From Cyanophora paradoxa CCMP329 (Eukaryota; Plantae; Glaucophyta), in assembly GCA_004431415.1 (NCBI GenBank), contig QPMI01000459.1, positions 1-64,000 of the forward strand: 64,000 nucleotides of DNA. The letters are read 5' to 3'. The notes below the pieces were generated by a model. That model did not search any database. It worked only from the letters and a program-made list of their open reading frames with translations, and had not been told where the DNA came from. Positions within the stretch are counted from its first letter, which is position 1. The number at the start of each line of letters is the position of its first letter. The translations under genes were made by a program, and so were the position numbers. Below, in pieces: positions 1-64,000 of this stretch.

Positions 1-20
1 ATCTGAATGAAGGGGGTAAA

Positions 21-1076
21 ATGGCCAAGGACCCCAAGAAGCCGAAGAAGCCGAAGGCGGCCAAGCCCCAGCCCGCCCAGCCCGCAGGCGCCCCGCGGCC
101 CCGCCCCGCCGGCCAGGCCACCGGCACGGGCTCGGGCACGGCCCCCGCCGCCGGCGCCAGCTGCGCCATGGGCATGACGAGGACGGCCACAGCTCACGCC
201 CGAGCAGGTCAACGCCTTCCTCGACAACTCGAAGACGGGCGGCATCGAGCGCATGGCCTGCCTGCCCGAGCTCAAGTGGTTCGACGTGAACACGTCAAGT
301 CCGACGCCACCGTCGTCTGCGTCGGCAAGCGGCGCACGGGCAAGTCCTTCTTCCTCCGCGATCTCATGTTCAACCTCTCCGGCACCTTCCCGGGGGGTAT
401 CGTGATCAGCCAGACCGATCGCCTGAACGGGTACTGGAAGCAGTACATACCCCAGCGCTTCATCTGGCCCAAGTACAACCGGGCGTGCTCTTCCATTTAT
501 TCAGGAGGCAGCAGGCGATCATGCAGCACAACAAGTCCGAAGACGTGCTCGCGGAAAGGAGGATCCCGTCGACCCGCGATTTTTCGTGCTGCTCGACGAC
601 GTGATTTCCGACGCTCGGCTGCGGTACGACGAGGCCCTCAACGAGCTCTTCGTGGCGGGGCGCCACTACAAAATCATGACCTTATCACGACGCAGTATGC
701 CAAGGGCATCAATCCGTCCTGCGCTCCAATACTGATCTGGCTGTCATTTTCAAGTGCTCGCAGGCGATGCAGCGCGAGGCCCTCGCAAAGGAGTGGGGCG
801 ACATCATATCCCAGCGCGCCTTCTACTACCTGCTCGACAAGTACACGCAGGATAACCACTGCCTTATCATCGATTCTTCCAACAACTCTACGAACCCTCT
901 GGACGTTCTGTACGTCTACAGGCCGAGGAGCCGCCCCCTTCCGCATCGGATCCAAGGAGTACTGGGAGGGCGAAACCGTCAACGGAGAAAATCTCGTGGG
1001 TCCGGACGACGGCACGGTGGACAAGACGCTCCTGGGCATGATAGATAATTTCAGGAAGCACCGCGGCCTCGCCTGA
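21..1076 (+). CDS. A32: A32-like (FtsK-HerA) genome packaging ATPase, broken by roughly ten frameshifts
   Basis: Walker A VVCVGKRRTGKS; in other frames Walker B RFFVLLDDVISD, ELFVAGRHYKI, ITTQYAKG, LRSNTDLAVIF and C-terminal PFRIGSKEYW. Confidence 0.9.
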   Translation: MAKDPKKPKKPKAAKPQPAQPAGAPRPRPAGQATGTGSGTAPAAGASCAMGMTRTATAHARAGQRLPRQLEDGRHRAHGLPARAQVVRREHVKSDATVVCVGKRRTGKSFFLRDLMFNLSGTFPGGIVISQTDRLNGYWKQYIPQRFIWPKYNRACSSIYSGGSRRSCSTTSPKTCSRKGGSRRPAIFRAARRRDFRRSAAVRRGPQRALRGGAPLQNHDLITTQYAKGINPSCAPILIWLSFSSARRRCSARPSQRSGATSYPSAPSTTCSTSTRRITTALSSILPTTLRTLWTFCTSTGRGAAPFRIGSKEYWEGETVNGENLVGPDDGTVDKTLLGMIDNFRKHRGLA

Positions 1077-1102
1077 TTTTTTCTGAGGCTTCGTGCGTAA
1101 GC

Positions 1103-1447
1103 ATGTCGCCCAGCGCCCACATCGCCTCCGTCTTCCGCGTCGAGTCCATCGTCTACGACTGCCTTCTGGAGTCAAGCCTCGACCCCTCCTCGCCCTTCAA
1201 CGACGGCGAGGTCAGCAGCGCCCTGGAGAGGATCTGCGACGCGCTGGGAATTAACTGGGAGCGCCTCACGTCGGAGGCGGCGGACGAGGCCGCGGCCGAG
1301 TCGCTGGGCAGCGAGGACACCAGCTCGGAAGAGATGACAGACGAAGAGGGAGACAGGGTTATTTACGTGCGCGACCCGGACGACTTTGCAACCTCGGAAT
1401 CGAGCTCGGAGGAGGAAGAGACCGAGGACGAGGACTCCGACGCCTAG
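1103..1447 (+). CDS. Viral hypothetical protein with acidic C-terminus (114 aa)
   Basis: Clean ORF, preceded by the viral upstream motif (TTTTTTCTG, 21 nt before ATG). Confidence 0.7.
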   Translation: MSPSAHIASVFRVESIVYDCLLESSLDPSSPFNDGEVSSALERICDALGINWERLTSEAADEAAAESLGSEDTSSEEMTDEEGDRVIYVRDPDDFATSESSSEEEETEDEDSDA

Positions 1448-1482
1448 GCGCGCCCCTTAAAAATTTCCGAGGCGCTAGGAAA

Positions 1483-1827
1483 ATGTCAAAGGTGCTCCTA
1501 GGGCTCTCCCAGGCTATCGTGCAGTACGCCCTCGGCCTGGCATCCGGCTCCCTCATCGACGCCGCCTTCTCCTCGCACGAAGGCGAAAACAGGGCGGGCC
1601 ACGCGGCCGAGCTCGCCGCGCAGGTCGCCGTCAACGGCCTCTCCCTCGGCCTGCTCTCGAAGTACGTGCTCACCCTCAAGTTCTTCGACGACGACCCCAC
1701 CGGCGGAATTATGTTCATCCTCGGATTCACACACGGGCAGACGAACATGCTAATCAAGGCTACCAGCGCTAGCTTCGGAATCAAGCAGGCGCTCGAGCGG
1801 AAGGCCGCCGCGATCACTAAAGAGTAG
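1483..1827 (+). CDS. Viral hydrophobic membrane/envelope protein (114 aa)
   Basis: Three hydrophobic segments (QYALGLASGSLID, AELAAQVAVNGLSL, PTGGIMFILGF..Q); upstream motif present; next to the ATPase. Confidence 0.7.
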   Translation: MSKVLLGLSQAIVQYALGLASGSLIDAAFSSHEGENRAGHAAELAAQVAVNGLSLGLLSKYVLTLKFFDDDPTGGIMFILGFTHGQTNMLIKATSASFGIKQALERKAAAITKE

Positions 1828-2777
1828 GAAAGAAATGCCAGTCGTTGTACTCGCAGATCCTGTTCCAAATCGAATCTAACTCCGAGAGTTTCTGCCTGCT
1901 CTTGAGCAAGGGGAAAAAGGGGAGGTGCTGGGGCAAATCTAGCAGCACGAAAATCTGCCTGAATACGTAATTGTAGTTGAGCATGTTCTTCCTGCCCTGT
2001 GACTTGAACATGCTGAAGGGGACCTCCACCAGGGCGAACATCTCCTGCACCCGGTCCATGTCCTCCGCGCTCATCGGAGGCGGGCGCTCGCCCGTGATGC
2101 GCCACTTGATCTGCGCCCAGCGCTCGATGTACTTCTGCTGCTTCAGAGCCCGGAGAACTTGGCGGATATTGTCTTTGCTCCACTCCTTCCCCGCCATGCG
2201 CCTCGCAATAGCTGCCAGCACGTCCTCGGGTACCGGAGAATCCTCCAGGCAGTGCTGCTTAAGTCGCTCAGATACGTGGTACTTCCGCAGGTAGTTGCTG
2301 TGGAGCTCGCTGACAGCCAGGGGTTGATGGTCCGGATAATAAAGATCCAGGACCAGACCGCAGCTTTGGCAAACCAGATCCCCATCCAGGTGAACACCAA
2401 CGAGGGCGGTAGAGCCGCAATTTCCGCAGGGGACAGCGGCTTCGCCTTGGGGGCCTTGGGTGCGGCGGTTGCGCTTGCGGGGGCGCTCTCCGGCCCGAGG
2501 TAGGAGTTGGCGATGGCGGCGGCGGCGGCGGGGTACGGTGCCGGAGCGTCGAAGTCTGGGTCCCCCTCGTCGTGAAGGATGGCTCCGTAGCGCTGGATCT
2601 GCTCAAAGTTTCGGAGGAGGAGATCGATTTCGCCAGAGTCTGCCATTCCTCCGAGTCCTCGTACTGCAGCTGGGCTATTCCCTTGCAGAAGTGGCAAACG
2701 GGCTTCGCGCAATCGAGTGGGTCCCAGCCGCAGGTGAGCCCGCAGATGTGACAGAAGGCGTTGCTCAGGTGATTCAT
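1817..2777 (-). CDS. VLTF3: Viral late transcription factor 3 (VLTF3, poxvirus A2-like), frameshifted; start at 2777 or 2646
   Basis: Zn-ribbon ...DGDLVCQSCGLV, YLRKYHVSERLKQ, and C-terminal RKNMLNYNYVFRQIFVLL...FPLLKSRQKL...IWNRICEYNDWHF, characteristic of the VLTF3 family. Confidence 0.9.
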
Positions 2778-2877
2778 GTGAGGCTCAGGTGGTGCTCAGG
2801 TGAGGTGCGGACGTACCCCGGGGCCCCACGTGGAAGCTCACCCCAGCCTCGGAAAATTTTCTAGGCCTTGGTCTGAC

Positions 2878-3720
2878 ATGCTCAACCTCATCGCGAGGGG
2901 CGTGGCAGCAAACAGGCAAGCCCGGGCACCGAACCCTCACCTCCGCATGGACGCCTCCGGCCGCTCCCGGGTAGAGACTCACATCGTGGTGGGCAACATC
3001 AACGACAAGGTGCTGGCGCCCGACAAGACGTGGTTCCAGAAGGTGCTGGACGCGGCGCCCGTGAGGAAACTGAACGGAGAGGATCGGCCCCAGCGCGAGT
3101 CGAATTTCATGATCACCATCCAGACCAACTACAAGCCGCGGAGCAGGGGAGAAGGCTCCAAGGTGCAGGACGCCTTTCACAGGGGGCTGGAGGCCCTCTT
3201 CTACGACGACAGGCAGCTGGCGCGGTGCATAAAGATGGGGGTGTACCCCGACAAGGCGAACCCCAAGGGCTTCGATTTCAAGTCCGACCAGTACGACACG
3301 CACGTGGAGAAGGGTAACGCGAACATCGGCATCGAGTACGGGCCGCGGTCGGGGCGGCTCCACGCGCACATCCTGCTCACGCTGGTGCACTACTCGCGCG
3401 TGCAATTCGACGGCAAGCGGGCGTCGGATTTCCTCATCAAGTTCATGCAAACGGAGGGACAGGGCGGCCTGCCGAATTTCTACAAGGACGACTGGTTCGG
3501 GGAGGAGTACCAGAAGACGGCGGTGCGGCCGATACGGAGAAAGGACGCCCTCGGCATGCAGTGGACGGGCAAGGAGACGGGCTACAGGAAGCGAGAAACC
3601 GCCAGGCAGATGCACGTAGACGTAAAATTGCTGCCGCAGAGCAACCTTAAGGATCTGCTGCAGCTGTACATTACGAAGACGGTAGAGGCCCTCGAGACGG
3701 GCGCTGTAAAGCTCGTGTAA
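2878..3720 (+). CDS. HUH-superfamily endonuclease, short paralog (280 aa)
   Basis: Motif I NFMITIQTN, motif II IEYGPRSGRLHAHILL, motif III LYITK (YxxK); ATG 2878 lies 18 nt after the upstream motif. Confidence 0.85.
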   Translation: MLNLIARGVAANRQARAPNPHLRMDASGRSRVETHIVVGNINDKVLAPDKTWFQKVLDAAPVRKLNGEDRPQRESNFMITIQTNYKPRSRGEGSKVQDAFHRGLEALFYDDRQLARCIKMGVYPDKANPKGFDFKSDQYDTHVEKGNANIGIEYGPRSGRLHAHILLTLVHYSRVQFDGKRASDFLIKFMQTEGQGGLPNFYKDDWFGEEYQKTAVRPIRRKDALGMQWTGKETGYRKRETARQMHVDVKLLPQSNLKDLLQLYITKTVEALETGAVKLV

Positions 3721-3743
3721 ATTTTTTCTCGTGTCCAATAAAT

Positions 3744-5773
3744 ATGCCTCCGAAGCGCCGAGGCCGCAAGAAGAAGCCAGAGAGCTCGAGCGAGTCAGAG
3801 GAAGAGGAGCCCACGTCCCCGTCCTCCGAGTCGGAGGAAGAAGAGGAGGAAGAGGAAGAGGAGCCGGAGCCTAAGCCGAAGGGCAAGGGCAAGGGGAAGG
3901 GAAAGGGAAAGGCAAAGGGAAACGCGCCGATACCGGCGTGGACGAGCTCGAGACGCCCGTCGTTGAGATTCCGAAGCGATACGTGCTGGTTCAGGGCGAG
4001 GACGGCATATTCCAGCAGCAGAAGAGCATATCCGATTACATCAAGCTCTCGGCCACCAAAGAAGTTCAGATGCTCCCATCGCTGCTCGATAAATCATACC
4101 ACGAGCCCGCGACCCTCTGGAGCATCCACAGCGAAATCGAGTACGATAAACTCCCCGAGGAGCGACTGCGCGCCATACCGCGCACGTACCAGAGCGCGCA
4201 GAAATCGCCGCCGATCTGCTACCGCTGCCTTCGCCTCATGTACGAGGCCACGCCCGTGCCGAGCGCCAAGGGGGCCAACACGCCAGAGAAAATCGCCGCG
4301 AGGGAGGCAGCGCAGGCGAGGAAGGATGCCGTGTACGAAGAGTACATTGCAGTCATAGAGAAGGCAAACGCGTGGGCAGCCAAGCAAAACGGCAAGGGAA
4401 AGAAAAAGGGCCAGGAGCCGTACCCCCTCATCAAGGACAAGAAGCCGGCGCAGGTGCCCACGGTGTCGCCCAGAAACTCGTGGCTCTGCCAGAAGTGCGT
4501 CACGTTGCTCGGCAACAAGGGCCTGCTCGTGATCTTGGGCCTGCAGAGGCGAAAGAGGGGCGACACGGCCACCGTCTCCAAGCAGACGCGCGACCACATG
4601 GTCGAGAGCGTGCTCGGCGGGCCGAAGCCAAAGACCACGAAAAAGGCAAAGGATACGGCCGCTGACTTCGGATCGTCCGTCATCGAGCCCAACTCCGCAC
4701 AGTCGAAAATCAGAAAGGCGAAAATCGTGGCGCCGAGCATGGAAGATTTAATGGCAACCTTCGCGGACGCGCAAGAGGTGAAGCAGAACATAGAGAAGGC
4801 GAAAACGGGACTGCAGGCGGCGCAGGCAAACGGGCTGGAGGCGCTCGAGAAGGTGATCACGGAAATCAGCGAGACGGGGCGGTCGGTCTTCATCCTCAAC
4901 AAAAAGAACCCCGACGGAAGCACGCGGTACGACATACGACAGGCGCGCCAGTCGCGCTACTGGGTGCTCTTCAACACCCACAAGCGCCTGGGAGAGGCGC
5001 GAGAATTCGAGGCGGCGGCGCTGCGCGACAGCCTCGCAGAGGTGCTCTCGGACGCAGAATTCTACAAGTTCATCCGCTTCAATTTGAAGGAGGAGAACGG
5101 CAAGTACAAGGACGACACGTACGCCAACGCAATCATCGGAATTCGCGTGCAAGGGGGCGTGGAGGTGGGGCCGACGGACGGGGCGCTGCACGCCCACGTG
5201 CTGGTGACGATCGATCACATATCGAACCTGCAGGTGCTGTGGGCGAATTACGACTGGGTGGTGCTGCTCAAGGAGAAGGAGCCGGGCACCACGACGGTGT
5301 ACGAGCGGCTGCACCAAATTCTGTCCGCGAAATTCACGGCGGCCGGGCAGCGCCTCGTAGACCAGAAGAGAGCAGAGGCAGGGCCGCAGCCGAGCATCGA
5401 TACGATGGTGGAAATCGCAGAGCTCGAGCGCATGCTGACGGAAGAGAAGATAGGCATGGGGAAAGATCCGCCCACCGTCCTTGCGTCGCTGATTCCGGAG
5501 GAAAATTACGCGAGCAAGCTGCAGGAGTACCTCTCGAAGACGCTGCCCGACAAGCAGAGGCGCGATTTACTGAAAGAGTGGTCGCACGCGCGAAACACGA
5601 ACAACACCGACAACAACACGGACGGGTACCTCTTCACGATTTTCCAAGCGGACGCCGGCCAGGCGGACGACCCCCGCTTTGCGCCGCAGGCCGCGGAAAT
5701 CGGCGATCTGAGGGCCAGGGGCCGAGGGCGCGGAAAGGGCAAGGGGCGCGGAAGGGGCAGGGGTAGCGGGTAA
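3744..5773 (+). CDS. HUH-superfamily endonuclease, long paralog (~676 aa, one frameshift near 3925-3935)
   Basis: YWVLFNTH, VEVGPTDGALHAHVLVTIDH, EYLSK (YxxK); N-terminal NLS-like PKRRGRKKK, acidic tract, CxxC pair (CYRC/CQKC), KG/RG-repeat tails. Confidence 0.85.
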
Positions 5774-5794
5774 TTGTTCTGACGCGCCCGCAAG

Positions 5795-6186
5795 ATGTTC
5801 GAGGGGCATGCACCCACTCGGACGTCATCACCGTAATCTGCGGCGCGCTCTTCCTGGTTTCCGAGCTCCTGGGCGGCACGGAGCGCGTGCGTCCCAACAC
5901 CGTGCTGGGCGCCCTGAAGGCGGCGGCCCTGAGGGTCGTGCGTCGCGGCGAGCCCGAGCCCGAGCCCCCACCCGAGCAGCAGAGGCGCGAGAGCGTGCAG
6001 GCGATCGGCCCGCACCACGTGGACATCCAGATGACGCAGACCGGTACGCGTTTTTTTCTAGAGAACATGGGAAATGGAGACTCCCGCGACAACAGCCCCC
6101 AGCGCAGAGGCTCCGTCGTCCTGCCCCGGCAGCAGCAGCAACAGTACGAGCACCAGCACCAGCACAGCGTTCCCTTGGCTTCTTAG
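5795..6186 (+). CDS. Small viral membrane protein (frameshift near 5805-5815)
   Basis: Motif-preceded ATG at 5795; the 5887-ORF frame reads DVITVICGALFLVSELLGGTERVRPNTVL (hydrophobic helix followed by SExL...N). Confidence 0.55.
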
Positions 6187-6442
6187 GACTTACGCGCGAA
6201 AGAAGCAGCAGCAGCCGAAGGAGCCGGCCGAAATGGCGGCTGACCTGGATCGGTGCACCCGCCGCGCCATCGCGAGCTACGCCAAGCGGGTCGAGCAGTA
6301 CCACCCCAGATGGCAGAGGACGCCAGGGCGTACGCGAAAAACCCCGCCGCGAGCCCGCCGTGATGGCCGCCGTCATCGACCGGCTGCAGTGGGCGCTGCA
6401 CGAGGAGGGGAGCGGGTGAGGAATTTCTTCATGCCCAAGTAA
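6074..6442 (+). CDS. Viral hypothetical protein (probably with internal frameshifts)
   Basis: ATG 17 nt after TTTTTTTCTA; stop immediately before the next motif. Confidence 0.55.
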   Translation: METPATTAPSAEAPSSCPGSSSNSTSTSTSTAFPWLLRTYARKKQQQPKEPAEMAADLDRCTRRAIASYAKRVEQYHPRWQRTPGRTRKTPPRARRDGRRHRPAAVGAARGGERVRNFFMPK

Positions 6443-6464
6443 ATTTCTGAATGGGCCCTTAACA

Positions 6465-6653
6465 ATGTCGTCCATGCTCCCGAGCCTCGATGATATCACC
6501 AGCGATTCCCGCTACCTGGGCAGCCTGCTGACCCTCGGCGCGGTCGCCTACATGTCGCCCGCGCGCTACTACCTCGTGCGGATCCTCGCCGCGCAGTTCG
6601 CGGGCTACTACTTCGTGGGGCCCTACCTCCTCAACGGCCTGAGGAAGGCATAA
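6465..6653 (+). CDS. Small viral membrane protein (62 aa)
   Basis: Two hydrophobic stretches; upstream motif AAATTTCTG. Confidence 0.65.
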   Translation: MSSMLPSLDDITSDSRYLGSLLTLGAVAYMSPARYYLVRILAAQFAGYYFVGPYLLNGLRKA

Positions 6654-6676
6654 TTTCTCAGGCCCCTTCCTAAATA

Positions 6677-7126
6677 ATGTCCTGCGTCAACCTCTACGTC
6701 CAGTCGAACGGAGAGACGCAGGATTCCGAGGGCTTCTGGCGCCTCAGGCTGAACCAGATCCCCGCCGACATCGACACGCTGCAGATCAAGGGAGTCTACC
6801 TGGAGCTGGATACGACCGCGATTCCGGACCCCACCGCCGCGAAAACCGTCAACGTTCTGCTGATGGACGTGCCCGACTTGAACGTCACGACCATCTCGAA
6901 CGTCAACACGTGCATCAACAAGGTCGTGATCCCGACGTGGGGCCACGACGGCCTCGAGAACACCATCCTCTACTGGTTCGAGGTGCCCATGGCCGTGCGC
7001 CCCAACTACGTCGCGTACGACAAGTTCCAGGAGCTGCGCGTGCGCTTCACCGACATCACGGGCGCCACCAAGAAGAACAACGCCTTCATCGTCAAGAACT
7101 TCGGCCTCTGGGCCTTTGCGAAATAG
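6677..7126 (+). CDS. Putative single-jelly-roll minor capsid (penton-like) protein (149 aa)
   Basis: All-beta pattern LYVQS...WRLRL...IDTLQIKGVYLE...NVLLMDV...ELRVRFTDITG, resembling minor capsid proteins of Bamfordvirae; fold is inferred. Confidence 0.55.
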   Translation: MSCVNLYVQSNGETQDSEGFWRLRLNQIPADIDTLQIKGVYLELDTTAIPDPTAAKTVNVLLMDVPDLNVTTISNVNTCINKVVIPTWGHDGLENTILYWFEVPMAVRPNYVAYDKFQELRVRFTDITGATKKNNAFIVKNFGLWAFAK

Positions 7127-7146
7127 ATTTTCGCAGGCCCCCTTAA

Positions 7147-7623
7147 ATGCGCCTGATCATATTTCCGCGGAAGGGCTCGGGCGTCAAGACGCGCACCTTT
7201 GCGGGCGTGCCAGGCTACCCCTCGCCCCTCACTTACAGAGTCGATCTTGTAACCGCCTCTGGTCCAATTAAATACGGGCTGCTGCACAGCCTCAGTCACA
7301 TCCGTCTCGGCGAGAGCGCATGGCAGGACTTGGCCTTAATCGTAGAATTCGAGTACAGGGGGGTAGACACGCTCACGGGCGAGCACTTCTACAGGGTACG
7401 GGTAGCGAGGGAGGGGTACTCGCTGCCGAACGGCACGGGCGGGGAATACTGGGAGCCGAAAATACGCGACGCCTCCGAGGCCTACCGCTGGCTGCGCGAC
7501 GAGCAGATCGTTGTCAGGCCCGATTACCCCTACGCCGACGTTTTCTGGCAGGTGCCGGCGGGCCAGTGGACGACGGGCGAGGTGAGCGGCAAGCTGAAGT
7601 GGACCTGGGAGGCGGAGCGCTAG
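7147..7623 (+). CDS. Viral hypothetical beta-rich protein (158 aa)
   Basis: Clean ORF between two copies of the upstream motif. Confidence 0.65.
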   Translation: MRLIIFPRKGSGVKTRTFAGVPGYPSPLTYRVDLVTASGPIKYGLLHSLSHIRLGESAWQDLALIVEFEYRGVDTLTGEHFYRVRVAREGYSLPNGTGGEYWEPKIRDASEAYRWLRDEQIVVRPDYPYADVFWQVPAGQWTTGEVSGKLKWTWEAER

Positions 7624-7649
7624 TTAATTTTTCTCTCTCGCGAACAGAA

Positions 7650-10600
7650 ATGTCGATGCTTGCAGACCCCTGGCGCATGGCCATCCCGAATCCCGACGAG
7701 GTGCTGAACGGCGCCTTCGCGATAGACGGGAGCCTGAGCGTGAGGGGAATTTACGCGGACGAGATTCGGCTGCGGCAGGGATCCACGTACAACGATTTCC
7801 TGACGACCATAGGCTCGCTGGCGGACTACGGGGACCTCACCGCAATTATCAAGGGGCTCTGGGGGGTCACGACCGAGACGGGCGTGGACTGGAACATTAT
7901 TAAGAGGGCGGCCGACGTGAAAATCGCAAACTCCGTCACCGCAAAGGATGCCACCCTCAACCTCGTAAAACTGACTCTAAAGGGCGCAGAGGGGGACGTG
8001 AGGCCCGGGTACAACGCCCTCGAGCGCATCGCGGGCCCATTGCGCCACATCTACTGGAGCCGACAGGCGCTGCCGAGCATGGAGCCCGAGCAGTACAGGC
8101 GCGACAGGGAGGAGTTTTTCGCGTGGTTCGACCACTTCAAGGTCAACATCCGCGCCCTGAGCGCCGACAGGACGGGCGAGACGCCGGAGACGACGGGCGG
8201 GGGCCGCATCCCGACGGCGCCCGACGTGCTCCCCGATCGCTCGGACTGGGCGAAGACGCAGAACTGGGCGCTGAAGGACCACTTCCACGACGAGAGGTAC
8301 GCCCTCGTCAAGCACCCGCACGTGAAGGCCGACATCACGGACTGGGCGCACCGCCACCTGTACGACGACATCATCGGCGGGCCCAAGGTGCCGGGTGCGA
8401 TTCCGGGTGGGGGTACGGGTGGTGGAAGCACGGGAGGTGGGGGTACAGGCACCGGGGGTGGGGGTACAGGCACCGGGGGTGGGGGTACAGGCACCGGGGG
8501 TGGGGGTACAGGCACGGGGGGCGGAGGGGGCTCCAGCGGCACGCCAGTGGGCGGGGGCGGGGGCAGCAGCGGCTCGGGTGGCGGCGGCTCAGGCGGGGAG
8601 GCATGGATAAGGTAGCAGGCCTCGCCACTTCAACGGCCATCTTCGGGGGCGCCCTCATCGTAGGCGGCATCAAATACTACAAGGATCGGAAGGGTTCGTG
8701 AGGCAAATCGACGAGCTGAACGCGAGACCCCCCATTAAATTCGATACCGAGGACGCGCAGCGCGAGTACTACAAACTCGAGAACGAAAAGAAGCAATGGA
8801 GCGAGCTGAAAGACAAGGAAATGACAGAGGTCGCGGAGAAGAAGGCGGAAGCGAACAAGCTGATGACAGACGCGCAAAGGCAAGAAGAGAGCGCCCTCAC
8901 GGCGCTAAGGTCGGCAGAGCGCCAGGTCGCGGAAGAGCGCACAAAAATGATACTCGATGCCGAGGAGGAGCTGAAGAGGATAAACGAGCAAAGGGAAGCC
9001 GCCAAGGCGAAAAAGCTGCAGGAAATTGAAGCGCTGACCGCAGGCACCGAGCTGCTTGAGGCGCAGAGGAAAGAGATCGAGGATAGGAAGAAGAAATTGG
9101 AAAAGGAGGCAGAAACGAGAAGGCAGCTGCTGGAAGAGGAAGAGGAAACGAGGAGAAAGGCAGGAGAGCTGCAAACGGGGGCGGTGCAGGAGGCGAACAG
9201 GCTCCGGGAGGAAATCAAAAATTTAAAGGAGGCCGCCGAGCGCGCGGACCAGCAGTCGAAAAAATTCAAGGCCAACGCGGACGGGCTGGCACAGAGGCTG
9301 CTCAAGTACGCGGCCACCGCAGAGGCACGCTCGCCCATGGGGACGGCCGAGACGCAGACGACGCCGAGGCCCGATCCGAGGCCGGCCGCCGAGAGGCTGC
9401 CCTTCGCGCGGCTGGGTAGGAGCGACCAGGTGGAAGAGCTCATTGGCCTCACGCTCGAGGATCAGAGGGCCCTCTTCGACGCGTTAGAGCAGCGGCGCAG
9501 GGCGGACGAGGAGGCAGCTGCCAAGACAGAAGAGGAACGACTGAAGGCAATGCAAACTGCATCAGACGAGGAATTTGCACGGCTGGAGGAGCCGAAGGTA
9601 GCGGAGCGTAAGCGACGACTGGAGACGTTCAGGGGGGCGCAGATGGATTTTTACCGCTCGGAGCTCAAAAAACTCGCAGATGGAAAAGCATCAGGGGACA
9701 GGGTCCGCGCCATGGAAGAGAACATGCGCGACTTTAGCTACGTTATGGATCAGCTGACGGGAAGGGGTCAGAAAGACGCCGAAGAACTGAGGAGAAAGAT
9801 GGCCGATGAGAAGTGGAAAAACTTTGAGCGTCAGGCTGTTCAGAGGCCCATCAGCGATGCCATCTGGATAGCATACGGCGACGTGGAGGAGATGCACCGC
9901 GAACTGCGGACGGAAGTGAGCCTATGGCGGGGAGCCCTGGAATGGTCACTGTACCGGATGCAAAAGGGAAAGTTTGTGGCAGAGCTGCGAGCCAATCCGA
10001 AAACGGTGAGCATCGGCGCACAGAGCGCGTACGTCGGCATGATCAATTACGTGGAGAAGCTGAGCAAGTTTTGGGAAAAGCGAAGAGCCGTCATTCCAGC
10101 GGAGGGGCTTGCACAGTACGACGCCATGGTGCGCGATCTGGAGGCCTTTAAACGTGAGCATCCACCCGCCAAATACAAGCTTTACATAGATACAACGGCG
10201 TTCATAGGCGATCTAAGGAAGAGAGGAGACGAGGCCAAGAGTCAGATCGAGGAGCGCTACAGAAAGGCCCAAGCGGACAAGGAGTACGCAAACAGGGTGA
10301 TCGAAGAGCGGAAGCAGCAAGCCAAGGAGAACGCGGCGAGACGCAACGCCGAGATAGAAGAGCAGAGGCGGAAGATCGCAGAGCGCAAGGCGGCAGAGGA
10401 AGAGGCAAGAAAGACCAAGGTAGAGACAGAGTACCAAGCATTGAAACGGGAGGCCAATCAACTGTTAAAAAGGAGGGGAAGGGCCTACGCCGACGAGGGC
10501 GCGGGCGTGGGCTCGGCCAGCCCGGACGATATCACGCTCGCGGAGAGGGACGACGTTTCCGTGGAGGAAATGCGCCCGGGCACAGCTCGCCTGCCCTCCG

Positions 10601-13008
10601 AGGGCGTATTCCAGACGCTCGACAGGCGCGTGATGGGCGACTCGGACGTTATTCTGCGCAACGCCCTCATGCCCTACGGCGACTGGAACCGCGCCACCGC
10701 CGACGCCCTTGCCGATTTCGACCTCGAGCGATTCACCACCAAAGAGCAGCGCGACGCCTACCTGGGGCGCCCGAGGGCAAGGCGGCCCGGGGTGGCAAAG
10801 GAGGCCCTCAGCGCAGAGACCCTCTTCTCGGCGGCGGGTACGGCGAACAACGACGGCATGCCCTTCGGCATGGCCGACCTCTTTCAGGGGGCGGGCATCG
10901 ACCTGGTGGGCGCCGGGCTCGGGGGTACGGGCTCGAGGTTCGGCAGACGACTGGGGGCGGGGGCGGCCGGCCTCGGGCTGACGGCGCTGGGCGGGCTGCT
11001 CTCGTCGTACCAAGCCCTGGAGAGCGGACAGATCACGCAAGCGCAGTTCATGGACAACTTCCGCGACAGCATGATCATGACCGTGGGCTCGTTTGGCATT
11101 CAGCAGGGGCTCACCTCCGGTCTCCAATTCCTGAAGCCCGGAATGAAAATCGGGTTCGTGGGTGGCATGGGCCTGTCGATTCTCGCAGGAATGATCGCCG
11201 GCGTCTTCGTGGACATCCTGAACAAGAGGGACGTGGGTACCATCATCAAAAACTTTTTTATGTACCCCATCAACTGGGCGGCCGATACGATTCAGTTCAT
11301 TGGTAAGATCGCACAGGACATGGTCGAGTGGGGCATCGAGACCTTTGGCTCCGAGGCCGAGCAACTGAGGATGCGAATTCGGCGAATCGAGGGTGAGTTA
11401 GGCGACAACCCCATGGGCGTTTTCACCGGAAGGGGCGGCGACAACGGGGCAATGAGACTCATCATGGAGATCGAAATGCTGAAGATGGATGCGGGAAACC
11501 AAAAGCAGCCCGAAAGCCTGCAGAAGTTCATCCACGCGCTTGACAACGCAATCAACGATTACCGTACCCCCAAGGACCAGAAGACTCTGCTCGAAATCGA
11601 TCGCGCGACGGTGCTTTACCTATCGCAGCTCACGGAAACAATGCAGGATGGGCTGCTGGCCCTGAACATCGGCCTAAAGCAGGTGATGCTGGATCTGAAG
11701 GAAATGGTGACGGCGGAGGCCAAGAACAGGAAGCGCGTGTTAATTGCCGTCTACCAGGAGGGCCTCAACAGGATCAATCACATCGAGGCCCTAAGGCGCG
11801 AATTCGGCTCGGCCATCCGACACTCGGGCGTCTCGTCGAACGGAGGGGCGCAGGTGGCCCGCCTGGCCGACGCCAACTCGCGCCTCGAGATTCCGGGTAC
11901 CTTCCGCATGCAGGATTGGTGGGAGGCCGAGGCCTTCAGGAATTACGGGGCCTTCATAGACAACGGGATTAATTCGCAGAGTCCCAAGGCCAACTGGCTG
12001 GTACCCAAGGCGTACGTCGATAAATTGATGGACAGGCCGGCGGCGCCGTACAGGAAAGAGGTGGCCAAGGGCGTCGAGTACTGGGCACCCTCGCCCGGCC
12101 AGCCCGTGTTTGCGGCGCAGAACTACGAGTGGCACGTGCCCTCGGGGCCCAGCCAGGCCATCAGCACCGTGGGCGTCGTGCAGCCCCAGCTGGCGGCCGT
12201 GGCCCATACGGGCGAGTACGCGGATCTGAAGGGGAAGCCAACGGAAGTGAACGCATCGCTGCTCGAGTACCCCGTCAACCAGCCCGTCAGCACCGTTGGC
12301 GTCGTGCAGCCCTGGCTGGCGACGGTGGCGCACACGGGTGCTTATGCGGATCTGAGCGGAAAGCCAACGACGTGGGCGTGGGATAGCATCACGGGGAAGC
12401 CGAGTACATACCCCCACGCCAGTCACAGGCACACCCTCTCCGAAATCAGCGACTGGACGGCCCCCGACTTGTCGAACATCACCGTGGACTGGGAAACCCA
12501 AGTTACGGGCAGGCCAGCCACCTTCCCCCCCTCGACTCACAGCCACAACGTGGACTGGGAAACTCAAGTTACGGGGAAGCCTCTCACCTTCCCCCCCTCT
12601 ACGCACAGTCACGCAGAGTACTCGCTCACCGGCCACGGGCACAGAAACGTGAACATGGATGCGTACATAACGCACGGCACGTCCTTCCACTCGTACGCTG
12701 CGTACACGGAGTTTAACATCAATTCAACATACACGGTGACGTTCAACATTACATTCGGACAGGCGTACGACACTGGAGGCGGATTGGGGACCCCAGCAAA
12801 CCCGACGCCGGTTATTAACGTAACCCCCTCGTTCGACATCAATCCTGGCGGCAGCACGGATGTCGATTTCTACGGGACCAACGTCACGGCGGTGAGTCAT
12901 ACTGGCTTTACAGTTAAAGTGAGATTCCAGCCCAGAATGACGGTCACACCCACCCAAATTGTCCAGCTTTTCATTCACTGGACCGCGATCGGCAAGCTGC
13001 TTATGTAA
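7650..13008 (+). CDS. Giant virion protein (~1786 aa after two frameshift corrections): His repeats, Gly/Thr linker, TM, long coiled coil, hydrophobic region, phage tail-fibre repeats, H-type-lectin-like tip
   Basis: ATG 7650 follows the motif; adding one G to G-runs at ~8606 and ~8692 joins the three frames (EAW-DKVAG...RKG-FVRQIDE); repeats LAxVAHTGxYADLxGKP, WETQVTGxPxTFPPSTHSH; ends GFTVKV...HWTAIG. Confidence 0.75.
8404..8600 (+). repeat. Coding tandem repeat, ~4 x 21 bp (GGGTGTG) within a Gly-rich linker
   Basis: ggtgggggtacaggcaccggg unit repeated. Confidence 0.85.
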
Positions 13009-13032
13009 TCGATTTTCTGATGCAATCCAAAA

Positions 13033-14231
13033 ATGTCTGTCGCCGTCCCTCTATTCACCTACGCTGCCAGCGTGAATCACAAGGGCGATCACACGATTAA
13101 GGAGACCACCCTCGGGGACCAGGCCACCGAGACCCCTACAACGCCACGGCCGTCCCTTCTCCGAGGCCGATCTCGTGCGAGTCGGCGAGCTGCGCTGCGA
13201 TAAGATGCGCACGCGGGAGGGCGGATCGGCCGTGCCGGGGCGCGTGAAGACGCAGAGGCTCACCGTCACGAACGGCTCCTGGGACGGGAGTGGTCACACC
13301 ACAAACGCCCTGACGTTCAACAACGCAGATGGGAGGCGAATGCGGCCTTGTACGTGCAGGGAGGGGCGCTAACGTGGTCGGGGGATTGAGAGTCAACGGG
13401 GCTGCGACGGTTACCGGCGTCGTCAACGCAGTCTCGGAGCTCAACTCCCCTAACATAACCGGAACCGCTAATCTGTCCAATGCAACTATCGGTGCGCCGA
13501 CATCCATCGCAACTTCCGTCTTGAACGTTAAAAGCAAAGACGTCGGAAGCGGACAATGGGCAAGCCTGTGGTGGGATTTCGACAACCGACACTACATGGG
13601 CGTGAAAAACTACAAAGTGGCCGATCAAGCCACCGTGACCTTATGGAACGATACAGCGGCCTGCCCTTTCTTTGTTGCTGCCCTCGGGTCTACGACAGGT
13701 CGCTCCATCGCAGCCGGGGGCACGGTCAACACCGCAGGAAGCGATTACGCAGAGTACATGCTAAAGAAATCCAACGACTTTGCCTTCAACAAGGGCGATA
13801 TCTGTGGGGTGAACGGCTCAGGACTCCTAACCAATCAATTTACGGAGGCCGTCACGTTCGTGGTGAAGAGCACCAACCCATCCTTCGTAGGGGGCGATAC
13901 CTGGGGCCAGTCCCTTGGAATGGCCCCCCTGAAGCCGGAAACGGACGACCCCACCGCCCTCGCAACCTACGAAGCCGCCCGCGCCGCCTGGGAGTCAGCG
14001 GCAGAGGCGAATCGGCAGCTGGTCGATCGGATTGCATTCTGTGGACAGGTCCCCGTGAACGTCAGCGGTGGGGGCCCGGGAGATTACGTGGTACCCACCC
14101 CAGGACCCAACGGAGCAATCGCCGCCCAGGCCGTGGCCGCCCCATCCTTCGACCAGTACAGGGTCGCCGTCGGTAGAATCATTCGAGTCGTTTCAGATAC
14201 GCAGGCGCTAATTATCGTGAAGGTTGTCTGA
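13033..14231 (+). CDS. Fibre/spike protein with C-terminal Peptidase_G2-like intramolecular chaperone (several frameshifts in the 5' part)
   Basis: Motif-preceded ATG 13033; ALYVQ-GGANVVGGLRVNG fibre repeat; GSDYAEYM...GDICGV...STNPSFVG...IAFCGQVPV...GDYVV...AVGRII. Confidence 0.75.
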
Positions 14232-14251
14232 TGAGCGATTACCGCACAAAT

Positions 14252-14273
14252 ACAATAATACCCTGATTGTTGT
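14252..14273. terminator. AT-rich hairpin between convergent viral genes
   Basis: acaataat-accctg-attgttgt (one G-U pair) in the 58-nt gap between stops at 14231 and 14290. Confidence 0.3.
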
Positions 14274-14289
14274 TCTTCCACATAAGATT

Positions 14290-16372
14290 TTACATGAGCG
14301 CGTGAACGGCACTGGCGTCCGTAATAAACGTGTTAAAGAAGAGCACATCGTCGACCCAGCCGTTCCAGAGGTGCGCGGGGGATGACTCGGTGACACCCGC
14401 TCCAATGCGCAGGGGATACTGCGTGTTTGGAGCGTAGCCGGCTGTCCTTGTTTCTACGGTTGAGCCCACGCGAATGGAGTGTGTCGTGCCATTGTACCCT
14501 ACGGCAATCTTATACTGCGTACCTGCATTCGCTGCACTCGTTCCGAAATCAGTCCACGCAGAGCCATTGCCCGTGTAGGACAGAAACACGCCATTGTTCC
14601 TGTACAACGAGTAGCCCGTGAACATGCCGCGGGATGCTACAGGGGTCCAATAAGTTCCTGTTGTCGTAGCGGTGAAAAGGCAGGAGCAAAGTACCGAGTA
14701 CGTCGAGGTATTGAGGGCTGCAGAGTAGGGAACTTGCAGATAATGGGAGCTGCCGACATCGAATGTCACCCGGCCACTCGTATAGCGAGGTTGCAAAGAT
14801 GCTGTATCCTGGGTCGCGTGCCTCCCACCCCCCGTCTGATCGTACATTGTCTGAACAGTTGCCGTGTACCCCGTCACCCAAGTCGTGTAACTTGTTCCAG
14901 ACCGATCGTACGCAGAATTCAAGACGCCTGAATAGTCAGCGTACCAATCGGCGGTAATTCCATCGCTGCGACGCAGACGGAGCGTGGGTCCGACATAAGA
15001 GGGCCGAACCCTTCGGGTTGAGTATGCGGCCACCAGTGCATTCTTGGTGGCCGTTGAAATGGTGGCGCTGTCCATAAAACTGTCAATTGTCGTCGCAAAG
15101 GCACTGCTGGAGGCAGGCCCCTCCTCGCCAATCTGGTTAACGCCCTTGACGGTGTAAGTGTAGGTCGTCCCGAACGCGGTCGTCCCGAACGCGGTCGTCG
15201 CGTCCGAATAGGGGCTGCTGACGTCGTTCGCGAGAAAGACGCCGTCCCTGTAAATGTTGTAGGAGACGGTGACGCCCGTCGCCGGCGCCGACCAGGCAAG
15301 CACCACTGGCTGGGCGGCCCCCGCCGTCGGAGTCGCGGTGAGCTCCGTGGGCGCCGCCGGATCCGTGGTGACATACGCCACAATGCTCTTCGGTCCCTCC
15401 CCTCCCGAGTTCGTCGCGGAGACCTGGTACTCGTACCCCGTACCCCAGATCGTGGTCGCGTCGCTATAGGAGTTGGTCGCGGAGTCTGCGAGGTAGGCCC
15501 CGTCCCTGTAGATCTTGTACCCCGTCGCCCCCGTTGGCGCCGTCCAGCTGAGGCTGACGGGCTGCTCTATGTCGTCGGGCGCAGTCGTCGTCACGTTCGT
15601 GGGCGCGTTCGGCGTCGTCCAGACCGGGAGCGGATCGGACTTTTCGTATTCGACCCGCCCACGATGCCGGCCACCTGGTAGGAGTACTCCGTACCCCACG
15701 CAAGGGCAGTGCTATCGTCGATGTACGAGGTAGCTAGGGCGCTGCTTGCGAATCCGATAGGGGTGCCGTCTCTGTAAATTCGAATCGAGTCCGCGCCCTC
15801 CATGGCCACCCAATTGATTGTGACGACGATGGCGGGTTTCGGGAAGCCGGAAGACGCGGGGCCGCCCCGGCAATAAAATCGCCGTAGGTCTGGGCCGTGG
15901 CGGTTGTGAGCGTGGTGTACGCCTCGATCTGAGGGTTGAAGCCGCTCAGGCCTTGGAAGAGAATGTAATTGCTTGTAGTGCCCTCGTGCGTGTAGAGAAG
16001 CGACTGTGCGTAGGTTGTGGGTGGGGCTTTGCCATCGGAGCCCGTGCTGCTGCTGCCCTGCTCGCGAACCGCGGCCACCCGGTAGAGACGTAGCTCGCCA
16101 AAATTAAAGGGCGTGTCCGTGTACGTGAGCGTGGGGGCGTTCACAGTGTTCACCAGCGTCCAGGTGCCATTGAGGCTCGTCGCCCTGTACACCTTGTACT
16201 TGACGGCGTTGGTGACAGCACCCCAGTTCAGTCGAAATCCGTAGGTACCGCCCCCGTTGTTGAGCACGGAGCCCGATCGCACCTGGGGCCTGCCCACAGT
16301 GAGCGAGATCGGCTCCACGCCGTACTGCGGAGCCTGCACCACCTGTTTCTTCACGAATACAAAGCGGGGCAT
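14290..16372 (-). CDS. Fibronectin-III repeat protein with C-terminal arabinofuranosidase-B-like/LamG (ConA-like) domain; frameshifts near 15,680-15,870
   Basis: Four FN3-like units (LxW...Y(K/N)IYR...YxDx...YxYxVxA); AAYSTRRVRPSYVGPTLRLRRSDG...YDQTGGGRHATQ...IGAG...WNGWVDDVLFFN. Confidence 0.8.
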
Positions 16373-16411
16373 TTTCCTCTACGATCCGAAAAAATATCTG
16401 CCCCGGGGTAA
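16373..16411. promoter_or_regulatory. 39-bp bidirectional viral promoter (two back-to-back motifs sharing one A/T tract)
   Basis: ccgAAAAAATATctg reads TTTTTTCG on - (17 nt from ATG 16372) and AATATCTG on + (15 nt from ATG 16412). Confidence 0.65.
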
Positions 16412-17089
16412 ATGACTTCCAACTGGTACCAGACTCTCAACTCCCTCGACGCCGGCAACAACAACTCAAACTTCGCGCGCATCCCCTCCGGCAGCTACGT
16501 CGACGTCTTCCTGCAGAATCCCGTCGTGATTCAAGCCGTTCAGAACGCCTACGCCACGCCCAAGATCTACTCCTACCAGCTCTTCTTCGACCCGTCCACT
16601 CTCAGCGCAGAGGTCATTGAGCTGCTCCACGAATCCGGCCTCGTGAAAAGGGTGGCGCCCGCCACGGCCACGGCCAACGTCCTGCGCTGTCTCGAGGTTA
16701 AGTTCAGGGAGACGGGGTACGGCCCCACCGTGAACCAGTACACCGATACCGCGCTGCCGGGTACGGGTGCGTTTACTGCGCGGGGTACGCTCAAGGGCGA
16801 CGTGCTCTTCACGAAATTCAATCCGAGTCCCGCCACCCTGGGAGCCCTCTACACGGGCGGCAACCCGCGCGCTTCCGGGCTACCCCGCTTCCCCTTCACC
16901 TTCTTCAAGTTCCAGGTCTTCCCCCTGCCCTACGCCGCCGACCAGCCCCACTTCAGCACGGGCGCCAGCCTCTGCGCGGAGCTGCGCGAGTGCTCGATTT
17001 CCTACAGGCACACCACCGGCTCCGACGCCGTGCAGCCCGCGGCCCGCCTCTCGGGCATCGGCAACGACATCGCCCTCTTCTACGGATAA
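16412..17089 (+). CDS. Viral beta-rich protein, paralog A (225 aa)
   Basis: Clean ORF; shares VxxQNP, YxxFD...SAE...SGLxK, LExKF, NPRA..PRxxFTxFxF with the next gene. Confidence 0.8.
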   Translation: MTSNWYQTLNSLDAGNNNSNFARIPSGSYVDVFLQNPVVIQAVQNAYATPKIYSYQLFFDPSTLSAEVIELLHESGLVKRVAPATATANVLRCLEVKFRETGYGPTVNQYTDTALPGTGAFTARGTLKGDVLFTKFNPSPATLGALYTGGNPRASGLPRFPFTFFKFQVFPLPYAADQPHFSTGASLCAELRECSISYRHTTGSDAVQPAARLSGIGNDIALFYG

Positions 17090-17112
17090 TCTTTCTCATC
17101 CGAGGTCGCAAA

Positions 17113-17895
17113 ATGCCTTCCACCTCGAGCACCATCGTGAAGACCGTGCTGCCCACCCCCGATTTCTACGGCGATGTCGCAGCGGCCAACGCCGGGACGG
17201 ATTCCGTGGTCTGGGACGGCAGCTACGCCTCCATGCTGACCGTGAAGATCCAGAATCCGATCATGCTGCGCGTCACCTCCAACGATTTCGAGAATCCCGC
17301 CTCCTGCTCCGTGTACGTGTACTTTGACATCGACTCGGGTGTGAGCGCGGACGAGGCGGAGGCCCTCTGGCTCTCTGGCCTCCTGAAAAAGATAGAGCCC
17401 TCCGTGCCGGATCGGCCCGCAATCCGAGTGCTCGAGCTCAAGTTCACTGCGAACACCGCCCTCACTCGCACCTTTAACGGCGGCTCCAAGACCCACATAG
17501 ACGGCACCGCCATCGATGCCACTCACAAGACCACGCAGGCCGTCCCCTTTGAGATGTACAATCTCTGGAAGATGACCGCAAAGGAAATGATGACGAATGC
17601 CACCACGGGTGGAGTCTCGGGTACCTCGTTTTCCTATGATTCCTCGAATCCCCGTGCCCAGCTCTGGCCCCGGCTCCTCTTCACGAAATTCACTTTCAAA
17701 TTGTACAACAACATTGCGGGTATGCCTACCTCTGGAATGGTCGTGGGTTCTACCCTCATGGCCGAGTTGATAGAAGCAGAGGCCGACTACACGACTGCCA
17801 CCACCAACCCTGCAAACGGCACGTCTACAAACTACGTATCCTGGGCCACGATCGGTCGCGAGTACGACACTAAGATTCACACCACTAGCGTCTAG
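17113..17895 (+). CDS. Viral beta-rich protein, paralog B (260 aa)
   Basis: True start MPSTSS at 17113, 19 nt after the motif; collinear similarity to 16412..17089. Confidence 0.8.
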   Translation: MPSTSSTIVKTVLPTPDFYGDVAAANAGTDSVVWDGSYASMLTVKIQNPIMLRVTSNDFENPASCSVYVYFDIDSGVSADEAEALWLSGLLKKIEPSVPDRPAIRVLELKFTANTALTRTFNGGSKTHIDGTAIDATHKTTQAVPFEMYNLWKMTAKEMMTNATTGGVSGTSFSYDSSNPRAQLWPRLLFTKFTFKLYNNIAGMPTSGMVVGSTLMAELIEAEADYTTATTNPANGTSTNYVSWATIGREYDTKIHTTSV

Positions 17896-18250
17896 ACTGG
17901 CTGAGCTGCACCAGCGCCTGCGCTGCCTCCATCATCTCCGCAATCTCCTCGCTCTTCTGCTGCAGGCTCGTACCCTCCCTCCTCTTCTTCTGGATCTCCG
18001 ACATCGATACCCAGCGCAGGTTCTCCCTCCTGTAGTCCAGCGGGTTGCCGTTGATGTGCTCCACGTACAGTCCACGTGGCGGCTTCCCGAGGATGAGCTG
18101 GGAGAGGTAGTGCTTGCGCCTCCCGAAGGTCTTGGTCACCCTGCCCCTGTCCAGTCGCCAGGGAAACTCCATCGCACTCCGGGGCACGTCCGAGTTGACC
18201 AGGACGTTGTAGGGCAGGTCGCGGGAGTCGGTGCACTTGAGCAGGGCCAT
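17885..18250 (-). CDS. HNH_3-family endonuclease-like protein, degenerate active site (121 aa)
   Basis: YLSQLILGKPPRGLYVEHINGNPLDYRRENLRWVS versus consensus LHRxI...VDHINGxxLDNRxxNLR. Confidence 0.8.
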   Translation of the reverse strand: MALLKCTDSRDLPYNVLVNSDVPRSAMEFPWRLDRGRVTKTFGRRKHYLSQLILGKPPRGLYVEHINGNPLDYRRENLRWVSMSEIQKKRREGTSLQQKSEEIAEMMEAAQALVQLSQSRR

Positions 18251-18289
18251 TTTGCCCTAGGCTCAGAAAATGTTCGACCGGGGACCTTG

Positions 18290-18775
18290 GACCTTGGTGC
18301 TCGGACCTTGGTGCTTGGTGCTTGGTGCTTTGGAAGCGTTTCTCTCAGGGTCCCGGCCCAGACTTTCTCCAGGATCAGAAATTTGTCAGACAAGTCAGGT
18401 GAGTTTTTCTACGGACTTTTTTTACTCGTAGTCTTTTTTAGTCGTACCACCCCTCATACTCTTTTTTACTCGTAGTCTTTTTTACTCTTACGACTTCTCG
18501 TACCCTCTGTCTCTTGACATCTCGCTTGAAATCGCTCTCGAAAACTCTGTCGACATTTCAGACTCTACCTCTCTCGAAATCTCACCTGGAATGTCACCGG
18601 AAACGTCGTATGCAAAATGCAGTACCCCTTTCTAAGTCTGCCCGATGGTTAATGACTTGGCGCGGCAAACTCGCAGATCCAGAGAAAGTCTGGACCCAGA
18701 CTCTGAGAGTAACGCTTCCAAAGCACCAAGCCCCAAGCCCCAAGCACCAAGCCCCAAGGTCCGAGCACCAAGGTC
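18290..18775. repeat. Imperfect ~110-120 bp inverted repeat (18290-18397 / 18653-18775) with CCAAGNC heptamer arrays, around a T-rich spacer with 24-bp direct repeats
   Basis: Reverse complement of the right arm aligns with the left arm (gaccttggtgctcggaccttgg...cttggtgctttggaagcgtt.ctctcag.gtc..g.ccagactttctc...caagtca); spacer repeat ttttttactcgtagtctttttta at ~18416 and ~18461. Confidence 0.9.
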
Positions 18776-18833
18776 AAGTAAAAATAGTCGGCCAATTTTT
18801 ACAAGTATGTACAATGGAATGACGCAATACTAT

Positions 18834-19885
18834 TTACAGCATCTCAAAATCAGAGTCATCGTCGGAAACCAAGTCAATCGGGGCCTCGGGCGCGGACTTA
18901 AGGGGAATGCGGGGAAGGGCCTGCGCTGCCTGCACTAAGTCCTGCCGCTCCTGCTCGCGCTGCGCCGCCAAGGCCGCTGCCGCCTCTGCCTCGCGCCGCT
19001 GCTGAGCCTCGACGCGCGCCCTAAGTTCCGCTGACTCCTTCTTCTTGCGCTCGGCAATCTTGGCCAGCGTCATCTCGCGACGAAGAAGGCGCTCGTGACG
19101 CAACTTGCGTCGGAGTTCGGCCATTTCGCGCTTGGCGATGATGCGCTTCTCAATGGTCTTGACGTGCTGAGTCAGGCGCTTGCTGAAGTGTGACGTCACG
19201 CGAGAACGGGCAATGCCAGCGCCGATCTTCAAGTCTTTTTCGTGTTCCTTGGCGGGATTCTTGACTCGCTCGGAGTTGTCGGTGAATGACGTGGTCTCCA
19301 TGAACTTCTTCTTGACGATTGACTTGGTCTTGATAATGCGGCGCTTGCGAGTCGGGTTTTCGTTGTCGCCTTCAGAGTCGGAAGAGGACTCAGAGTCGTA
19401 TGGAATCGGCACGTCAAAGTCGATAAAGTCGTTGATGTCAGACTCGGCGTCAGAGGCCTCGGACTCGGCGTCATCGACTGGCTCGGGAGCGGGCTCGGCG
19501 ACGGGCTGAGGGGCAGATGACGACGATGACGGAGGGGGGTAATTCGTGAAGACTTGAGGGGGATAGGCCCAGGCGAGCGTCTCGGCGGCAGACTCGGCGA
19601 AAAGCTTGGGGTCGCCCCAGCCAGTGGGAGTCTTGACCCAGCCGGGGACGGGGGCACGTCGACGGGCTCGGGCTTGGGCTCGGGCTTGGGTTGCTTGGAC
19701 TTGGGCAGAAGGGAGGATACAAAGTTGAGGTTGATGGTATGGAAGCCTTCTCCGCTGTGAGCTTGGTAGAGGTACCCCAGCTTGCGGGCACGCTTCTCCA
19801 TTTCACGGGTAGGCCAATCGCGGGACTTAGCCCACATCTCACGGGCCTTGGCAAGGTCCTCGACAAGCTCAGAGGGAATCGACAT
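18834..19885 (-). CDS. Viral nuclear regulatory-type protein (~350 aa, frameshifted): acidic tract, NLS, coiled coil, C-terminal SIM-like motif
   Basis: MSIPSELVEDL... joins via frameshifts to ...DAESDINDFIDFDVPIPYDSES...TRKRR...APIDLVSDDDSDFEML*. Confidence 0.65.
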
Positions 19886-20224
19886 CTGCGCAAAGGGAAG
19901 AGAGATCAGCAAAGGCAAAACGTGAGGTGACTGAGAGAGCGGACTTGTGAAAATTCGGAGAGGCGGGGATTCCTTGGGCTGAGAGAAGGCGGCGAACCCG
20001 TTTCAAGAGTGAGCCAAAATGGCGGCGGACCGCGGTTTTGTGGGCGATTTTTTTCGCGGTCTAGTTCGCAACGGAAAACGTTGCCAACTGGCCTGAAAAA
20101 AGCCAAATTTAGCGTTGGACCCAAGGCAGAAAAAGGGAGCCGGCCTGACGGAAATCGCCCGAGTGCGTCCGCCGAAGGTCGAGTCTCGGATGGGGGGTAC
20201 ACCCTCAGGGGCCCCCCTGGCCCC

Positions 20225-20695
20225 TCACCCTGGTAGTGCCCTCTCAAAGGGATTTTCGAAGCCGTACAATTCTTGGTAAGTCTCGTAATCCGGGCTGTAC
20301 CCCCTCACAATCTGCGGGAGCCCCATTGAAAGCCTCCGTCTATCCTCTCTCAATTCCCTGCGGAAAAGTCTACGGTCTTCTCGAGCTTCGCGTGTCACGC
20401 CAGCTGGGCGTGGTCTATGATTGTTAGGGTTGTCGTAGCCTGGTCCCACCAGCCTCACGAAATTTTCGCGTATGGCCTCGGGGAGGCTCTGGAAACGGCT
20501 CGTCGCGTGGAACTCAATCCATTCATTGAATCGACGCGGATATTGACGGATGACTTCAAGCACGCCCTGTAAGTTGGGCTCTGGTGTTACGTCGGGGATG
20601 TCATGTCCCGTGAGGTGCCAACGCCAGAACTCGCGCAACCTTTCGAATGCCATATTCAACTCAAAGGGAAAATCGTAATAGAGATTGCCTGACAT
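20225..20695 (-). CDS. Viral hypothetical protein (156 aa)
   Basis: MSGNLYYDFPF start 16 nt after AAATTTTCGG on the - strand. Confidence 0.7.
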   Translation of the reverse strand: MSGNLYYDFPFELNMAFERLREFWRWHLTGHDIPDVTPEPNLQGVLEVIRQYPRRFNEWIEFHATSRFQSLPEAIRENFVRLVGPGYDNPNNHRPRPAGVTREAREDRRLFRRELREDRRRLSMGLPQIVRGYSPDYETYQELYGFENPFERALPG

Positions 20696-20726
20696 TTTTC
20701 TCCCCGTCCGAAAATTTCCCCGCTTT

Positions 20727-20788
20727 TGGGTCCAGACTCTGATTTTAACTCTTCCCAAGTCCCAAGTCCCAAGTCCCAAGTCCCAAGT
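20727..20788 (+). repeat. Third, partial copy of the 18.3/18.7 kb repeat with 5 perfect CCCAAGT heptamers
   Basis: tgggtccagactctgattttaactcttcccaagt(cccaagt)4 versus tggacccagactctgagagtaacgcttccaaagcaccaagccccaag at 18691 onward. Confidence 0.85.
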
Positions 20789-20861
20789 TTTCGATCGATT
20801 TCACGCGTGAAAAACGCACTTTTCGGCCTTTTCGCATTTATTTTCTCTACCCCGGCCCAAA

Positions 20862-20999
20862 ATGGACCCCCTCCCCGAAATCGCGATCGAAAATGGTCGC
20901 GATCGTCTCGTTTTCGCGATCGTCGTGATCGGAATCGTCATCGCGATCGTCGCGATCATGGTGATCACCAGCCTCGTCTACGGTACCCCCCAGCTGTGA
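20862..20999 (+). CDS. 45-aa single-pass membrane microprotein (below the ORF-track cutoff)
   Basis: MDPLPEIAIENGRDRLVFAIVVIGIVIAIVAIMVITSLVYGTPQL*; ATG 18 nt after ATTTTCTC, AAAATG context. Confidence 0.7.
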   Translation: MDPLPEIAIENGRDRLVFAIVVIGIVIAIVAIMVITSLVYGTPQL

Positions 21000-21001
21000 C
21001 C

Positions 21002-21022
21002 CGGAGGTTATAAGAACCTCCG
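21002..21022. terminator. Perfect hairpin just after the last viral stop codon
   Basis: cggaggtt-ataag-aacctccg (8-bp stem, 5-nt loop). Confidence 0.4.
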
Positions 21023-21133
21023 CAATCCAAGCGTCACTTCCGAGTCTCGAGCTCTCGGAGTTGCCTTTTCGCGTTTGGCCCATTGATGGCCCTCTTATAT
21101 ATATTTGCGTGACCGCGGATCTCCCGTCTGCAG

Positions 21134-22328
21134 GGGTGGACAACCCAATGTCGATGGTGGGAAAGCGCATGGACTTCATTGTCTCCATACCCTTCCTCCA
21201 GAACATTCCAGCTCAGAACTGCAACAAGGTACTCGCGGCATTCTAGATCTGCCAAGCCCTCGCCTACCATGTGCACTCACGAATATTAATGCGGTCTCCC
21301 CGGTGCACGTGGTAGGTGCGGGTCACTTATCGAATTTACACTGGCGATGAAGAATACAGCACCGAATACTTCGCGACGCGGAGCACAAATCCCGCCTTCA
21401 ACTACAGGTACTTACCTTTATAAACTGCCTTTAAATCTACTGCCATGATTGATAATCTCAAAAAACTCTACTTTTAATTTAACCATAAATGCTGATACAC
21501 ACACACTCGAGTATTTTGTAGCTGACCGCGTGATCAATGACGTCGACAGGCGGCAGTTCACCATCGACCCCGTCACCGCCGATTTCGTCCGCTACCTCAA
21601 GAGCGATGGTGCGCCCCCCCATACCCAACGCTTAATTACGCACTTTAAATTTGTTTGAGCTATGTTCGAATTCTGACCATGATCTAACCATACCTTTGGA
21701 GCAGCGATAACATTCCGAGTGACGGGGCAGCCGGACGCGACTGAGCCGACGCCGTTCGACGCGAAGTGGGCTGCAGCGACCACGAGCGGCCGCTCCGGCG
21801 CGCGCTTCCGCACCGCCGCCGCTCTGGCTCCGGCCGCGCACCACGTCAACGAGGCCGTCCTAAGCGAACTGCAGGCGCTGAAGCGCGAGAAGGTTTACAT
21901 ATATAAACCTGCTATATATGGCGCTCCCTGGGTATTTCCATAAATTTATTGAGCATTACGTTGCGCAGGAGGCGATGCAACGGGAGCTGGAGGAGGTGCG
22001 CCGCGCGAAGGCGGTGCCGGTACCGGTGCCGCCGCCTGCGCCAGCGAAGCCAGCAGTACCTCCAGCGGTCAAAGAGGAGCTGGAAAAGGAGCGGAAAAAA
22101 GCGGCGGCTCTGGCAGCGGAGGTGGCGAAGAAAGAAAAGGAGCTGCAAATGCTGCGGTCCAAGGCAGCGCAGCTGGAGGCGATGGTAGAAAAGCTGCAGC
22201 AAGCTGAGAAGAAGATGACCATAGCAGTGGAGTCAATGACGACCGAGACCACGCTTAAAGTAGCGAGCAAGAGCGAAGGCGCCGGCTCTAGAAAGAGCGA
22301 AGGCTCCAAGGTCTGCTCCATTCAGTAG
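21134..22328 (+). CDS. 3' five exons of a host kinesin-3 (KIF28/KLP-6-like) C2 domain + coiled coil + CaaX; 5' part absent
   Basis: Spliced exons (21134-21228, 21316-21407, 21550-21608, ~21704-21892, 21969-22328) read VDNPMSMVGKRMDFIVSI...VRVTYRIYTGDEEYST...TNPAFNY..QFTIDPVTADFVRYLKSD.AITFRVTG; ends SKVCSIQ*. Confidence 0.65.
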
Positions 22329-22677
22329 ACCAATATTAATCGCAATTTAGTGATGCGTCGAATTGATATATATTCGAATTCGAATTCTACATGGAGCTGC
22401 GCCTAGGCCTCCAGCGCCCTCCACATTTCGTATGCATGAGTTTGTATTTTCAGTATGCCGAGCCCCGGCTCGAGTTTTCGCAAACTCGTTAGAGCGAGCA
22501 ATGTAAACGTATGTCACTGTCAGCGTGTGCATTTCGTAACTTAGTAATGTATTATTTTACGTACGAATAGCTGTAGCGAGGACCAAGCAGCAGAGCGCGT
22601 TTCGATTTTTGCAATTAATAGAGTCTGCAATAAGATACGTTTCTTTGCAAGCTTAATATAAATTGCAAGTCTGCAAT

Positions 22678-23085
22678 TCACGCGAAGTAGAATTTGTGGA
22701 ACGGGTTGTACATGTATTCGTTTTCGCGTACTTTCTTCATTTCGACCTCGACTTTCGCGCCCTGGGAGTTCTCCATCTGCAGAGCGCGCGCACGCGCTTC
22801 CAGCTGCCGCAGTGCATACGGTGTTAGCTCTAGAAGCTTAAGGGGTTTCGAATTCGCCTCTAGATCTAGAAAAACAGTAATGTGTTCTTAATCGCAAGAA
22901 TGCATACGTACACGTGCGCACATCGTCGACGTCCTGCTCGAGCACGGTCGTCCGCAGCCGTTGCAGGCGGCCGCAGATCTAGAGGGCGGCTGCGACATCA
23001 ACGTTAACGAGCAGCGGGGGGGCGCAGCTTCCCGTACACAGCAAGCTCCCGGAGGCTCGTCATGTCCGACTGGATGCGCTGAGAT
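22678..23085 (-). CDS. Probable 3' exons of a small host gene, product unknown
   Basis: Spliceable segments SQRIQSDMTSLREL / ICGRLQRLRTTVLEQDVDD / ELTPYALRQLEARARAL...KFYFA*. Confidence 0.3.
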
Positions 23086-24364
23086 CGAGAGCGATTAATG
23101 GGGGGCGCTGTTGGTCGCAAGAAGCTTTTTCAAGCTAAAGAGGAGAATTAAATGCGACCATTGTCAAGGCGTGATTGCGCACTGCCTCGGACAGTGCGCG
23201 GCCCCTGCTAGCGCCTCCTAGCTTAGAGACTGCAGGTGCTTCGGGCTCGAGAATGTTCCAGAATGTTCCACGTTCATACAACATCTTTCTACCCATCTAA
23301 AAGTGTCTAGCTACGACTGGAGACGAGCTCTTTATACGTCTGGACTACGCTCCGTATGATGTGAGGCTCAGATCACATGGAGCTCAGATCATATCAGCCT
23401 CACTTGAATCAGAAACGCCCAGGAGCACAAGTCAGTCCCTGGTACGATCCTAGTACGTACCTGGTACGCTCCTAATACGAGCATGGTACGTTCCTTGTAC
23501 TTATGGTCCCTCCTTCCGACCAGAACATGTACACCATACCGCAAGAAGGGGAGAACGGGATGTCCGGATGTTAATAACGTAAACGTCGAACGCATAGTCG
23601 ACTTCGCTATCGCGCGTTGCTCGGAGCTCAGTGAGGGGGAGCTGCAGCGCTAGCGCCGCGGCGCTAGCTGCGAGAGGGCCCGCCAGCGCCGCTTGCGCCG
23701 GCGCCATCCTCGGAAAGCCTGGCGCGGCGCCGGCAGGGTACGGGCACGCCGTGACGGGGCTCCAATCATGGCAATCATTTGAATCCGAAACGCCGAGCCG
23801 AGATCTAGAGTGCTAGCGCTGCGAGAGCCTCCGGAGATATCGCAATCGATATAGATCTAGACTCGGGCCGGGCCGAGTCGTGTGTCCGGGACGAGCACTG
23901 GCAGCTTGTAAATGAATTCGCACACACCGAGACAAATGGCTAGAGATATAGCTGAGGTGTCCATCTGTGTCAAGTCGAGAGATGAACCTACGGGACTAAG
24001 CCTTTCGGACATCGGACCGGGTGGAGCTCGGATATGGAAATAACTGGAGACGCTACCCCGGGGACTAAGTCTAGAGCTGCAGCACAGGAAAGATCCTACG
24101 CGGGAAAGGGAGTGACTACCCAGGGACGAGAATAGAGATCAGAGGTGGGCAGCGAAGTGAGCTGCAGCTGTAGCTAGCGCTATGCCTAGTAAGCTAGGGC
24201 CTCCGAGAAGGCGCACTATAATCTAAACCACTCTGTACACGCTTCACGGTTGCTTCACGTGGTTCAGTGAGAGGGATCATACTCAGCCAAGAATTGGCGT
24301 AGAGGTCGTCGGGGCCCGGGCGGGCTAAGTCGGCTTAACCGGGGTACAGCGCCAACCGAGAGCG

Positions 24365-27300
24365 ATGAGGCGAAGGAGGAGGGAGGACGTGCGGGCCTCG
24401 CCGGCGGCCGGCACGCCGCCGCCGGTTGCCGATGAGGCGGAGGAACCGCCGAAACCGCTCCCGACCCGCTACGCCTTCCGCGCGTGGTCCGCGGACGACG
24501 GAGCGCCGGTGCCGTACTTGGAGGACTCCTACGCGCAGCGGCACGCCTTTGCTGCGCTTCGGAAGCGCTACGTCGCGCGCAGCTCACGCTCGCGCAGAGA
24601 GCTCCGGCTGCTCTGCGGCCTGGTCTTCTGCGTGTCGCTGGCGGTCTACGTCCGCTGCCTCTACCCTTCGGTGCCTGGCGGCGACAGCGGGGAGCTCATT
24701 CTCTCCGCGTGCAGACTCGGCATCGCCCACCCGCCGGGTTCGCGCCGCGGCGGCGCCTTCTCGGCCGCCGCCGCCGCGAGCTGAGCCGATTGCCGCCGCG
24801 CAGGCTACCCGACGTTCGTAATGCTCGGCCGGCTCTTCATCGAGCTGTTCCGGCCCTTCGGCAGCGTCGCCTGGCGCATGAACCTGATGAGCGCCGTGCT
24901 GGGCGCCTCCTCGAGCGCGGGGCTGCTGGCAGCGGCGGCCACGTGGACGCAGAACCACCCGGCGGCCCTCCTCGGCGCGCTGATGTGGGCCTTCTCGCCC
25001 CTCGCGTGGCTCTACTCAACGCAGGCGCGCCGTCGCCGCCCGCCGAGCGCGATCAAATCTCATCGACACGCGCAGGCCGAGGTTTTCGCGCTGAACAATG
25101 CGATTGTTTCCGTGTTCCTTTACTTCTTCATTCGGTACCTGAAGTACCGCGAGCGGTGCGCGCGGATCAAATCTGCGGTTTGAATTCGAATCGCTCGCTT
25201 GCGATCGGATCGAGCCAGGTGGGTCGCCTACGCCGGGGCGTTCACCTTCGGCGTTGGGGGTACCAACCAGCACACCATCGTCCTCTTCGGCATCCCCATG
25301 GCGCGTCCACGCTGTACCCCCCTCCCCCCTCCTCCCCCCGTCGCCCCTAACGCCGCGTACCCCCTCCCCCCCTCCTCCCAGGCGCTCTGCGTCCTGTGGG
25401 CGGGGCGGCGGGACCTGTGGAACTTCCCCGCCCTCCTCCGCTTCGGCCTGCTCTTCGCGGGGGGTATGGCGCCCTACGCCTACATGCCCTTCGGCTCCTG
25501 GCACGCCCCGGAGGGCGCGTACCCCCCTCCAACTTCCGCCCCCCTCCAGGCCTCCCTGAGGCCGCCGCCTTAGGGTCCTGGGGCGACATCACGACGCCGG
25601 CGGGCTTCGTTCGCCACTTCCTGCGCTCGGAGTACGGCACGTTCCGCCTCGCCAACATGGACGAGAAGTGCGCCCCAACCCCCCTCCCGCCTCCTCTCAT
25701 TCGATCGCTCTGCCCTCCGAGTTCTCACCGCTGACGGGCTCTACCCCCCCTTTCCTCCCCCCCCCCCCCCCCCCCCCCAGGTCGAACCTGGGCGCGGTGC
25801 TGGAGCGGCTGGCCCTCTACGCGCGCAACCTCGCGCCCCAGGCCACGTACCCCGGCTACGCGTGCGCCCTGTCCCGCGCCGCGCCCCCCTAGGAGGGAAG
25901 GCGGCGGCTAGGCTATGCTTCTCTGGGGCGGCCCGAGGGGACGCCGCCCCCTGCCTCGTACAAACGGCCTTCCGCCGCCGCCTGCTGAACGGACGTCCCT
26001 CCACGGGCTCCCGCCTCGTCTGAACGCCGCCCCCTGCTTCTCATAATCGGCCTTCGTCAAAAGCATCTCAGAAGCCCACAGCGAGAACCAACTCAGAACC
26101 TCAGATCCTCCTCCTCCTTCTAGACGGCCTTCGTTCTCCTCCGCCTGCCGCCTGCTGAACGAATCGTCCCCTCCGCAGGCTCGCGGCGGTGGGCTTCATG
26201 CGGATCTTCCGCGTGACGGCGGCGCCGCACCCGCGGGACGGGCCCGATCGCCTCCTCCCCGTCGGCCGCGCCCTCCTCCTCACGTGCGCCCGCCCGCCCT
26301 CTCTCTCTCCCTCCCTCCCTCCCTCCCTCCTGCCGCGCCTGGGGCGGCCCTGAAGCCCGAAGCTGAGGGGCCCCTGTACCCCGCCCCCTCTCCTCCTCTC
26401 CTTAGGCTCGCGGTCGTCGAGCCCCTAGAGCCTCTACCCCCCCCCCTGACGCGTACCCCCAGGTACGCGTTCTACATGGCGGTCTTCAACTACCTGGCGA
26501 ACCTCCCGCTCGAGAAGGAGCAGTTCCAGGGCATCTTCGCCCGCTTCTGGATGCAGGCGCGCGAGCGAGCGAGCGCGGGGCGGGGGAGGGGGGCTGGCTG
26601 ATCTTATCCTAAGATTCTTAGTCCCTGTCGGCCCAGGGCTTAGTCCCCGTCGCGATCTAACTCCCCCGCGCGCAGCCGAACCTGGTCTTCTTCTCGTGGC
26701 TGGCGTGCGGGGCGGCCGACCTCTCCGAAATCGCCGCCGGCTTCTCCGGCCTCCTCGGAGCGGTGCGTTCCGCCTCCTTTCAGGCTTTCTCCGCCTGGAG
26801 CTGTCTGCAGAGGCTTCGAGGCTGAGGAGGGTCCGGGGCCGCAGGCGGAGGGCGAGGAGGAGGAGGAAGGGGAGCGGCGGGCGCGGGGGAAGAAGAGGAA
26901 GGAGGAGGAGAAGGGCGGCGGGGCCGGGACGGGCCGCCCCAGGAAGGGTGGCGCGGGCCGCGCGCGGCTGGCGCAGGCCGCGCTCCTGCTCGCCTGCGTC
27001 GCCCTCCCCGCATTCCAGGCGAGCTCTCTTCTTCATTGTAGGTTAACCGGCCGCCCCGTCTCTGACTCTCGCGGGCTGGCAGGCGGCGCGGCACTGGCAC
27101 AGCTCGGACTTCCACTCCTCCCGCCACATCGAGCAGGTGCCGCCGCTGTTTGCTTTGCTTCCCCGTCTGCTTCGCTGTTCGCTCTGACGCCGCCTCGGCA
27201 GTTCGGGCGGGGCCTGCTGGCGCCGCTGCCGGCCAACGCGACGCTCCTCACGAAGGGCGATCTCATCGTCAACAGCGCCCGCTACGTCCAGGCCCGCCCC

Positions 27301-29270
27301 GCCCCGCCCCGGCTTCTTATCAAAGATTTACCAATACCAAGGTTTCCTAGTAGCAAGTTTGCAATCTTTAATTGCAATCTTAGCAAGTTTAACTGCTTTT
27401 TCTTGCCCTATGATTTGGTCGACAGCGCCCGCTACGTCCAGGCCCGCCCCGGCTTCCTGTCCTCTTTCTTAGGCGCTCATTCTTATCGCGACCCGCCCTG
27501 CTTCCTACCTCCCAGCTTTTTCCTTCCTAGGTGCTCTTTCTTACCTCCCTCCGACCCGGCAGCTGTGCGAGGGCTTCCGACCCGACATCGCCATCCTCGA
27601 CCAGGTGCCCTTGTACCCCCCCTCCCGCTCCAAGTTCTCTTAGTGGAAAGAGGAAAGCTGAGCCGGCCTCCCCCCCCCCCCCCCCCCCTCCCCCCCATCC
27701 CCCGCAGGAGCTGATGAGCCTCAAGTGGTTCCGCCGCGTACGCCCCTTCTTCGAGCCCAACGTCAAGCGCGCCGTACCCCCCGCCCGCCCTCCCCGCCCC
27801 GTAACCCGTACCACGTCCCCCGCAGGTTCCCCGGCACGCACTACCACCCCCGGGAGCGGTGCTCTCCCTTCCTAATTATAACTCCCCCTCACTCCCACCT
27901 CCCCCCCCCCTTCCGAGCTCACTGTACCCCAGGGGCGCGTTCACGATGAAGTCGCTGATTGACTCGAACTACCGCGGCCCCGACTCCGTCTTCATGGCCG
28001 GCGGCTGGAAGGTCCGATCCCGTACCCCCCAAAGCTACGGTCCTTCGGAGCTGATTTGATCGCAGGAGGACCCCGACACGCGGCACCAGAACGAGTTCCA
28101 GCTCGTGCGTACCCCGCGCGCCTCCGTTCTGTACCCAATCTCATCGCTGTACCCGCCGCAGATCCCGTACGGCCTCGTCAGCCGCCTCGTGCGCAAGTCG
28201 GACTACCCCAGCGGGATCTCCTTCGAGGCGAGCCCGTACCCCCCGCTCGATCCTTCCCTCCTCGCTCAGCGCGCACCCCCGCAGGCGTGGAAGGAGTACA
28301 TGGAGCTCGCCGACAAGGCGACGGTACCCCCGTCCTCCTTCCCCTTCCCTCTCGACCGCAAGAAGGTGCGAGGGCGGCGTTGTTCTGCTACCGTACCCCG
28401 GCCCTCGCCGACGTACCCCCCTCAGTTCGGCCCCGAGACGTGGGAGCACGTGGTCGACAACGACTACTGGGAGGCCCGCCGTGCGCCCTGTACCCCTGGG
28501 CCTTCCTGGCCCCCCCTATCCCCGACTCCGTACCCCCTCTCTTGCGGCAGATCGGAAGGGGTACGAGACGCTGATGTGGGCCATCGAGCGCAACAATCAC
28601 GAGGAGGCCCTCGTGTGCGTCTGTACCCGACTTTTGGCTTTCATCCCCCCCTCTTTTTCCATCCCCTCCTCTGATGACGTACCCCAGGCTGGCGGCCCGG
28701 CTCCTTGAGCGGGAGGAGAAGGAGAACCCCACTCAGCCCGACCACATTTACAAGGCGGGCGTACCCCCTCCAGCCCAGTGCCCCGCCCCGCTGAACGCCG
28801 TACCCCCGCAGAACCTCGGCATCACGTACGGCCGGCTGGCGCAGATCGACGGCGTGAAGTACGTACCCCTCATGATCAGGCACTTCGGGACCTACATCGA
28901 GCGGGCGCGCCCCTCTCTCTTGTCTCCTTGTACCCCTCCCCCTATCGAGCCGGTCCGAGGTACAGGCGGAGCGGGCCAAGGAGGCGGACAAGGACCTGAA
29001 GGTCATCAAGGACACCGTCGAGCACGCCCGCCAGTCCATGAAGTCCTGGGAGGGGTACGCTGTTTCGGGGAAGGGGGGGGTACGCCGGGCCTTGCCGATC
29101 CGCCGGGGCGCAGGGCGGCTGGGGCGGGGCAGGGCCAGGCGCAGGCGACGGCGGCGCCGGCTCCGGCGGCGGCAGAGAAGGAAGCAGAGGCGGCGTCAAC
29201 AGAGGCCCCAGCAGCCGCGGGCGGCAAGCGCCGGCCGCGCGGCAAAAAGATCGGCGACACGCCGGGATAG
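24365..29270 (+). CDS. TMEM260: TMEM260/DUF2723 protein O-mannosyltransferase, multi-exon
   Basis: [13 protein letters not shown]...[53 protein letters not shown]...[31 protein letters not shown]. Confidence 0.92.
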
Positions 29271-30984
29271 GTCCCTGGCCGATTTTGCGAATTGTTTCAG
29301 TCTCTTTGTTAGTAAGTGTAAGCTGCTGAGCTCCAACATGCAAGGCTTTACTGAAAGGTTAGTTTCACTGAATCAGCGATCGCGGGTCATGATTAGTCAC
29401 AGCGGAGAAGCTGCGCGTGCGGACCGGAAGCTCTGGATCTTACGCAACTTAAACTCAGCTCTAAGTTAAATTGGCAACTTATTCAATGATTGGCAACTTG
29501 GCAAGCCTGAAGCGCCCAAGACGGACCTAACTCATGATCATCGGATCAGCCCCGCTTCTTCAAAGCCTAAGCCTGGCATCGGGCAGGCCTGGCTCTGATC
29601 ATGACCTGCGGCAGCGGCAGCCGGGCCCGGGGCCCGGCTGAAACAAAGAGACTGAAACTGCATGCGCAGCCGGCAGATGGCCCGGCCCCCAGCGACCGCG
29701 GGCCGGGGCTCAAGAGAGCTTGCTCAGCGGCTGGTGGCCAATGCACTGCGGCATATGATCAATGATCAAGGACATCATCATGATCAATGATATATATCGA
29801 TCCCGGGCTGCCCGGGGCCCGGCCGCCCGGCCCGCGGTCCATTCGAATTGCCATCGATATCCGGTACGCCGTGATCATGACGGTGGCCTGCCGGTCACGC
29901 GTACGGGCCCCAATTCCCGGGCCCGGCAGTGGGCCTGGGGCCCGGCGGTCGAGCCGGGGGCTCCGAGCTCGAGGCCCCCGGGCTCCCTCCCCTCAGGGCC
30001 TACCCCTCCCTGGGCCCCTCCCCCGCGCGCCAGGGCCGGGCCAGTTCACACTTCCTCACAGCAACTTCCGAAGTTCATTACGCGGCGGGCTCCCCGAGGC
30101 CAGGGCAGCGGCGCCGATATATGGATCGCGGAGCCCGTCCTGCCCGGGCCCGGGGCTGCGCCGCGGCGACCCGGCGGGAATTCGAACAGCGGAGAAGCCC
30201 CGGATGGACGACCAGCGCGCCGGGCAGCCATATATAGCCAGGGCCTCCAGGGTCTGGGAGCTCGAGCGGGGCGGGAGGCCCGAGGCGGCGCCTCTTTGCC
30301 GGCTCGCCCCCCTCCGCCAGCGCCTGGAGCATGGGGTCGAGCTCGAGTCAGCGAGGCCAGCTGCTCGGGGCGAGCGGGCGAGAGTGACCATGGCGGCTGC
30401 GGCGCGGCCGCGGACGGACCTCGCTCTTCTCACCTTGCTGGACCGCGATCATGAATCACGGAGAGAGGGACTGCCTCGCGTGCCCCGACGCAGCCGCCAG
30501 GCCTAGGCTGGGTTCTCCGCCTCCGCCGTCGAACTTCTTGCGCCCGCTTCCGCCCCCGACGGTATAGGTCTGCGCGCGCGCATCGATTTCATGGCATGAA
30601 GCGCACCGGCGCGCCGCATGAAGCGATGCGCACCGAGCCTCGCTGCATTCTCGTCGATAGTTCGCGCGCACGCGCGCGGCTTGCGCACGGCGCTGCAGTG
30701 GCGGCATGCGGATGCTGTTCGAGCATTGCTTCCTCGCTCGATGTCTTTGTCTAAATCGCTTTAGCTACCCGTCCGCTCGTCCGTGTGCGTATGCGGTGGC
30801 ATTTCCGAGCACGCCAGTCGCTCCTAGATAGATGCGTTGCATCGGTCAACCGCAGCATCACGGCCCACGCTGCCCGCCCGCCGCATCACGCCGCTACCGG
30901 GATTTGAAAGTTGGCTGACGCGGGGTACAAGGCCACATTACGAACCGATCGGCCGCTCGCCCTGCGGCTGGGCGCGTCGGGGAG

Positions 30985-33900
30985 ATGCCGCTTCTCGACG
31001 TGCGCGATCGGGAGGCGCTCGAGACGCTGGTCACGACGCTGTGGGACTTCGTCGTGGTCGGCGCCGGGGCCAGCGGATGCGTCCTCGCCGCGCGGCTCGC
31101 CGGGGCGCTCCCCGACTGCAGGATCCTGCTGCTGGATCCCGGCGGGCCACCTGAGCGGGACGGAAGGCTCGCCAGCGTCATCCATGCGCCAGCGCGCTGG
31201 GCCGCGTCCCTCGCGTCAGCGACCCGGTGTGTACGCGAACGCGAGCAGCTTCGGCTGTGCACGCGAGGCAGCCGCAGCGCTCGCCGCCCGCCGCCCGCGA
31301 CTGTTGGGGCCCCGGCTCACGCGCCTCGTGCACGCGCAGGTTCATTAGCGTGCCGCAGCGGCACCTGTGCAACCGAAGCATCTTCAACGTCGCCGGACAC
31401 GGGTTCGGGGGAACCTCGAACGTCAACGGTGCGGTCGGATCGCAGCGCCGTCGATTCTGCCCATGAATTTGACCGCCGTTCGCAGCGTGCATCTGGTTCC
31501 GTGGGGCGGGGCACGTGTTCGACTCCTGGCGCTGCGCGGGCTGGTCCTACGACGAGCTGCGCGGCGAGTTCGAAGGGCTCGAGTCCGGCGGCCTGTCGCT
31601 CGAGCAGCCGGGCCGGGAGGGCGCCCTGGCGGCCGCGTTCTGCGAGGCGGCCCGCGAGTGCGGCTTCTCGGAGAACCAGCGCTACAACGAAATCCACACC
31701 GAAGGCTTCGGGTACACCTGGCAGACCGTGCGCAAGGGGACTCGCCAGAGTGAGCTTCGCTTCCGCGTGGAGGCCATGTCGAACTTCGGATTGACGCGAG
31801 CGGGCAGCGACCTGGCAGGCGTTCGTCGAGCCCGCGCTTGGCTCATGCGGAAACCTGTACGTCGCTGGGAGCACCGGCGTTCGACGGGTGCATGCGTCTT
31901 ATTCGTGTTGTGCTCTTTCTGACCGGGCTGACGACGTCCGGCCGCAGCTGCTCTTCAACAGCGACGCGGCGGTCCCGCAGGTGGAGGGCGTGGAGGTGGA
32001 CTTCACGACGCACAAGCAGCGCGCGGGCCCGAGCCGAGGCGTCATCCGACTTCGCCCCAGCGGGGAGGTCCTCCTCTGCGCCGGTACCCCCCCCCGGCTC
32101 TTGCAGCGTACCCCGGGGATCATCATCATGCGCTCACCTGATTCCGAACGCGCTCGCTGCAGGCTCCCTGGAATCGCCGAGGCTTCTCGTCGCGAGCGGG
32201 GTCGGGAGCCCCGAGGACGTGGAGCGCGCGGGGGCGCAGCCCGTCGCCCTGAACGAGGGAGTCGGCAGGAACCTGCAGGGTGAGCGGGGCGGGCGCGCGA
32301 GGCGGCTCAGCCGTCGCTCACCCGAGTCTGATCCGATCTGATCTGATCTGATCGCTTCCCGGCTCAGACCACGTCCTGGCGGTCTCGGCGTTCGCGTCCC
32401 CAAAGCCGATCGCGGGCACCCTGGGCGCGGGAACGGACGCTCAGGTCCGCTTCAAGCCCAGCCTCCCCGCTAAGCTCGCCGAGCCTCCCCTCTAAGCTCG
32501 CCGCTGAGCTCGCCGCCCCGCCTAAAGCTCTCTCTGCACTTAGCTGCCTCCCCTCAGTTCTTCTTTCTCTCTGATCCTAGCGCAGGTGCTGGCGCGCTCG
32601 TCGCTCTCCGGCAAGGACGTCGGCCCCGACCTCCAGCTCCTGCTCCTCTCCGGGAGGCACTACATCACCGACGGTGCGGCGCCGGAGAAGGCTAGAGCGG
32701 TTACATGAAGCGGGGCGCACCCGGGCGAGGAAGGCTCCCCCGGCGAGGCCCGGGCCGGGGCCGGGGGGCCGGGGGCTTGGGCGCCGCCGAGGCGGCCGGG
32801 GCGGCCGGGAACGAGGGCCTGCCGTCGGGGCGCTGATCGGTTTGGGGCGCCCCGCCGATTCGAAGCCGCGCTGATTAGCTATGTAGCGCCGCACCAGAGA
32901 ACGGGTTAGAGGGCGGACGAAGCAGGGGCCCGGGCCCGGGCCCGGGCCGTCGCGGCGCCGGCGCTGATTCGTTTGGGGCGCCCCGCGCGCAGCCCTACCC
33001 CTCCTCGTCGAAGAGCTCCTCTTCCAGTGAGTCACGCGCATTCAAATTCAACGTTTCAAATTCGAAAGCTCACGCTCGCGATCGTTTCCTCGCAGATTCC
33101 CGCCCGGTAAATAAACCCGGCCCGGAGCCGCTCGCGTCCCGCCCCGCCCCGCCCCGCCCCGCCGCCTCACCTGACCCGACCTGCCCCCCAGGCCGCTTCC
33201 TGCGGCGGGACGGGCTCCTCGCCCGCGCCCTCGGCGCCGCCCTCCGCCTCCTCGTCGCGCTATTAATAGCCCTGCCCTTCGTCTCCTCCCTCCTCTCCCA
33301 CCTCTGGTGCGCGCGCGATCGCATCTAGGATTCTTCTTCTTCTGCCTCTAACCAACCGCTCTCTCCAGGTTCATTCTGGTGCCCTCGCCTCCCACCCACC
33401 CCTCGCCGCCCCCGTCTTCTCTTATCGAACCCCAGGCGGTCAACCTCCGGCCCGAGTCGCGGGGCAGGCTCTTCGTCGAGCGGGGCGGATCATCATCCCG
33501 ACCCGGAGGCGGAGGCGGAGGAAGCGGAGGAGGGGCCGGGCGTGTGGTGCTGGACCCGGGGTACCTCTCCGCCCCGCTGGACGCCCCCCGCAGCGTCGAG
33601 GCCCTCGCCCTCGCGGTGCGTAGTTCGCCCGAGAAGGCGGCGCCGGCGCGGGCTCCTTTTTCTCCTCCTTCTTCTTCGCCGGCATTTAGACCCGCTGCAG
33701 CACCTAGACGTCCTCTCCTGATCGTGATCGGGGCCCTGACCTCCGCGGCAGCACCGCATCGCGAGGAGCCCCGCCCTCCGCCCCTTCTTCGCCTTCCAGC
33801 TCCTCCCGCCCCCCTGGGCCTTCGGATTCCCCTGGCCGTGGCGATGGAGATGGAGATCCGCCCCCGAGAAGAATAAGAAGAAGGACACGGGCGGGCTCCT

Positions 33901-34440
33901 CAACTACGTTCGCAGATTCGCGAACACGTGCGCCCATTCGTTCTTCGTTCTCTAACCTGCTAATTCCTGCGCAGAACATGTGCGGAAGTCTTCGGCTGCT
34001 GTCTTTGAGTTCCTTCTTGGATCTAATCTTCTTCGCCCGGCCCAGTCCACGTGTGCGGGACGGCGGCCATGGGATCGAATCCGGACTCGGCGCTAGACGA
34101 GGAGCTGCGCGTGCGGGTACGCCTCGTTCTAGATCGTGGACTCGACTCGCCCCCAGATCTGTTCTCACCGCCCAGCAGGGGGTCTCGGGCGTCCGAGTCG
34201 CCGACGCCTCCAGCATACCCGTCATCCCCTCGGCCAACATACAGGCAAGCACTAGATCCAGCATATAGATCTAGACCTATAGATCCAGACCCGCTGCAGC
34301 CTCGGGCGCACAGACCTCCCTCCTCTGATCGGCGCCCTCACCCTTGCCACATCCAGGCCGCGGTCCTCGTCATCGCGGCGCGGGCCGCCAAGCTCATCGC
34401 CCAGCGGCGATCCCGAGCATTAGCGGACAAGGGTCCGTAG
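30985..34440 (+). CDS. GMC oxidoreductase (choline dehydrogenase-like), multi-exon
   Basis: DFVVVGAGASGCVLAARL (FAD), GFGGTSNVN, EVLLCA-GSLESPRLL, GVGRNLQ-DH, LRPESRGRL, GVRVADASSIPVIPSANIQ. Confidence 0.9.
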
Positions 34441-34576
34441 AGCTCGAGCTCAGCGGGGGGAGGGCGAGGCCTCGGACGACGCGGCGGTCGTTCCTATTGA
34501 TTTGAAATATTTAAGAATGCAAGTACGCGGGCATGGGACGTATACATGCGACGGAATGCATACGCGTGCGTCACGA

Positions 34577-37003
34577 TCACAGGGCCGGCTGCATGTTGGA
34601 GCGGACCCACTGGACCGCCTGCTCGAGCCCCGCGCACGTCGCCCGCGCGATGCCATCCAGCGCCTCGTCCCCCCTGGGAAGAATGAGCGGGAGGGGAATA
34701 GACAGGGGGGTACGGGCGCACGTGGTGGCCCCGCCGCTCGCCGCGTAGGCGGCCGCCAGCGCTGCGAAGCGCGCCGCGTCGGGCTGCGGGGTACGGCGCG
34801 GTCGGTCGGCGCGGGGGTACAGGCAGCATTCGAATTCAAAGGGCGCTCGCCTCTACGGCGGGCTCCGCCTTGTCCCCCTCCCCCATGCCGGGCACCAGCT
34901 CCGATGCCTGCGGGGGTACGGGGTTACGAGCGAAGGAAGAAGAGAATGGGGCCCGGCGTGCCTTGAACCTGAACTCCTGCCGCACGTAGCTCCCGTCCGC
35001 CTGCCGTGCTGTGCAGAGCACCTGCAACGGGGACGGCTCGGCTGCGGTTCCCCGATCGGGTCCGAAGGGGACCGAAATCGCGTACCTCGGCGGCGCGGGT
35101 CGGGGAGAAGGGGAGGGAGCCCTCGAGCCCCCTCCGCACGATCACGGCCCCTGCGCAGCGCGGTCGTGAGCGCGGGGCGGAGCGTATCGCACCCCCTCGG
35201 CTCGCACCGCGGTACCCCGCGCGCTCAGCTTGCTCGACCATCTTCTCCGTGTAGGACGGGTGGAAGGCGCTCGTCACGATGATGTCCGCCCGAACCTTTG
35301 GGGGTACGGGTGAGGCCGGGGGATACCGCGTAGGGGAGAACGGGGACGGGGGTACCGCGTCGACGAGCTTCTCGATGGTGGCGACGAAGGGCCGCTTGAT
35401 CATCGCCCGGCGGATGTCAACCCACCTGCGAGGGTACCGGATTTCAAGGTCGGGCCGGGGCGGGGCGGGGGCGGGGCGGGGAGGGGGTACCGATCGAGGG
35501 CGGGGGAGAGGTCGGCCTGGTCCACGAACCAGCCGAGGGGCGGCTTGGGGCCGGCCAGGTCGGCCATCGAGCGCGCCCACGCCGCCGGCGCCCTGCCGGC
35601 CCCCGCGTCGGATCGTAGGGCGCGAGGAAGGAAAACGAAGGAGAGCGTACCCCTCCCCTGCGGCGAGGCGGGATACGACGTTGCGGAGGTTCGCCGCGTA
35701 CTTCGGGCCGCTCGTCCGCCCGCACTGTACCCCCGGGCGGCGGCTCGGCACTGTACCCCTCTTTGGGAGGCGGGGGGGACACCACGCACCAGCGAGACGA
35801 CGCGGTACCCCTTCGTCTGGAAGAAGTGCGCGAGGAGGGGGGTGGCGATGTACGATTTGAGCACCCCGTCGAACGGCTCCGCGAGCCTGCGGGGGTACGG
35901 GTGAGGCCGGCCGGGACCTGCGGGGGGTACACGCGCGGGGCGCACTGCAGGATCGGCTCGCCCGGCGGGGTAGGGGCCTTGAAGGCTTCGCTGATCCTGC
36001 GGCGGGCCGCGGTCAAGCCCGCTGGCCTGGCACAGGGGCGCAGCGCGCGCACGAAGCGTTCATTGCCCTAACAAGCTCCTGGTACTCTTCCGCCGTCTCG
36101 TAGCGGACGCGGAGCACCGTCGCGCAGAGCGCGCGGGCCGCGTCGTGCCAGGTCGACCCCACGGGGCCCTCGCCCTGCGCGGAACGGCGCGCCCGTTCGG
36201 CTTGACTGATTGAGGGGCGAGCGAAGAGGGTCGCGGGAGCGCGCGCCTGCTCCGAGAAATCGAAGAAGAAGTCGGCGAGGACAGCGGCGTCGGGCCGATC
36301 GAGCGTCCGCCCGGCGAGCAGCTCCTCGGCGATGCGGCGGATCGAATCGGGGGCGTCCGGAAGCACAGCCGCGGCCAGCGCCCGCGGGTCGTCGATGTAC
36401 GGCACGACCGGAATGAAGGCTTCCCGCTCCGCCGGAGTGAGGCCCTTGAACCGCAGAGCCGCAAGGAACGCGGCTCTCTGCACCGGGTTCACCGCGCCCG
36501 CCCGCATCTCTGCCGCGCCGCGTGAGCGTTTTGCGCCGAAATAAGAACGGGACGAACGAGCTGCGCACCGTTAACGATGCGCTCCACGACGTCAGCTGGT
36601 GTCTCCTTGCTGCCCTTCTTGCCCACCGCGACCGCTTTGATGCCCTCCACGATCGGCGTGACCGGCGGCGGCCCGACGACCGCCTCTTCTCTCGCCTGCA
36701 CATACGAGCCGATCAGCGGTTCGGCGCCGCCACGAGGGCCTCGCGTACGCCGCCGCGTGCCAGCGGCCGCGCGGCGCGTACCGTCAGCGGTGCAGGGGCG
36801 CTCTCGCAGCGCGCCGAGCCGACAAAATGACGCCGCTGGCGGCGAATCGGCGCCCAGCGCGCCGCTGGGACCGATGCGGATCGCCAGAAGCTGCTGCTGC
36901 GCGAAGCTAGCGCGGAGGCAGATGCAAGAGGGCACGCTTGAGCCTCTCGCGCAGCCGGACGCCCTGCGGGCCTCGCTGCAGGGCCCAGGCCGAAGCTGAA
37001 CAT
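34577..37003 (-). CDS. Anthranilate phosphoribosyltransferase-like (glycosyltransferase family 3) protein, probably plastid-targeted
   Basis: MFSF... Ser/Ala/Arg-rich presequence; IKAVAVGKKGSK, QRAAFLAALRFKG, LRVRYETAEEY, EPFDGV, IKRPFVATIEK, SAFHPSY, RGLEGS. Confidence 0.7.
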
Positions 37004-37270
37004 TTTTACTGGTGTACCCGGGTCCTCGGTGCAGCGTACCCGTGGGTCAGAAAAACGGCACATTTGAACAACCCCTCCAACACATCTTCCGGTGCGTTCC
37101 CGCCCGTCCCCGTCTTTCGGAGTTTGTAGCGTTGGCGTTCAATGCACTCTAGAAGTCATTTAGAGGCCTCAGCGACCCGTCCGGCCGGCATCAGTGGCTC
37201 CCGCCGATCGTCCACCGGACTCTCGCGGAATTCATCGGGCTGACGTACCGGCCTCGCAGAACTCATCACA

Positions 37271-38083
37271 ATGGCCCCCAAGCGTGCTGCGGCGAAGGCG
37301 GCGAACGAGAAGCTGAAGGCAGACAGCACAATCAAGAAGAAGGGTTCGTACGCTTATCGCCAGGCCATAAACGGCAAGGCATTTCGCCGAATAAGTCTCC
37401 TAAGATTGCTTAAAGTCGCCGAACGAATCCGGCTGGCCCGAAGAAGCGTTTCCCGCCTTCGCGTTCAAAAGTCCTAGGCACCCAGTCCGTCCTAGCTGCG
37501 TACAGCCTCGCCGTACAGCTTCGCAGCCTCTAAGACTCTTTAAGGCCTTCTTCCTATGTGTACCAGCCTGCCCTGCCCGCATTTTCCGCGATTCGAAGTG
37601 CTCGCCGATTCAGGGCCATTTTAGCGGCCCTCGACCGCCCGCAAAGCCGGCCAGCCTCTAGACCTCTACAATAACACTTCTAGTCGTTAATGAAAGGCTG
37701 CGCCGTCGCCGATTCCCGCAAGTCGCCGCATTTCAAACTTTCCGTTCTGCGCCTCGGGCCGAGGAGGCCCTTCGAGCCGTCGCCATGCGCCCTCCAGCCT
37801 TTAGCTATGATATTCCAGCTTAGTTGTAGACTTTCCGTTGAATTCCGCTCGAGTTTGTAGTCGCGCAAGTTTGACCGGACAACGCCTCCGCAGCCCCGGC
37901 CAAGACTGACAAGCCCAAGAAGGAGAAGGCGCCCAAGAAGGAGAAGGCCCCCAAGGAGAAGAAGGGCGGCAAGGTCAGACGCTGCAGAATCGAACGCTTT
38001 TCACCGCCTGCGCACTCGCGTCTGAGCCGCCCCCGCGTGTCCTGCAGAAGGAGGAGAAGAAGGCTGCGGAGAAGAAGGACTAA
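37271..38083 (+). CDS. 62-aa Lys/Ala-rich basic protein (linker-histone-tail-like), 3 exons
   Basis: Exons 37271-37343, 37894-37973, 38048-38083 give MAPKRAAAKAANEKLKADSTIKKKAPAKTDKPKKEKAPKKEKAPKEKKGGKKEEKKAAEKKD. Confidence 0.75.
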
Positions 38084-38719
38084 GCGTCTCCTAGTCCTGA
38101 ATCCCCACGCGTCATCCCTTTCCCGACTGCGTTTGGAGCCTTTCGGCCCCCTCAACCTCGACCCCTCGCGTTCCATCCCGATCTTGTGTTATATGTAGGA
38201 GCAGCTGCTAGATACGTCTTCTGTGCCTGCATTGCAGAGCGTTAGTTCGCGTTTGCAACTGTATAGATTGAAGGTCGAATTCAATATTCGTTGCAGCATC
38301 GACTCCTGCGCCCTTCGTCCCTCCTAGACTGATCGGCTACCGTCCCTCCGGCCTCAGCCTAGCGCTCTGTCTTCACTACGGGGATGTGCACCCGCGCCAC
38401 GGCCGAGGATGTCGTGGCGGTGCCCATGCGAACCTTGGCGGTGCTTTCTCCAACGTTAGCGGCATTTGTAGGCAGCGGACGCGGTACGCATAAGCAGAAG
38501 ACCTCGAGAGAACCATGATCATGAGCGTCAGCACGCCCAGCCGACGTCGCGCGTGCAAGCGTCGGGCCGGGCCACGTGCACCCGGATCAAATTGCAGCGA
38601 GGGGGTTCGACATTCATTATAGCAGGGCCGGTCCAGACAAGCTCAAGGTACGCTCAGTTCGCTTGCGCAGCTGCGTCAGCGTGTGTGTGCTTATCGATAT
38701 CGGGGACGCGGTCCGCAGG

Positions 38720-39930
38720 ATGCCACCAAAGCGAGCGGCAGCCAAGGCGGCCGCCGAGAAGGTCTCGGCGGACACCGCGAGCAAGGCGAAGCGGAAGTCC
38801 GCAGGTGAGCGCGAATGCGATCTGAGCACGTTCGCCAGGCCGAGCGCCGCCGTGGCCAGCGCTTCGCACGCCCTAGCAGTTATGAGCGCACGCGCCCGGC
38901 CAGCACTGGCCCAGCAGCTGCGGCCGCTCGAGAGGCTCCGGCGCGACAAGAACATTGTTACTTCTCTAAGCTTTCGACACCGTGCCTCCGCCAGCTAGCG
39001 CTTGCCTGCCTCGTCAGTTCGCGCATCCATCGCTCAGCGGCTGACCGGACCTCGGACCGCGCGGCGCGCAGACGAGGCGGAAAAGAAGGACAAAAAGAAG
39101 GCGAAGGCCGAGAAGCCCAAGAAGAAGGAGGAGGAGAGCGAAGAGAGCGGGGTGAGCGAGGCGGAGAAGGCCCCCAAGGAGAAGGCGCCGGCCGCGAAGG
39201 TCCTCACGTGCCGCCGAGCTCGCTCGCAGCTCCTCTGCAATCTCGTGCTCGACGAGAGCTGGGTCTTCACCTTACATCCGCGCGTATCGCAGAAGGAAAA
39301 GAAGGCGGAGAATAAGGAGGAGAAGGAGGCGGCCAAGCCCGCGGGCCCCGCGACGGACGGCTTCGATTATTACTGGGCTAGGAAGAACTGCGAGGTGCTT
39401 TATCTTGCCTTCTTCTTGCCCTGCTTCTTCTTTCCACTGATCGCTCGCACCTGGGCGCCGGCGCCGGCCGGGCCCACAGCAATGCAAGAAGGCCGAGGTG
39501 CGATTCGGCGACCTTGAAGCCCGCCCCGCTAGCTCTCTTTCTCTCTAACGCCCGCGCAGGCTTTCTTCAGCAAGCACGGGATCGTCCACCCGGCGCCCGA
39601 GGACGCGACCAAGGTCAAGAAGACGAAGGCGCAAATGGTCGAGCTTGTGAAGCGCGCGAAGACGCTCCTCGGCAACAAGGCCACGAAGCTTGTGAAGGAG
39701 GACGTTTCAAAGATGAGCGACTCGGACATCACGGACGTGGTGGCCGGGCCCTCGGGCGGCCTCCGCGCCCCCTTCATGCTGGTGAGCCTCAGCGAGCTCC
39801 CCTGCCTTATATATGCCCCGCCTCATCTCAAATTTGATCCCGCCCGCGCCCGGCCCGCCCCGCGCAGTACAAGGACTTCGCGGTCGTCGGCTGCAAAGAG
39901 GAGGCCCTGAAGGAGGCCTTCGGCAAGTAG
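38720..39930 (+). CDS. Lys-rich N-terminus fused to an ArsC/Spx-like thioredoxin-fold domain
   Basis: MPPKRAAAKAAAEK...; DYYWARKNCE|QCKKAE|AFFSKHG (CxxC completed by an 18-nt microexon, 39480-39497); GPSGGLRAPFML|YKDFAVVGCKEE. Confidence 0.75.
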
Positions 39931-40194
39931 GGGCGGTCCGTAGGACCGTCGAGCTTCAGGCTTCAGCACAGTAATTTGAAATCATGCTATTTTAAGCGAG
40001 GCAGCCAATGTCCTGTCAATACTATTGCTGGCTCATAGAACTAGAGAGCCGGAAAAGGACATAATGGTACAGGTTCAAAAAAGGTTTTTGATCGGGTCAC
40101 GATCACGCGAGATCTAGAACTATAAAGAAAGCACGAAAGAAAGCACTAGCTGCAGCTGCGGGTCCAGGCCGGGATCGCAGGGGTACGGTGCCAG

Positions 40195-42579
40195 CTAGCC
40201 CGGGGGTAGGTGGAGCCAGACGTAGCACTCGCCGTTCGACTTCGGCACCGCCTCCGCCATCGTCTGGAGCAGCGTACCCGTCTCGCCCTTGTCCACGAGG
40301 AGGTAGGAGACCTTGGAGGGCTTGTCCTGCCGCTCCGCCCCCTCCGGCAGCGCCTCCCTAAGCGTCCCGTAGCAGTAGCTGTTCACCACTCGGACCTGGC
40401 GGGGTACAGGCCGCGTCAGCGGCGCCCTGGACCCTGAAGAAAAAGAAGAAGAAGAAGAGGCCCCGGCGCGCCTCGAACCCGTACTCGTCGCGGGCTGCCG
40501 TGAGCAACTCCCGCGCCGCCTCGGGGGAGGAACCTGCGGGGGGTATGCGGTTGGCGGTCTGAGGACGGGGGGAAGGGCGGGAGGAAGGAGGGGGGGTGGC
40601 GCCCACCCGCTGCGGTCCAGCGGCCCGGCGGGCCGAACTCTATGATGACGTTCTTGACGCGGCGGCTCGCGAGAAGGCGCGCCGCCGAGCGGAGCGCGCG
40701 GATCTCGTACCCCTCCACGTCGACCTTGACGAAGGCGATGGGGCCCTCCCCCGTGGGTACGCTGTCCAGCCGCAGGCTCCTCGTGTCCCCCCCGGGTACC
40801 TGCGGGCGCGCATAAGAGAAGCCAAGCCGCCGGGGGCGAACGAAGTGGAGGGGTACGCGCCTCGAGAGGCGTGGCGGTGGCTCCGTCCTCGCCGATCCAA
40901 CCCGAACGCACCCGCACGGACCTGCGCGGCGCGGGCACGCACGCTGAGAAGGGGCCCGCGCGGGATTCGAGCCGGGAGGGGTAGGGTACGCGCCGCTCGT
41001 CGTCGCCGTCCATAGCGGCCCTGTGCAGGACGACGATCCGGTCCCCTACGCCGTTGGCCGCCGCCGAGAGCGCGAGCATCCTCGCCAGCTCCTCCTGCAA
41101 CTCTGTACACCGCCCCCATCGACTCGCGGTTGGGGTACAGCGATTCAGCAACGCTGCGGGGGGTACGCGCACCGATCGCGACGACGGAGAGTCCCAGCGC
41201 GGCCGCGTAAAGCGCGTAGCAGCCGTGGTTCGCTCCGACGTCTGTACCCCCATCAGCATAGCTGGGGGTTGGCAGGGGGGTACGGGACGGGAAGGGCGCC
41301 CACCGAGAACAAGAGCGGCGGGCCAGGCGGCGGCGGCGGCCCTCAGAGTGTCGTACACCGGAGTCTCCCTCCTCAGGTGACCGACAACCAGCCCCCGCGA
41401 GGGGCCCTGGTTCAAGATCTGCGCGGGCCGTTTGTTCTCGTTCGGGAGGGGTACTGGAACCGAGCCGGCCGGCCGGCCGGGCTTCGTTCGCACCACGTGG
41501 AACTCGGGGTCGGTCTGCGAGGGCGCGAGTACCCCCATGCGTCGCGCGAGCCGCTTCAGCTCGGACGCGTCGGCGACGGGGACGGGTACGCGTCCCTCCA
41601 GGCCCGCAGCGGCCGCCGGGCGGGCGGCGGACGACTCCGCGACCTCGACGGTCTTGCCGGCCGCGCCCTCCAGGACCGTGCTGTAGAGCTGGGCGCCGGC
41701 GCGGCTCCCGTCGCCCGCGGCCTCGCCCTGCCAGCGCGCGGCGCTGCCGGAGAAGAACGGGCCCGATCCGGACAGGGCGTCTTCGTCCGTGTACCCCTCC
41801 GACTCGTCGGCCCGCAGGTCGCGCAGGAGCAGCGCCGAGAGGCACATGACGGCCCCGAGCAGCAGCGTGCCGAAGAGGACGCGCCGCCGGGACGGGCGCC
41901 CGATCCCGTTCCGAAGGCGGCCGTCCCAGCCCGGCCCGCCCGGCGCCGGGGCCGCCGGCGAGGGCGCCTCCGCGCCGCGGGCGCGCTCGAGGGACTGCCG
42001 GTGGGCGTGTGCATGGCCGCGCGCGGGGGAGAGCACTTGGTGCACCCGCCGCGCCGCGAGTGCCTCCACGAGGCTCGCGTCCTCCCCGCCGCGCTGCTGC
42101 CGCTCGCGAAACTCTTTCACCAGGTCCTGCCGGCCCGCCCGAGTCAGGCCCGGCGGGCGGGCGGGCGGGCGGGCGGGCGGGCGGGCGGGCCGCGCGCGCG
42201 CGACGCGGAGCGGAGGCGCTCGCCTTGAACGCGCGGTCCAGCGGGTGCTGCCACTGCACCATCGTCCCCAGCGAATAGTACTTGTAGCCTGCAGCCGAGC
42301 GCCCTCAGCCCGGCTGCCGCGGAGACGCTGCAGCTGCGGGGCGCAGCGGCGCTCACCATCCGGCGAGACGTGCTCGTGCCAGCCTTCGGGGAGCGGTGCG
42401 GTGCTGCGGCACAGCCGGGCGCCTGTGAGCGGCGGGGACGGGCGCGGCGAGCACGTAACGCACAGGCCGGTCTCGGCGATCCACAGGAGTGCGGGCTCCG
42501 CCTCAGGATCTATCCCAAGATACCGCGCATACTCTTCCACCTCATCGCTGCGCGGCGTCGCCTTGCGCTCGTCCGCCAT
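40195..42579 (-). CDS. CEP164-type WW domain + transmembrane helix + FkbM-family methyltransferase
   Basis: EEYARYLGIDPEAEPALLWIAETGL-APLPEGW...WQHP; TM VLFGTLLLGAVMCLSALLL; DVGANHGCYAL, IAFVKVDVEGYE, VIIEFGP. Confidence 0.8.
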   Translation of the reverse strand: MADERKATPRSDEVEEYARYLGIDPEAEPALLWIAETGLCVTCSPRPSPPLTGARLCRSTAPLPEGWHEHVSPDGERRCAPQLQRLRGSRAEGARLQATSTIRWGRWCSGSTRWTARSRRAPPLRVARARPARPPARPPARPPGLTRAGRQDLVKEFRERQQRGGEDASLVEALAARRVHQVLSPARGHAHAHRQSLERARGAEAPSPAAPAPGGPGWDGRLRNGIGRPSRRRVLFGTLLLGAVMCLSALLLRDLRADESEGYTDEDALSGSGPFFSGSAARWQGEAAGDGSRAGAQLYSTVLEGAAGKTVEVAESSAARPAAAAGLEGRVPVPVADASELKRLARRMGVLAPSQTDPEFHVVRTKPGRPAGSVPVPLPNENKRPAQILNQGPSRGLVVGHLRRETPVYDTLRAAAAAWPAALVLGGRPSRPVPPCQPPAMLMGVQTSERTTAATRFTRPRWDSPSSRSVRVPPAALLNRCTPTASRWGRCTELQEELARMLALSAAANGVGDRIVVLHRAAMDGDDERRVPYPSRLESRAGPFSACVPAPRRSVRVRSGWIGEDGATATPLEARTPPLRSPPAAWLLLCAPAGTRGGHEEPAAGQRTHGGGPHRLRQGRRGGVRDPRAPLGGAPSREPPRQERHHRVRPAGPLDRSGWAPPPLLPPALPPVLRPPTAYPPQVPPPRRRGSCSRQPATSTGSRRAGASSSSSFSSGSRAPLTRPVPRQVRVVNSYCYGTLREALPEGAERQDKPSKVSYLLVDKGETGTLLQTMAEAVPKSNGECYVWLHLPPG

Positions 42580-43247
42580 CGCCTGGCCGACCCGCGCCGA
42601 GCTGCCCGACGTCCCGGACCGAAGCGGATGGCTGTTGCCCCGCGCAGCTACCGCCGCGGCTGACAGAGCGGCGCGTCTAGCGATGGAAGTCGCTCGGGTT
42701 CATCTGGACGAAGGCGCACTACCTAACCTCGCTTCCTGCGCGTCACAGATGTCGCAGATGCAGTCTGGAGGCCTAGGCTGCTCAGACTGCTCTACGTGGG
42801 TGGGTACGCGGTGTGGCTTGGGGTACGGGTGGCTCCGCGCAACGCGACCGGGCCGGCTCTGCAGCAGCGAGCGAACAGCGCAAAGCGAACGTGAGCGATA
42901 GAACGAGCATCGCGGCGGCGATCGATCAAAGGCGCCTCCCGCTCGCCACCGAAAGGACCCCATTTGCGCACGAAATTCATGATTCCCGCATTTCCCAAAT
43001 TCGCATTTCCCAATGTCGCGCACTGCGGCCCACGCGCTTGCGGAGCGGGAATGCGTGCGCGTATACTGTCGTCTGTCCAACAGCGAGGTCACAGCAAGCT
43101 AGCTAGCAGCAGCTCTATCGGTACGCGCAGCACAGCAGCAAGCGCACGCGCACGCGCACCAGCAGTAGCTCCAGCGCCAGCTGCAGTAAGTTGATCGCGC
43201 GCGCGAACCGGCGGCAGCTTGTGAGCTCACTTGGCCGAAGCGTGGAG

Positions 43248-45105
43248 ATGGAGGGCCCGATCTTCACCCCAGTGCAGTCGCTGCTCGGGGCGCTTCTTTT
43301 CGGATGCGGCGTGTTCCTGCTTCTCTTGCTGTGCGGGCGCGTGGCTGGAGTATCGGGGTCCTGGGTGACAGTCATCTTCGGGTGCCCTGACGGTACGCGC
43401 GCCCCGGGCGCTAGGCAGATAGTTCGAATTTCGTACCTTCTCTTAGCTGGTCCGCCGCGCGCGAGTGCAGGCCTATGGGTCCGCGTGGGTTTGATCGCTG
43501 GCATCATCGGCGGCGCCCACATCGGCGCCTTCACGTTCCCGCGCGGCTTCACGAGCCTCCTGCCGTTCCCAACCTGGCAGTACGCGCTCGCCGGCCTCCT
43601 TGTTGGTGCGGCCGGCACGCGCGTGCTCGCGGGGCGCCGAACAGGGAAACGGTCTAGATTTGATCATGAAGGCATCCACGCAGTAAATCGATTTATCGTT
43701 AGCTATGGTGCTGAAGAGTGCCGCGGCGCAGGCTGGGGGACGCACACGGCGAACGGATGCACCAGCGGTCACAGTGCGCGCGGCCCGCGCGCGGCTGGCG
43801 CTGCTGCGGCTCTCTGACCGGAGCGGCAGTGATCTGCGGCGCCTCGCGCCTCTCCCTCCGCTCCATCGCCGCCTCCGCGACGTGAGCCGCCCCCGCACTC
43901 GAATCGTAATCGGAACTGGTTCTTTCTCACCTGTCGCTCCTCCAGGTTCTGCGGCATGGCCCTTGTAATGTCCAACGCTCTCAAACGTAACTTCCAGGGT
44001 GCGCCGTCTAGCTAGCCCCCCCCGGCCTTCGCCGTGCCGACCCCGGGCCCGGCCGCGGCCCCTCCCTTCGCTCGCAGGTGTGCACGCGATCGCGCCGTAC
44101 GCGGCGGCGACGACCGAGGAGATCGTCGTGATGTGCTGTACCCTGGCCGCCGTCCTCTTCGCGGCCGCCGCCGTGTACCTCCTCTCGCCCCGCGGCCTCC
44201 GCCTCCTCGGCGAGGGCGCGGCCTCCCTCGCCGGCGCGACGATCTCGGGACTGGCCGTCGGCGCCGGCCTCGTCTACTCCGGAATGGGCCGCCAGGACGC
44301 CGTCCTCGGGTTCCTGAACGTCATGTGCGTCAACTCAAAATTTGATGTACTTTTTCTGTACCCCTCCCTGATTCCTGTACCCCGGGGGTACAGGGACGTC
44401 TGGAACCCGTCGCTCATGTTCGTTGCGGGCGGGGCGCTCCTCCCGAACCTCGTGCTGTACTTCACTGTTATCCGGGGTATGGCTACGCCGCTCCTCGGGG
44501 GCAAGTTCTGCCTCCCCTCCGCCAAGGCCCAGGTTCGAGTCCCGCCCTCCCCATTTCCCCCATTTCTTATACCCCCGCCCGCAGCGCTCGATTGACCTGA
44601 AGCTGATCGTCGGCTCTGCCGCCTTCGGCGCCGGCTGGGGCCTCGCGGGCTTCTGCCCGGGTACGCCATTACTCTGAATTCAAATTAATCCGCGGCCACC
44701 TGATCATGATCATGATTTGATCCGGCAGGCCCCGCGCTGCTGAACGCCGCGCGGCTCGAGCCGACGGCTCTCTCCTTCGTCGCGTTCATGACCCTCGGAA
44801 TGGCCGTCTCCCGCCTCGTCGAGGTCCGGATCTAATTCAATTTGATCCGCTCTGATTCGATCTGATCTGATCTGATCTGAGCGAAGGTCAAGGCGGCGAC
44901 GGTGGTGGGCACGCCGGACACGGTCCCCGCGGGCGTCTGCCCGCCCTGCATCGAGGAGGGCCGCTGCGACGCGGCCGGCATGTGCGGGCCCGCCGAGAAG
45001 GCGGAGAAGGCGATTGTGGCAAGCGACTTGGAGGCCGGCCAGCCCCAGGCCCCGGCGCCGGCCGCGGGGGAGCTGCCCGCCCCGCCCCTCACCTACAGCG
45101 TGTAG
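43248..45105 (+). CDS. YeeE/YedE family thiosulfate/sulfur transporter (fused two-repeat form)
   Basis: [53 protein letters not shown]. Confidence 0.9.
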
Positions 45106-45460
45106 CCAGGCAGCGCTGGCGGCGATTGCTTATACATGTGGGTACCCTGTTCTTATAGAGTAGCCGACTTCTCGGCTCTTTCTATCGTCTATTATTCAAG
45201 CGAGCTGGCGATCGTGATTCATCTGTAGTGCTACCGGCCGCCCCTGTTACCCGGCAGAGTTGCGTATGCAGTTTGTATGCAGGATCATGACGCGCAGGCG
45301 TCACTAGAGCAGGATACAGCTCTAGTTTGTCCATAGCCAGTAGCCAGCCAGCCGGCTAGCCAGCTAGCCAGTTAGCCCAGTTTCAATGAGGAGAACGAAC
45401 GGAAGGAAGGAAGGAAGGACGGAAGCTCATGGTCACCTGAGCCTGGGCCCGGCCCGGGCC

Positions 45461-46878
45461 TCACTTGAGCCTGCGCTCCTCCTGGTGGAGCGCGCGGAGC
45501 GTCTTCCGCGCCCTTTCGAGGTGCTCGATGCGCTTGCGCTCGGTCAGGACCCGCGCCAGCGCCCGCGCCGCCGGGTTCTCGATCAGGTCCGGGTCCGGCC
45601 CGCCGGCCTGCTCCAGCAGCGCCATGACCTCCTCCAGCATCGCCTCCCCCGTGTGCCTCGCCTGGGGGGGTAGCCCGTACAGCGCCGCCCGCAGGATCCG
45701 CAGCCGCCTGTTCCGCTTCGCGACCTGGGGTAGGGGGGCGGCCCGCCCGGGGTCGGCGGGGGTACGGCGTAGAGAGGAGCGGGAACGAGGTGTACCCCCA
45801 ATTGAAAGAGCTCGGTTTCGATCTGGGGCCCGAAGGCGTCCAGCAGCGATCGCCATTCGGTCTGCCAGGGCTCCACGGCCGGCGGCTGCTCCGGCTGCTC
45901 CTCGTCCTCGTCCTCGCTGCTGCTCTTCCTCCTGACCGCCGCCTTGTGGTCCGGCCGGGCGTAGAGCTTCCTCCTACGGGCGAGGTCGCCGCCGGCGTCC
46001 CCCTTGGCCGCCAGCTCCGCCTTCGCGAACGCCTCCTCCAACCTCGTGTAGCACTCTGCGAACGAGGCGCGCGGAGCACTAAGCGCGGGGCGGGGCCGTG
46101 GGCGAGATGGGAGGGAGGCGCGCACCAGCGCGGTTCAGCTGGGAGCTCTTGTGCGTCTGGCAGGTCACGATGAAGAGATTCTGCGGGCACAGGGCGGGCG
46201 TCGGACGGGCGGCCGCGGCGAGAAGCGGCGCGCGGGCTCGAACGAGCGAGCGCACCTGCGAGAGCCTCGCGCCGATGGAGCGGGCGTTGTCGGGCCCGCG
46301 CTGCCGCAGCCAGTCCGCGGCGATCTGCGAGACGGCGCCTTCCGCCACCGCCGCGTCCAGCGGGTACCGCGCCTGCACCTTCACTCGCTCCGACCCCGGC
46401 TTGACGTTGGGCCTGAGCGCGGTATGGGAAGGCGCAGCTTCCGGCGGGGCGTGCGGCGCGCTCACCCGCCGGCGCCGACGGCCCTGAACTCAATGCTCGG
46501 GCTCTTGAGCAGCCGCGCGATCCGGTCGAGCCGCGACACGAGCCCTGACTGCCCGCCGCTGCCTCCGCCCTTCCCGCGAGCGCTGCCGGCCATGCCGCGC
46601 GTGCCTGCAAGGAACCTCGGCGCCGCTCCGACCCTGCGCGGGCTGGCCGGCCACGCCAGTGCCGCCGCTGGGCTGTAAACCCGTCCGTAGCGCTGCATCG
46701 CCTCGTCGCGTGCTAACAGCGGTGCGTACAGCGGGGCGTGGGGCGACCAGAGTCGCCGCCGGTTGACGTGCTCCGCCGGCGGCGCTCGGGACGTAAAGGC
46801 GGCCGAAGCCGATATGCATCCGATTGCGCGCGCCGCCGGAAGGCCGGCGGCCCTGCAGCGGAGCGCGAGCGAGAGCAT
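45461..46878 (-). CDS. ICT1/ArfB-like (RF-1 domain) protein, probably mitochondrial, with GGP in place of GGQ
   Basis: Arg/Ala-rich presequence; splicing 46465-46413 gives IEFRAVGAGGPNVK...KVQARY; later ADWL...LFIVTCQTHKSSQLNR-ECYTRLEEAF...RRRK. Confidence 0.65.
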
Positions 46879-46975
46879 GTGCACCGGGGATGGAGCTGGA
46901 GGGGGCTACATACACGAAATGCCGGCGAGCCTCGCGTTGTTCCCAGCGGCCTGCCGGGCCAGGCCGCTGTCCAGT

Positions 46976-49900
46976 ATGCTCGCAGCGAGCAAGGTAAGCT
47001 ACCCGGGCGCGCGCTCCCCGGCGGCTAGCGCTCGCAAATGCTTGGCGAACCGACGATGCTCACGCCTTCCGGTCGCAGCGGCGGCTTTTCGCTACGCTCG
47101 CGACGTACACACATGTGGCGTCGATCTCCCGGGCGGCGCGGGTCCCCGCGTCCTCCCTGGCCGCTCGCGCCGGCGGACCTCGCTTCGTCGCTCCTCTCGG
47201 ATCCCGGGCCTTTCAGACGAGCACCGGCGACAGCAAACGGAACGATGATCTCGAGGAGGATGACGACAAGGACGAGGTGCCGCTTAAGGACTCCGTGACG
47301 GCGCTCAAGGAGGAAGAGAAGGAGACCGAGGAGGGCGCGCTCGAGAACTTCAAGCTGAGCGACGAGCGGAAGGCGATCCTGCGCGCCAAGGGCATCGAGA
47401 AGCTCTTCCCGATCCAGTGCCGCACCTTCGACGTCATCATCGACGGGCGCGATTTGATCGCGCGGTCCCGCACCGGCACCGGCAAGACCCTCGCCTTCGC
47501 GCTCCCTCTCGTCGAGAAGATCGACCAGGTCATGGCCGAAACCGGCGCCCGGCGCGTCCGCGGGCGGCCGCCCATCGCCATCGTCATGGCCCCGACCCGC
47601 GAGCTGGCCAAGCAGGTCCCCGCCCGCCCGCGCCCCGGGGCCCTTCGTGCGCTCCCTCACTCCTTCTTTCAGGTGGCTCGCGAGTTCGCGTGGATAGCCC
47701 CCAACCTGAGCGTCACCACCATCTACGGCGGCGCTTCCTACGTGCCCCAGGGTGCCCCTCGCCCCCGCGGACCGCCGCGCCGGCGCCCTGAGCCCCGCCG
47801 CAGAGCAGGCGCTGTCTCAGGGCACCGACGTGGTCGTGGGTACCCCCGGCCGCATCATCGACCTGCTGGACAAGGTGCCCTACCCCCCGCCCCGCCCCGA
47901 CCCGCTCGCCCCCGCTTCTCCTGAGCAGCCGAGCCGCGCAGGGCTCCCTCACTCTCTCCGGCGTCCGTTTCGTCGTCCTGGATGAGGCCGACGAGATGCT
48001 CAAAGTCGGTGCGCCGCCCAAGACGGGATGGGGCGCGGAAGGGGCCGGTCCGAGCGCGTACCCCCCGCAGGATTCGAGGAGCAGATGGACCGTATCATGG
48101 AGGAGGTCCCCGCGGAGCAGCGCCAGACACTCCTCTTCTCGGCGACGGTTCCGGCCTGGGTCCGGCAGGCGAGCACTCGCCCCCCGCCCGGCCCGGCCCG
48201 GAGGACCGGCCCCGCTCAAAGCTCCCCCGCGTCTCCTGACGATGCGGGGCGGGCGGCTAGGTGGCTGCGAGGCGCATGAAGAAGCCGCTTTCGGTGGACC
48301 TCGTCGGGTCGCAGGACAACAAGACCTCGGAGACGGGTACGTACGGAACGCCCAATGCGATCCGAGCTGCTTTCTCTGCTCTGATGTGAATGAATCTGAT
48401 CCGCGGCGGCCCTCGTTCGTTCGCAGTGAAGCACATCGCGGTGCGGGTGGCGGCGAGCGCGCGGGCGCAGATCCTCGGCGACCTCCTCACCGTCTTCGCG
48501 CCCAAGCGCGCCATCGTCTTCACCATGACCAAGGGGGTACGCGTCCCTCGGATCTTTAGATCCGTACCCCCGCCGCGCCCCCGAAGCTTCCTCCCCCGCG
48601 AGCGCGCCGGCGCCCTGAACTGAACTTCGAACTTCGTTCGCAGGAGGCGGACGAGCTCGCCGTGTCGCCCTCGCTCCGCATGGAGTGCGGCGTGCTCCAC
48701 GGCGACGTCGCCCAGTCCTCCCGCGAGAAGACCCTCGCCCGCTTCCGCTCCGGCAAAGTCAAGGTCCTTCTTTCTCGCCGATTATTATCATCGTCGAATC
48801 TCCTAGCTTAATCTATCTTTCTCTCTCTGCCTAGGTCCTGGTGGCGACGGACGTGGCGGCGCGGGGCCTGGACATCCCGGAGGTGGACCTGGTCGTTCAG
48901 TACCAGATCCCGAACCACACGGAGGCGTACATCCACCGCTCGGGCCGCACGGGCCGCGCCGGCCGCGACGGCGTCGCCCTCGTCCTCTTCTCCGAGAACG
49001 AGGACCGCGACCTCGCTGACCTCTCCCACGCCACGGGTACGCCGTCTCGTTCCGGGTTGGGGGGGGGGTACCGCCTTCGATCCGCGCGCGATCTTTTTCG
49101 GCGCAGGCGTCAAGTTCGAGATGCGGGGGCCGCCCTCCCCCCAGGAGGTCATGGAGGCCTGCGCCAAGGACGCCGCCGCTGCCGTCGCCGAGGCGCGCCC
49201 GTACCCCCCCCCCGCCTGTACTCTGAATCTTGTAACGAGTACCCCCTGACGGCCCCTCAGGTGCACCCGGACGTCACGCCCTACTTCCTCGCTGCCGCCA
49301 ACGACCTCCTCGCGGCCAAGGGGCCGGGTACGCCCCCCCGCGCGGGCTCGTGTACCCCCGTCCTGATCGTGTACCCCCGGCCAGGCGCGGTTGACAAGCT
49401 CGTGGCGGCGGCGCTGGCGCGCGTGGCTGGCGTCGTGCGGCCTCCGGCGCAGCGGTCGCTGCTGACGGCGATCGAGGGGCGCACGGCGGTGGCGCTGCAC
49501 GGCCCGCGGACCGTTCAGGAGGCGATCTCGCTCACGTACCAGGCGCTGGACAACCTGCCCCCGCCCGAGTCGGAGGCCGAGCAGGCGGAGGACGACGACG
49601 ACGACGACGAGGACGACGACGGGCTCCCGCCCCTGCGCGGCGGCGCCCCGGCGGCGCGCGTGCACATCGGGCGGGCGGCCCAGTTCGAAGGGGGCGTCGT
49701 GATCGACATCCCTACGCACGCGGCGACGCGCCTCGTCAAGGCCTCGTTCCGGCACCTGCCCAAGGAATACAGATTCGAGATCCCGACGACGCTGCCCCAG
49801 CTGCGGGCCGAGGTCGCCCCCCAGGGCATGGGCCGCGCCGGCGGCCGCGGCGGCTTCGGCGGCGGCCGCAGCGGCTTCGGGCAGCGCAGCGGCGGCGGCG

Positions 49901-50204
49901 GCGGCGGCTACAGCGGCTCCCGCGGCGGCGGCGGCGGCTACGGCGGGGGCAGCTACGGCGGGGCCGCGGCGGCGGCGGCGGCGGCGGCTACGGCGGCGGC
50001 TACGGCGGGCGGAGCGGCGGGTCCTACGGGGGCTCGGGCGGGCGCGGCGGGGGCGACCGGGTCGAGCGCTCCTTCGACTACCACCCGCGCAACGACTTCA
50101 TTCGGGACGGGCACGCCGAGACGCACGGCTTCGGCGGGCGCGGCGGCAGCGGCGGGCGCGGCGGCTCGCGCGGCGGCGCCGCCCCCTCCGGCTTCGACGA
50201 GTAG
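46976..50204 (+). CDS. DEAD-box RNA helicase, DDX21/RH3/PMH-like, with RGG tail; probably mitochondrial
   Basis: [63 protein letters not shown]; MLAASK|RRLFATL presequence; one frameshift in the RGG tail (~49,960). Confidence 0.93.
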
Positions 50205-50343
50205 ACGCGACCTCGAGCTCGAATTCAGAGGTCTAGATCTAGAGCTCTGTAGCCTGGATTGCGATGGCCCGTGGAACCGATTCAGCGTTCCATGGATGTC
50301 AATTCCGCTAGTTATTTACAAGGTATGAGGGCGTCTTAGATCT

Positions 50344-51729
50344 TCAGAGGAGATCCTCCAGGCTCTGCAGCTCCTGCTGGCCCTGCCGCTCCGCCCCCTC
50401 CCCCGTGCAGGGCCCGTCGTGCACCACGGGTACCCCCTCGATCTCCGCCTGGCACCGGTCGGGGTACTGCGAAAAAAACCGAAGTTCAGCAGATGCGGGG
50501 TACGGTAACGGGGCGGCGAACGAATCAAAGCGCACAGTGCGCCCGTCGACGCCGCAGACAGGGGAGTAGATGAAGGGGCAGAAGAGGGGTACCCGGTGGG
50601 CCCTGGGCGTGGGCGAGGCGGGCGGCGTCACGCCGGGCCCCTCCAGGCACGGGCCCTCGTAGGCGACGGGTACGCCGTACTGCTCCTCCGCCTCGCAGCG
50701 GTTCCCGTACTGCGGCGGGGCCGATCAGAACTTAAGAGACTGGACCGGAATTCGAAGCGGATGAGAGGAAGGCGGGAGAGAGCAAGCGCGCCGTGCGGCC
50801 GTCCGTCCCGCAGACTGGCTGGTAGATGAAGGTGCAGATGACGCCCGGGCGCGGCGTCGGAAGCGGAGTTTCGCGGCACGGACCCTCATACGCGACCGAG
50901 ACGCCGTTCTGCGACTCCGCCTCACAACGGCTCGCGTACTGCGGCGGGGCCGATCAGGAGGAAAGGAGAAAGCAAGAGAGGGGCGCGCCGTGCGGCCGTC
51001 CGTCCCGCAGACGGGCAGAAAGATGGCTGGGCAGATAACGCCCGGGCGCGGCTCGCCGGGCGACGGGAGCGGCGTCGCGCGGCAGCGTCCCCTGTACGCC
51101 ACGGGCACTCTGTAGAGCTTCTCGGCCTCGCAATCGTTCCCGTACTGCGCGCGACGCTCCCATCAGCCGCCCAAGGACCGGAGCTGGAGGCGCGAGCTCG
51201 AGGCGCACGGTGCGCCCGTTGATCCCGCAGACGGGAGCGTACACATCCGGGCAGGCTACGCTGTACTCTCGATCCCCTGCGTGAGCCCCGGGGTCAATGT
51301 ATGCCAATGGCCATGGCCATGGCCAGAAGCACGACGCTAGTAGGAGGGCGAGATTCTGGTATCGACGACATCACGGCGCGCAAGCACAGCTGCATGCGAG
51401 CGAGAGCAACGCAGCGCTAGGCCGCGAGCGAGCGGCCGCGAGCTGAGCGAGAGCACAGCCGCTGCCGCGAGCGCGCGCACCGGTGCCGCATGGGCCCTCG
51501 AAAGCGACTGGAACGCCTGCGCAATTGGCCCCACATCGATTGCCGTACGTCTGGCCGTCGACGCCGCAGACGGGCCTGTTCGCGCGGTTTGCGGTCGGGA
51601 TTCAACGAGCCTCGAAAGGCAGGGCGCGCACCGATACTCTCTCGTGCAGATGCACGCCCGATCGGCGGGGCCCGCAAGGGCGCACGCGCACGCGCACGCG
51701 TAAAGGGTGGCCAGCGCTGCAAGCTTCAT
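50344..51729 (-). CDS. Secreted five-domain Kazal-type serine protease inhibitor
   Basis: Signal peptide MKLAALATL...; five C-x7(PVC)-GxxGxTY-xxC...GxC units. Confidence 0.9.
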
Positions 51730-51989
51730 CGATCGCCGCCTGTACCCGGGCCTCGAGCTCAAGATCCCGGCCCGCTCAACGTATACGCGAGCGACGGGAG
51801 GAAAACTCGCTCGCAGAGATGGCACACGAGCTCAGGTACAGCTTCCAGCTCCACGCGTCGGCATTTGACTTGATTTGATCCCGGTTGGACCGAACCCCCT
51901 GTACCCAAATCGAAGCCGCATAAAACCCGGGAAGACGGAGGCGCGGCCTCAGTGTGAGAAGTTCGGAAAAGCAGCAAGCAGCAAGCAGG

Positions 51990-54900
51990 ATGCGCCGCAC
52001 GGTCATCGCCGCGGCCGCGGCCGTCGCAGTGCTCTACCTCAGCGGCCTAGCGCTCCTGAGCGCCGACGCGGCCCCGGGTCCGTCTCCCCTCCCCCGGCGC
52101 CCTTCCGCCGCCACCGGAGAATGTATTGGAGGCTTTAGGACCTCTCTCTCAGTATATGCCGGCGCATAAGAGCGTGCCTCGCCGGCCGCTGACGCCCGCT
52201 CCGCCGTCGGCGCAGGCGCTTCGGATGGCGTGAAGCCAGTTCCCTTCGCAGCGCCGGCCTCGTTCGCTGGACGGCGTCTCCTTCAGAACTACGGTGCGAC
52301 CTCACGTCGGAGAGCGCCCGGACTATTCCGCGCCTGCGCCTCGTCGGCTCTTCGTCGTGCCTTCGAAGCGACGACCTCTGCCGCGCCTTGGACCTCTGCC
52401 GCGCGCCTTGGAGCGCGCCTCTTCTCTTCGCGGCACGCCTTCGATCACCTGCAGCATTGCTCCACGCTTCTTCAGCCTGCTCGCCGCCTCGCGACCCGCG
52501 CCATGCTCGCCCGCCCGCGCCGCGCAGATCGCTGATGGGCTCTTGGCCACGCAGACAGCACTGGGGGCAACGGAAAATATGTGGTGATCATGAGGACCCA
52601 CGCCTGTCTCTCATGCCCGCTTTCTCATGCCCGCCGCAGGCTCCTGTATCACAGGTCCCCGCGGCCACTCCCGAGGTCGTGAGCACGACGCCGACCAAGG
52701 GCACCGTCTCGCAGGGTACGCCTCGCGGTCCGCAGCGCCCTCCCTGCGGCTCTGGCTGACGTGTGCCCTGCAGGCCCCGCGGCAACTCCCGTCGTCGTGT
52801 CTCAGGGCCCGTACGTCACGCCGGAGGTCGTGAGCACCACGCCGACCAAGAACGGCGGCGGCGTCTCGCAGGGTACGCCTCACGGCTCGCGGCGCCCCCT
52901 CGGCGGCTCTGATTTGCGCCGCCCGCAGGCCCCGCGGCAACTCCCGTCGTCGTGTCTCAGGGCCCGTACGTCACTCCGGAGGTGGTGAGCACCACGCCGA
53001 CCAAGGGCACCGTCTCGCAGGGTACGCCTCACGGCTCGCGGCGCCCGCTCGGCGGCTCTGATTTGCGCCGCCCGCAGGCCCCGCGGCCACTCCCGTCGTC
53101 GTGTCTCAGGGCCCGTACGTCACTCCGGAGGTGGTGAGCACCACGCCGACCAAGAACGGCGGCGGCGTCTCGCAGGGTACGCCTCACGGCTCGCGGCGCC
53201 CCCTCGGCGGCTCTGATTTGCGCCGCCCGCAGGCCCCGCGGCAACTCCCGTCGTCGTGTCTCAGGGCCCGTACGTCACTCCGGAGGTGGTGAGCACCACG
53301 CCGACCAAGGGCACCGTCTCGCAGGGTACGCCTCACGGCTCGCGGCGCCCGCTCGGCGGCTCTGATTTGCGCCGCCCGCAGGCCCCGCGGCAACTCCCGT
53401 CGTCGTGTCTCAGGGCCCGTACGTCACTCCGGAGGTGGTGAGCACCACGCCGACCAAGAACGGCGGCGGCGTCTCGCAGGGTTCGCCTCGCCTCTCCTGT
53501 CGCCTGCCCCGCGGCTCTTGACTGCGGCTCGCAGGCCCCGTGGCCACTCCAGAGGTCGTTAGCACCACGCCGACCAAGGGTACCGTCTCGCAGGGTGAGC
53601 TGCGCTTCTTCAGACGCTGTCACAGCGGCTCTTGACTGCGGCTCGCAGGCCCCGTGGCCACTCCCGAGGTCGTGAGCACGACGCCGTCCAAGGGCACCGT
53701 TTCGCAGGGTGCGCCTCGCGGCTCGCGGCGCCCCCTCGGCGGTTCTGGCTGACGTGTGGCCTGCAGGCCCCGCGGCCACTCCCGTCGTCGTCTCTCAGGG
53801 CCCGTACGCCACTCCGGAGGTCGTGAGCACCACGCCGACCAAGACGAAAGGTGCGGTCCGGTTTTGCTTGCACTGCGAGGTCTGCCCGGCTCAGGTTTCG
53901 CAGGCTCTGCCTCGTACCGCCGCCGCCTGGAACAGTACAGCAAGGGCACCGTCTCTCAGGGCCCAGGCACCGTCTCGCAGGGTGCATGACTTGCGCGCGG
54001 CGCCAGGGGCGCGCGCGCCGACTTGGCTCACTTGCCGTGTGCGGCAGGCCCCGTCGCCACTCCCGAGGTCGTGAGCACCACGCCGACCAAGGGCACTGTC
54101 TATCAGGGTGCGCTGCGCTTCTTCAGACGCGGTCACAGCGGCTCTGACGGCGGCTTGCAGTCCCCGAGGCCACTCCCGAGGTCGTGAGCACCACGCCAAC
54201 TAAGGGCGATGTCACTCAGACCCCCGGCACCGTCTCGCAGGGTGCATGACTTGCGCGCGGCGCCAGGGACGCGCGCGCCGCCTTGGCTCACTCGCAGTGT
54301 GCGGCAGGCCCCGTCGCCACTCCGGAGGTCGTGAGCACGACACCGACCAAGGGCACCGTCTCGCAGGGTACGCTTCTGCCGTCCGCAGCGCCCTCCCTGC
54401 GGCTCTGATTGACATGTGGCCCGCAGGCCCCGCGGCCACTCCCATCGTCGTGTCTCAGGGCCCCGCCGTGACGCCGGAGGTCGTGAGCACGACGCCGACC
54501 AAGGGCACAGTTTCGCAGGGTGAGCTGCGCTTCTTCAGACGCTCTCTCAGCGGCTCTGACCGCTGCCGGCAGTCCCCGTGGCCACTCCCGAGGTCGTGAG
54601 CACGACGCCGACCAAGGGCACCGTCTCGCAGGGTGAGCTGCGCTTCTTCAGACGCTGTCGCAGCGGCTCTGACTGCGGATCGCAGTCCCCGTGGCCACTC
54701 CTGAGGTCGTGAGCACGACGCCGACCAAGGGCACCGTCTCGCAGGGTGCGCTGCGCTTCTTCAGACGCGGTCGCAGCGGCTCTGACCGCTGCCGGCAGTC
54801 CCCGTGGCCACTCCCGAGGTCGTGAGCACGACGCCGACCAAGGGCACCGTCTCGCAGGGTACGCCTCGCGGCTCGCGGCGCCCCCTCGGCGGCTCTGACT

Positions 54901-56716
54901 TGCGCGGCCCGCAGGCCCCGCGGCAACTCCCGTCGTCGTGTCTCAGGGCCCTTACGTCACGCCGGAGGTCGTGAGCACCACGCCGACCAAGGGCACCGTC
55001 TCGCAGGGTACGCCTTGCGGTTTGCAGCGCCCTCCCAGCGGCTCTGACTGACGAGTGCCCTGCAGGCCCCGCGGCCACTCCCGTCGTCGTGTCTCAGGGC
55101 CCGTACGTCACTCCGGAGGTCGTGAGCACCACGCCGACCAAGACGAAAGGTGCGGTCCAGTTTTGCTTGCACTGCGAGGTCTGCCCGGCTCAGGTTTCGC
55201 AGGCTCTGCCTCGTACCGCCGCCGCCTGGAACAGTACAGCAAGGGCACCGTCTCTCAGGGCCCAGGCACCGTCTCGCAGGGTGCATGACTTGCGCGTGGC
55301 GCCAGGGGCGCGCGCGCCAACTTGGCTCACTTGCCGTGTGCGGCAGGCCCCGTCGCCACTCCCGAGGTCGTGAGCACGACACCGACCAAGGGCACTGTCT
55401 ATCAGGGTGAGCTGCGCTTCTTCAGACGCTGTCGCAGCGGATCTGACGGCGGCTTGCAGTCCCCGAGGCCACTCCCGAGGTCGTGAGCACCACGCCAACG
55501 AAGGGCGATGTCACTCAGACCCCAGGCACCGTCTCGCAGGGTGCATGACTTGCGCGCGGCGCCAGGGGCGCGCGCGCCAACTTGGCTCACTTGCCGTGTG
55601 CGGCAGGCCCCGTCGCCACTCCCGAGGTCGTGAGCACGACGCCGACCAAGGGCACTGTCTATCAGGGTGAGCTGCGCTTCTTCAGACGCTGTCGCAGCGG
55701 ATCTGACGGCGGCTTGCAGTCCCCGAGGCCACTCCCGAGGTCGTGAGCACCACGCCAACTAAAAGCGACGTCACTCAGACCCCCGGCACCGTCTCGCAGG
55801 GTGCATGACTTGCGCGCGGCGCCAGGGGCGCGCGCGCCAACTTGGCTCACTTGCCGTGTGCGGCAGGCCCCGTCGCCACTCCGGAGGTCGTGAGCACCAC
55901 GCCGACCAAGGGCACCGTTTCGCAGGGTACGCCTCGCGGCTCGCGGCGCCCGCTCGGCGGCTCTTGACTTCCGCGGCCCGCAGTCCCTGCGGCGACTCCC
56001 GTCGTCGTGTCTCAGGGCCCCGCCGTGACGCCGGAGGTCGTGAGCACCACGCCGACCAAGGGCACCGTTTCGCAGGGTACGCCTCGCGGCTCGCGGCGCC
56101 CCCTCGGCGGCTCTGACTTGCGCGGCCCGCAGTCCCTGCGGCGACTCCCGTCGTCGTGTCTCAGGGCCCCGCCGTGACGCCGGAGGTCGTGAGCACCACG
56201 CCGACCAAGGGCACCGTTTCGCAGGGTACGCCTCGCGGCTCGCGGCGCCCGCTCGGCGGCTCTGACTTGCGCGGCCCGCAGTCCCCGTGGCCACTCCCGT
56301 CGTCGTGTCGCAGGGCCCCGCCGTGACGCCGGAGGTCGTGAGCACCACGCCGACCAAGGGCACCGTTTCGCAGGGTACGCCTCGCGGCTCGCGGCGCCCG
56401 CTCGGCGGCTCTGACTTGCGCGGCCCGCAGTTCCCGTGGCCACTCCCGTCGTCGTGTCGCAGGGCCCCGCCGTGACGCCGGAGGTCGTGAGCACCACGCC
56501 GACCAAGGGCGACGTCACTCAGACCCCTGGCACCGTCTCGCAGGGTGCTCCGCGCCACTCTAGGCGGCTTCTCAGCGAACCTGACCGGTTCTCGCAGGCC
56601 CCGCGCCCACTCCCGAGGTCGTGAGCACCACTCCGACCAAGGACTCCGACCAAGTCGCGGAGGTCGTGTCTCGCGGCGGCGTACGCCGCCGCGAGCCTCG
56701 GAACCTCTACTACTGA
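51990..56716 (+). CDS. Secreted mucin-like Thr/Pro/Val/Ser-rich protein built from repeated exons
   Basis: Signal peptide MRRTVIAAAAAVAVLYL, GRRLLQ motif, 28 exons encoding (A)TPEVVSTTPTKGTVSQ, ends RREPRNLYY*. Confidence 0.85.
52640..56645 (+). repeat. Tandem exon+intron array (units ~113-155 bp, 28 copies, higher-order blocks)
   Basis: gaggt(c/g)gtgagcac(c/g)acgccgaccaag recurs 28 times; block ~53,760-54,370 recurs at ~55,060-55,670. Confidence 0.92.
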
Positions 56717-57034
56717 GCGCTCAGCCGAGCTGCTGTGAGGGCGCCCGCGGGGACACTTAGGCCGCGCTCCCCGCGCCCCTGCTGATAGATTAGAGCTAGT
56801 TAGAACCTTTTCGTCGTTTCGTTTTTCGCTCTTTTCGTCTCGTTCCGTAATCGTAATGAACACGCAATAAAGCAGTCCGAGATTACAAATCCACGTCTGC
56901 CCTAAGCCCAAGTGGGTGCGAGTCCCCACTCAAAAAGAGGGCGGCGTGTACGTAGTGGGTGCGGGGCCCCCCATCTGCCCTACGGCCCTCATCAGCGTCG
57001 CCTTAAATCCACATCTGCCCTAGGCCTTGGGCGC

Positions 57035-59356
57035 TCAGCGGAAGAGGGCGGCGTAGTGGGTGCGGGGCCCCTCGAAGGGCCGCCGGCCGTGCATGCAGAG
57101 GACGTTGTCGATGAGGAGGATGTCCCCGGGCTGCGCGATCATCAAACGGCCCGATCAGATAGAGCCGGCACGATCGCGCGGCTCGATCAGATCTTATGCG
57201 ATCCGGGGCGGGGCGCGGCGGGGTGGTGCGGGGCGGGGCGGGGCGGGGCGGGGCGCGGCGCGGCGGGGCGCGGCGGAGATCTAGATCTAGATCTAGATCT
57301 AGATCTAGAGCCGGCACCTGCCACTGGATGACGACGGCCTCGGCCTCCGTCGCGTCCCGCGCCGCGACTGCGTCCTCCGGCGCGATCGGCGTCCCGTCCG
57401 CGTACTGCGCCCCGGCCCGGCACTCAGAGAAGGGCGAAGGCCAAGGGGCAGCAAGGCCAAGAGGAAGGCGGGGGGGAGGCCACGCCTAAGGCCAAGGCCA
57501 AGGCTTAAGGGCCAAGAGAAGGCGGTGCGGCGCGGCAAGGCTAAGGGCCGCACGCCTCCACGGCTAAGGGCCTAAGGGCCCAGGGCCAAGGCTGTAGGGG
57601 GCTAAGCCAAGGGCCAAGGGCCGGGGGGGGGGCTAAGGCTAAGGCTAAAGGCCAAGAGAAGGCAGTGCGGCAAGGTTTAGAGCCCGGCGCATGCGCGCGC
57701 GCGCGCCTCGGTGCAGTAGATCTTCTCGACGCCGCCGATGCCGAGGGAGAGGGCCTTGCCCGGCTCTGCGGGGCGGCGCGGCGCGGGGCGGCCTCGACTG
57801 CTCAGCTGCACGGAGAGGGGCGGCGGAGGGGCGGGGCGGACCGTAGCAGGCAGGGTTGTCGAGCTGGATGTTGTCTGGGAAGGGGCGGGGCCGGGGTCAG
57901 TTTCACGGCGCGGGGAGGACGGGGCGGGGCGGGGCGGGGCGGCGGGGCGGGGGGGCGCACTGAACCAGACGCGGGCGCCGGTGCGCGGGTGCACTTTCAC
58001 GGGGTCGCAGACTGCGGGGCGAGGTGGGCGGGGGGTACGCGTGCCTGGGAGGGGGGGGGAGGGAAGGGCCGCACCGGGTACGCAGACCATGGCGCCGTCC
58101 TCGCGCCACTCTACCCGCGAGAAGCCGCTTTCGATCGCCAGGCGCTCGGCCTCGTCGCTGCGCGGGGTACGGCGGCTCGGTCCGGGTGGGGCGGCGGGGG
58201 TACGGTGTTCGCACCGGTCGCTCGTGCCGAACTCGTCCTCCCAGCCGCGTACCCCCGGGGCCGAGTGCACGAAGATGGAGGTGCGCGAGAGCTTCTTCTC
58301 AGAGGCGCGCTTGACGAACCTGCGGCGGGGGGTACAGTGAGGCGCGCCGGACGGCTAAGGGGGTACAGGAAGTCAGAGCTCACTCGGGGTGCTCGGCCTC
58401 GAGCCGGCGCAGGACCCTTTCCGAGAGCGCGATGGGCATCTGGCCGCCTGAAGTGACGTCACGCCTGGTCGGACGGGGCGGGGGGACGGGGAAAGGGGGG
58501 GTACGCGCCGACGGGGGACGGCTTCTCGCAGACGAAGACAAGGCGACTGGGGCAGAAGGAGCGGCGGAAGGGGTACTCGTGGTCTGCGGGCTCGCGATCG
58601 GACAGGAGAGGCGAAAGCGAACGAAGGGAAGGGAAGGGAGGCGCACGGAGCCAGAGGGGAACGGACGGGGGCCCGTCAGTGAGGGCCTTGAACTGCGGGG
58701 CGGGCGCCTCGGTTGCGCCGCCGAGGAAGGAAGGCGGCACGGCAGGGACTGCACCTGGCCGGCGATGGTGACGCGCGTGCTGTCGACGCTCGTGTAGTCG
58801 AGGCCGCCAATGGCAGTGCTGAAGTCCTCGGCGGAGCTCAGCGGGAAGCCGCGGAAGAGGATCGCGCCGTACTCGTCGAGCGCGGCCTCTGCGAGCCGCG
58901 TTAGAGCGAGGCGAGGAAGAGGCTTCGCCCTCGCGCACCGATCGCCTGCTTGTTAGCCGCGAACCACGCCTCGACGCTGGACGGGCCGGCCGCGCGCTGC
59001 ACCTGGATGACGAGCGGCAGCGGCTTGCCATCGAACGAGCGCTGCTCCGGCGCGGTGCCGGGCGCCGCTTCAACGCCATCGACAGCCACGAAGCGCTCGA
59101 GGACCCCGGGCGCGGCGGCGCTAGCTGCCAAGCGGAGAGGGGCGCTGGACGTGCTCAGGGGGGCTTTTTCACGTGTGCTGGTGCTAGCAAAAGCGCGAGC
59201 GGAGCCCAGGAACGTGCGTCGGGATGACGCGATTCGATCGCTGATTGGTGCCGGCTGGCGGCAGCTGCGCTCCGGCCGCTGCCGCTGAAGCGCGACAGCA
59301 TCGTGCTGTGCGAGCGAGCGAGCTCCAGGGGCCGAGATTGCCGCTGTGCTGAACAT
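57035..59356 (-). CDS. TauD/clavaminate-synthase-like Fe(II)/2OG dioxygenase, probably plastid-targeted
   Basis: YGAILFRGFPL, spliced LWLHHEY (HxE), RLVFVCE..GGQMPI, HPRTG..VWF, WQ-PGDILLIDNVLCMHGRRPF; MFST... presequence. Confidence 0.88.
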
Positions 59357-59468
59357 CGTGCTCCAAGACCACTGTACCCTGACCGAGAACCGGCTCATCA
59401 ACTTCCAGCCGGCGCTGCGCCGCAGCTCACGGCTTAGAGCCCGGCGTGGAGCTCGGCGGTGGCATCGG

Positions 59469-60783
59469 ATGATGCCCTTCGCGCCGCCCGTCGTGGCGGT
59501 CGCGCCGCCCAGTTCTTCGTGGGCGAGGCCGGATGGCTCCTCGAGCGCCCGGCGGCGCGCTGGCTTGAGGTCCAGCTTTCTGAGCTGCCCGCTCGTACAA
59601 ACCGAAAGAGGCCGTTCTCGGCCCTCGAGCGCCGGCGAGGCCACGGCGAGGCATTCCGACGGTGAGGGCAGGCGGATGCCTAGGCGGATGGTGGAGACTC
59701 CGCCGGTGCGCTCACCGCCTCGCCTGCTTTTGAGCGATGCTGAGCGCGCAGCAGGTCTCGCCCAAACCGCCGCCGCAGTCGGTTGGCTCCTCGCGGATAC
59801 TGCCCCCAACCCGGACGCCCCCTCCGCCCCCAACGCCGACGTACGGCAGCCTCACCATCCCCTCGTCCTCTTTCACGAAGGCGGCCGGCCCGCGGCCCGG
59901 CCCGCACTCCTGGCTGGACGACACGCGGACCCTCGTCAGCGACCGCTTCGTGGAGGTCGCCAACAGGCGCATCTACATCGTCGACGAGAAGAAGCAGAAG
60001 CAGATGGAGCGCGAGCGGTACTTGGCGGAGCTGCAGGCGCAGCGGCAGCGCGACGAGGCGCGGCGGCAGCACGTCGAGGACGCTCTCCAGTTCTGGAAGG
60101 AGAAGCTGAAGACGGACCCGCTCACGGGCATCTCGTACGACGCGGAGCGCTACGACTCGTCCTTCCGCCGCCAGCAGAACACGCTGCAGCCGAAGCGCGC
60201 CGAGCCGGCGACGCCCTCGCCGCCGCGGCCGCGCCCCGGCGCCCGCGGCTCGGCCGAGTGGCGCGACAAGATCAGCGCGGCGCGCTCGAAGCAGCGGCTG
60301 AAGCCGTTCAAGGGCCGCACGCACACGCCGGAGGCCCGCGCGCGCATCAGCGAGGCGATGAAGGCCCGGCGCGGGCCGAAGCACCCCATGTACGGCGCCT
60401 CGCTTCCCGAAGGCTGGAAGGAGTCCATCGCCACCGCAAAGGTACGCGCGCTCATCTCAGCTCAGCGCCTCGGCCCAGCGCCTCAGCTGAGCGCCGGCGC
60501 CACCGCCGCCGCCGCTCAGGTGAAGAAGCCGCTGACGCGGGAGCACCGGGCGCGCATCCGGGAGGGCCTGCTGCGGGCGCACGCGGGGCGGCGGGCGGCG
60601 CGTGAGGAGGCGGCGGAGAGGGATTCCAGTCCTTCCCGCTACGAGAACGAGCCGTGGCTCAAGGACGCCGCCCAAGAGGTCCTCCAGAAGCTCGGGCCCT
60701 CCTTCAAGCCCCGCGGCGGCCCCGGCGGCTTCGGCTCTAGCGGCTCCGGCTCGGCCTCCGGCTCGGCCTCCGGCTCGGCCTAG
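59469..60783 (+). CDS. NUMOD3-motif DNA/RNA-binding protein, probably plastid-targeted
   Basis: MMPFAPP...RSSFL presequence; SAEWRDKISAAR, KGRTHTPEARARISEAMK...KHPMYG, LTREHRARIREG. Confidence 0.7.
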
Positions 60784-61572
60784 CCTAGCCTTGGCTCTTC
60801 ATTGCTCGCTTTTTCCGTCGATCGATCGCATTCGCATTTCGCAACCTTTCCATACAATTAACAGCAGCCGGAGCCCTTCGTTGTTGTTGAAGGACTGGCC
60901 CTCTCTGTCTAGCTACAGTCGACAAACAGACTGTTGCTTAGTCCGCAGTCGCATTTCCACCCCTAGGTATATATGCCTTCGGCTTTGCTCTGAAGATCTA
61001 TCCCCAGCTCGGTCTGGTTACGCTGTTTAGTTGCCGCTCAGTTCCTTCGTTTCCCCGTCTCGTTTCCCCATTTCTGAGACGTCGTGTATAGTGAAACAGG
61101 CGCCCGTGGCCTGCATGAGCGAGATCGCTTCTTCGATCTGCATAACCTTGTTTCGTTTTTAACTTAGTAACCTCCTTATAATTATAAGATCGATATTCCA
61201 ACCTGGCAACGCAACATGCGCGGCGCGCGGTCTGGCAGCATGCGCAGCCTCGGATCGAAGTATATGCTCTAGATCTAGATCCGCGCGCGCGGGCGGCGGA
61301 GGGGCGCGCGCCGGCCGCGGCCATGCGAGAGCGACGAGGCCGCTGAGGTGGAGCACTAGTACTGCGCATGCATGCATGCACAGTACTAGTCGCAACGGCC
61401 GCGACTGCGGCGACGACCCTCGCCGGTGCTGGGGCCCCGGCCCTCTTCTACGCCCAGACCCCCACCCCCCTCGGGCCAATCAAATGTGCAGTGATGATGT
61501 CACGTCAAACGCTGTATTGCAAAAATAGCGGCGGCGCCCTGCATCTAGAGCTCGGTATCCCACATGTACAGC

Positions 61573-63253
61573 TCAGCCGCCGCGTCCGCGTCGCCCTCGG
61601 CCCACGGGGCGCCGCCCTCGGCCGCAAACTCGCCCCCGCCCCCGCCGGCCGCCGCCATAGGGGGGTCCACCACCACCGCCTCGTAGAGGTCGTACCCCTC
61701 CTCCGACGACTCCGCCTGCGGCACCTGCCCCGCCCCTTCCCGTCAAGACAAGAAGGGGTACGGGATTAAGGGGGGTACGGGCCTCGTTGACGGTGCGGGT
61801 GCTGCCAGAGGGGGCCGGCTTCAGCAGGGGGAACATGTTGCCCTCCTCGTAGAACGCCTGCATCCGCTCCAGGAACTGCGGGACGGGGGGACGTCAATGG
61901 CATGTAAGCGGTGGGGGGGGTACGGGACCGGGGGCGGACCTCGCCCTTGGAGACCCAGCCGTCCTGGCTCGGGTCGAACAGGGGGTAGTACGCGTGCAGC
62001 TCCTCGGTCTGGAGGGGGTATGAGATAGGACGCGTGAACGAAGGGGTACGGGAATGGAGAGTGGTACGCACGAACTGGCCCAGGTGCAGCTCGCGCTCGA
62101 GAAGCATCGCGATCTGCGGGGGTACACGGTTCGCGCAAACGAGCGGCGGGCCAGGGTACGGGCGCGCGCCTTGATGAGCTTCATCTGCCCGAGCTTCTCC
62201 TTGTCGTAGGCGTCGTACGCGCCCAGGACCTGAGGCAAAGTTAGCAGAACGGGACATGGCGAAGAAGAGGTGGGGGGGCGGGGGCGGGGGCGGGGCGGGC
62301 CTTGTCTTGGAAGGCCTTGACGGTGATTTCGTCACCCTTGCCGTACGCCTCGTTCGGGTCCTCGATCGACGCCCGCATCTCCGCCTGGGGTACGTGTCAA
62401 CAAGAAGGCGGGGAAGAAGAAGAAGGGGGGCGGACCCAGGGGTCGGCGGCGTTCTCCATGACGAGCTTGACGATCTCGGCGTGGATGATGTGGCCGGTGC
62501 CGTTGAAGTCGAGGGCGCGGGCGACCTCCTCGAACTTGAGGTTTCCGTCCCGGTTCGTGTCGATCAGCGCCAGGAACGCCGGCGAGACCTTCGCGAAGAA
62601 GCTCATGATCAGGCGGGCACAGATCTATCTCTTGCAGAGAAAGACGGAAAGAAAACACCTTTTCGAGGACGGGGAAGGCCGCCTTCAGCTCGGCCTTGGA
62701 CGCGAATCCGTCCTTCGAGCGGTCGATCACCTCCATCACCTGCGGGGGGCAACAGTCTCAGACGAGGGCGGCGCGGCCAAGGGCGAAGCCTCTAGATCTT
62801 TCCTCTAGATCTTTCCTCGCCGGGCGCGCCCGCCGCGTTTCAACGCCGCCGGGCCGCCTCGAGCTCACCCAACGTCTCAACTCTAGATCTTGCTCGGCCT
62901 ACCGACCTTGTCGCGATCGAGTGCCCCTCCCCCGTCGCAGACTTTGGCTAACGTTCAACGGCCAATTATACACGGATCATGATCATATAACAGATTATAT
63001 TATAACGGAGACTTCGGCGTCGCAGATTATATAACAGAGCTACGTATATATATATACGTATGCAGCAGCTTATAATTAAGAAGTCTCATTACTACAGCTC
63101 CACGCCCCAAAACGTCTCTCTCTCCGGGCCCAGCTGATCATGAACAAGGCGAGCGGACCTTGCAATTGTCGTCGAGAACCCCGCGGCCGGCCTCGGCATA
63201 GACGTCGACGTACGCGTTGCCGTCGTTGGGGTCGAGCGCGTCCACGGCGATGA
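61573..63253 (-). CDS. Multi-EF-hand protein (5' end not resolved)
   Basis: IDRSKDGFASKAEL, IDTNRDGNLKFEEV, LDFNGTGHIIHAEI, FDPSQDGWVSKGE loops in successive exons. Confidence 0.7.
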
Positions 63254-64000
63254 TTCTCGATCGCGAATTCGAATTGCACGCCGCAATTGGGGGGGGGGGG
63301 AGGAGGGCGAAGGGGGGGGAGGAGGGGGGGGGCGCCGGGGGGAAGGATCAGTGCGGTTCCCGGCCGCGGGCCGGTGCTATATATGCATATATATGTCCTA
63401 TATATATATATATATATCGATATCCGGATCGATATCCAAGCTTCGGATTCTCCGTATCGATATCGCCGCCCCGCCGGCCCAGATCTAGACCGGCAGCTGC
63501 AGAACTTGTGCAATCCAGCTTGAGCTAGCTTGCAATTGCAATTGATCATGCATATGCATCCAATTGCAATTCCGAAGTTCATTGCAATAAAAGAAGAAAA
63601 CACATTACTTTTGAAACATACAATGTATATGAAATATTTGGAAACGGGGTAGCTGTAACGTAGGGCCCCCGTTTTCGGTCACTTACAAAATGACGAGTCT
63701 GCTCATCTCCCGATCCAGCTCCGAGCTCTTAACCGAGTGTTAGTGCATGCATGAGAGCCCGGAATTCGTTGTCAGAACTCGGAAAGAGCAGAATGCTGCG
63801 CTGAAAAAAGGACCGAACCCTTTTCTCGACTATCCCTTGCAGCGCCTGATCCCGTGATCGTATAGGAGCCGGACCAAGTGCATAAGAAAGCTCTTGCGAT
63901 GCTCGACAAAGCTTGTCATACATACCAGTGCTCGGGAAGCAGCGCGTGGCGCGCTAGGCCGCATCAAGTACCTGTTGTACCGAACGCGGAAAAAAAGAGC

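Follow-up and report, generated by a model that had tools for sequence, protein, structure and literature searches.

A multicopy endogenous virus in the nuclear genome of Cyanophora paradoxa, likely a deep branch of the Mriyaviricetes closest to gamadviruses

Bases 1 to ~21,100 of the window (the whole 64,000-nt stretch of DNA analysed) are best read as the right-hand ~21 kb of an endogenous virus that occurs in many copies in the nuclear genome of the glaucophyte Cyanophora paradoxa, likely representing a deep branch of the Mriyaviricetes closest to the gamadviruses, likely replicating by a nuclear HUH rolling circle and possibly also inserting by means of its HUH endonucleases (overall probability roughly 0.8). 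This part of the element encodes an A32 ATPase, VLTF3, two tandem HUH endonucleases and fibre-like genes (Table 1). Genomes of Mriyaviricetes span 35-45 kb, and their gene set includes VLTF2, RuvC, PDDEXK, a helicase and Mriya_1/48/50/51. Within this class, the 'Gamadviridae' comprise the Pleurochrysis endemic viruses and Phaglo-G / NDDV (Yutin et al. 2024, PMC11253617).

Table 1 Features of the element and its host flank, with coordinates in the window.
Feature	Position	Strand	Remarks
A32-like packaging ATPase	21..1076	+	broken by 9 single-base frameshifts in assembly; sister-copy profile matches
Small acidic ORF	1103..1447	+	13-member cluster, kept in sister copies
114-aa homolog of gamadvirus gene between ATPase and VLTF3	1483..1827	+	cluster profile E 3e-12
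VLTF3 late transcription factor	1817..2646	-	PF04947; frameshifted at least once, near 2.44 kb
HUH endonuclease 1 (HUH1, 280 aa)	2878..3720	+	H162-A-H164 and Y264xxK267 intact
HUH endonuclease 2 (HUH2), long N-terminal extension	3744..5773	+	sister copies 676 aa; this copy frameshifted once, near 3.93 kb
Candidate minor capsid protein	6677..7126	+	only a lead, from Atlas (0.87, unnamed viral clusters)
Conserved ORF	7147..7623	+	17-member cluster
Large coiled-coil / fibre-like gene	7650..13008	+	apparently single ORF, two frameshifts near 8.6-8.7 kb
Phage-like fibre-associated gene	13033..14231	+	phrog_34132 E 2e-44; frameshifted
Repeat-rich surface-protein-like gene(s)	14290..16372	-	weak PHROG tail E 2e-4 to 0.02; frameshifted
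Two tandem paralogous ORFs (225, 260 aa)	16412..17895	+	30% identical, E 3e-18; 14-member cluster
HNH endonuclease	17885..18250	-	PF13392 E 3e-8
Non-coding inverted repeat, candidate replication origin	18276..18775	.	94-nt arms, 83% complementary
Three orphan ORFs	18834-19301, 19229-19885, 20225-20695	-	none matched in Pfam/PHROG scans
Element right end	21035..21104	.	finishes in TATATATAT run at 21,096-21,104
Single-copy host flank, non-viral	21105..23937	.	apparently intron and later exons of spliced gene

Profile matches and intact HUH motifs bear out the original prediction, made from the sequence alone, that an A32 ATPase and VLTF3 lie beside a tandem HUH pair. Sister copies of the ATPase match Pox_A32 weakly (E 1e-3) and the gamadvirus ATPase profile at E 1e-99; the copy in the window shares 341/356 residues with a sister gene model of 356 aa, and Walker A is kept in 14 of the 15 listed members. 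The ORF at 1103..1447 had no Pfam or PHROG match, while the cluster of the adjacent 114-aa gene was found in 56/57 gamadvirus-type loci (BLAST matches in 14 loci). Pfam PF04947 matches the VLTF3 ORF 1817-2197(-) at E 1e-23, and against the open frame 1820-2602 the VLTF3 profile of gamadviruses reaches E 9e-61; in gamadviruses VLTF3 is convergent with the ATPase, and the same arrangement is seen here. HUH1 and HUH2, which are paralogous and lie directly beside VLTF3, have HAH and YxxK invariant in 6/6 aligned HUH rows, and the sister members of HUH1 keep HAH in 13/13 and the Tyr motif in 12/13. Both the Mriyaviricetes trait of an HUH endonuclease with motifs II and III and the Gamadviridae trait of a duplicated HUH (HUH + HUH_long) are present, and a gamadvirus locus (L125) has the same tandem arrangement of HUH and long HUH. 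HUH2 may be considered an analogue of gamadvirus HUH_long. In a FastTree HUH tree HUH1 falls, with weak support, nearer to short (170-200 aa) HUHs than to gamadvirus HUHs.

Kinship was assessed from the best 80 of 345 ATPase loci in IMG/VR. Fifty-seven of these 80 lie on contigs of <=43 kb, are 42-52% identical and carry MCP, RuvC, YqaJ and VLTF3 in gamadvirus order, and an MCP profile built from them retrieves the MCP of Pleurochrysis endemic virus 1a; the other 23 are at 34-37% identity (10 over 50 kb, 8 GVMAGs). The Cyanophora clade (100/100) falls outside both the giant viruses (100/100) and the gamadviruses (99/99) in the ATPase tree (24/80 loci, LG+G4; quick tree 74 rows), and in the VLTF3 tree the gamadviruses are monophyletic (100) to the exclusion of the Cyanophora element, with giant viruses separate, so that the element nests within Gamadviridae in neither. 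As predicted, it is mriyavirus-like, its ATPase and VLTF3 being nearest to sampled gamadviruses by identity and profile, and it is not nested among giant viruses, both proteins being separate from the 23 sampled contigs. Its description as sister to the gamadviruses follows from midpoint rooting together with identity, and long-branch joins are flagged in the trees. The claim of a new lineage holds in part: the element forms its own branch outside sampled gamadviruses, but the trees comprise gamadvirus and giant-virus references, with Yaraviridae, Zoravirus-type and PLV references left out. Searches for Yaraviridae outgroups gave gamadvirus and giant-virus contigs once more, or a single Mollivirus match. 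VLTF3 and HUH scans of IMG/VR and two JGI metagenome scans returned no close locus.

In agreement with the prediction, Pfam (27 ORFs) and PHROG (23 ORFs) scans of the visible 21 kb found no PolB or other DNA polymerase, RNAP, integrase or protease. MCP, VLTF2, RuvC, PDDEXK, SSB and helicase were also not visible in the 21 kb (no helicase was part of the profile set), and profiles for RuvC, YqaJ and unnamed gamadvirus clusters found no match within this stretch, which is part of the element only. In all, 25/28 gamadvirus cluster profiles had no match in the 21 kb, among them profiles of genes located between VLTF3 and HUH in gamadviruses; the Gamadviridae-specific set considered comprised PEV_8 to PEV_35, mCP and SSB, and the element is partial and divergent. 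From gamadvirus gene order, a double-jelly-roll MCP is expected left of base 1; an MCP search gave no Cyanophora protein among the 120 of 457 matches listed. The predicted fibre genes are supported by PHROG matches, including that to phrog_34132. One sister model covers both pieces of the large fibre-like gene, whose C-terminus carries phage-tail repeats (PHROG tail E 1e-8) and an H_lectin match below the cut-off (E 0.009), and the gene(s) at 14290..16372 presumably have an FN3-like and lectin-like appearance. The ORF at 6677-7126, predicted to be penton-like, gained no backing from Pfam, PHROG or PDB-sequence searches, none of which gave a match; its product may have a jelly-roll look. The paralogs at 16.4-17.9 kb were considered as a split jelly-roll capsid (model pLDDT 30, which is uninformative; Atlas 0.84).

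Two non-coding signals accompany these genes. The inverted repeat encloses a 312-nt spacer holding a 44-nt tandem pair and, folded as ssDNA, reaches a z of -11.8, with 0/100 shuffles equally stable; this modelled fold is consistent with a putative replication origin. A TTTC motif common to gamadvirus genes lies 9-22 nt upstream of most element ORFs. There was no Rfam match in 1-30,000, and no tRNA was found in the window.

Dozens of near-identical copies of the element share its right end, a feature that the original prediction had missed. The predicted recent insertion is supported. Element gene models occur on 47 contigs at 97-99% identity, and gene order is colinear in 32/32 contigs carrying two or more element genes (sister copies were read through gene-model names and proteins only). 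Nine full-length ATPases among the copies are 96.9-99.4% identical, and near-identical proteins in EukProt are assigned to Cyanophora paradoxa, as expected from the predicted glaucophyte host.

The right end, previously put at 21,050, actually lies at ~21,095-21,104, where the element closes in a TA run; sister copies diverge at the same point, and their flanks are unlike that of this copy (agreement 0.53). Summed contig depth drops there from thousands to single-copy level, and subterminal element contigs are 17-20 times deeper than the flank. Over the final ~100 nt, depth exceeds that of the subterminal part; because summed contig depth is not equivalent to copy number, terminal inverted repeats do not follow from it. 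A unique 2865-nt contig begins at 21,073 and spans the junction with 0 differences in 3/3 DNA runs (X1, X6 and X9), which derive from different samples, at a flank depth of 90/45/35 versus 83/48/25 for the host gene; three loose-end contigs behind 21,104 were among those listed, all in one run (X6). The element is therefore endogenous and its junction not chimeric, as had been predicted, and the predicted contiguity with intron-rich host genes is confirmed by a TMEM260-like gene at ~24.4 kb (E 4e-12). The flank itself shows GT/AG boundaries at some of its apparent exons. One presumed RNA run gave no contig over 20,800-23,100, which speaks neither for nor against expression. A search for a hairpin at the right end gave nothing notable (fold z -1.7). 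This analysis of ends covers the right end of this copy only, with no empty site and no target duplication in view.

By analogy with the family (Yutin 2024), host DNA polymerase would extend from the HUH nick in a nuclear rolling circle. On the same grounds, VLTF3 would help host RNA polymerase on late genes, possibly at the TTTC motif, the ATPase would package DNA into a double-jelly-roll capsid whose gene would lie in the unseen left half as in gamadviruses, and the fibre and lectin genes would bind the host. A defined end and colinear order across dozens of copies point to enzyme-driven, end-specific insertion. Given the proposed identity, the enzyme may be one of the two HUH endonucleases, through a putative Y1-type strand transfer into TA-rich intron or intergenic DNA, a tentative choice at less than even odds that we nevertheless prefer to a recombinase encoded in the unseen half, itself a slightly weaker possibility. 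Among structural matches to an AF2 model of HUH1 (pLDDT 58), IS200/IS605 Y1 transposases ranked first and third, with middling Z of 7.8 and 7.0 and 10-11% identity; the best BFVD match was an unnamed protein (E 5e-10). The Y1 transposases (IS200/IS605 TnpA) resemble the Cyanophora HUHs in fold and in their HUH and catalytic Tyr motifs, but the latter sit inside a capsid-packaging virus, and their role in transposition is a conjecture from motifs and fold. IS91, Helitron and AAV Rep are further HUH analogues. The fullest version of this reading, a family-level, glaucophyte-infecting and integrase-less branch of the Mriyaviricetes whose duplicated HUH acts as a Y1 transposase at TA runs and has produced dozens of recent insertions, is somewhat unlikely as a whole; if true, it would place a Helitron-like rolling-circle lifestyle inside the Nucleocytoviricota, with relatives still circulating in the environment.

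The rival that survives best, although rather unlikely in itself, is that the same virus was inserted by a tyrosine recombinase or retroviral-type integrase encoded in the left half, with the HUH pair serving replication only. That half lies outside the window, a defined end fits any integrase, and the accessible text of 10.64898/2026.06.19.733378 describes RVE or YR genes as frequent in mriyavirus-related VC102, VC134 and VC218. Accidental capture of one or a few viral genomes by host repair, followed by host duplication or the activity of neighbouring transposons, has been proposed for Nucleocytoviricota regions without mobility genes (accessible text of 10.1101/2025.04.19.649669), and viral genes in C. 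paradoxa are methylated (PMC12344493); however, the copies occur on 47 contigs, are colinear and diverge from this one at a single point with unlike flanks (0.53), this flank being single-copy, and capture is a distinctly less probable explanation. Still less probable is a mosaic, in which a polinton-like virus or Zoravirus-type element took up mriyavirus genes. Many PLVs occur in C. paradoxa, one of which has a fibre that combines two phage-tail repeats with H-lectin, as here (PMC12220804), about half of Zoraviruses encode HUH (10.64898/2026.06.19.733378, accessible text) and most visible ORFs have no gamadvirus homolog, yet the ATPase, intervening small gene, convergent VLTF3, tandem HUH and upstream motif favour gamadviruses, in trees from which PLVs are absent. 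That the sequence comes from a large giant virus (GEVE), or from a contaminating virus joined to host DNA in the assembly, is very improbable: VLTF3 and A32 are Nucleocytoviricota markers and GEVEs are reported in C. paradoxa, but the ATPase and VLTF3 have lower identity to, and form a clade separate from, those of giant viruses, and a join is already contradicted by the junction in three runs at host depth.

Among known systems, the Gamadviridae share with the Cyanophora element the block of ATPase, small gene and convergent VLTF3, the tandem HUH and HUH_long with intact motifs, the lack of PolB/RNAP as far as the visible 21 kb show, an algal genome and the TTTC upstream motif. In contrast, trees of ATPase, VLTF3 and HUH place the element apart from the clade of sampled gamadviruses, its long HUH has 676 aa versus 1,500-1,900, its HUH pair adjoins VLTF3 with other gamadvirus genes not detected in the interval, and it occupies a glaucophyte host, where it has a defined end and is spread over at least 47 contigs. 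The predicted new host group does not hold, because embedded Mriyaviricetes-related regions in a Glaucocystophyceae assembly were reported earlier (bioRxiv 10.1101/2025.04.19.649669, Fig. 5f, S2); the presence of mriyaviruses in a glaucophyte assembly is already known from that preprint. From the shared viral class and host class, those regions are very probably the same family, although the accessible text devotes two sentences to them, without copy number, ends, target or gene map. Methylated giant-virus endogenous elements with clustered Nucleocytoviricota-like genes were described in C. paradoxa by Sarre et al. 2025 (PMC12344493), where they were assigned to giant viruses by best hit and 'mriya' is absent from the main text. 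Endogenous PLVs and Zoravirus-type elements are likewise small DNA viruses that are integrated in multiple copies and have phage-like fibres (PMC12220804; 10.64898/2026.06.19.733378, the latter in its accessible text), but usually carry RVE or YR, neither of which is visible in the Cyanophora element with its VLTF3 and duplicated HUH. We found no published account of so many copies having a defined end and, as far as visible, no integrase, of a deep lineage with environmental relatives, or of an upstream TTTC motif that the element shares with gamadvirus genes.

Among living lineages, mriyaviruses have been proposed to be the nearest to the giant-virus ancestor, and to our knowledge almost all of them come from metagenomes. 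Because a cultured, sequenced alga carries dozens of recent colinear copies, existing DNA can address how an apparently integrase-less member of the Nucleocytoviricota enters a chromosome, what lies behind the duplication of the HUH and which target VLTF3 recognises (TTTC being a candidate). A deep branch is added near the gamadviruses, and many Cyanophora 'gene models' are viral.

The earlier statement that there is no in-frame nonsense decay does not hold for the assembled sequence, given the frameshifts in the ATPase and HUH2 (Table 1); VLTF3, the fibre gene and the genes at 13.0 kb and 14.3-16.4 kb are also frameshifted. Nonsense codons were absent from the two aligned genes (ATPase, HUH2), and relative to its sister the ATPase shows 9 deletions, 0 insertions, 0 nonsense changes and 4 substitutions. 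Because the ATPase frameshifts are all deletions, without nonsense changes, and the single-copy flank has 0 differences/2865 nt, the frameshifts are quite probably long-read consensus errors in a repeat near the contig end.

The viral block at the left of the window is a real, endogenous, recent and multicopy element of the Cyanophora paradoxa genome. To ~21,100 the DNA is gene-dense and without introns (GC about 54–65%), and from 24 kb it is intron-rich (GC mostly 62–76%). Positions 20,800–25,200 were compared with Logan contigs from one RNA-guess run and three DNA runs, and in all three DNA runs a single 2,865-nt contig spans 21,073–23,937 with no differences to the window, at depths of 90, 45 and 35 against 83, 48 and 25 for host gene contigs. 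Of this contig, 31 letters fall on the element's side of 21,104. Subterminal element contigs are 17–20 times deeper, and in one DNA run (X6) three contigs depart from the reference beyond 21,104 and continue in dissimilar sequence (agreement 0.53). Because of these departures and the junction contigs in every DNA run, the element can be said to stop at the TATATATAT run and the join not to be chimeric. The window contains six runs of this kind, and the boundary run could be the element's or the target's. The accessible text on Phaglo-G, a gamadvirus, describes flanking short tandem repeats (10.1101/2022.07.28.501842).

Features of the viral element and its host flank (window positions)
Feature	Position	Strand	Remark
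ATPase	21–1076	+	
VLTF3	1817–2646	-	
HUH1	2878–3720	+	
HUH2	3744–5773	+	long version
Penton-like ORF	6677–7126	+	candidate
Fibre region	12,250–13,005		phage-tail repeats, weak H-lectin domain
Inverted repeat	18,276–18,775		candidate replication origin; ssDNA fold z -11.8
Arm of inverted repeat	18,691–18,751		recurs near 20.7 kb (79% over 61 nt), ~350 nt inside the right end
Terminal run	21,096–21,104		
Apparent later part of a spliced gene	21,105–22,330		AT-rich introns; Pro-rich coiled coil in the last exon
High-copy repeat	23,908–24,243		no Rfam or tRNA match
TMEM260-like O-mannosyltransferase	24,365–29,300		
DEAD-box helicase	47,000–50,100		
Tandem arrays	52,666–56,510		long; related units of 113–304 nt

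A search with the HUH1 protein returned 17 clusters (15 EukProt, one ENA and one JGI). Cluster members carry the name Cyanophora paradoxa, with several of the window's own proteins among them. Pooled gene-model names place element genes on at least 47 distinct contigs, a floor that may include the window's own contig and some redundant haplotypes, and on each of the 32 contigs where at least two element genes lie, their order is that of the window. Identity among nine full-length ATPase models is 96.9–99.4%. The original prediction of a recent endogenous insertion is borne out; Walker A is intact in 14 of the 15 ATPase models listed. Close relatives outside this genome occur in ENA, JGI and Logan contigs (ATPase 75–87%, HUH 58–70% identity), and both genes seem to share a single Logan contig of 8,181 nt, judged by the equal length of the contigs hit.

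The prediction had also seen no in-frame nonsense decay. This holds for the aligned ATPase, which has no nonsense codon, but frameshifts affect the ATPase, HUH2, VLTF3, the fibre gene, the gene at 13.0 kb and the gene at 14.3–16.4 kb. In frameshift-aware alignments the ATPase, its reading distributed across all three forward frames, matches sister proteins at 341 of 356 residues, with nine single-base deletions, no insertions and four substitutions, and HUH2 has one deletion relative to a 676-aa sister. As the single-copy flank is error-free while the repeat carries deletion-only damage, the pattern is what a long-read assembly would show where polishing had failed; according to the accessible text of PMC6704402, the species' published assembly is from PacBio data with majority-rule Illumina correction. 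Such errors are the most likely source of the frameshifts, and real decay of the element body is a less likely one. Among the EukProt sister models (P0055, P0020), Walker A is altered in one full-length ATPase and the Tyr motif is absent from one HUH1, and some copies may therefore be truly decaying.

Of the proposed viral genes, VLTF3 is clear (Pfam PF04947, E 1e-23), and the two tandem HUH endonucleases proved to be paralogs that both keep the HAH and YxxK motifs, while the penton-like ORF, unconfirmed by sequence searches, is retained as a candidate only. Among the best 80 of 345 loci in an ATPase scan of IMG/VR, 57 lie on contigs of at most 43 kb (42–52% identity) and 23 on contigs at 34–37%, many of them from giant viruses. 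In gene order the 57 follow the Pleurochrysis viruses (RuvC, MCP, YqaJ, ATPase, a 113-aa gene, then VLTF3 in convergent orientation); three of 28 gamadvirus cluster profiles (ATPase, 113-aa gene, VLTF3) match the window. HUH similarity came from separate comparisons, in which one gamadvirus locus (L125) has the same tandem HUH plus long gene. In four further gamadvirus contigs (L001–L003 and L052), a 1,260–1,300-aa DUF285 repeat protein upstream of the ATPase (locus 5,700–9,600) replaces the usual MCP-to-SSB block.

In a careful ATPase tree of 28 rows, a Cyanophora-type clade (100/100) lies outside both the gamadviruses, which group without the element (99/99), and the giant viruses (100/100). 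The VLTF3 tree agrees, and in a tree of 149 rows HUH1 makes a separate clade. Against the giant-virus and gamadvirus rows sampled, the element does not nest within giant viruses; all trees flag joins between long branches, and none includes Yaraviridae, Zoravirus or PLV rows. Judged from these sequences, the element is probably best placed close to the gamadviruses, as a deep lineage of mriyavirus type. In its workings it resembles a mriyavirus, and it has three class features, so that much of the predicted identity stands, but it does not nest within Gamadviridae and MCP is missing from the visible part, leaving its filing incomplete.

The host link was already noted in a preprint whose accessible text describes a Glaucocystophyceae assembly with Mriyaviricetes regions embedded in it and prefers accidental insertion as the explanation (bioRxiv 10.1101/2025.04.19.649669); integration biology was not. 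In the literature as accessible we found no text on the element's copy number, end, target or motif, though that preprint's figures or supplements may hold copy numbers or maps. Following the accessible part of Yutin 2024, replication would be rolling-circle, in the nucleus and by host polymerase. We argue instead of accidental insertion for an enzyme-driven step, because many colinear copies share one defined end. The predicted HUH1 structure (pLDDT 58) finds an IS200/IS605 Y1 transposase at rank 1 (Z 7.8, rmsd 3.7, 122 aligned) and rank 3 (Z 7.0). Rank 2 is a viral protein without relation to these, and parvovirus NS1 and SIRV1 ORF119 come further down; the Z values are middling and were weighed together with the HAH/YxxK motifs. 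HUH enzymes carry out strand transfer in IS200/IS605 elements, to which HUH1 is a structural match, and such transfer is also known from IS91, Helitrons and AAV. We slightly favour HUH-mediated insertion, ahead of a recombinase encoded in the half not seen; the part seen shows no usual integrase, and a 2026 preprint, as far as accessible, states that mriyaviruses lack integration genes and that related clusters carry RVE or YR (10.64898/2026.06.19.733378).

Of 21 ORF starts chosen in the element, 13 have a TTTC-type motif 9–22 nt before the ATG, compared with 31/438 ATGs in the element and 14/703 in the host. In gamadvirus loci the motif stands before the ATPase (21/44 loose, 28/44 strict), MCP (11/23, 10/23) and the gene after VLTF3 (19/31, 21/31), is rare before VLTF3 (3/38, 1/38) and RuvC (0/17, 1/17), and has a background of 673 (loose) and 375 (strict) in 21,336 ATGs; the element's VLTF3 likewise lacks it. 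The motif is a candidate late promoter, and only a lead because the pattern was defined after inspecting both sets; the word 'Promoter' is absent from the main text of Yutin 2024.

The fibre region resembles that of one C. paradoxa PLV described in accessible text on glaucophyte PLVs (PMC12220804), which suggests either fibre exchange between PLVs and the element virus or that the published PLV belongs to the element's family. Methylated giant-virus elements are also described for C. paradoxa in the accessible text of PMC12344493. On the host side, no single Logan contig crosses the high-copy repeat at ~23.9–24.25 kb into the TMEM260-like gene. This separate repeat reaches a summed contig depth of up to 36,000 against 90, is deep also in the RNA-guess run and is possibly SINE-like or another transcribed repeat. 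The element appears to lie within an intron of the spliced gene, whose upstream exons would lie beyond its left end, and several host introns appear to begin with GC rather than GT.

Follow-up and report, generated by a model that had tools for sequence, protein, structure and literature searches.

A position-fixed TCYRA motif ahead of gene starts as a candidate core promoter of a mriyavirus-like element in Cyanophora paradoxa and its relatives

Most gene starts of a mriyavirus-like element in the glaucophyte Cyanophora paradoxa are preceded, at a nearly constant distance and in a fixed orientation, by an A/T run and the word TCYRA, which was found in the same place in relatives across a deep phylogenetic split and which is kept by selection where it falls inside coding DNA. 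We take this word, with a probability of roughly one half, to be a one-per-gene core promoter that would be used in the nucleus and read by host RNA polymerase II, probably under the guidance of VLTF3. The window analysed is a stretch of 64,000 nucleotides, of which positions 1 to about 21,000 are the right part of this multicopy, endogenous element (Table 1).

The mriyavirus-like nature assumed in an earlier note on this DNA was borne out by the presence of an A32-like packaging ATPase, VLTF3, an HUH endonuclease with motifs II and III, and HUH_long; the first three are features of Mriyaviricetes, and the adjacent HUH/HUH_long duplication, in the same order as in IMG/VR loci, is a feature of Gamadviridae. 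A host-genome copy (P0184) was 51% identical to the L001 ATPase (Pox_A32, E 0.0012), and the multicopy state of the element was seen in an 18-member ATPase cluster. A profile search with HUH recovered 495 proteins, including forms of 220-300 aa and of 1500-1900 aa; the C-terminal HUH domain of HUH_long was 24% identical to the HUH of the window, and HUH_long as a whole measured about 680 aa in the window versus 1590-1890 aa in the IMG/VR loci. Searching PDB with the HUH profile and Atlas with ORF 6677 produced no usable match. When window frames were compared with the L001-L016 proteins by blastp, matches were confined to ATPase, VLTF3, HUH/HUH_long and a single small ORF; VLTF2 and ten gamadvirus-specific proteins count among the features of Gamadviridae, and no VLTF2 homolog was found within positions 1 to about 21,000. 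The same 21 kb, in which the window starts at the ATPase, held no NCLDV-type major capsid protein, RuvC, PDDEXK nuclease or helicase, and this right part of the element held no DNA or RNA polymerase; Mriyaviricetes are described, in the sections of PMC11253617 used here, as having genomes of 35-45 kb and neither type of polymerase. In a VLTF3 tree with no outgroup, the four-row clade of the window stood apart from 26 IMG/VR rows with support of 100/100. The element is provisionally filed as a divergent, gamadvirus-related lineage and is not placed as a member of Gamadviridae.

Table 1. Motif sites and genes in the element part of the window (window coordinates; scores are those of the family matrix)
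Feature	Position	Strand	Remarks
Motif TCTGA, cut by window edge	1..6	+	19 nt before ATPase ATG 21
A32-like packaging ATPase, frameshifted copy	21..1076	+	Pieces match L001 ATPase, E 5e-23 to 1e-15
Motif TCTGA	1076..1086	+	21 nt before ORF 1103; 13.0
ORF 1103		+	Exact EukProt model, 13-member cluster
Motif TCCGA	1460..1470	+	17 nt before ORF 1483; 13.0
ORF 1483		+	Weak homolog L013_743
VLTF3, frameshifted copy	1817..2646	-	PF04947 E 1.3e-23; N-terminus matches P0018/P0022
Unlisted motif TCCGA	2849..2859	-	76 nt before ATG 2777 (Cys-rich frame), 207 nt before VLTF3; back-to-back with 2860; 13.2
Motif TCTAG	2854..2864	+	18 nt before HUH gene; 12.0
HUH endonuclease	2878..3720	+	HAH and YxxK motifs
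Motif TCTCG	3721..3731	+	17 nt before HUH_long; 7.6
HUH_long-like protein, ~680 aa over two frames	3744..5773	+	Matches gamadvirus-like HUH proteins
Motif TCTGA	5772..5782	+	17 nt before ATG 5795; 9.8
Motif TCTAG	6051..6061	+	17 nt before ATG 6074 (putative start); inside upstream reading frame, Phe-Phe-Leu codons
Motif TCTGA	6440..6450	+	19 nt before ORF 6465; 12.5
Motif TCTCA	6650..6660	+	21 nt before ORF 6677; 11.1
ORF 6677		+	Exact EukProt model
Variant TCGCA	7125..7135	+	16 nt before ORF 7147; 3.4
ORF 7147		+	17-member cluster
Variant TCTCT	7626..7636	+	18 nt before ATG 7650, where a single long frameshifted gene reaching 13008 likely begins; 2.3
Motif TCTGA	13010..13020	+	17 nt before ATG 13033; 13.5
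Variant TCGGA	16385..16395	-	17 nt before FN3-repeat gene 16372; 4.3
FN3-repeat gene 16372		-	fn3 E 7e-9 on downstream frame
Motif TCTGC	16391..16401	+	15 nt before ORF 16412; 6.1
ORF 16412		+	14-member cluster
Motif TCTCA	17088..17098	+	19 nt before ORF 17113; 8.4
ORF 17113		+	Paralog of 16412
Motif TCTGA	18263..18273	-	17 nt before HNH endonuclease gene 18250; 13.7
HNH endonuclease gene 18250		-	HNH_3 E 2.8e-8
Variant TCGGA	20707..20717	-	16 nt before ORF 20695; 5.2
Variant TCTCT	20838..20848	+	18 nt before 45-aa hydrophobic ORF 20862 (putative start); <6

The earlier note had listed 18 sites at which an A/T run and TC(T/C/G) precede a start codon, and at all 18 the TC and the ATG were located at the positions and distances given. 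Spacing from TC to ATG was 15-21 nt with a mode of 17 nt (7/18 sites), the spacers were 66% GC, and A occupied positions -3, -2 and -1 in 13, 15 and 14 of the 18 sites, all as claimed. The description of the motif as nearly the only AT-rich sequence was overstated, with the listed sites holding 11 of 71 A/T runs of at least 6 nt and 5 of 9 runs of at least 9 nt. T or C as third letter was upheld but G was not, as relatives carry T or C; a matrix trained on the relatives gave scores below 6 to the TCG sites (7131, 16389 and 20711) and the TCTCT sites (7632 and 20844), and in this reciprocal scan 12 of 17 window sites reached 6 or more, site 2 being left out of the scoring because it is cut by the window edge. 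A fixed rule selected 16/22 candidate gene starts versus 7/417 other ATGs of the element and 8/613 ATGs of the host region (Fisher p 2e-19), and shuffled upstream regions yielded a mean of 0.65/21 scoring, with a maximum of 5 in 5000 shuffles. The motif is rare in host DNA and exceeds shuffled sequence, although this rule was shaped on the window sites themselves and the independent test is transfer to other genomes. Among the listed starts, 5795 and 13033 (short ORFs of 13 and 56 aa) are favoured because short-read contigs carry single extra bases at 5802 and 13132, whereas 6074 and 20862 are without outside support. A strong site absent from the earlier list, 2853(-), lies back-to-back with 2860(+) and has no ATG within 32 nt.

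Transfer to related viruses from environmental samples was observed with a matrix built from the window alone. In 15 gamadvirus-like IMG/VR loci this matrix marked 98/289 ORF starts versus 8.4 expected from composition-preserving shuffles and 131/8010 at other ATGs of these loci; across 29 ATPase-centred loci the corresponding figures were 154/456 and 13.1. Conservation ahead of ORF starts in other mriyavirus-like genomes, which the earlier note had proposed as a check, was thus found. De novo 6-mer counts in the relatives gave TTCTGA (50 versus 2.2 expected), TTCTAA (34 versus 2.9) and TTCCAA (33 versus 2.0), and the family consensus is AWWT-TC-Y-R-A, with a modal position 17-20 nt before the ATG and a spacing distribution that rises sharply at 15-17. 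TCTG was as common as TCTA in the family and TCC was frequent; YR occupied +2/+3 in 377/413 sites, a figure that describes the matrix by which these sites were selected. Since the VLTF3 tree separates the window clade from the IMG/VR rows, the motif crosses a deep split. Scans of viral and metagenome contig collections with HUH, VLTF3 or ATPase of the element's own lineage recovered no DNA of close relatives, and conservation within that lineage therefore rests on one contig loose end at 5803, in a diverged copy from run X15 that keeps TCTG, with an A-run, 18 nt before the ATG. The motif may not span the whole class, because no enriched motif was reported in the intergenic DNA of Yaravirus (10.1101/2020.01.28.923185). 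No mriyavirus promoter was found in the literature searched, and the word "promoter" does not occur in the Mriyaviricetes and Gamadviridae paper (PMC11253617).

The earlier designation of the motif as late is not supported by gene content, as capsid and ATPase genes have the motif ahead of them, and so do nuclease, HUH and VLTF3 genes. In the relatives it preceded the gamadvirus-like ATPase gene in 28/29 loci (25 as TCTGA), VLTF3 in 13/26 (15/26 if a later ATG is allowed), the gene at the VLTF2 position in 10/15, HUH and HUH_long in 19/23 and the YqaJ-like nuclease in 21/27; the window's own VLTF3 lacked it in the 32 nt ahead of the start codon. An early/late division based on the gene at the SSB position (4/28) was discarded, as this gene mostly overlaps its neighbour and has the motif further upstream. 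The choice between TCC and TCT was gene-specific (17 TCC at the mCP position, 26 TCT at the ATPase), and a structural versus regulatory divide was likewise rejected, since the gene pattern does not separate these classes.

The motif is tied to gene starts and is orientation-specific, occurring in sense at 66/173 tandem junctions versus 11/173 in antisense. Divergent genes often carry it back-to-back on one common A/T run, as do sites 16389(-) and 16397(+), and its TRA triplet was the upstream stop codon in only 6/185 sites. At overlapped genes the motif lay within the upstream coding sequence in 14/15 and 16/28 cases, versus 60/2117 coding windows, and the Phe-Leu pair encoded there was written TTT CTR in 12/15 and 12/14 cases, versus 18/180 elsewhere. 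The motif is maintained inside upstream coding DNA through codon choice, which shows selection on the motif itself. Overlapped genes mostly had it 42-57 nt upstream of the start, and the very short 5' UTRs claimed for the motif would accordingly not always apply. Out-of-frame ATGs between motif and start were not depleted in 314 sites (55 versus 61.3 expected) and were present in 4/18 window spacers; leaders that are scanned should be free of such ATGs unless these lie too near the cap. Scans for sigma-70 promoters and terminators were near chance.

In the mechanism that we propose, the A/T run would be an easily melted or factor-bound core, common to back-to-back genes, and TCYRA would act as an initiator, with transcription beginning on its purine or directly downstream of it, a placement that appears to suit an initiator better than a start at TC. 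Each gene would have its own start, leaders would measure about 10-25 nt (about 40-50 nt for overlapped genes), and, with intergenic gaps of about 20 nt, mRNAs of upstream genes would extend across the promoter that follows. The motif would probably serve most genes rather than a late class alone. A canonical TATA box 17 nt before the ATG would place the Pol II start inside the ORF, and for this reason an initiator-like role is favoured. According to the sections of PMC11253617 used here, mriyaviruses lack an RNA polymerase and a nuclear lifestyle is presumed for them. If VLTFs were needed to read the motif, a bootstrap would be required, the motif being on VLTF genes. As regards reads, three of six runs, whose RNA nature is a guess, covered 15-16 of 30 bins versus 30/30 for a DNA run, and bins without read cover prove nothing. 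Contigs from two studies start at 6486 without a loose end, 40 nt downstream of TC 6446, which is a weak hint and no mapped transcription start. One contig (one study) ends exactly at ATG 19885, and the region upstream of this ORF resembles a 3' splice site of the host type, a hint that one gene or more may be transcribed in the nucleus.

Among the other explanations, the same promoter might be read by a helper giant virus through its RNA polymerase and late factors, in the way that mavirus and type 4 EMALEs make use of the CroV TCTA promoter, the elements being virophage-like. This would fit the resemblance of the core to TCTA with its AT-rich flank (64/192 family sites are TCTA), the presence of the motif on all gene classes and the many endogenous copies, but we regard it as unlikely, as the element encodes its own VLTF3, the region upstream of ORF 19885 looks like a splice site of the host type, Yaravirus has been described as lytic in Acanthamoeba, and the motif is constant over diverged loci, unlike that of EMALEs, which varies from type to type (PMC8547959, in the excerpt used). 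That TCYRA is instead an upstream element, with the start later in the A-rich bases before the ATG in a geometry like that of poxvirus TAAATG or the ASFV LPM, is slightly less likely still. It would accommodate the A-rich window ATGs, the retained upstream ATGs and the sharply rising spacing, and in ASFV the late motif is placed 4-12 bp ahead of the start (PMC7163114, in the portion available); against it, a second element with strong conservation and constant distance from either TC or ATG was not seen in 103 long-spacing sites, the A-rich context is weak in relatives, and the spacing stretches to 42-57 nt in overlapped genes.

A signal acting in RNA, such as a trans-splice acceptor or, on long read-through transcripts, a leader element or a cue for translation re-initiation, would agree with a strand-specific motif near the ATG, with the tiny gaps, and with the contigs from the guessed-RNA runs that cross sites 1082, 1466, 6446, 6656 and 7131, although these fit read-through or DNA equally. 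Such a signal is improbable, given that the motif stands at divergent genes without an upstream cistron, that AG was not enriched in spacers (192 versus 180 of 232) and was missing from 5/18 window spacers, and that the one truly coupled ORF had the motif at 10-32 nt in 0/15 cases. The upstream stop falls 3-9 nt before TC in 9/10 tandem junctions of the window, and ASFV transcripts are described, in the source text available, as ending in poly(T); a terminator or polyadenylation signal is nevertheless largely refuted and very improbable, as the motif marked 30/64 divergent 5' ends versus 4/68 convergent 3' ends and is present inside coding DNA. The run often takes its first A/T bases from a stop codon (TAA/TAG/TGA), yet a mere by-product of stop codons and AT-rich spacers can practically be dismissed, being refuted by the composition-preserving shuffles and opposed by the synonymous-codon selection at overlapped genes.

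Mriyaviruses have been proposed as the living lineage nearest to the ancestor of giant viruses, and they encode no RNA polymerase with which to switch on their genes. A conserved, position-fixed start signal is a concrete candidate DNA target for VLTF3/VLTF2 and, if it is a promoter, a direct handle on the transcription of polymerase-less viruses. It permits a clean test between a host-Pol II and a helper-virus (virophage-like) lifestyle, made cheap by C. paradoxa with its at least 18 element copies, and it improves start calls and small-gene calls across the mriyavirus group.

The CroV late promoter lies at about -11 to -20. Its TCTA sequence is common to mavirus, type 4 EMALEs and ChlorV (PMC5294985, PMC8547959 and PMC13196603, here and below as excerpted), and it shares with the present motif a TCT-purine core, an A/T-rich 5' flank and a location just upstream of the ATG. 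In contrast, the core of the element and its family is TC-Y-R-A, with TCTA in only 2/18 window sites and a third of family sites; the 3' spacer is GC-rich in the window and mixed in relatives, whereas CroV and mavirus are A/T-rich on both flanks; and mriyaviruses lack an RNA polymerase, with no late-gene restriction of the motif by gene content. The ASFV late Inr TA(+1)TA with its upstream LPM and the poxvirus late TAAAT (PMC7163114, PMC5294985) are likewise compact AT-rich cores with an initiator, in viruses that encode late transcription factors and have very short leaders, as would be the case here, but they differ in sequence and are transcribed in the cytoplasm, by viral polymerases. The chlorovirus AAAAATANTT element, 10-31 nt before the ATG (PMC5294985), resembles the motif in its A/T run and distance; in the excerpt, it is described for a handful of genes and no TCYRA core is reported, and the chlorovirus group of nucleocytoviruses relies on host polymerase (PMC12085832, in part). 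With Mriyaviricetes and Gamadviridae, as portrayed in the sections of PMC11253617 used, the element shares the A32 ATPase, VLTF3, adjacent HUH and HUH_long, and a 21 kb stretch free of polymerase genes; it differs from Gamadviridae in its short HUH_long, its glaucophyte host and the lack of detected homologs of most gamadvirus-conserved genes in these 21 kb. Tentatively, and with more doubt than conviction, TCYRA and the TCTA of CroV and mavirus might be a single signal, ancestral to nucleocytoviruses, that VLTF2/VLTF3 recognise. In mriyaviruses, which branch deepest in the phylum, these factors alone would then redirect host Pol II to it for nearly every gene, and they would already be doing so in the many integrated copies of Cyanophora, a culturable system.

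The TC and ATG positions that the earlier note had listed for 18 start codons of the element were all correct. Alignment of 17 window sites on the TC gave the consensus AWWTT-TC-T-(G/C)-A, located 15-21 nt (mode 17) from the ATG across a spacer of 66% GC, with A prevailing at -3 to -1. A fixed rule detected the motif at 16 of 22 candidate starts (the 18 plus 2646, 2777, 8821, and 19885), versus 7/417 other ATGs of the element, 8/613 in the host region and 0.65/21 in shuffled sequence; as the rule was shaped on the window sites, however, this score is not independent. VLTF3 (a viral late transcription factor), the frame at 2777 and ORF 19885 had no close motif in the window. The description of the motif as nearly the only AT-rich DNA of the element was overstated, since the listed sites hold just 11 of 71 A/T runs of at least 6.

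The earlier note had also proposed that the motif be sought in other mriyavirus genomes. Sixteen IMG/VR loci were retrieved with a profile built on 30 distant HUH proteins, and 15 remained once L003, which duplicates L002, had been removed. In these, a matrix derived solely from the 17 window sites matched 98 of the 289 ORF starts that had been called mechanically, compared with 8.4 in shuffles and 131/8010 non-start ATGs, and enrichment was present in every locus. The best de novo 6-mers were TTCTGA, TTCCAA, and TTCTAA, and after refinement the motif was found at 192/289 starts (mode 17, median 20). An ATPase query returned 39 loci; one was excluded and the remaining 38 were dereplicated to 29, in which the motif was again enriched, the window matrix matching 154/456 starts (13.1 expected) and a family matrix trained on the IMG/VR relatives 291/456 (22.6 expected), although 8 of the 29 come from contigs also in, or duplicated in, the HUH set, which makes the two sets partly dependent. 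Conversely, 12/17 window sites scored at least 6 with the family matrix, whose hits numbered 1.62 per kb in the element versus 0.65 in host DNA. The core from 413 pooled unique sites was AWWT-TC-Y-R-A. The motif is a real feature.

In the ATPase-centred loci, the motif preceded genes for the ATPase (28/29), major capsid protein (8/11), RuvC (8/8), a YqaJ-like nuclease (21/27), and VLTF3 (13/26); in the HUH-fetched loci, it preceded HUH and the adjacent longer HUH protein (19/23) and the gene at the VLTF2 position (10/15), position names here denoting gene order relative to PEV2 numbering (Table 1, PMC11253617) and not homology. With capsid, ATPase, nuclease, HUH, and VLTF3 genes all bearing it, the gene content shows no late-only pattern and lends no support to the proposed designation as a late promoter.

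The motif is an oriented DNA word that is conserved, tied to gene starts and under selection, and chance is a negligible explanation for it. It tracks gene 5' ends and not 3' ends, occurring at 30/64 divergent and 4/68 convergent junctions, and in sense orientation at 66 and antisense at 11 of 173 tandem junctions; a role as a terminator is highly improbable. Divergent pairs often carry two opposed cores on one common A/T run. The strongest sign of selection came from overlapped genes, where the motif lies mostly 42-57 nt upstream, within the coding sequence of the neighbour (14/15 and 16/28, against a coding background of 60/2117). Phe-Leu at these motifs was encoded as TTT CTR in 12/15 and 12/14 cases, versus 18/180 elsewhere; as the sites are orthologous among related genomes, p-values overstate their independence. 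At the 3' end of the Mriya_50-position gene of the ATPase-centred loci, a conserved His-Phe-Leu is CAT TTT CT(A/G) in 12/15 copies, the same bases thereby serving as motif for the overlapping next gene.

We consider it about 85% probable that the motif signals the start of transcription in one way or another. The TRA triplet doubles as the upstream stop in just 6/185 sites. AG enrichment was sought in the motif-ATG spacers and none was seen, and an RNA-level signal is improbable. The motif may, at even odds for the whole chain, be a core promoter with initiator, one for each gene, which would be read by host Pol II, proposed because mriyaviruses lack their own polymerase, with specificity probably conferred by VLTF3. 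Against this chain, out-of-frame upstream ATGs were not depleted (55 versus 61.3 expected). An upstream element with transcription starting near the ATG is unlikely, and a promoter read by a helper-virus polymerase, as in mavirus, somewhat less so; runs guessed as RNA did not discriminate between the readings. That the transcription-start signal is an ancestral nucleocytovirus promoter, read by VLTFs and diverting host Pol II, is a tentative idea.

The gene set of the element fits mriyaviruses and its duplicated HUH fits Gamadviridae (PMC11253617). The majority of the genes conserved in gamadviruses did not show up in its visible ~21 kb, and in a VLTF3 tree lacking an outgroup the window lineage stood apart from all 26 IMG/VR rows; we term the element gamadvirus-related, not a gamadvirus member. 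Of 10 window ORFs that were looked up, five matched a EukProt sequence exactly, and the other labels in their clusters were Cyanophora paradoxa. The ATPase cluster had 18 members, indicating a multicopy endogenous element, and that of ORF 7147 had 17, many with full-length frames. Several frameshifts, including those shortening ORFs 5795 and 13033, fall at positions where short-read contigs differ by one base, and many breaks are therefore either peculiar to a copy or artefacts of long-read sequencing. In run X1, near-identical contigs over window 1-20000 had depth 143-200, with a dominant variant at ~3000-3600; this gap may reflect many copies or a free form, depth being no measure of copy number.

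Features of the window
Feature	Position	Details
A32-like ATPase	within 1 to ~21000	
VLTF3	within 1 to ~21000	
HUH endonuclease and adjacent longer HUH protein	within 1 to ~21000	
FN3-repeat gene	within 1 to ~21000	
HNH nuclease	within 1 to ~21000	
Opposed cores	2853/2860, 16389/16397	examples
Single-base indels, short-read contigs versus window	679, 713, 919, 933, 2493, 5802, 7647, 13132, 15864	
Large coiled-coil and fibre-like genes, plus FN3-repeat gene	7650-16372	no match among IMG/VR loci proteins; may encode virion fibres specific to the lineage
94-nt inverted repeat, 83% complementary	18276-18369, 18682-18775	arms of 7-nt subrepeats; 312 nt between them contain a 44-nt direct repeat; could serve the HUH protein as replication origin or genome-end junction
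Possible 5'-leader intron of viral gene	19886-19945 (-)	branch-point-like, pyrimidine-rich, ending GCAG/ATG at 19885; possible GT donor ~59 nt upstream, A/T-run-TC directly before it; one contig, from a run guessed to be RNA, has its end precisely at 19885
Host genes	start near 24400	
Host genes with many short introns	24365-34400	several apparently with GC donors
FAD-oxidoreductase-like host gene	near 31000	

The literature searched mentioned C. paradoxa PLVs in passing only and, in the text available, described no mriyavirus promoter. The word "promoter" was absent from PMC11253617 and from two 2026 preprints treating mriyaviruses; the Yaravirus preprint (10.1101/2020.01.28.923185) gave no enriched intergenic motif, and accessible passages of the Antarctic study and of the PgVV preprint gave motifs for other virus groups. 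A gene-start motif common to gamadvirus-like mriyaviruses and a divergent endogenous glaucophyte lineage is apparently previously undescribed. Within the source text available, the nearest known signal is the TCTA late promoter of CroV, mavirus, and ChlorV, which is alike in position and core. The window motif, however, lacks the two-sided AT flank and shows TCTA just in part, and for these reasons it is not classed as a CroV/mavirus promoter.
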